Source: Ramlibacter sp. (GTDB taxonomy: Bacteria > Pseudomonadota > Gammaproteobacteria > Burkholderiales > Burkholderiaceae_C). Taken from it: a stretch of 32,478 bases of DNA. Below are positions 1 to 32,478 of the stretch, piece by piece; within the stretch, counting starts at the first letter, position 1; each line of letters begins with the position of its first letter. The translations under genes were made by a program, and so were the position numbers. The notes below the pieces were generated by a model. The model searched no databases and was not told the origin of the DNA. It saw only the letters and a program-made list of their open reading frames with translations. The stretch is from contig DATMBW010000446.1 of NCBI GenBank assembly GCA_035559095.1, positions 1 through 32,478 on the forward strand, in the 5' to 3' direction.

Positions 1-82
1 TACCAGGACCGTGAAGGCGGACGACTGGCGGTGATTGACGCAGGGGTGCGGGAGGCCCCTGGCATTTGCTCATGAGCTGGCA

Positions 83-2881
83 TCAACCGGTGTTGCGCAG
101 CCCGGCCGCGATGCCGTTGATGGAAATGTGGATGCCGCGCCGGGACTGGTCGTCGATCTTGCCTTCGCGGTACCGGCGCACCAATTCGACCTGCAGGTGA
201 TGCAGCGGGTCGATGTACGGGAAGCGGTGGCGGATCGAGCGTTGCAGCGCGGGGTTGGTCGCCAGGCGCTGTTTCTCGCCGGTGATCGCCTGCAAGGCGT
301 CGACGGTGCGATGCCACTCCGCCTCGATCGTCGTGAAGATGCGCTTGCGCAACCGCGCGTCGCCGACCAGTTCGGCATAGCGCGAGGCCAATGCCAGGTC
401 GCTCTTGGCGAGCACCATGTCCATGTTGGACAGCAATGCGCCGAAAAATGGCCACTGCCGGTGCATTTTCCGCAGCAGGGCCAGCGCTTCCTGCCGGGAC
501 AGGGTGGGGTTTTCGTGCAGGAACCAATGCACGGCCGTGCCGAAGCCATACCACCCCGGCAAGGTCAGCCGGCACTGGCCCCAACTGAAGCTCCAGGGGA
601 TCGCCCGCAAATCCTCGATGCGCATGGTTGACTTGCGCGACGCCGGGCGCGAGCCGATGTTGAGTTCCGCGATCTCGCGGATCGGCGTGGAGCCGAAAAA
701 GTAATCGGTAAAACCGGGCGTCTCATAGACCAGCGCGCGGTAGGCGGCCATGCTGGCTTGCGACAGAGCCTCCGCCGCCGCCAGGAAGGCCCCGGGTGCT
801 GGCTTGGTCGGCTGCAGCAGCGTGGCCTCCAGCGTGGCGGCGACCAGGGTTTCCAGGTTGCGCCGGCCGATCTCCGGGTTGGCGTACTTGGAGCCGATCA
901 CTTCGCCCTGTTCGGTCAGGCGGATCTGGCCACGCACGGTGCCGGGGGGCTGTGCCAGGATCGCCTGGTAACTGGGGCCGCCGCCGCGGCCCACGGTGCC
1001 GCCGCGGCCGTGGAACATGCGCAGCCGGATGGAGGCGAGCTGGTCGAACAGCTCGACCAGCGCGATCTCGGCGCGGTACAGCTCCCAGTTGCTGGTGAAG
1101 ATGCCGCCGTCCTTGTTGCTGTCGCTGTAGCCCAGCATGATGTCCTGCTCGGCGCCGGAGCGCTGCACCAGGGCGGCAATGCCGGGCAGCCCATAGAACT
1201 CGCGCATGATGGTGGGCGCATTGCGCAGGTCCTCGATGGTTTCGAACAGGGGCACGACGATCAGGTCGGCCACCGCGTTGTCGTCGATCGTTCCGGTCAG
1301 CAGGCCCGCTTCCTTTTGCAGCAGCAGCACTTCAAGCAGGTCGCTGGCCGTCTCGGTGTGGCTGATGATGTAGTGGCGGATCGCCTGCGGGCCGAAGCGC
1401 TCACGCATTCGCCTGGCGGCTTCGAAAATCGCCAGTTCGCCGCGGGCGTGTTCCGAGTATCGGCCGCCGATCACGCGCAGGGGCCGCGCATCGGCCAGCA
1501 GCTTGAGCAGCAGCGCACGCCGCGCCGGTTCGCCCAACCTTGCGTAGTGGGGCTCGATGCGCGCCACCGACAGCAGTTCGGCGACCACCGCCTCGTGCTG
1601 GTCCGAACTTTGCCGCAGATCCACGGTGGCCAGGTGGAAGCCGAACACTTCCACGGCGCGGATCAGCGGATGCAGGCGCTGCTGCACCAGTGCCGTTCCA
1701 TGGTGAGCGAGCAGCGAGTCTTCGATGGCGTGCAGGTCCGCGAGGAAATCCTCGGCACGCAGGTAGGGGTTGCGCGGCGGCAGCGCGTGGCGCGCGGCGT
1801 CGCCACCCGTGAATTCCTTGAGGGTGGCGGCCAGCCGCGAGTACATCCCGGCCAGGGCGCGCCGGTAGGGCTCATCCAGCCGGTGCTGGTTGGTGTCCGG
1901 TGAACCGTCGGCGAGCGCCCGCATCTGCGGCGTGACGCCCACCAGCATCGCCGACAGGGACAGCTCGCCGCCCAGGTAGTGCACCTCGGTGAGGTAGTGG
2001 CGCAATGCCACCTCGCACTGTCGCCGCAGCGCGTACTCCAGCGTCTGGGCGCTGACGTTCGGGTTGCCGTCGCGGTCGCCGCCAATCCACTGGCCCATGC
2101 GCAGGAAGCTCGCGACCGGATGCTGGCCCAGTTCGCGCTCCAGCTCGGCGTAGATCTTGGGGATTTCGCGCAAGAACGTCGCTTCGTAATAGCTCAGCGC
2201 GTTCTCGATTTCGTCGGCCACGGCCAATTTGGTGAAGCGCAGCAGCCGCGTATGCCATAGCTGCAGCACGCGGGCGCGGACGTTCGCCTCGTTGGCGGCG
2301 AGTTCGCGCGGCGCCAGGGCGTCCTTGGGCAGTGCGTTGGCCTTGATCTCGTCGCGCTGGGTCAGCAGATTGGCGATGCCGCGCTCGGCGTCCAGGATGC
2401 TCTTGCGCTGGACCTCGGTCGGATGGGCCGTGAGCACCGGCGACACGTAGCTGTGCGCCAGCGCCTGCGACACGGCCTTGACGCCGATGCCGGCCCAGCG
2501 CAGCCGCGCCAGCGCCACCTCGATGCTGCCCTCCTGGGTGTCGCCGGCGCGCTCGTGGATGGCGCGGCGGCGGATGTGATGGCGGTCCTCGGCCAGGTTT
2601 GCCAGGTGGCTGAAATAGGTGAAGGCGCGGATCACGCTTACCGTCTGCTCGCCCGACAGCGACTTCAACAGGCTCTTGAGCGCCTTGTCGGCTTCATGGT
2701 CCGCATCCCGGCGGAATGCCACCGACAGCTTGCGGATGCGTTCGACCAGCTCATAGGCCTCGACCCCCTCCTGCTCGCGGATCACGTCGCCCAGGATGCG
2801 GCCCAGCAGCCGGATGTCCTCGACCAGGGGACGTTCGTTGTCCTTGGCGCGCCGCGATGGCGGTTGCGGGCTTGGCGGCAT
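83..2881 (-). CDS. ppc: Phosphoenolpyruvate carboxylase
   Basis: PEPC motifs [55 protein letters not shown] and C-terminal GLRNTG. Start moved from 2983 to ATG 2881, which follows a GAGGAG RBS. Confidence 0.97.
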
Positions 2882-2937
2882 CAGGTGGGGCTCCTCGCGT
2901 GCTGGGGCCGGAAGGCCCACGGTTTTAGGCAGCGTGC

Positions 2938-2947
2938 ATGCTAGCAT
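2938..2947. promoter_or_regulatory. Palindromic extended -10 element (ATGCTAGCAT), candidate bidirectional ppc/hemC promoter
   Basis: Perfect 10-bp palindrome reading TG-C-TAGCAT (TGnTAnnnT) on both strands, inside the ~100-bp divergent gap. Confidence 0.5.
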
Positions 2948-2982
2948 CGTCGTTTCCCCGGATTGATGTACAGGTGAGGACA

Positions 2983-3885
2983 TTGAGCAAGCTAGTTATC
3001 GCCACCCGCGAAAGCCGCCTCGCCCTGTGGCAGGCCGAGCACGTGAAAGCGCTGCTCGAGGAACGCGGCCATCAAGTCTCGCTGCTGGGCATGACCACGC
3101 GCGGCGACCAGATCCTGGACCGCAGCCTCAGCAAGGTGGGTGGCAAGGGGCTGTTCGTCAAGGAGCTGGAAGTGGCCCTGGAGGAAGGGCACGCCGACCT
3201 CGCGGTGCATTCGCTCAAGGACGTGCCCATGGATCTGCCCGAAGGCTTCGCCCTGGGCTGCGTCATGGAGCGCGAGGACCCGCGCGATGCGTTCGTCTCC
3301 GGCCGCTTCACCGCGTTCGCCGAGCTGCCGCAGGGCGCCGTGGTCGGCACCTCCAGCTTGCGCCGCGTCGTCCTGTTGCGCGCGCTGCGGCCGGATCTGA
3401 AGATCGAGCCACTGCGCGGCAATCTCGATACGCGCTTGCGCAAGCTCGACGAAGGCCGGTACGACGCCATCGTCCTCGCCGCAGCGGGTCTCAAACGGCT
3501 GGGCCTGGCGCAGCGCATCCGCCACGTGTTCGAGCCGGAACAGATGCTGCCTTCCGCGGGCCAGGGCGCCCTGGGCATCGAGGTGCGCGCCCACCGCACC
3601 GACCTGCTCGAGCTGCTGGCGCCGCTGTCGCACCAGGCCACCTGGCTGGCCGTGGCGGCGGAACGCGCCGTGAGCCGTGCCATGGGCGGCAGTTGCTCGA
3701 TGCCGCTGGCCGCCTACGCGACTTTCGCGGGGGAATACTTGCAGTTACGCGCCGCCTGGGGCGAGCCGGAGGGGTCGGCGGCCCTGGTTCGCGCCCAATC
3801 GGCCGCCGCCGCGGCTGACCTCACACAAGCGGCGGAGCTCGGCGCCGGCGTGGCGGCGCGGTTGCGCGCCGCGGGCGCCCACTGA
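2983..3885 (+). CDS. hemC: Hydroxymethylbilane synthase (porphobilinogen deaminase)
   Basis: [49 protein letters not shown] and cofactor Cys in GGSCSMP. Start uncertain (TTG 2983 or GTG 2974). Confidence 0.96.
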
Positions 3886-3897
3886 CGCGGCCGCGTC

Positions 3898-4668
3898 ATG
3901 CGCGTTCTCGTGACCCGGCCCGAAAGCGAGGCGCGGCAGTGGGTGGAACGCCTGCGGGACCGCGGATTCGATGCGCAGGCGCTGCCGCTGATCGAAATTG
4001 CGCCGGTCACGGATGCCGCCGGCCTGCAGCGCGCATGGCAGCAGCTTGACCGCTACCGGGCCGTGATGTTCGTCAGTGGGAGCGCCGTGCGCCACTTCTT
4101 TGGCCGCATGCCCGATGGCGCGCGCTGGCCGGCACGCACGCGCGCCTGGTCACCGGGAACCGGAACACGCCAGGCATTGCTGGCAGCCGGAGTGGACCGC
4201 GAGCTGGTCGACGCCCCGCCGCCGCAGGCCGCGCAGTTCGATTCGGAAACACTTTGGGAGCAGGTCGCCGGCCAGGTGGCCGCCGGCCAGCAGGTGCTGA
4301 TCGTGCGAGGGGCGGATGCGCAGGGCGCAAGCAGCGGCCGCGATTGGCTGGCCGACCAGCTGGTGGCCTCGGGCGCGCAAGTGGAGGTCCTGGCGGCCTA
4401 TCGGCGGCAGCCGCCGCAGTGGACCGAGACGCAGCTGGCGCAGGCGCGGCAGTGGGGGAGTGCTCCAGGCTGCGTCTGGCTGTTCAGCAGCTCGCAGGCG
4501 ATCGGGCACCTGCAGGCGCTTTTGCCGGAACACGACTGGGCGCCCAGCCGCGCCGTGGCGACACACCCGCGCATCGCCCAGGCCGCGCGCAAGGCCGGCT
4601 TCGGTGTTGTTTGCGAGTCACGGCCTGCTCTGGACGCCGTAGTGGCGGCCCTAGAATCGATTCGATGA
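3898..4668 (+). CDS. hemD: Uroporphyrinogen-III synthase
   Basis: N-terminal MRVLVTRP, DSETL, AYRR, FSSS and HPRIA motifs; directly follows hemC. Confidence 0.92.
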   Translation: MRVLVTRPESEARQWVERLRDRGFDAQALPLIEIAPVTDAAGLQRAWQQLDRYRAVMFVSGSAVRHFFGRMPDGARWPARTRAWSPGTGTRQALLAAGVDRELVDAPPPQAAQFDSETLWEQVAGQVAAGQQVLIVRGADAQGASSGRDWLADQLVASGAQVEVLAAYRRQPPQWTETQLAQARQWGSAPGCVWLFSSSQAIGHLQALLPEHDWAPSRAVATHPRIAQAARKAGFGVVCESRPALDAVVAALESIR

Positions 4669-5741
4669 GTTCCGAGCCGTCGAGTCCGCCTGAATCCGTC
4701 GAAAGCCAGGTTCCTGCCTTGGACGTCGCCGATGCGAAGGAGCGGCAGCGGCCGCAAGGCGTGCTGGTGGCGCGAGGCCTGATTTATTTTTTCCTCGCCA
4801 TCGCCGGGCTGGCCTTGGCGCTCAGCGGGATCCTGTGGCAGAAGCTTTCAAACATCCAGGAACAGCTCGCGCGCCAGAGCCAGGAAGCGGGCGGCAATGC
4901 GATCGAGGCCCGCGCGCTGGCGCGGCAGGCGCAACAACTGGCGCAGGAAATCGCGGCGCGCCAGGCCCTTGCCGAATCCCGGCTGGGCGAGGTGGCCTTG
5001 CAGCGCACCCAGGTGGAGGAACTGATTCAAAGCCTCTCGAGATCGCGTGACGAGAACCTGGTGGTCGATATCGAATCGAGCCTGCGCCTGGCCCAGCAGC
5101 AGGCGCAGCTGACGGGTAGCGCCGAGCCCCTGCTGGCCGAGTTGCGCAGCGCCGACAAGCGGCTGGAGCGGGCCGCGCAGCCCCGGCTGTCGCGCGTGCG
5201 CGCGGCCATCGCACGCGATATCGACAGGGTGCGCGCCGCGAGCGTGACTGACGTTCCGGGGCTGCTGGTCAAGCTCGACGAACTGGCGCGGCTGATCGAC
5301 GAGCTGCCGGTGGCCAACGCCGTGGCCGGCACGGGCACTGCCGGCGCAGTGCGAAAACAGGCGCCGCCGGCGCGGCTTGCGTGGTGGGAAACCATTCTTG
5401 CGGAAATTCGCGATGAGGCGCGCAGCCTGGTGCGGGTCAGCCGCATCGATCAGCCTGATGCCGTGCTGCTCGCGCCCGAGCAGGCCTTCTTCCTGCGCGA
5501 AAACCTCAAGTTCAAGCTGCTCAATGCGCGGCTGGGACTGTTGTCGCGGCAGACCGACTCGGCGCGCGCGGACATCGCCGCGGCGACGTCCGCCTTGCGC
5601 AAGTATTTCGACCCTTCGGCGCGCAAGACGCAAGTCGCCGCCAACCTGCTTCAGCAGGTGCAGGCCCAGCTGCGTGCGGTGGAATTGCCGCGGATCGATG
5701 AAACTCTCGCCGTTCTGGCCACAGCGGCAGCGGGGCGATAG
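4665..5741 (+). CDS. hemX: HemX family membrane protein
   Basis: ATGA overlap with the hemD stop; single N-terminal TM helix plus coiled coil; LLAPEQAFFLRENLKFKLLNARLGLL motif; hemCDXY synteny. Confidence 0.88.
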   Translation: MSSEPSSPPESVESQVPALDVADAKERQRPQGVLVARGLIYFFLAIAGLALALSGILWQKLSNIQEQLARQSQEAGGNAIEARALARQAQQLAQEIAARQALAESRLGEVALQRTQVEELIQSLSRSRDENLVVDIESSLRLAQQQAQLTGSAEPLLAELRSADKRLERAAQPRLSRVRAAIARDIDRVRAASVTDVPGLLVKLDELARLIDELPVANAVAGTGTAGAVRKQAPPARLAWWETILAEIRDEARSLVRVSRIDQPDAVLLAPEQAFFLRENLKFKLLNARLGLLSRQTDSARADIAAATSALRKYFDPSARKTQVAANLLQQVQAQLRAVELPRIDETLAVLATAAAGR

Positions 5742-5825
5742 GATGAAAAGCCCCCGCGCTTGCGATGTTCGTTGCCCCCCGGGACTCGGTCCCATGGCTC
5801 CAATTCGGCCGGGCGGGCACTGATG
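5742..5825 (+). repeat. Interspersed element copy A (hemX-hemY junction) with 26-aa bridging ORF 5743-5823
   Basis: Core AGCCCCCGCGCTTGCG...CGTTGCCCCCCGGG...GGCTCCA resembles the copies at ~20.3 kb and ~28.3 kb; flanked by GATG direct repeats at 5742 and 5822. Confidence 0.65.
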
Positions 5826-7076
5826 CGCGCCGCGCTCTGGCTCCTGGCCCTGTTCGGCGTGGCCGTCGCCATCGCGCTGTTCGCGGGCAACAACCAGGGC
5901 ACGGTCACCGTATTCTGGCCGCCCTACCGCGTGGACCTGTCACTGAACCTCGTGTTGCTGTTGCTGTTCGCGGCGTTCGTATTCCTGCACGCCGCGCTTG
6001 GCGCGCTGGCGGCGCTGTTCGACCTGCCGCGCCAGGCGTTGCGCTGGCGTTCGCTGCAGAAGGAGCGCGCCATGCACGGCTCGCTGCTCGATTCGCTCTC
6101 GCACTTGCTGGCCGGCCGTTTCATTCGTGCCCGCAAATCGGCCGAAGCCGCCCTCGGCCAGGAGAAATCGCTGGCCGGCGGCGGGCAGAGCCCGGCCAAC
6201 GCGGCGCAGGTGCGCACACTGGCGCATCTGCTGGCAGCGGAAAGCGCGCAGGCGCTGCAGGACCGGCCCGCGCGGGAAGAACACCTGAAACTGGCGCTGG
6301 AACAGGCGTCGTCGCGGGACGCGCAGGAAACGCATGAGGGTGCCTTGATGCGCGCGGCACGCTGGTCGCTGGACGATCGCGAGCCCCAGACCGCGATGGC
6401 GTGGCTCAGGGGCCTGCCGCAAGGCGCGGCTCGCCGCACCGTCGCGCTGCGGATGAAACTCAAGGCGGCGCGCCTGACCCGGCAGACCGCCGAAGCGCTC
6501 GAAACGGCGCGCTTGTTGTCCAAGCACCGGGCATTCTCGGCTACCGCGGCCGAGAGCCTCGTGCGGGGGCTGGCGATCGACCTGCTCAACGACGCGCACG
6601 ACGTGGCGCAACTGCAGCGCGCCTGGAGTTGCCTGGAGCCCGGCGAACGCCTGATGCCCGAGCTGGCGATCCACGCCGCGCAGCGGCTCACCACGCTCGG
6701 TGGCGATGCCCAGCTGGCGCGCGACTGGTTGCTGCCGGTGTGGGAACGCCAGGCGGAAATGGGCGAAAACCTGAAGGTGAAACTGGTTCGCGCGCTCGAA
6801 GCCGGTCTGGACAGCTTCGACGGCGCTTGGCTGGCCCGCATCGAAGCGGCGCAAAAAGCGAACCCACGCGAAGCCACTCTCCAATATCTCGCCGGCATGG
6901 CCTGCATGAAGCGCCAGCTCTGGGGCAAGGCGCAGCAGCTGATGAGCCAGGCGGCCATGGGACTGAAGGATGCGAAGCTGCACCGCAACGCCTGGCGCGC
7001 ACTGGCGCTGCTGGCCGAGGAGCGCGGCGACGATGAGGCCGCCGCCCAGGCCTGGAAGCGGGCGGCCAGCGAGTAG
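5823..7076 (+). CDS. hemY: HemY family TPR-like membrane protein
   Basis: N-terminal TM segments with NNQGTVTVFWPPYRVDLSLN, helical repeat body, QLWGKA motif; synteny. Start set at ATG 5823. Confidence 0.88.
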   Translation: MRAALWLLALFGVAVAIALFAGNNQGTVTVFWPPYRVDLSLNLVLLLLFAAFVFLHAALGALAALFDLPRQALRWRSLQKERAMHGSLLDSLSHLLAGRFIRARKSAEAALGQEKSLAGGGQSPANAAQVRTLAHLLAAESAQALQDRPAREEHLKLALEQASSRDAQETHEGALMRAARWSLDDREPQTAMAWLRGLPQGAARRTVALRMKLKAARLTRQTAEALETARLLSKHRAFSATAAESLVRGLAIDLLNDAHDVAQLQRAWSCLEPGERLMPELAIHAAQRLTTLGGDAQLARDWLLPVWERQAEMGENLKVKLVRALEAGLDSFDGAWLARIEAAQKANPREATLQYLAGMACMKRQLWGKAQQLMSQAAMGLKDAKLHRNAWRALALLAEERGDDEAAAQAWKRAASE

Positions 7077-7124
7077 GGCCCGTTCCCAGGCCGCGCCGCG
7101 CCGGCCAACTCGCGCCGGACTTTC

Positions 7125-10100
7125 TTATTGCAGCGGCAGGCTGCTCTGCTCGAACGGCAGTTTGAGCTCGCGCAAGTCGCGCCTTGTTTCGACCAGCACC
7201 AGCGGACCTTCGTCGATCACGATGGCCGGCGGCCGCTCGCGCGGCACGCGGACGGGCTTGGGTTCGGCCGCGATGGCCGCTTGCGCGGCTGCGATCTTCT
7301 GCGCGTCCGAATTGACCCATTGCAGGCCGGAAGTTTCGGCCACCTGAAGCAAATCCTCGATCGGCAGTTCGAAGGGCTGGACCTTGGGCAGGCCGCGGGC
7401 GGCCGGCGCGACTTCGATCTCGGGCTTTGGTGACGGCGCAGCCGCGGCGTTCGCGACCGCGACTTCCGCCTCCTCGCTCACGAAGCCGGTCGGGTAACGC
7501 GGGCGCTCGCTGCGCTCCGGCGCCATCTCGTCGGCCGGCGCCACCGGCGCGCCTGTGTCGTCCTCGCGCGGCTGGCGATCGCCACGCTCGCGCCGGTCGC
7601 GGCCGTAGCGGTCGCGCGAGCGGCGGTCGCGCCGCTCGTCGCCCTCCTGTGCTTCGGGAGTCCGCGCATCCTGGTGGGTGTGTGACTCGAGAACGGCGTC
7701 GGTCGCGGGGGCCTGCTGGTCGCCCATCTCTGCTACCACCCCCACCGACGAGGCCGCGCCGGCCAGCGCTGCGGCTTCGGCAGTTTCACCGGCCACCGAC
7801 GGCTCGCGCGGGCCGCGCTCGCCGCGCCGGTCGCCACGGCGGCCGTCCCCGCGCTCGCGCCTGCCGTCGCCGCGTTCCCCGCGTTCGCCGCGCGGCGGAC
7901 GCTCCTGGCGCTGTTCCACGCCCTCGGCGCCGACTTGCAGGTTTGCGGTCGTGCCTTCGACGCCGCGTTGCTCGCCGTCACGGCGCTCGCGTTGTCCCTG
8001 GCGTTCGCCCCGGCCTTCACCGCGGCCTTCACGCGGCTCACGCTCGCCCCGGCCGTCGCCGCGTTCCTGCCGATCACCACGGCGCTGCTCGCCGTCGCGC
8101 TGGCGGCCGACTTCGGCAGTGCGCTGTTCGCCATCGCGGCCACGCCCGCCTTCCGGACGCGGCTGGCCATCGGCAGCCTCGGCGCGCGCTTCCCGTTCGC
8201 GGCGCTGCTCGCCGTCGCGACCACGCCCTTCACCGCGGCGTCCGTCACGGCGCTCGCCGTCTCGCCCACGCCCGCCGCGACGCCCTTCACCGCGGCCGTC
8301 GCCGCGGCCTTCACCGCGGGCTTCGCGCTTGTCTTCCTTCCTGGCTTCGACCACCGGCGCGGGCGCGGCCACAGGTGCCGGGGCAACCCCGAACAGGCCC
8401 TTGATCCACGCCATGAAGCCATGCTCGGCCGGGGCCGGCGTCGGTGCCGGCTTCGGTGCCGGCGCCCGTGCGGCGGCGGGCTTGGCCGGCTCGGCCTTGG
8501 CCGGGGCCGGGGCCGGCCGGACCTCCGCGATCGGGGCCGGCGCATCCGGCAGCACACCTTTGATCACGGGCTCCTGCTTGTTGCTGCGTTCGTGTGTGCG
8601 CCGCGTGACCGTGGTCGGATCCTCGATCTCCTCGGCCATGTGGTAGCTGGCCTGCAAGTTGTCCAGGCGCGGGTCGTCGTGCTTGAGCCGTTCGAGCCGG
8701 TAGTTGGGCGTCTCCAGGGTCTTGTTGGGCACCATGATCACGTTCAGGCGCTGCTTGAGCTCGATCTTCGCGATTTCGGTGCGTTTTTCGTTGAGCAGGA
8801 ACGACGCCACTTCCACCGGCACTTGCACGTGCACGGCGGCCGTGCCGTCCTTCATCGATTCTTCCTGGATGATCCGCAGGATCTGCAGCGCCGAGCTTTC
8901 CGTGTCGCGGATGTGGCCGTGGCCGCCGCAGCGCGGGCAGGGAATGGACGCCCCCTCGGATAGCGCCGGGCGCAGGCGCTGGCGGCTCATTTCCATCAGG
9001 CCGAATTTGCTGATGGTGCCGAATTGCACGCGTGCGCGGTCCTGGCGCAGCGCGTCGCGCAGGCGGTTTTCCACCTCGCGGCGGTTGCGCGATTCTTCCA
9101 TGTCGATGAAATCGATGACGATCAGGCCGCCCAGGTCGCGCAGGCGCATCTGGCGCGCCACCTCGTCGGCGGCTTCCAGGTTGGTGCGGGTGGCGGTTTC
9201 CTCGATGTCGCCGCCCTTGATGGCGCGGGCCGAGTTCACGTCGATCGACACGAGCGCTTCGGTGTGGTCGATCACGACCACGCCGCCGGACGGCAGCTTG
9301 ACTTCACGCGCGTAGGCCGATTCGATCTGGTGCTCGATCTGGAAGCGCGAGAACAGCGGCGCATCGTCGCGGTAGCGCTTGACGCGAGCGGCGTGTTCGG
9401 GCATCACGTGCGCCATGAACTGCTGGGCCTGCTCGTAGATGTCGTCGGTGTCGATCAGGATGTCGCCGATGTCATGATTGAAGTAGTCGCGGATCGCGCG
9501 GATCACCAGCGAGGACTCCTGGTAGATCAGGAAGGCGCCCTTGCCGCCCTTGGCCGCGCCGTCGATCGCGTTCCACAGCTTGAGCAGGTAGTTCAGGTCC
9601 CACTGCAGCTCCGGCGCGCTGCGGCCGATGCCGGCCGTGCGGGCGATGATGGACATGCCGTTCGGATACTCGAGCTGGTCCATCGCTTCCTTGAGCTCGG
9701 CCCGGTCATCGCCCTCGATTCGGCGCGAAACGCCACCGCCACGCGGGTTGTTGGGCATCAGCACCACATAACGCCCGGCCAGCGAAACGAACGTGGTAAG
9801 GGCCGCGCCCTTGTTGCCGCGCTCTTCCTTTTCGACCTGGACCAGCAGCTCCTGGCCTTCCTTGATGACGTCGTTGATACGGGCCTGCGAGACCGACACC
9901 CCCTGGGTGAAATACGACTTGGAAATTTCCTTGAACGGCAAAAAGCCGTGGCGGTCTTCGCCGTAATCGACGAAGCAGGCCTCCAGCGAAGGCTCGACCC
10001 GCGTCACCACGGCTTTGTAGATATTGCCCTTGCGCTGTTCGCGCCCTTCGATTTCGATTTCATAGTCGAGGAGTTTTTGTCCATCGACGATTGCCAGCCG

Positions 10101-10142
10101 GCGTTCTTCCGCCTGCGTGGCGTTGATCAGCATGCGCTTCAT
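7125..10142 (-). CDS. rne: Ribonuclease E
   Basis: MKRMLINAT start after AAGGAAGG RBS; S1 domain; [23 protein letters not shown]; Zn-link CPRC; amphipathic [11 protein letters not shown]; long R/E/G-rich disordered C-terminal half. Confidence 0.98.
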
Positions 10143-10683
10143 GGCGTCACCTTCCTTCTTCTTGATTTGTTGCGACAGGGCGGATTGCATGCAATCGCGA
10201 CCTGTCCCCCCAAGTCAAACGAGACCCCTGCGGGTCAACGATGCCTGGCAGACGCCTTGAAACGAACGGAACGGGCCGGCAAGCGGCGGCTGCGGAGGGC
10301 TAACTCAGCAGGCGCGGCAAGGGCGTTTGGATGGGGGCGAAGAACGCGCCACCATAGCGGCGGCACTGAGGCGCTGCAGATCGTGCAGCGTATCCGGTCC
10401 GCACGGGACGGACCGTCGGCGATGCAAAGCCCTCAGCCGGGGCTATGAGCCACCGCCAGCAGGCCATGAAGATCGCCATCAACACAGGAGTTCTCGCTTT
10501 GATCCGTCCGCAAGCGTCGGGCTCGCGGACTGGTATTCCGTATCAGTGTTTCAAAGTGCCGGCTTGGCCGCGACCTTGGCGGGCCATTGCCGGCATCTGG
10601 CTGGCAATCTGCGCGCGAGGAGTCACGGTGGCATCGACCTTCCAGCGTGGCCGGTGGCAGTGCGTGGACTAAACTCCAAGGCA

Positions 10684-10696
10684 AATCAACCACTTA
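10684..10696 (+). promoter_or_regulatory. Putative IHF binding site
   Basis: AATCAACCACTTA matches WATCAANNNNTTR exactly, in the rne/rluC divergent region. Confidence 0.5.
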
Positions 10697-10709
10697 CAGC
10701 GTAACGCTA

Positions 10710-11723
10710 GTGAAACAGATTATAGGGGGCGCAGCGTCCGGCGCAAGCGGGCAGGCAAAATTAGTCGAGGTGGACGAGGATTCCGCCGGCCAGCGGCTCG
10801 ACAACTTTCTCATCCGCCGGCTCAAGGGCGTGCCGAAAACCCATGTCTACCGCATCATTCGCAGTGGCGAAGTCCGGGTGAACAAGGGCCGCGCCGCGGC
10901 CGACCTGCGGGTCGAGGCGGGCGACGTCGTGCGCTTGCCGCCGGTGCGCATTTCCGAAAAAGTCGCGGAAAAACTGGACAAGCCGGCCCCGGCGCGCGAG
11001 TTTCCGATTCTTTTCGAGGACGAGCACCTGATCGCCGTCGACAAGCCGGCCGGAGTGGCGGTGCACGGGGGCAGCGGCGTCAGTTTCGGGCTGATCGAAC
11101 AGTTGCGCCGGGCACGGCCCGGCGTGAAATTCCTGGAACTGGTGCACCGGCTGGACCGCGAAACCTCCGGCATCCTGCTGATCGCGAAGAAGCGCTCGGC
11201 CCTGACCCGGCTGCAGGACCAGTTCCGCGAGCGCGAAACGGGCAAGACGTACCTGGCCCTGGTGGCAGGGGCCTGGCCGGCCAACCGCAAGGTGATCGAC
11301 GTGCCGCTGCACAAGTACCTGCAAGCCGACGGCGAGCGCCGCGTCAAGGTGGTGTCCAAGGACGACCCGGACGGAATGCGGTCGATTACCCTGGTGAAGG
11401 TGAAGGATTTGATTCCGGCGAAGGGGGGCATTCGGGCTTCCGGCTTTACGCTCGTCGAAGTCACCATCAAGACCGGCCGGACGCACCAGATCCGGGTCCA
11501 TCTCGCGTCGCAGGGGCATCCGATCGCGGGCGACGACAAGTATGGCGACTTCGAGCTCAACAAGGCGCTGCAAAAGCAGGGGCTCAAGCGAATGTACCTG
11601 CACGCGTGGCGGTTACAGTTCAACCATCCCGCCAGCGGCGAGCGCATCGAATTGCTCGCCGCGCTGCCCCCGGAACTGAAGAAGTTTGCCGACCATGCCC
11701 CGCCTGCGCCCCCGCCAGTTTGA
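10710..11723 (+). CDS. rluC: RluA/RluC family 23S rRNA pseudouridine synthase
   Basis: S4 domain (GQRLDNFL...YRIIRSGEVRVN), KPAGVAVHGG, catalytic HRLDRETSG, TGRTHQIRVH; divergent from rne as usual. GTG start at 10710 inferred. Confidence 0.94.
   Translation: MKQIIGGAASGASGQAKLVEVDEDSAGQRLDNFLIRRLKGVPKTHVYRIIRSGEVRVNKGRAAADLRVEAGDVVRLPPVRISEKVAEKLDKPAPAREFPILFEDEHLIAVDKPAGVAVHGGSGVSFGLIEQLRRARPGVKFLELVHRLDRETSGILLIAKKRSALTRLQDQFRERETGKTYLALVAGAWPANRKVIDVPLHKYLQADGERRVKVVSKDDPDGMRSITLVKVKDLIPAKGGIRASGFTLVEVTIKTGRTHQIRVHLASQGHPIAGDDKYGDFELNKALQKQGLKRMYLHAWRLQFNHPASGERIELLAALPPELKKFADHAPPAPPPV
10719..10746 (-). promoter_or_regulatory. Putative sigma70 promoter for rne
   Basis: Minus strand TTGCGC-N16-TATAAT pointing toward rne; overlaps the first rluC codons. 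Confidence 0.55.
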
Positions 11724-12363
11724 CCTGATCGCCTTCGACTGGGACGGCACGCTGTTCGACTCCACACGGATCATCGTCCGCTGCATCCAGCGCGCCGTGG
11801 TGGACGTCGGCGGCAACATGCCATCGGACAAGGCCGCGGCCTACGTGATCGGCCTGGGCCTGATGCAGGCGCTGGCCCATGCGGCGCCCGATGTGCCGAA
11901 GGAGAAATACCCTCAGCTCGGCGCGCGCTACCGGCACCATTACATCGCTCACCAGGACGACCTGAGCCTGTTCGAGGGCGTGCTGCCGCTGCTGGATGAA
12001 CTCAAGGCGCGCCACCACTGGCTGGCGGTGGCTACGGGAAAGTCGCGCCGCGGACTGGACGAAGCGCTTGAATCGGTCCAGCTCAAGGGCAGGTTCGATG
12101 GCTCGCGCACGGCCGACGAAACGGCCAGCAAGCCGCATCCCCGCATGCTCCAGGAGCTGATGCGCGAATTCGGCGCCGACCCGGGTCGCACGCTGATGAT
12201 CGGCGACACGACGCACGACCTGCAAATGGCGGTGAACGCGGGCTGCGCCGCGGTCGGTGTGGCATACGGTGCCCACGAGCCTTCGCAATTCGAAGCGCTG
12301 AAGCCTGTTTTTGTGGCGCGCTCGGTACCAGAACTGCATCACTGGCTGCTGAAAAACGCCTGA
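11695..12363 (+). CDS. HAD-IA family hydrolase (phosphoglycolate phosphatase-like)
   Basis: Motif I FDWDGTL, motif II ATGK, SKPHP and MIGDTTHD. Confidence 0.9.
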   Translation: MPRLRPRQFDLIAFDWDGTLFDSTRIIVRCIQRAVVDVGGNMPSDKAAAYVIGLGLMQALAHAAPDVPKEKYPQLGARYRHHYIAHQDDLSLFEGVLPLLDELKARHHWLAVATGKSRRGLDEALESVQLKGRFDGSRTADETASKPHPRMLQELMREFGADPGRTLMIGDTTHDLQMAVNAGCAAVGVAYGAHEPSQFEALKPVFVARSVPELHHWLLKNA

Positions 12364-12371
12364 GCACGGAA

Positions 12372-12737
12372 ATGCCCCAAGCGATCGCCCTGTGCAAGTC
12401 GGCCGACCTGGCGGACGGCGGCGAGGCGGTGCCCTTCGACGTGGTCGTCGGCGGCCAGGCCTGCCGTGCGTTCGCGATCCGTTTCGAAGGACGGGTGCAT
12501 GCCTACCTCAACCGCTGCACGCATGTGGCGATGGAACTGGATTGGCTGCCGAATCGCTTCTTCGACGACAGCGGCCGCTGGCTGGTTTGCGGCAGCCACG
12601 GCGCCCTCTACCGGCCCGACACCGGCGCCTGCGCGGCCGGCCCTTGCCGCGCCGGCCTGGTGAAAATCGCCCTGAGCGAACTGAACGGGGTGGTCCACTG
12701 GCATACTGACCACAATCTCAAGCCTGCCGAGTCATAG
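12372..12737 (+). CDS. Rieske [2Fe-2S] ferredoxin-like protein
   Basis: NRCTH ... CGSHGALY (CxH/CxxH ligands) and AGPC. Confidence 0.88.
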   Translation: MPQAIALCKSADLADGGEAVPFDVVVGGQACRAFAIRFEGRVHAYLNRCTHVAMELDWLPNRFFDDSGRWLVCGSHGALYRPDTGACAAGPCRAGLVKIALSELNGVVHWHTDHNLKPAES

Positions 12738-12742
12738 AACAC

Positions 12743-13780
12743 ATGAACGAATCGCAACCGCCCGACCCCACGGGCCCTGAATCCAGCTCTTCGGCGCCTG
12801 GCGCCGCGCCGGCGCGCCCCGCGGCCCAGGCCGAAACCGACCGGCTTGCGGCCGCCCCGGGGTGGGAGCGTGCCACGTTCGAAAAGCTCATGTTCGCGAC
12901 GCTGGAGGAACAGCGCACGGCCCGCCGGTGGCGCAGCTTCATCCGGCTTGCCTGGTTGGCTTTCTTCGTCGTCCTGCTTTGGGCACTGATGTATCGCGGC
13001 TCGCCCGCTATGGACAAGACCGCGCCGCACACGGCGGTGATCGAAATCAAGGGCGAAATCGCCTCGGGTGCGGATGCCAGCGCGGAAAACGTCGTGGCCG
13101 CGATGCGATCGGCGTTCGAGGACACGGGTTCCCAGGCGGTGGTGCTCCTGATCAACTCGCCCGGTGGCAGCCCGGTGCAGGCCGGCATCATCAACAACGA
13201 GATCAAGCGCCTGAGAATCAAGCACAAGAAGCCCGTGTACGCGGTGGTGGAGGAGGCCTGTGCCTCGGCGGCGTACTACATCGCCGCGGCCACCGACCGC
13301 ATCTTCGTGGACAAGGCCAGCATCGTCGGCAGTATCGGCGTGCTGATGGACGGTTTCGGCTTCACCGGCCTGATGGACAAGCTCGGTGTCGAGCGGCGGC
13401 TGATGACGGCCGGCGACAACAAGGGCTTTCTCGATCCGTTCAGCCCGCAGACGGAAAAGCATCGCGTCTTTGCGCAATCCATGCTCGATCAGGTGCACCG
13501 GCAGTTCATCGACGCGGTCAAAGCCGGCCGCGGCAAGCGACTGAAGGAATCGCCGGAGCTGTTCAGTGGCTTGTTCTGGACCGGGCAGCAGTCGGTGGAA
13601 CTGGGTTTGGCCGACCAGTTGGGCAGCCTGGACTTCGTCGCGCGCGAAGTGGTGAAGGCCGAGGAACTGGTGGACTACACGCGCCGTGAAAACGTCGCGG
13701 AACGCCTGGCCAAGAAATTCGGCGCCGCCCTGGGCGAAGGCGCGATACGGGCGCTCAAGACGGTGCCGGTCCTGCGCTGA
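12743..13780 (+). CDS. S49 family peptidase (SppA-like)
   Basis: N-terminal TM; INSPGGS, CASAAYYIA, SIVGSIGV, FSGLFWTG and GLAD motifs. Confidence 0.92.
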   Translation: MNESQPPDPTGPESSSSAPGAAPARPAAQAETDRLAAAPGWERATFEKLMFATLEEQRTARRWRSFIRLAWLAFFVVLLWALMYRGSPAMDKTAPHTAVIEIKGEIASGADASAENVVAAMRSAFEDTGSQAVVLLINSPGGSPVQAGIINNEIKRLRIKHKKPVYAVVEEACASAAYYIAAATDRIFVDKASIVGSIGVLMDGFGFTGLMDKLGVERRLMTAGDNKGFLDPFSPQTEKHRVFAQSMLDQVHRQFIDAVKAGRGKRLKESPELFSGLFWTGQQSVELGLADQLGSLDFVAREVVKAEELVDYTRRENVAERLAKKFGAALGEGAIRALKTVPVLR

Positions 13781-13788
13781 CGGCTGCC

Positions 13789-14553
13789 CTAGCGCCCGAT
13801 CGCGAACACGGCGGGGACATCGCTCTTCACGGGCGCGTCTTGCTGCTTCCAGAGCTTGACGGACTGGCTGCGGGCGAGGGCCCGCGGTAATGTGAGGCCG
13901 CTGCCCACAGCCAGGCGCGTCGCGGGCTGCAAGGTGTTGACCAGCGCTTCCCACAAAGCCGGGTTGCGATACGGTGTCTCGATGAAGAGCTGGGCCTGGC
14001 CGCTGCGCAGGGCCAGCGATTCAAGCTCGCGAATGCGCTGGGCCCGCTGCGCCGGGTCCTGCGGCAAGTAGCCCACGAAGGCGAAATTCTGGCCATTGAG
14101 CCCGCTCGCGGCCAGGGCCAGCAGCAGCGAGACCGGCCCAACGAGGGGAACGACCGGTACGCCCAGGGCGTGCGCGGCGCGGACCACCGATGAGCCGGGG
14201 TCCGCGACGGCCGGCATGCCGGCCTCGCTGACCAGCCCGATGTCATGGCCTTGTTGCGCCGGCGCCAGCAGCGCGCTCGCGTCGAAGCCGCCTTCATGGT
14301 CGCCCTTCTTGTGCACTTCCCTGGGCAGCTCGGTGATCTGCTGCTCGCGCAAGGGCAGCGCCAGCGGATGCACTTCGCCGATACGCTTGAGCAAGGCGCG
14401 CGCCGACTTGGCGTTCTCGCAAATCCAGTGCGTCAGCGCGGCGGCGGCTGCCAGGGTGCCGGCGGGCATCACGTCCGTGAGCGGTGCCTGCACCGCACAG
14501 CCGAAGTCCAGCGGCGCCGGAACGAGATACAGCTTGCCGGGCGCCGCCGCCAT
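13789..14553 (-). CDS. Tetrapyrrole-methylase-fold SAM-dependent methyltransferase (RsmI-like)
   Basis: GKLYLVP, VSEAGMPAVADPG, PLVGPVS, FAFVGYLP, FIETPYRN; ATG 14553 overlaps the maf stop (TGATG). Confidence 0.85.
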   Translation of the reverse strand: MAAAPGKLYLVPAPLDFGCAVQAPLTDVMPAGTLAAAAALTHWICENAKSARALLKRIGEVHPLALPLREQQITELPREVHKKGDHEGGFDASALLAPAQQGHDIGLVSEAGMPAVADPGSSVVRAAHALGVPVVPLVGPVSLLLALAASGLNGQNFAFVGYLPQDPAQRAQRIRELESLALRSGQAQLFIETPYRNPALWEALVNTLQPATRLAVGSGLTLPRALARSQSVKLWKQQDAPVKSDVPAVFAIGR

Positions 14554-15158
14554 CACAGCACCTTCACGCCCGCCGCACGGATCATCCGGCAAGTGCGGAT
14601 CAGGGGCAGGCCGACCAGGGCCGTGGGGTCGTCGCTGTCGATCGCTTCGAGCAGGGCAATGCCCAAGCCCTCGCTGCGGGCGCTGCCGGCGCAGTCGTAG
14701 GGTCGTTCGGCGCGAAGGTAGGACTCGATTTCGGCATCGCTGAGGTTGCGGAACGTCACCCGCACCGGCGCCACCTCCAGCTGCTCGAAACCGCTTGCGG
14801 CGCACACCACCGCGACGGCGGTCTGGAAGATGACGGTTTGGCCGCGCATCCGCCGCAGCTGGACCGTCGCCTTCGCATGCGTGCCCGGTTTGCCCAGGGA
14901 TTCGCCGGCCAGATCGGCCACCTGGTCCGAGCCGATCACCACCGCCTCGGGAAAAAGCGCCGCCACCGCGCGGGCCTTGGCCAGCGCCAGCCGTCGCGCC
15001 AGTTCGAGCGGCGACTCGTTCGGGCGCGGCGTCTCGTCAACCTCGGGCGCGGCTGTCACGAACGGCAGCTTCAAGCGCGACAGCAGGTCGCGGCGGTAGG
15101 GGGAGGTCGAGCCCAGCACCAGCGGCCGGTTTCGAACATGAATGGAGGCCTCGGACAT
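14553..15158 (-). CDS. Maf family nucleoside triphosphate pyrophosphatase (YceF-like)
   Basis: LVLGSTSPYRR, VDETP, LALAKA, IGSDQV, LGKPG, LVGLPL; divergent from yceD as for YceF. Confidence 0.92.
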   Translation of the reverse strand: MSEASIHVRNRPLVLGSTSPYRRDLLSRLKLPFVTAAPEVDETPRPNESPLELARRLALAKARAVAALFPEAVVIGSDQVADLAGESLGKPGTHAKATVQLRRMRGQTVIFQTAVAVVCAASGFEQLEVAPVRVTFRNLSDAEIESYLRAERPYDCAGSARSEGLGIALLEAIDSDDPTALVGLPLIRTCRMIRAAGVKVL

Positions 15159-15183
15159 GGCCCGATTCTCTTACACTGGTTCA

Positions 15184-15729
15184 ATGAGCAGAGAGTTCGT
15201 GGCGCGCCGCCTGGATGTGAGGAGCTTCGCCGAAGAGGGTGCCGCCCTGAGCGGCCAGCAACCGGTGCAATTGCATCACCGGCTGATGGCGGAGACCCAG
15301 GAACGCGGCGCCGCGTCGCCCGTCACCTGGTCGGTCCGAGGCGAAATGCGCAACCCGCGCCACGTGCATCCGGAAATCTGGCTGCACCTGAAGGCGCAGG
15401 CCGTCCTGGCGCTGACCTGCCAGCGCTGCCTCGGCCCGGTGGACGTGCCGATCGCGCTGGATCGATCCTTTCGTTTCGTCGCCGATGAAGACATGGCCGC
15501 GGCGCAGGACGAGCAGTCCGAGGAGGACGTGCTTGCCCTGAGCCGCAGTTTCGACCTGGTCGAACTGGTCGAGGACGAATTGCTGATGGAGCTGCCCTTG
15601 GCGCCGCGGCACGAAAGCTGCCCCGGTCCGGTGAAACTGGCGCTGGCCGACGAGGACTTCGAGGCTGCCGAGGCACCGCGCGAGAACCCCTTCGCGATGC
15701 TGGGCAAGTTCAAGGCCCGCAAGACCTAG
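15184..15729 (+). CDS. yceD: YceD/DUF177 family protein (large ribosomal subunit accumulation)
   Basis: CQRCL, LVEDELLMELPLAPRH, C-terminal NPFA; upstream of rpmF. Confidence 0.9.
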   Translation: MSREFVARRLDVRSFAEEGAALSGQQPVQLHHRLMAETQERGAASPVTWSVRGEMRNPRHVHPEIWLHLKAQAVLALTCQRCLGPVDVPIALDRSFRFVADEDMAAAQDEQSEEDVLALSRSFDLVELVEDELLMELPLAPRHESCPGPVKLALADEDFEAAEAPRENPFAMLGKFKARKT

Positions 15730-15748
15730 GCAAGTCAACGGGTTGGGC

Positions 15749-15754
15749 TATAAT
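15749..15754 (+). promoter_or_regulatory. Putative -10 element for rpmF
   Basis: Perfect TATAAT ~105 bp upstream of the rpmF ATG in GC-rich context. Confidence 0.5.
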
Positions 15755-15858
15755 CATGGGCTTCGCGCCCCCAAGTCTTGCAGCTTTGCGGGCGCCCACC
15801 CGACAAAATCAACCGCCCTGCGCCGCGCGCAAGGCCCTTTTGAATCCAGGAGCCCCTC

Positions 15859-16041
15859 ATGGCCGTCCAGCAAAACAAGAAGTCGCCGTCCAAGCGCGGC
15901 ATGCATCGCTCGCACAACGCATTGGTCGCCCCCGGCATTGCCGTGGAACCCACCACCGGCGAAACCCACCTGCGCCACCACGTCAGCCCCACCGGCTTCT
16001 ATCGTGGGCGCAAGGTGCTCAAGACCAAGAACGAAGCCTGA
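15859..16041 (+). CDS. rpmF: 50S ribosomal protein bL32 (Cys-free type)
   Basis: [19 protein letters not shown]...[20 protein letters not shown]; AGGAG RBS. Confidence 0.98.
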
Positions 16042-16059
16042 CCCGGTTTTGCGTTCCTG

Positions 16060-16097
16060 AGGCCCGGCTGCGCGTGCGCAGCGCGGGCCTTTGTTTT
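16060..16097 (+). terminator. Intrinsic terminator after rpmF
   Basis: AGGCCC-G-GCTGCGC/GCGCAGC-GC-GGGCCT hairpin followed by TTGTTTT. Confidence 0.65.
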
Positions 16098-16159
16098 GTC
16101 GCACGCATCGCACCCGGTTCGCCGGGGACTCCGTCACCAAAAGCTCTACATTTGATGCC

Positions 16160-17212
16160 ATGACCATTTTGGCTGTCGATTGCATGGGGGGCGACCACGG
16201 GCCGCGCGTCACGCTCGCCGCCTGCCGGAACTTCCTGGATATGCATTCCGACGCGCGGCTGTTGCTGGTCGGTGCGCGGGACAGCCTGGGCGGCTTCAGC
16301 CATCCACGCGCAAGCGTCGTACCGGCATCGGAGGTCGTGGCCATGGACGATGCCGTTGAAGTTGCGCTGCGCAGGAAAAAAGATTCCTCGATGCGCGTGG
16401 CCATCCAGCAGGTCAAGGAGGGCCGGGCACAGGCCGCGGTTTCGGCCGGCAATACGGGGGCCCTGATGGCCCTGGCACGCTACCTGCTCAAGACCGCCGA
16501 TGGCATCGACCGGCCGGCCATCGCTTCCCACTTGCCAAACGCGAAAGGCGGAGCCACCACCGTGCTCGACCTCGGGGCGAATGTCGATTGCACCGAGCAG
16601 CACCTGCTTCAGTTCGCCGTGATGGGGTCGGCCCTGGTCTCCGCCTTGAACCATGTGGACGCGCCATCGGTCGGCCTGTTGAACATCGGCGAGGAAATCA
16701 TCAAGGGCAGCGACGTGATCAAGAAAGCCGGCGACCTGTTGCGATCGGCGGCCGGCTCGGGCGACCTGAACTTCTACGGAAACGTCGAAGGCGACGACAT
16801 CTTCAGGGGCACGACCGATATCGTGGTCTGCGATGGCTTCGTCGGCAACGTGGCCCTGAAAACCAGCGAGGGCCTGGCGTTTATGGTCACCAGTTTCCTG
16901 AAAGAGGAATTTTCGCGTAACGTCTTTACCAAATTGGCGGCGATCGTCGTCTATCCGGTGCTATCTCACTTTAAAAAGCGCGTCGACTACCGGCGTTACA
17001 ACGGCGCGGCGCTGCTAGGCCTGCGCGGCCTGGTGTTCAAGAGCCATGGTTCGGCCGACGAGTTTGCTTTCGAGCAGGCCCTGAACCGGGCGTATGATGC
17101 GGCCCGAAACAACTTGCTCGACCGCGTCCAGGCGCGCATTGCCCATGCCAGGCCCCTGCTGCTGGGCGGCGAAGGCAATGCCCTGCCGCTGGAAGTGGTT
17201 GCGACCGACTAA
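16160..17212 (+). CDS. plsX: Phosphate acyltransferase PlsX
   Basis: [56 protein letters not shown]. Confidence 0.97.
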
Positions 17213-18186
17213 TGAGATATTCCCGCATCATCGGCACCGGCAGCTATCTGCCCCCGCGCCGCGTGACCAACGCCGACCTCGCTGCCGAACTGGGGGCCAG
17301 GGGTGTCGAAACCTCCGACCAATGGATCGTGGAGCGTACGGGCATCCGTGCCCGCCACTTCGCAGCGCCCGAGGTCACCTCGAGCGACTTGGGCGCGCAT
17401 GCTGCGCGCCAGGCCATCGCGGCTGCCGGCATCGATGCCAAGGACATCGACCTGATCATCCTTGCCACATCCACGCCCGACATGGTCTTCCCGTCGGCCG
17501 CCTGCATCCTGCAGGAAAAGCTGGGCATCGCCGGCTGCGCCGCGTTCGACGTGCAAGCCGTCTGCAGCGGCTTCGTTTACGCGCTGACCATCGCCGACGC
17601 CATGATCAAGACCGGCTCGGCGAGCAAGGCGCTGGTCGTGGGCGCTGAGGTGTTCTCGCGCATCCTCGACTTCAACGACCGCACGACGTGCGTGCTCTTC
17701 GGCGACGGTGCCGGCGCGGTGGTGCTGGAAGCCTCCGACACGCCCGGCATCCTGGCGAGCGACCTGCATGCCGACGGCAAGCACGTGGGCATCCTCTGCG
17801 TGCCCGGTACCGTGTCGGGCGGAAAGGTGCTGGGCGACCCGCTGCTGAAGATGGATGGCCAGGCCGTGTTCAAGCTGGCCGTGGGCGTGCTGGAAGACGC
17901 GGCCCGGGCCACGCTGGCGAAGGCGGGCAAGACGACGGCCGACATCGACTGGCTGATCCCCCACCAGGCCAATATCCGCATCATGCAGGGCACCGCGCGG
18001 AAGCTGAAGCTGCCGATGGACAAGCTTGTGGTGACCGTGGACGAGCACGGCAACACCTCCGCCGCTTCCATTCCGCTGGCCCTGGACGCCGCGGTGCGCG
18101 GCGGCAAGGTCGGCAAGGGCGACACGCTGATGCTCGAAGGCGTGGGTGGCGGCTTCACCTGGGGCGCGGTGCTGGTGGACTTCTAG
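17212..18186 (+). CDS. fabH: 3-oxoacyl-ACP synthase III
   Basis: [15 protein letters not shown], catalytic [27 protein letters not shown]. Confidence 0.97.
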
Positions 18187-18235
18187 GGCGCGGCCGCGCC
18201 GCTGCCGCCGGTTCATTTGATAGTTGGGAACGAGC

Positions 18236-19186
18236 ATGAAATCCTTCGCATTCGTCTTTCCGGGCCAGGGCTCGCAGTCCGTCGGCATGCTCGATGGCTG
18301 GGGCGGCCACCCGGCCGTCGCCCAGGCGTTGCAGGAAGCGTCCGACGCGCTGGGCGAGGACCTTGCCAGGCTAATTGGCCAGGGGCCCAAAGAGGCACTG
18401 GGGCTGACCACCAACACGCAGCCGGTCATGCTGGTGGCGGGCGTCGCGGCCTACCGGGCCTGGCGCGCCGAAGGAGGCGCCGAACCGGCGGTGATGGCGG
18501 GTCATTCGCTGGGCGAGTACTCCGCGCTGGTTGCTTCCGGCGTATTGACGCTGGCGCAAGCCGCGCCGCTGGTGCGCTTTCGGGCCCAAGCGATGCAGGA
18601 CGCGGTGCCGGTGGGCACGGGCGCCATGGCCGCGATTCTCGGGATGGATGCGCGGCGCGTGATCGAGGGCTGCGCGCAGGCCGTGCGCAGTTTCGGCATC
18701 AACGCCGACGAGGTCGTGGAGGCGGTCAACTTCAACGATCCGGCGCAAACCGTGATCGCCGGCAGCAAGGCCGCCGTCGAGAAGGCCTGCGAGGTGCTCA
18801 AGGCAAACGGCGCGAAGCGCGCCCTGCCGCTGCCGGTATCGGCGCCGTTCCACTCCAGCCTGATGAAACCGGCCGCCGAAAAGCTCAGGGAGAAGCTCGC
18901 GGCCACGCCCTTTGCGCCGCCGCGCATTCCCGTGGTCAACAACGTCGAAGCCCGCATCGAAACCGACCCTGACCGGATCCGCGGCGCACTCTATGAACAG
19001 GCGTTCGGTCCCGTGCGCTGGGTCGAGTGCGTGGAGGCGATCAAAGCCCGCGGCGTGGCCACCATCATCGAATGCGGGCCCGGCAAGGTGCTGGCGGGGC
19101 TTTGCAAGCGCATCGATGCCGAGCTCACCGGCGCGGCGCTTTATGACCCGGCCACGCTGGCCGAGGTGAAAGGACTGCTCGCATGA
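18236..19186 (+). CDS. fabD: Malonyl-CoA:ACP transacylase
   Basis: FPGQGSQ, TQP, GHSLGEYSAL, VSAPFHS, ECGPGKVL. Confidence 0.97.
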   Translation: MKSFAFVFPGQGSQSVGMLDGWGGHPAVAQALQEASDALGEDLARLIGQGPKEALGLTTNTQPVMLVAGVAAYRAWRAEGGAEPAVMAGHSLGEYSALVASGVLTLAQAAPLVRFRAQAMQDAVPVGTGAMAAILGMDARRVIEGCAQAVRSFGINADEVVEAVNFNDPAQTVIAGSKAAVEKACEVLKANGAKRALPLPVSAPFHSSLMKPAAEKLREKLAATPFAPPRIPVVNNVEARIETDPDRIRGALYEQAFGPVRWVECVEAIKARGVATIIECGPGKVLAGLCKRIDAELTGAALYDPATLAEVKGLLA

Positions 19187-19929
19187 ATACCGCGTTCGAG
19201 GGGCAGGTTGCCCTGGTGACCGGCGCTTCCCGCGGGATCGGCGCCGCCATTGCGCTGGAGCTGGCGCGCCGGGGACTGAAAGTCGTCGGCACGGCCACGA
19301 CCGGCGACGGGGCGGCCAAGGTGACCGCGATGCTGTCGGCGTATGCCGGCTGCAAGGGTGCCATGCTCGACGTCAACGATGCAGCGGCCGGCCAGGCGAT
19401 GGTCGACGGCATCGTGAAGGAGCACGGCGGCCTGCACGTACTCGTGAACAATGCGGGCATCACGCGCGACATGTTGGCAATGCGGCTGAAGGACGAGGAC
19501 TGGGATGCCGTCCTGGACACCAATCTCAAGGCCGTGTTCCGCATGAGCCGGGCCGTGATGCGCACCATGATGAAGCAGCGCCATGGCCGCATCATCAGCA
19601 TCACTTCGGTAGTCGGCGCTTCCGGCAACCCGGGGCAGGCCAACTATGCGGCGGCCAAGGCCGGCGTCGCCGGAATGACGCGTGCTCTCGCGCGCGAGCT
19701 CGGCGGCCGGGGCATCACGGTCAATTGCGTCGCGCCCGGCTTTATCGAAACCGACATGACCTCGGGGTTGCCGGAAGAGCAGCGCCAGGCGTTGCTGGCA
19801 CAGATTCCCCTGGGGCACCTGGGGCAGCCCGCCGACATTGCCCATGCGGTGGCGTTCCTGGCTTCCCCCCAGGCCGGGTACGTGACGGGACAGGAGATTC
19901 ACGTCAACGGCGGGATGTACATGTCCTGA
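19183..19929 (+). CDS. fabG: 3-oxoacyl-ACP reductase
   Basis: VTGASRGIG, NNAGITRD, YAAAK, VAPGFIETDMT; fab cluster position. Confidence 0.97.
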   Translation: MNTAFEGQVALVTGASRGIGAAIALELARRGLKVVGTATTGDGAAKVTAMLSAYAGCKGAMLDVNDAAAGQAMVDGIVKEHGGLHVLVNNAGITRDMLAMRLKDEDWDAVLDTNLKAVFRMSRAVMRTMMKQRHGRIISITSVVGASGNPGQANYAAAKAGVAGMTRALARELGGRGITVNCVAPGFIETDMTSGLPEEQRQALLAQIPLGHLGQPADIAHAVAFLASPQAGYVTGQEIHVNGGMYMS

Positions 19930-19940
19930 CGACGAGGTAA

Positions 19941-20272
<332 letters not shown>

Positions 20273-20273
<1 letters not shown>

Positions 20274-20365
20274 TGAGAACCGCCGGACCGCTCCAAGGTG
20301 CGAGGGCCCGCTTGGGGGGCAGCGCCGCGGCCCTGGCCGCAAGCGTGGGGGCTCGATTCCTATGA
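20273..20365 (-). repeat. Interspersed element copy B (acpP-fabF junction, inverted) with 30-aa bridging ORF on + strand
   Basis: Reverse complement reads GAGCCCCCACGCTTGCG...CGCTGCCCCCCAAGCGGG...CCTTGGAGCGGTCCGGCG; flanked by ATGA direct repeats at 20273 and 20362. Confidence 0.65.
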
Positions 20366-21609
20366 CCCGCCGCCGCGTCGTCGTAACCGGTCTGGGCTGC
20401 ATCAGCCCCGTGGGCAACACGGTGGCCGAATCCTGGGCCAACCTGCTTGCCGGCAAACCCGGCATCGACCTGATCACCCGGTTCGATGCCGGCTCTTTTG
20501 CCTGCAAGTTCGCCGGCGAGGTGAAGGGGTTCAGCATCGGGGACTATATCCCCGAGAAGGAAGCCCGCCACATGGACCGTTTCATCCACCTGGGCCTGGC
20601 AGCGGCCTGCCAGGCGGTGGCGGACAGCGGCTTGCCCACGGGCGAGGCGCTCGGGGACGAGCTGGCCACGCGCATCGGCTGCAATATCGGATCGGGCATC
20701 GGCGGGCTGCCGCTGATCGAGGACACGCACTCCGAACTGGTCGCTCGCGGCGCGCGCCGTATCTCCCCGTTCTTTGTGCCGGCCTCGATCATCAACATGA
20801 TCTCCGGGCATGTTTCGATCAAGTACGGTTTCAAGGGCCCCAATATTTCGATCGTCACGGCCTGCACGACCGGCCTGCACGCCATCGGCCTGTCGGCGCG
20901 CATGATCGAAAGCGGCGATGCCGACGTCATGGTCGCCGGTGGCGCGGAATCGTGCGTATCTCCCCTGGGCATCGGCGGCTTCGCGGCGGCGCGCGCCCTG
21001 TCGGTGCGCAACGACGACCCCAAGGCGGCTTCACGGCCATGGGACAAGGACCGGGACGGCTTCGTCCTGGGCGAGGGCGGCGGCGTGCTGGTGCTGGAAG
21101 AGTACGAATACGCCAAGGCGCGAGGCGCCAGGATCTATGCCGAAGTGGCCGGGTTCGGCATGAGCGCCGATGCGTACCACATGACGGCCCCCGACGTGGA
21201 CGGCCCGCGCCGCTCGATGATCAATGCGCTGCGCAACGCCGGCATCAATGCCGACCAGGTCAACTACCTCAACGCACACGGCACCTCCACGCCACTGGGC
21301 GACCTGAACGAGACCAATGCGGTCAAGGCCGCGTTCGGAGATGCGGCCAGGAACCTGGTCGTCAACTCGACCAAGTCGATGACGGGCCACCTGCTGGGCG
21401 GCGCCGGCGGCATCGAATCGGTCTTTACCGTACTGGCCGTCCACCAGCAGAAGAGCCCGCCCACGATCAACATCTTCAACCAGGATCCCGAGTGCGACCT
21501 GGACTACTGCGCCAATACGGCGCGGGACATGCGCATCGACGTCGCCATGAAAAACAACTTCGGTTTCGGCGGCACCAATGGCACCCTCGTTTTCAAGCGC
21601 CTCGAATAG
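20362..21609 (+). CDS. fabF: 3-oxoacyl-ACP synthase II
   Basis: [15 protein letters not shown] (Cys), AHGTST and GHLLGGAG (His-His), NNFGFGGTN. Confidence 0.97.
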
Positions 21610-21650
21610 TCCTTCTCAGCGATTTCAAGCACTCTTGAAGCCGGGCCGTC

Positions 21651-22109
21651 ATGCATAACGCCCCACCGGTGAGCTACCCGTTGGGGCGTTCGCGTTTTTC
21701 GGCCGGCCTGCTGCTGCTCGTGTGGCTGCTGGGCGGCGCCGCCACAGCCTTGTGGTGGTTGCAGACGCAGTCGACCGGCTGGCGGCACGGCGCGGCCTGG
21801 CTGTTGCTTGCCATCGTTGGCGCCTTTGCGGCATGGCACTGGTGGCACGGCCCCCGCGGCATCCTGGAGTGGGACGGGGAGAGCTGGAGCTGTTCGCTCG
21901 AGCAGGCCGTGCACACCGGCGCGCTCGAGGTCAGCCTCGACTTGCAGCAATGGCTGCTGTTGCGCTGGCGGTCCGGCGATGTGTCACGCTGGTTCTGGCT
22001 GGAACGCGCGGCCCGAGCCGAACGCTGGGATGATTTGCGTCGTGCGGTATATTCCCGCGCCAGACCCGAAGCGCCGCCCGAAGCGCGCCGCTCCACGGCG
22101 AAACCATGA
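21651..22109 (+). CDS. Uncharacterised Trp-rich membrane protein (possibly YgfX-like)
   Basis: 152 aa, two N-terminal hydrophobic helices, C-terminal WDDLRRAVY; fills the fabF-rpoE gap and overlaps the rpoE start (ATGA). Confidence 0.7.
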   Translation: MHNAPPVSYPLGRSRFSAGLLLLVWLLGGAATALWWLQTQSTGWRHGAAWLLLAIVGAFAAWHWWHGPRGILEWDGESWSCSLEQAVHTGALEVSLDLQQWLLLRWRSGDVSRWFWLERAARAERWDDLRRAVYSRARPEAPPEARRSTAKP

Positions 22110-22741
22110 CAAAGACGCCTCACCCCGCCCCTCCCGCGACCGGCGACACCGACCTGATGCTGGTGGAACGGACGGTGGCGGGCGACCAGAAGGCGTACGA
22201 GCTGCTGGTCCTCAAATACCAGCGCCGGATCGAGCGGCTGATTGGCCGGATGGTCCGGGACACCGACCTGGTCGAGGACATAGCGCAGGAGACTTTCATC
22301 CGCGCCTACCGTGCGCTGGCCCAGTTCCGGGGTGAAGCCCAGTTCTATACCTGGCTGTACCGGATCGCCGTGAATACGGCGAAGAAGGCCCTGGGCGACC
22401 TCAAGCGCGACCCCCTGGTCTCGGAAAACTCGATGCGTGGAGGCGACGAGGAAGATGAAACTTCCGCGGTGGAGAACGAACTAACCACCGCGGAAACGCC
22501 AGAAACGGTGCTTGCTGCCAAGGAAATCGCGGCCGCGGTCAACTCGGCCATGGACGCCTTGCCAGAGGAACTGCGCCAGGCGGTGACGCTGCGCGAGATT
22601 GAGGGGCTGAGCTACGAAGAGATCGCGGAAGTGATGAATTGCCCGATCGGCACCGTGCGGTCCCGGATTTTCCGGGCGCGCGAGGCTATTTCCATCAAGA
22701 TCAAGCCCCTGCTGGAAAACCAGTCGGGCAAGCGCTGGTGA
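22106..22741 (+). CDS. rpoE: ECF sigma factor RpoE
   Basis: DIAQETFIRAYRAL, FYTWLYRIAVNTAK, LREIEGLSYEEIA...CPIGTVRSRIFRARE. Confidence 0.97.
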   Translation: MTKTPHPAPPATGDTDLMLVERTVAGDQKAYELLVLKYQRRIERLIGRMVRDTDLVEDIAQETFIRAYRALAQFRGEAQFYTWLYRIAVNTAKKALGDLKRDPLVSENSMRGGDEEDETSAVENELTTAETPETVLAAKEIAAAVNSAMDALPEELRQAVTLREIEGLSYEEIAEVMNCPIGTVRSRIFRAREAISIKIKPLLENQSGKRW

Positions 22742-22765
22742 CGCGCGATGCGGCGAGGTGATGTT

Positions 22766-23362
22766 ATGGACAACATGCAAAAGCACGAACTCATTTCGGC
22801 AATGGCGGACGGGCAGTTGCGCGGCGAGGCGTTCGCGCGGGGAGTTGAAGTTGCGGCCGGCGACCCCGTGGCGCTGGAGGCCTGGCATACCTACCATCTG
22901 ATCGGCGACGTGTTGCGATCCGGCGAATTCACGGCCGGCACCGTCCCCGCAGTCTTTCTCAGCCGCTTGCAAGTGCGTTTGCGGCAGGAGCAGCGCCTCG
23001 TCGACCCTCCGCGGGCCGTGGCTGGTGGGCCCCAGACGGTCGTGCCGCCATCCTCCGCGCAGCGCGCCGCGGCCAACGACTCCAGTTTCCGCTGGAAGCT
23101 GGTGGCCGGCTTTGCGTCGCTCGCCGCGCTGGCCGCCGTCGGCTGGACCGCCTGGGGAGCTATCTCCGGCGTAACCGATCAAGCCCAACTGGCGGCTGTC
23201 CAACGCGGCACGGAATCCGGCGGCAACGAGCGCGGCGTCATGATCCGCGATCCCCGGTTGGATGAATTGCTGGCTGCGCACCGCCAGCTTGGCAGCGCCT
23301 CGGCGTTGCAAGCGCCCGCCGGCTTCCTTCGAAATGCCACCTTCGAAGGACCTGCCCGCTGA
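22766..23362 (+). CDS. rseA: Anti-sigma-E factor RseA/MucA
   Basis: ISAMADGQL, WHTYHLIGDVLR, one TM helix, LLAAHRQ; follows rpoE. Confidence 0.9.
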   Translation: MDNMQKHELISAMADGQLRGEAFARGVEVAAGDPVALEAWHTYHLIGDVLRSGEFTAGTVPAVFLSRLQVRLRQEQRLVDPPRAVAGGPQTVVPPSSAQRAAANDSSFRWKLVAGFASLAALAAVGWTAWGAISGVTDQAQLAAVQRGTESGGNERGVMIRDPRLDELLAAHRQLGSASALQAPAGFLRNATFEGPAR

Positions 23363-23378
23363 GGCGGCCGGCGAAGGC

Positions 23379-24428
23379 ATGGGATACAAGGTCACGCCAG
23401 GAAAGTTTCTTGCAGGCTGCGGCATCGCCGCTCTTTGTGCCTTTTGCATGGCCGGGCTGGCCGCGGCCCAGGTCCCGGCCCCGGCCCCTCGGAGCCAGCA
23501 GGCGGCGCCTGGCCAGGCCAGACCCGAACGCAGCGTCAGCGAATGGCTGGCGCGCATGCACGAGGCTTCGCGCCTGCGCAGTTACGCCGGCACCTTCGTC
23601 GTGTCCTCGGGTGCAGGCCTGTCGAGCGCGCGCATCTGGCATGCGTGCGACGGCCAGCAGCAACTCGAGCGGGTGGAATCGTTGACCGGTGCACCACGTT
23701 CGACTTTCCGCCGCAACGAACAGGTGGTCACTTTCCTGCCCGAGAGCCGCGTAGTGCGGATCGACAGGCGCGAGTCGCTGGGATTGTTCCCCGACCTGCT
23801 CAAGTCGGCCGAATCCTCCATCCCCGACTTCTATACCGCGCGGCGGTTGGGCGGGGACCGCGTCGCCGGTTTCGAAGCCGACGTGGTCGAGCTCGCGGCC
23901 AGGGACAACCTTCGCTTCGGTTATCGCATCTGGATTGAAAAGCGCATCGGGCTGGTGATCAAGCTCCAGACCATGGATGGCGCGGGCAACGTGCTGGAGC
24001 AGGCCGCTTTTTCCGAGCTGCAACTGGACGCTCCCGTGCGCATCGACCAGCTCAGCCGGATGATGGCCGCCCCTGAAGGCTGGCGCGTCGAAAAGGCGGA
24101 GGCGGTCAAGACCAGCGCGGAGGCCGAAGGCTGGCACCTGAAGTCGGCCGTGGCCGGATTCAAGCCGATCAACTGCTACAAGCGGCCGCTGGCCGGGCCG
24201 CCGGCGCCCGAGGGAACTCTCCAGTGGATCTTCTCGGACGGCTTGGCGGCGGTCTCGCTCTTTCTCGAAGGCTATGACCGCCAGCGGCACGTCCAGGAAG
24301 GTGTGTTCGCAAGCGGCGCCACGCACACGCTCACGCGCCGCGTCCAGGAGTGGTGGCTCACCGCTGTGGGCGAGGTGCCGCCGCAGACCCTGAAGGCATT
24401 CGCGCAGAGCCTTGAGCGCCGAAGATAA
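23379..24428 (+). CDS. rseB: RseB/MucB periplasmic regulator
   Basis: Signal peptide; SYAGTFV, RVAG, RFGYRIW, FSDGLAAVSLF, TAVGEVP. Confidence 0.9.
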   Translation: MGYKVTPGKFLAGCGIAALCAFCMAGLAAAQVPAPAPRSQQAAPGQARPERSVSEWLARMHEASRLRSYAGTFVVSSGAGLSSARIWHACDGQQQLERVESLTGAPRSTFRRNEQVVTFLPESRVVRIDRRESLGLFPDLLKSAESSIPDFYTARRLGGDRVAGFEADVVELAARDNLRFGYRIWIEKRIGLVIKLQTMDGAGNVLEQAAFSELQLDAPVRIDQLSRMMAAPEGWRVEKAEAVKTSAEAEGWHLKSAVAGFKPINCYKRPLAGPPAPEGTLQWIFSDGLAAVSLFLEGYDRQRHVQEGVFASGATHTLTRRVQEWWLTAVGEVPPQTLKAFAQSLERRR

Positions 24429-24475
24429 GCCCCCAGATTCCCGCGAATGTGCGATGGTTCCCTGGTTGACGCTGC

Positions 24476-24502
24476 GAACCATTTGACCGCTTTGTGTTCT
24501 CA
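24476..24502 (+). promoter_or_regulatory. Putative sigmaE-dependent promoter for degP
   Basis: GAACCA-N16-TCTCA resembles the RpoE consensus GAACTT-N16/17-TC(T/A)(G/A)A, 27 bp upstream of the degP ATG. Confidence 0.6.
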
Positions 24503-24529
24503 GCTTTATCTCTGAAGTGAAAGGTCGAT

Positions 24530-25996
24530 ATGGTGAAAGTCGATTGGAAAAAAGTGCGTGCCTACGGGGTGGCCATCGCCCTGGCGGTATCGGGCACGGT
24601 GGCGTTGATGCCCGCCAGGCCCGTGGTGGCGCAGGCCAGGTCGTTGCCGGATTTCACGGACCTGGTCGAGCAGGTCGGCCCGTCGGTGGTCAACATTCGC
24701 ACGATCGAACGCACTCGCAGCGGCAGTTCCGCCCCGGGAGGGATGGACGAGGAGATGCAGGAATTCTTCCGCCGGTTCTTCGGCCAGCCCCTGCCCGGCG
24801 TTCCTCGGCCGTCCCCTCGTCCCAATCGCCCGCAACCCGATGAGGAGCAGCCGCGCGGCGTCGGCTCCGGATTCATCCTGACCACCGACGGGTTCGTCAT
24901 GACCAACGCGCACGTGGTGGACGGAGCCGACGAGGTGCTCGTGACGCTGACCGACAAGCGCGAGTTCAAGGCCCGGATCGTGGGCTTCGACAAGCGCACC
25001 GACGTGGCCGTGGTCAAGATCGAAGCCGCGGGTCTGCCGGCGGTGAAGGTCGGCGACGTCAATCGGCTGCGCGTGGGCGAGTGGGTCATGGCCATCGGTT
25101 CGCCGTTCGGCCTGGAAAACACCGTGACCGCCGGGATTGTCAGCGCCAAGGGCCGCGACACCGGCGACTACCTGCCTTTCATCCAGACCGACGTGGCGAT
25201 CAATCCCGGCAATTCCGGCGGCCCGCTCATCAACATGCGCGGCGAGGTGGTCGGTATCAACAGCCAGATCTATTCGCGCTCGGGCGGCTTCATGGGCATC
25301 TCGTTCGCCATCCCCATGGATGAGGCGATCCGCATCAGCGACCAGCTGCGTGCCTCGGGCCGGGTGTCGCGCGGCCGCATCGGCGTGCAGATCGACCAGG
25401 TCACCAAGGACGTGGCCGAATCGATCGGGCTGGGCAAGGCGCAAGGCGCTCTGGTGCGAAGCGTTGAAAGCGGATCGCCCGCCGAGAAAGCCGGCGTCGA
25501 GGCGGGCGACATCATCGTGCGTTTCGACGGCAAGATGATCGAGAAGGCCTCCGACCTGCCGCGCATGGTGGGCAGCACAAAGCCGGGCACGCGCAGCAGC
25601 ATGACGGTGTTCCGTCGCGGCGGCTCCAAGGACCTCGGCGTCACGATCGCCGAGTTCGAACCCGAGAAGCCCGTGCGGCGCACCTCGGATAAGGAAGAAA
25701 AGCCCAAGGGTTCTCCCGCGGCGCAATCGGTGGGCCTGTCGGTGAGCGAGCTGACGGATGCACAGAGGAAGGAGCTCAAGCTCAAAGGCGGCGTGAAGGT
25801 CGAGGCTGTGGCCGATAGCGCCGCACGCGCGGGCATTCGCGAAGGCGACATCATCGTGGCCATCGGCAATACGGAGATCGGCAGCGTCAAGGAGTTCGAC
25901 GCGGTGGTGGCCAAGGTCGACAAGACCAAGCCGATCCCGGTGCTGCTGCGCCGCGGCGAATTGGCCACTTACGCGCTGATCCGTCCCGCCCGCTAA
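24530..25996 (+). CDS. DegP/MucD (Do family) serine endoprotease with two PDZ domains
   Basis: Signal peptide; GSGFI, TNAHVV (His), TDVAV (Asp), AINPGNSGGPL (Ser); two PDZ domains. Confidence 0.96.
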   Translation: MVKVDWKKVRAYGVAIALAVSGTVALMPARPVVAQARSLPDFTDLVEQVGPSVVNIRTIERTRSGSSAPGGMDEEMQEFFRRFFGQPLPGVPRPSPRPNRPQPDEEQPRGVGSGFILTTDGFVMTNAHVVDGADEVLVTLTDKREFKARIVGFDKRTDVAVVKIEAAGLPAVKVGDVNRLRVGEWVMAIGSPFGLENTVTAGIVSAKGRDTGDYLPFIQTDVAINPGNSGGPLINMRGEVVGINSQIYSRSGGFMGISFAIPMDEAIRISDQLRASGRVSRGRIGVQIDQVTKDVAESIGLGKAQGALVRSVESGSPAEKAGVEAGDIIVRFDGKMIEKASDLPRMVGSTKPGTRSSMTVFRRGGSKDLGVTIAEFEPEKPVRRTSDKEEKPKGSPAAQSVGLSVSELTDAQRKELKLKGGVKVEAVADSAARAGIREGDIIVAIGNTEIGSVKEFDAVVAKVDKTKPIPVLLRRGELATYALIRPAR

Positions 25997-26015
25997 GGCT
26001 CAGCCGCTTTTGCGC

Positions 26016-26050
26016 AAAGCCCCAGCCCGTGGTCGGGTTTGGGGCTTTTT
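26016..26050 (+). terminator. Intrinsic terminator after degP
   Basis: AAAGCCCCAGCCCG-tggt-CGGGTTTGGGGCTTT hairpin ending in a T run. Confidence 0.75.
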
Positions 26051-26236
26051 GGTTCGAGTCACCGAAAAAAAACGGGCGCCCAGAAATATTTTTCAGACAT
26101 CCGAGGGCTTGTTTAAGTTTGTATTTACTAACTTTATGGCGAGGCTATTTACATTTTTGGATAGAATCGCGAGACCTCATCGGCGAATAAGGGCATATCG
26201 AAAAGTGCCGAAACCACCATACGAGATGGAACGCCA

Positions 26237-26315
26237 TGGTGCACATCCGATCCACAGATCGCCCACAAGTTGTCCCAGCGCTTGCCCCCTAATTTTGTTG
26301 ATAAGTTGTGCATAA
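26237..26315. promoter_or_regulatory. DnaA-box array
   Basis: Minus-strand TTATGCACA (26307-26315, consensus TTATNCACA) and TTATCAACA (26296-26304, one mismatch); degenerate plus-strand boxes at 26237, 26248, 26259 and 26270; 11-bp spacing within each group. Confidence 0.6.
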
Positions 26316-26430
26316 CATTCATGTTGCTGCCCTGCAACGGCCCGGTTTGCCCGTCGGTTCGACTGTACGCCCTGGGCTTTTTGCCTACAATGAAGCTCCA
26401 ACTATCGCAGTTGCCATAGATTGTTGGTTT

Positions 26431-26467
26431 AGGGCGCGTCATCACTCGACGCGCCCTTTTTTCTTTT
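26431..26467 (+). terminator. Terminator-like hairpin in lepA upstream region
   Basis: Perfect 10-bp stem AGGGCGCGTC/GACGCGCCCT, 7-nt loop, then TTTTTCTTTT. Confidence 0.65.
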
Positions 26468-26507
26468 CCGGCGCCGTTTGAATTCAATCACTTAAGCGTT
26501 CCCGTTG

Positions 26508-28319
26508 ATGAATCACATCAGAAACTTCTCGATCATCGCGCACATCGATCACGGAAAATCGACGCTCGCGGACCGCTTGATCCAGCGATGCGGCGGCCTG
26601 TCGGATCGGGAGATGGAAGAGCAGGTGCTCGACTCGATGGACCTCGAACGCGAACGTGGGATAACCATCAAGGCACAGACCGCTTCGCTGCATTACTCGG
26701 CACGCGATGGGCAGGTCTACAACCTCAATCTGATCGACACGCCGGGCCATGTGGACTTCTCGTACGAGGTCTCCCGATCGTTGTCCGCCTGCGAAGGCGC
26801 GCTGCTTGTGGTCGACGCGAGCCAGGGCGTGGAAGCGCAGACCGTCGCCAACTGCTACACCGCACTGGACCTGGGTGTCGAGGTCGTGCCGGTACTCAAC
26901 AAGATGGATCTGCCCCAGGCCGATCCCGAGAACGCGAAAGTGGAAATCGAGGACGTGATCGGCATCGACGCCGAGCATGCGATCCCCTGCTCGGCCAAGA
27001 CCGGCATGGGCATCGAAGACATCCTCGAGGCGATCGTGGCGCGCATCCCGGCGCCGCGCGGCAACCCCGGGGGTCCGCTGCGCGCGATGATCATCGACAG
27101 CTGGTTCGACAGCTACGTCGGCGTCGTCATGCTCGTGCGCGTGGTGGACGGGCGCCTGGTCAAGGGCGAACGGATCAAGCTCATGGCCACCGGCGCCACC
27201 TACGACGCCGACAACCTGGGGGTCTTCACCCCCGCCAACGAAGCGCGCGGATCGCTGGAGGCGGGGGAGGTCGGCTACATCATCGCCGGCATCAAGGAAC
27301 TGCAGGCCGCCAAGGTCGGCGATACGGTCACGCTGATCAAGCCGGGTACCGGCGGTGCCGCCTTCACCGCCACCGAGCCCCTGCCGGGCTTCAAGGAAAT
27401 CCAGCCGCAGGTTTTCGCCGGTCTGTATCCGACGGAAGCCAATCAGTACGACTCGCTGCGCGACGCCCTTGAAAAACTCAAGCTCAACGACGCGTCGCTG
27501 CATTACGAGCCGGAAGTCAGCCAGGCGCTGGGTTTTGGCTTTCGCTGCGGCTTCCTCGGACTGCTGCACATGGAAATCGTGCAGGAACGCCTGGAGCGCG
27601 AATTCGACCAGGACCTGATCACCACGGCTCCGAGCGTGGTGTACCAGGTGCTCAAGGCCGACGGCGAAATGCTGATGGTGGAGAACCCATCCAAAATTCC
27701 GGACCAGGGCAAGGTCCTGGAGATCCGCGAGCCCATCGTCACGGTGCATCTGTACATGCCGCAGGAATACGTGGGCCCGGTGATGACGCTGGCCAACCAG
27801 AAACGCGGCGTGCAGCTGAACATGGCCTATCACGGCAAGCAGGTGATGCTGACCTACGAGCTGCCGTTGGGCGAAATCGTGCTGGACTTCTTCGACAAGC
27901 TCAAGTCAGTCAGCCGCGGCTATGCCTCGATGGATTACACGTTCAAGGAGTTCCGGGCTTCCGACGTCGTGAAGGTCGACATCCTGCTCAACGGCGAAAA
28001 AGTGGACGCGCTTTCCATCATCGTGCACCGAAGCCAGTCGCAGTACCGTGGCCGCGCCGTGGTGTCGAAGATGCGCGAAATCATCAGCCGGCAGATGTTC
28101 GACGTGGCGATCCAGGCAGCCATCGGTTCCAACATCATTGCCCGCGAGACCATCAAGGCGCTGCGCAAGAACGTGCTGGCAAAATGCTACGGCGGCGACA
28201 TCACCCGCAAGCGCAAGCTCCTCGAAAAACAGAAGGCAGGCAAGAAAAGAATGAAGCAGATCGGTTCGGTCGAAGTCCCCCAGGAAGCGTTTCTCGCGAT
28301 CTTGCAGGTGGAGGAATGA
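26508..28319 (+). CDS. lepA: Elongation factor 4 (LepA)
   Basis: [64 protein letters not shown]. Confidence 0.99.
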
Positions 28320-28414
28320 GTCCCCGCGTCCACGGTCGGTCGCTGCCCCCCGGGGGAGCCGGGTGCCGCGGCTCCAGGCCTGCCCGCGCAGGATTGGACG
28401 GGGCGGCATCATGA
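28316..28414 (+). repeat. Interspersed element copy C (lepA-lepB junction) with 32-aa bridging ORF
   Basis: GAGTCCCCGCGT...TCGCTGCCCCCCGGGGG...GGCTCCA; flanked by ATGA direct repeats at 28316 and 28411. Confidence 0.65.
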
Positions 28415-29379
28415 TGCAGGCTGTGACGGCTGCGATCCTCGCGGCGTTCGCCGGTTACGCGGGCGCCTGGTACCTCGGCATCGTGGAGGGGAATTTCGCC
28501 CTGCTGCTGTTCCTGGCCACCGTGGTCACGGGGCTGTACTGGCTGGCCGAGCGGCTGTATTTCCTGCCGCAGCGCGAGCTGGCCGCGAACCGCCTGGAGG
28601 CGCAAGCGGCCCGGCGGCACGCGGACCTCGCGGCCAGGGGCATCACCCAGGTCGACGGCGACGTGGCGCAGGCCCGGCAGCGGCTGCTGACGCAGCCCTG
28701 GTGGCTGGACTGGACCGCGGGCCTGTTCCCGGTGATCCTGGCCGTGTTCGTGTTGCGCTCGTTCCTGTTCGAGCCCTTCAAGATCCCGTCCGGCTCGATG
28801 ATCCCGACGCTGCTGGTGGGCGACCTCATCCTGGTGAACAAATTCGCCTACGGCGTGCGGCTGCCGGTCATCAACACCAAGCTGACCGACGGGACCCCGC
28901 CGCAGCGCGGTGACGTCATGGTGTTCCGCTACCCGCCCAAGCCAAGCCTGGACTACATCAAGCGGGTGGTGGGTGTGCCGGGTGACGAGGTGGCGTACCT
29001 GAACAAGAATCTGACGGTCAACGGCCAGCCCGTGCCCAAGAAGTCCCTTCCGGATTTCTTCGACGAAGACGCGATGCTTTATTTCAAGCAGTTCGAGGAA
29101 GTGCTGGGCGACAAGCGCCATCGCGTCCTCAATGACGACAACCGGCCGGCCTTCATTCCGGGCGTCGAGGACTTCCAGTTCAAGCAGAATTGCCGCTACA
29201 GTGTGGAGGGCGTCGTCTGCAAGGTGCCCGAGGGACACTTTTTCATGATGGGCGACAACCGCGATAATTCGCTGGATTCGCGCTACTGGGGTTTCGTGCC
29301 CGACCGCAATATCGTGGGCAAGGCCTTTTTCATCTGGATGAATTTCGGCAGTTTCAAGCGGATCGGGTCGTTCGAATAA
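28411..29379 (+). CDS. lepB: Signal peptidase I
   Basis: EPFKIPSGSMIPTL (Ser), DYIKRVVG (Lys), MGDNRDNSLDSRYWG. Confidence 0.97.
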   Translation: MMQAVTAAILAAFAGYAGAWYLGIVEGNFALLLFLATVVTGLYWLAERLYFLPQRELAANRLEAQAARRHADLAARGITQVDGDVAQARQRLLTQPWWLDWTAGLFPVILAVFVLRSFLFEPFKIPSGSMIPTLLVGDLILVNKFAYGVRLPVINTKLTDGTPPQRGDVMVFRYPPKPSLDYIKRVVGVPGDEVAYLNKNLTVNGQPVPKKSLPDFFDEDAMLYFKQFEEVLGDKRHRVLNDDNRPAFIPGVEDFQFKQNCRYSVEGVVCKVPEGHFFMMGDNRDNSLDSRYWGFVPDRNIVGKAFFIWMNFGSFKRIGSFE

Positions 29380-29410
29380 GTTTTGGTTCTTTGCTTCGAG
29401 GGGCTGGAAA

Positions 29411-29764
29411 ATGAAGCGTGGTTTCAAGCCGAGACAGCTCGGCATTTCCTTTGTCGGACTGCTGTTCGTGGTGGGCGTGCTGGCCTCGCTTGCCGTTCTG
29501 GGGGCGCAGGTCTTTCCCACGGTGGTGGAGTACCAGGCGATTCTCAAGGCCGCCCAAAAAGCCTCCGAGGGGAATACGGTGCCGGAGGTCAGGCGGATCT
29601 TCGACAAGGCGGGAGACATCGACGACTTCAAGTCGATCAGCGGCAAGGACCTTGACATCTCGAAGAATGGCGACAAGGTCGTGGTGAAGTTCGCCTACAC
29701 CCGCGAGATCCACATGTTCGGCCCCGCTTTCCTGCTGCTGAAGTACGCGGGACAGTCCAAGTAG
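29411..29764 (+). CDS. DUF4845-like small membrane-anchored protein
   Basis: Pilin-like N-terminus ([11 protein letters not shown] followed by a TM helix); typical position between lepB and rnc. Confidence 0.75.
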
Positions 29765-29780
29765 GCCAAGCAAGGCAAAC

Positions 29781-30464
29781 GTGGATGGCCAGCTCGTTGC
29801 ACTGCAAGCGCGCTTGCAGCACCGGTTCACCGACCGCCAGCTTCTGGCACGGGCGCTGACTCACCGCAGCTTTTCGGCCGACCACAACGAACGGCTGGAA
29901 TTCCTGGGCGATTCGGTCCTGAACCTGGCCGTCGCCGCCCTGTTGTACGACCGGCTGAAGGCGCTTCCCGAAGGCGACCTGTCCCGGGTGCGGGCCAACC
30001 TGGTCAAGCAGGACACGCTGCATCAGCTCGCCGTCGGCCTGGGATTGCCCGAGCTCATGCGCCTGGGTGAAGGGGAGATGCGTTCGGGCGGCAGCCGGCG
30101 CCCCTCGATCCTCGCCGACGCGCTCGAAGCGGTGGTTGGCGCGGTTTACCTCGATGGCGGCTACGCGGCGGCCGAGGCGCTCGTGCGGCGCCTGTTCGAA
30201 GACGTCGAGATCAATCCGAACATGGCGGCCACAGCCAAGGATCCGAAGACCGAACTGCAGGAGTGGCTGCAAGGCCGCAAGCTCAAGCTGCCGGTCTACC
30301 GCGTCGCCGCAACGCTGGGAGCCGCTCACAAGCAGACGTTCGACGTGGAATGCGAAATTGTCGAGCTCGGTGCCGTGGAGCGCGGCATCGGCGCCTCGCG
30401 CCGTGCGGGCGAGCAGGCCGCCGCGGCGGCCATGCTGCTGGCGCTGAAGGCCAAGGCCAGGTGA
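29781..30464 (+). CDS. rnc: Ribonuclease III
   Basis: [24 protein letters not shown], ds[15 protein letters not shown]. Confidence 0.98.
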
Positions 30465-31366
30465 TGGATACTGCCACGCGCTGCGGCGCCATCGCCATTG
30501 TCGGCAAACCCAACGTCGGCAAATCGACCCTGCTGAACGCGCTGGTGGGCCAGAAGATCAGCATCACGTCACGCAAGGCACAGACGACCAGGCACCGGAT
30601 CACCGGCATTCGCACCATCGGCGCAGCGCAATTTGTCTTCGTCGACACGCCGGGCTTCCAGACCCGGCACGTCACGGCGCTGAACCGCTCGCTCAACAAG
30701 ACCGTGGTCGGCGCCGTGGCCGACGTCGACCTGGTGCTGTTCGTCGTCGAGGCCGGCAAGTTCACGCTGGGGGATGCCAAGGTCCTTGCCTTGCTCAAGG
30801 CGGAGGTGCCGGTACTGCTGGTTGCCAACAAGCTCGACCAGATTCATCGCCGCGGCGACCTCGCGCCGTGGCTGCGCGATATGCAGCAGCGCCACGCCTT
30901 CGCGGAGTTCGTGCCGATGTCGGCCAAGAACGCCAAGGACGTGGAGCGGCTGTTCGCGATCTGCGAGAAATACCTGCCCGAGCAGCCCTGGTGGTATGGG
31001 CCCGACGAGCTAACCGACAGGACCGAAAAGTTCCTGGCCGCCGAAACCGTGCGCGAAAAGCTGTTCCGCTTCACCGGCGACGAGCTGCCTTACACCTCGA
31101 CCGTCGTCATCGACAAATTCGAGGAAGAACCCAGTCCCAAGCACGGCCGCATGGTCCGGATCGCCGCGACCATCGTGGTCGAGCGAGAGGGCCACAAAGC
31201 CATGGTGATCGGCGAACAGGGCGAACGGCTCAAGCGCATCGGCACCGAGGCGCGCCAGGAGCTCGAAAAGCTGATGGACTGCAAGGTGTTCCTGCAAATC
31301 TGGGTTAAGGTGCGCACCGGATGGGCCGACGACGAGGCGCGCGTCAGGTCTTTCGGATATGAATAG
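30464..31366 (+). CDS. era: GTPase Era
   Basis: [24 protein letters not shown]-domain [10 protein letters not shown]; TGATG overlap with rnc. Confidence 0.98.
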
Positions 31367-31379
31367 CAAATACGGACAC

Positions 31380-31486
31380 CCGTACGCGAAGGACGCGAAA
31401 ACCACGCGAAGGACGCGAAAAATTCATAATCCGTCAATGGTTTTCTTTCGCGTCCTTCGCGATTCCTTGGCATCCTTCGCGTACGG
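31380..31486. repeat. Long imperfect inverted repeat (REP/MITE-like) built from CGCGAAGGACGCGAA units
   Basis: 41-nt arms (31380-31420 and 31446-31486) match at 34/41 positions, 25-nt loop; the left arm holds an 18-bp direct repeat with a 20-bp period. Confidence 0.85.
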
Positions 31487-31508
31487 ATGTTTGTCTGCGG
31501 ATTGACCC

Positions 31509-32258
31509 GTGGTCCAGCGCACTTCCGACGAGCCTGCCTTCGTCCTGCACCGCTACGACTGGAGCGAATCCAGCCTGATCCTGGAAGTTTTCACGCGCCA
31601 TTACGGCCGGGTGGCGCTGGTGGCCAAGGGCGCCAAGAAACCGAGTTCCAGTTTTCGTCCCATCCTGCTGCCGTTGCAGCCGCTGCGGGTGGCCTTTGGC
31701 GGTGACGCGGAAATCCGCACGCTCAAAGCCGCGGAATGGGTAGGCGGGCAGGTCATGCCTACCGGCGACGCGCTGCTGTCGGGTTATTACCTCAACGAGC
31801 TGGTGCTGCGGCTGCTGGCGCGCGACGACCCGCATCCGGGCCTGTTCGATGCCTATACCTCGGCCGTCCAGGTGCTGGCATCCGAGCATGGCGAGGCGCT
31901 CCAGCCGGCGCTGCGCGCATTCGAGCTGGTGCTGCTGCGCGAAATCGGGCTGCTGCCCGTGCTGGACCTTCAGACGCTGGCGCTCGCGCCCCTGGCTGAC
32001 CACGAGCGCTACAGCCTGGTGCCCGAGGGCGGCCTGGTCCAGGCTGCCGGCGGCGATGGCCGTGCCAGCCTGAGCGGCAGCCAGTGGCGGGCCCTGCAGC
32101 GTGCGCTGGACGACGGCGCGCCGTTTTCCGCCACGTTGCGCCCATGCGCGCTGGTCGCATCCGAGCTCAAGCCGCAGCTGCGCACGCTCCTGAACTACCA
32201 TTGCGGGGTCTCGACGCTGCGCACCCGCCAGCTGATGATGGACCTGCAAGCCCTATGA
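31509..32258 (+). CDS. recO: DNA repair protein RecO
   Basis: [43 protein letters not shown]; rnc-era-recO-pdxJ synteny. Confidence 0.95.
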
Positions 32259-32478
32259 CTTCGCCATCCCGAACCGCGCTCTCCGTCAACCTCAACAAGG
32301 TCGCCCTGGTGCGCAACACCCGCCACCTGGGTATTCCCAGCGTCGAGCGCGCGGCCACCCTGTGCCTTCAGGCCGGGGCCAACGGCATCACCGTGCATCC
32401 CCGGCCCGACGGCCGCCATATCCGGGCGGACGACGTGCGCGCGCTGCACAGGTTGCTGCAATCCTGGCCCGGCGCCGA
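32255..32478 (+). CDS. pdxJ: Pyridoxine 5'-phosphate synthase (5' part, runs off window)
   Basis: Manual translation from ATG 32255 (ATGA overlap with recO): [15 protein letters not shown]...[16 protein letters not shown]. Confidence 0.92.

Follow-up and report, generated by a model that had tools for sequence, protein, structure and literature searches.

A Betaproteobacterial repeat element at operon stop/start junctions, and the short reading frames that probably carry ribosomes across it

The window, a 32,478-nt stretch of Ramlibacter sp. DNA (contig DATMBW010000446.1), carries inserts at the junctions of three gene pairs, hemX|hemY, acpP|fabF and lepA|lepB, each bridged by a mini-ORF (Table 1). 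Gene names at the junctions are confirmed by NCBIfam (the hemX match lies below the family cut-off), and gene starts follow our own codon model rather than an annotation. An earlier note had placed inserts at these junctions (inverted at acpP|fabF), flanked by the repeats GATG, ATGA and ATGA at spacings of 80, 89 and 95 nt, and had pointed out that every bridge stop overlaps the downstream ATG; all of these features are present. The acpP|fabF insert also occurs in contigs of three other sequencing runs (X2, X4 and X8). A same-strain empty allele was not found in the other-run contigs, in which insert-skipping alleles came only from other organisms.

Table 1. Inserts, bridge mini-ORFs and flanking stop codons at the three junctions of the window.
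Feature	Position	Strand	Remarks
Decayed BRE-derived insert, hemX|hemY	5742..5825	+	mRNA sense; weak match in window (leave-out HMM E 8e-3)
Bridge mini-ORF, hemX|hemY	5743..5823	+	26 codons; ATG 1 nt past hemX TAG; TGA overlaps hemY ATG (TGATG)
Full-length BRE copy, acpP|fabF	20274..20354	-	Inverted relative to mRNA; E 7e-11 to 2e-10 in window
Bridge mini-ORF, acpP|fabF	20273..20365	+	30 codons; ATG overlaps acpP TGA (TGATG), TGA overlaps fabF ATG (ATGA)
Decayed composite BRE, lepA|lepB	28318..28410	+	5' BRE module and nested second palindrome; E 6e-4 in window
Bridge mini-ORF, lepA|lepB	28316..28414	+	32 codons; each end forms an ATGA overlap
hemX stop codon (hemX lies upstream)	5739..5741	+	hemY start 5823
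acpP stop codon	20271..20273	+	fabF start 20362
lepA stop codon	28317..28319	+	lepB start 28411

On sequence comparison, the inserts are assigned to the Betaproteobacterial repeat element (BRE; Hot et al. 2011; PMC3110155), a multi-hairpin, non-coding repeat of ~85 bases; the acpP|fabF insert is a clear member, and the other two show decay or a composite make-up. The similar repeat that the earlier note mentioned for Comamonadaceae is real, and corresponds to BRE as PMC3110155 describes it. A leave-out HMM made from 21 other copies in the same genome (G000) gave E 7e-11 for acpP|fabF in the window and, genome-wide, E 0.065 for lepA|lepB and 0.94 for hemX|hemY, and a 316-copy HMM containing no window copy gave E 2e-10 for acpP|fabF and 0.49 and 0.65 for the two weak copies; by these scores acpP|fabF alone is a strong member of the family, the other two being candidate members. 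The acpP|fabF copy, compared by eye, shows all three blocks conserved in List S1 (PMC3110155), and our motif retrieves Alcaligenaceae-labelled copies of the same architecture (L133, L140, L150 and L166). The lepA|lepB copy is 80–84% identical over about 87 nt to G000 composites (C141, C357 and C550), which share its second palindrome. Relatives carry intact BRE at the hemX|hemY junction (L064 and L075, among the best 30 of 61 BLAST loci) and at the lepA|lepB junction. G000 holds 27 BRE copies (0 in a reversed control), and BRE occurs in 23/24 genus relatives and in named Burkholderiales records, the hosts found being mainly Burkholderiales. Rfam covariance models gave 0 matches at the gathering score in the window, and one sub-threshold dauA match (E 0.34) was offset from the element.

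Our copies match the published element in length (about 90 bp) and in the three conserved blocks; both also form tandem arrays, lie within genes in places and have Alcaligenaceae and Comamonadaceae hosts, the strand shown in PMC3110155 being the reverse of 'forward' as used here. Bordetella BRE has T-rich flanks, with 4/13 loci convergent (Table 3 of PMC3110155). PMC3110155 offers no function or mechanism—the terms 'coupling', 'start codon' and 'stop codon' are absent from its main text—and the junction bias, bridge ORFs, Shine–Dalgarno (SD)-bearing arm and phage copies seen here are to our knowledge not among the features that it describes. In the literature searched, BRE is mentioned in only two papers, both of 2011, and neither assigns it a function.

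BRE copies are concentrated at intra-operon junctions. In our own-genome and genus arrays, 99/140 begin ≤15 nt from a co-directional stop, a zone that holds 9.8% of intergenic positions. Within G000, 22 copies lie in co-directional gaps (14/22 bridged) and 0 in convergent gaps, compared with 78 (16/78 bridged) and 37 for a CGTC-like repeat in the same genome (p 3e-4 and 1e-3); selection alone does not explain the avoidance of large or convergent gaps. Empty orthologous sites exist, BRE being present or absent at the same sites among relatives; the earlier note's reading of a mobile repeat family at operon junctions is supported. Tandem copies and in-frame intragenic copies were also observed (8/103 in-frame intragenic arrays in the genus, 17/69 in GTDB and 21/124 in the metagenome set).

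Mini-ORFs bridge the copies in both orientations far more often than the null predicts in the own-genome, genus and metagenome sets, as had been proposed. Against in-silico frameshifts of 1–2 nt, 60/95 genus copies were bridged (null 0.11), 8/14 own-genome (0.07), 21/52 GTDB (0.13), 22/31 phage-contig (0.07) and 31/57 metagenome copies (0.10). Ordinary gaps are bridged in 9–11% of cases, and background co-directional gaps of G000 in only 34/297 or 61/662 (two counts). With one copy per orthologous site, about 51/83 own-genome and genus sites are bridged versus the 34/297 background (Fisher p 2e-19, with kin not independent). Some of the excess is offset by fewer in-frame N-terminal extensions: bridge or extension together account for 72/95 genus copies versus about 43% in the null. 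Neither was present at 23/95 genus and 23/52 GTDB junction copies, and at Polaromonas-rich loci 9/18 junctions were bridged (23/48 arrays unclassifiable). The bridge uses one core frame in 60/84 forward and 24/27 reverse cases, a preference that may be intrinsic to the element and not the outcome of selection at each site. An open frame alone is uninformative, because BRE cores have 4.93/6 open frames and shuffles 4.81/6; composition alone makes the GC-rich core poor in stops, and the ends are TG-rich, so that ATG or GTG arises readily at either end. Among 340 arrays, those classed as 'edge' (26) or 'unclear' (83) were dropped; the mis-called flanks L308, L424 and L418 were kept in the counts as extensions, and L502 (G112, unpublished) was excluded.

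The lepA|lepB junction was compared in 57 genomes (2/57 rows were too short for the tree). The gap is <19 nt in 38/57, and all 19/19 spacers of at least 19 nt are bridged, whether they hold BRE in one or the other orientation or no longer show it recognisably; the gap equals 1 mod 3 in 18/19 of these, scattered over the tree. In decayed spacers (19–151 nt) the frame persists although the hairpins have disappeared; the bridge outlasts decay of the sequence. Among the best 30 of 61 BLAST loci, 9/11 acpP|fabF and 6/7 hemX|hemY spacers are bridged.

The bridge might instead come from the insertion chemistry together with a fixed element length, if BRE, like the interspersed repetitive units of mycobacteria (MIRUs), targeted (A/G/T)TGA overlaps and duplicated four bases. 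We regard such programmed insertion as improbable. It would account for the strong frame bias, for the ATGA...ATGA flanks at lepA|lepB and the ATGA overlaps of empty relatives, and for strict double overlaps at 32/95 genus and 5/14 own-genome junction copies. In a direct-repeat test, position −1 before the ATG matched in 56% of 27 reverse copies versus 29% when permuted; the other positions, however, were not clearly above permutation (two at nominal p 0.01–0.04 among 40 tests), and the start-codon A/G matched no better than the null. The 4-bp ATG-containing duplication that the earlier note suggested as supplying both ATG and TGA is not supported by close filled/empty pairs: insertion was clean in only 1/9, repeating TGA only, and in the other 8/9 the spacer was replaced or the stop changed (the stop codon differs in 4/7 junction pairs). 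The clean Polaromonas pair has a GTGA overlap when empty; its filled site carries a 236-nt insert, which a 79-codon bridge spans from GTGA to ATGA. Removing an insert plus one repeat, which had been expected to restore a tight junction, does so at lepA|lepB (relatives show ATGA or TGATG overlaps) and roughly at hemX|hemY (L065 has a gap of 1) but not at acpP|fabF, where among relatives from the best 30 of 61 BLAST loci the predicted overlap occurs in 0/29 and empty spacers measure 6–10 nt in 19/29. Programmed insertion also sits poorly with a hairpin that varies from 11 to 20 nt in nearly all units, and with intragenic copies that likewise begin with ATG-like ends.

Candidate element classes and mobilisers were examined. 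BRE does not behave as a MITE, given variable flank logos with only a TG/CA tendency, no consistent duplication and no terminal inverted repeats, and the GTAG/GTGG tetranucleotide that marks the hairpin foot in REP/REPIN-RAYT systems is absent from its consensus and alignment. A Y1_Tnp/RAYT-like gene is present in 59/61 genus genomes; 0 BRE copies lay within 1.5 kb of it at 30 genus loci and 0 at 3 more from high-copy genomes, and G077, with 56 BRE copies, has no Y1_Tnp match (the genome may be incomplete). DUF559, found in 28/61 genomes, was rejected, being flanked by its own repeat with no BRE at 30 loci. No BRE was found at 44 Y1, GIY-YIG and IS110 loci of five high-copy genomes. Searching four enzyme sets by tblastn against 468 BRE loci recovered the positive controls and no enzyme; two DUF559-set matches were dismissed as a long other-frame ORF of L435 (415 and 244 aa), longer than the domain. 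Pfam found no transposase or mobile nuclease in 149 neighbour ORFs, hand-picked from 252 short cluster representatives of 600 ORFs, and no enzyme was recognised by eye in the intervals between paired copies (20 rows, about 17 distinct).

The stems of BRE covary. Whole-element folding z-scores are weak (−0.3 to −1.0) and therefore pick neither strand nor molecule; C-GNA-G triloops on one strand suggest folded single-stranded DNA. In forward copies, the terminal hairpin often holds an SD motif, GGAG, directly before the downstream ATG, plus a complementary arm. Among forward copies, GGAG lies in the 3' arm of 33/73 that are bridged, 6/36 that are unbridged and 0/9 that are intragenic, and among reverse copies in 1/54; the complementary arm accompanies it in 31/33 SD-bearing forward bridges. 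All three copies in the window lack a GGAG arm.

These hairpins could alternatively act on mRNA just 3' of stops, as REP elements do, through processing, segmental stability or ribosome stalling, the mini-ORFs being a by-product of stop-poor, GC-rich sequence with TG-rich ends. The distance of ≤15 nt from stops is that of ribosome stalling at Escherichia coli REP (as cited in PMC5082802), a Bordetella BRE locus yields small RNAs, and some unbridged copies still have the old spacer on their downstream side. Composition accounts for open frames but leaves the end of the ORF unfixed, and the frameshift nulls cut bridging to 7–13%; moreover, the decayed lepA|lepB spacers hold their frame without hairpins, the SD-type arm occurs almost only where a start follows, and the element works in both orientations. 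We give an RNA-level role of this kind still less credence than programmed insertion. That a few old inherited insertions inflate the counts is very improbable and already largely refuted: the genus genomes are all kin (29/146 site clusters hold more than one copy), the deep branches of the lepA–lepB tree are unresolved and the acpP and hemX sets are the best 30 of 61 BLAST loci, but 117/146 clusters are singletons, the rate holds at one copy per cluster and is replicated by the phage and metagenome sets, and across the 57 lepA|lepB genomes filled rows, in both orientations, are interleaved with empty ones.

We consider it likely that BRE comes and goes at intra-operon stop/start joints, and that selection retains copies whose frame relays ribosomes between upstream stop and downstream start. 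Were the frame to carry ribosomes across the insert, translational coupling would outlast insertion. Such a relay is likely at the level of sequence, from which translation of the bridges is predicted. A ribosome on the bridge would melt the SD-bearing stem and then re-initiate, akin to natural bicistronic design. The element might perhaps move as folded single-stranded DNA through a trans-acting enzyme, and insertion might usually replace a few target bases without duplication.

More tentatively, a translation- or transcription-linked process, with an enzyme yet to be described, may actively direct BRE to operon joints, and BRE may now serve as a portable two-way coupling cassette, with starts at both ends, a body that holds few stops and an SD locked in a hairpin that a relaying ribosome alone can open; copies that decay would leave permanent, translated mini-ORFs behind in essential operons and phage late operons. 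If this possibility held, new small genes and retuned protein ratios would keep arising from them.

Ribosome relay through selected frames would give BRE a testable mode of life, and would explain spurious N-terminal extensions and 25–35-codon ORFs seen in Burkholderiales and in phages of these hosts. The lepA|lepB junction, where BRE has repeatedly been gained and has decayed (19/57 genomes, all bridged), provides a natural experiment on how strong selection for coupling is in essential operons, which also bears on RNA unfolding versus re-initiation.

Among known systems, REP/REPIN-RAYT elements share with BRE imperfect hairpins with a conserved bulge, covarying stems, tandem arrays, a position just 3' of stops and long persistence in lineages, as far as PMC6006769 and PMC8266576 describe them; the BRE consensus differs in lacking their GTAG/GTGG guide, and BRE avoids convergent gaps and does not adjoin the single-copy Y1 transposase of the genus. 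In integrons, according to PMC8876359, an attC hairpin between genes blocks ribosomes and a short ORF across it restores termination–reinitiation, attI1 ORF-11 being a related case. The likeness lies in a hairpin-forming element between genes with a short ORF across; attC, however, belongs to gene cassettes moved by IntI, whereas BRE carries no gene, and our mobiliser searches found no recombinase.

The concept of an insert that preserves coupling has already been described for MIRUs; the novelty lies in BRE, which likely works in this way, and in both orientations, and which would place the MIRU trick in a second phylum. MIRUs were reportedly described by Supply et al. in 1997, and their ORFs are not known to run in both directions; we know of no sequence relation between BRE and MIRU. 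As portrayed in PMC12548453 and PMC3184786, the MIRU is a short, GC-rich, non-autonomous repeat inserted at start codons in polycistronic operons, with an internal ORF coupled at −4 and expression little disturbed, and its filled sites carry tetranucleotide direct repeats (PMC3184786). Compared with these accounts, BRE would similarly couple an internal ORF to flanking genes at operon junctions; it differs in phylum and in mostly lacking the direct repeats and, unlike MIRU, it often brings its own paired SD.

The repeat family of the window is, by sequence comparison, the betaproteobacterial repeat element (BRE; approximately 85–90 bp) of Hot et al. 2011 (PMC3110155): in the available part of List S1, the Bordetella sequences carry three blocks that are also present in the acpP|fabF copy, read on the + strand. 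An iterated hidden Markov model (HMM) found 27 copies in the window's genome (G000) and none in the reversed genome; a strict motif occurred in 23 of 24 genomes of the same genus and in 0 of 16 from other families of the order, and Rfam gave no match. Collection scans recovered at least 121 genome stretches (among the 80 matches listed, mostly Polaromonas, Hydrogenophaga, Ramlibacter, Rhodoferax, Variovorax and Alcaligenaceae), 66 phage-contig stretches and at least 121 metagenome stretches. On Mu- and P2-like phage contigs (L242–L307), the copies lie within structural operons, and phages could move BRE from host to host.

The earlier note placed related inserts at hemX|hemY, acpP|fabF and lepA|lepB. 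Their positions were correct (flanking genes by NCBIfam; hemX below cut-off), as were the four-base repeat spacings of 80, 89 and 95 nt and the open mini-ORFs bridging each junction from upstream stop to downstream start. Family membership held in part: an HMM built without the window copies gave, for a search of the window, E values of 7e-11 for acpP|fabF, 6e-4 for lepA|lepB and 8e-3 for hemX|hemY, so that the first is a clear member and the others are decayed copies. The acpP|fabF insert is not an assembly artefact, because contigs from three other runs contain it (1, 1 and 13 differences). The window also holds an inverted repeat at era|recO, with similar copies at G000 C7, C284, C509 and C489, and low-complexity repeats in rne, ordinary for that disordered region; in metagenome locus L638, a recO-like gene has a BRE copy on each side.

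Features in the window and in extracted loci (L numbers)
Sequence	Position	Feature	Description
Window	5743–5823	Bridge ORF hemX/hemY	26 codons; overlaps downstream ATG
Window	20273–20365	Bridge ORF acpP/fabF	30 codons; overlaps downstream ATG
Window	28316–28414	Bridge ORF lepA/lepB	32 codons; overlaps downstream ATG
Window	7800–8330 (− strand)	Low-complexity repeats, rne	12-nt period; RNase E C-terminal part
Window	31376–31490	Inverted repeat, era|recO	45-nt arms; different dispersed family
L105 (G000 C88)	1365–2154	Y1 transposase	RAYT-like
L586	1380–1900	Small stand-alone GIY-YIG gene	~100-aa open frame
L588	1380–1900	Small stand-alone GIY-YIG gene	~100-aa open frame

Bridging by BRE is a real and well-supported sequence pattern. 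A junction was scored as bridged when an ATG or GTG at −4 to +10 of the upstream stop opened an ORF ending within −4 to +10 of the in-frame downstream start. This applied to 60 of 95 genus copies (null from in-silico deletion of 1–2 nt inside the element, 0.11), 8/14 in G000 (0.07), 21/52 in GTDB genomes (0.13), 31/57 in metagenomes (0.10) and 22 of 31 junction copies on phage contigs (0.07); repeat-free gaps were bridged in 34/297 and 61/662 cases. With one copy per orthologous site, about 80/146 were bridged (51/83 for G000 plus genus). Part of the excess comes at the expense of N-terminal extensions (genus, 12/95 versus a null of 0.32), and bridge or extension together reached 76% versus 43% in the genus. 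The 23 of 95 genus copies with neither include ones placed after the stop, with the old spacer retained before the next gene.

At lepA|lepB, gaps in 57 genomes were ≤0 in 19, 1–18 nt in 19 and 19–151 nt in 19. All 19 long spacers were bridged, with a gap of 1 mod 3 in 18, and in six of them BRE could still be recognised, in forward orientation in four, in reverse in one and as a weak composite match in one; filled rows were scattered among empty ones in a tree whose deep forks are weak. Long spacers were likewise bridged in 9/11 cases at acpP|fabF and 6/7 at hemX|hemY (each among the best 30 of 61 loci). Because the bridge frame outlasts the recognisable repeat, these data point to its maintenance by selection on translation. 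Other short inserts also bridge acpP|fabF in relatives (L005–L009); in L006 and L008, the 41-nt insert is preceded by a second type of repeat, and two coupled mini-ORFs result.

Flanking frames, assigned by a dicodon model trained on G000, placed 103 of 118 genus arrays between or within co-directional genes (95 junctions, 8 in-frame intragenic); a further 3 lay between convergent genes, 10 had an unclear setting and 2 fell at edges. Of the 32 BRE arrays of G000, 22 were co-directional, none was convergent and 3 were divergent, with 5 inside genes and 2 at edges; the corresponding counts for its 144 CGTC-like arrays were 78, 37, 2, 7 and 20. Arrays started ≤15 nt from a co-directional stop in 99/140 G000 and genus cases, a zone covering 9.8% of intergenic positions. 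Adjoining genes include those for ribosomal proteins, NADH dehydrogenase and phage tails. In-frame intragenic copies (L399, L344, L385, L349, L357, L397, L427, L374 and G000 C187) lengthen housekeeping enzymes by ~28–30 residues, and most use one of the two bridge frames; Rickettsia palindromic elements likewise insert in-frame within genes. Four of 13 Bordetella BRE loci in the available text of PMC3110155 are convergent, which counts against the generality of the location bias.

The earlier note raised the possibility that the flanking four-base repeats are a junction duplication supplying the bridge ATG and TGA. They proved to be mostly the two start codons themselves, with little excess beyond ATG: matches were clearest at position −1 of 27 reverse copies (0.56 versus 0.29; one of 40 tests), and three other positions reached only nominal p values of 0.01–0.04 in those 40 tests. 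Relatives have a 6–10-nt spacer at acpP|fabF in 19/29 cases and an overlap in 0/29, and this copy therefore more likely entered directly after the stop. Empty orthologous sites, which the earlier note proposed to seek, do exist: two Polaromonas genomes (91–97% alike; 25 sites, 21 pairs) yielded nine, seven at stops and two in-frame inside genes. In one clean pair, a GTGA overlap became GTGA...ATGA on either side of a 236-nt insert that an open frame of 79 codons bridges; in the remainder, a spacer or a few bases were replaced, and the stop differed in 4/7. Among 97 junctions orthologous to those of G000 (147 queried), gaps were −7 to −1 in 28, and many others held different repeats.

In forward sense, a fixed, C-rich block of BRE is followed by a variable hairpin (11–20 nt, with a single exception among 212 units), then by an invariant C/G hairpin and finally by an imperfect terminal stem whose bulged core is conserved. 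Covariation links the arms of this terminal stem (mean Watson–Crick run, 5.5 versus 1.8 permuted), both sides having changed in 9–19 of 61 sequences at three stem pairs and in 10 at a core pair. On the strand as published, 96/212 units have C-GNA-G as their variable loop, with all four bases occurring at N; this motif forms a stable DNA mini-hairpin and hints at a folded single-stranded DNA stage, on which weak folding z-scores do not decide. Polaromonas copies have a longer, different 3′ stem. A second palindrome is nested in some copies, including lepA|lepB; such modules occur in BRE or BRE-like elements at G000 C141, C355, C357, C490, C502, C531 and C581, and composites of 154–163 nt keep the bridge frame.

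After the terminal core, the Shine–Dalgarno (SD) motif GGAG is present in 33 of 73 bridged and 6 of 36 unbridged forward copies, in 0/9 forward copies inside genes and in 1/54 reverse copies. A complementary arm lies upstream in 31 of the 33 SD-bearing forward bridges, an arrangement that matches the RNA-unfolding model of coupling in the available text of PMC12548453. The window's three copies are without this arm. Such an SD occurs in 0/27 reverse bridges, the G-run of which could wobble-pair with the anti-SD.

The accompanying transposase or RAYT (a Y1 transposase tied to REP repeats) that the earlier note suggested looking for was not linked to BRE in the loci examined: Y1/RAYT, DUF559, GIY-YIG and IS110 genes had no flanking BRE, and scans of BRE-neighbouring genes found no transposase. 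A single-copy RAYT-like gene is present in 59/61 genus genomes; in G000, a short motif is duplicated upstream of this gene and a related motif lies downstream of it, and the gene is not linked to BRE. DUF559 genes (L428–L448) occur in 28/61 and, in the 12 loci read, lie between inverted C/G-rich repeats in either orientation, apparently at one gene junction. CGTC-like REP palindromes flank the GIY-YIG genes of L586 and L588 on both sides (a different palindrome surrounds that of L587), making the small stand-alone GIY-YIG protein a candidate mobiliser of the CGTC-like family, which is not known to have a dedicated transposase.

The available texts describe mycobacterial MIRUs as inserting at start codons, with an internal ORF that couples at −4 and little effect on expression (PMC12548453, a 2025 review), and as having tetranucleotide direct repeats and overlaps with adjacent genes (PMC3184786, a 2011 review), and short ORFs across attC hairpins as restoring downstream translation (PMC8876359); the coupling-preserving logic is therefore already known. 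The literature searched contained no report of it for BRE, although subscription papers and the rest of the BRE supplement may hold more. Whereas MIRUs show tetranucleotide repeats, the Polaromonas pairs mostly show replaced bases. At the sequence level, BRE shares with MIRUs an internal ORF that would couple neighbouring genes and with attC a short ORF spanning a hairpin element, and it likely acts as a two-way MIRU analogue carrying its own paired SD.
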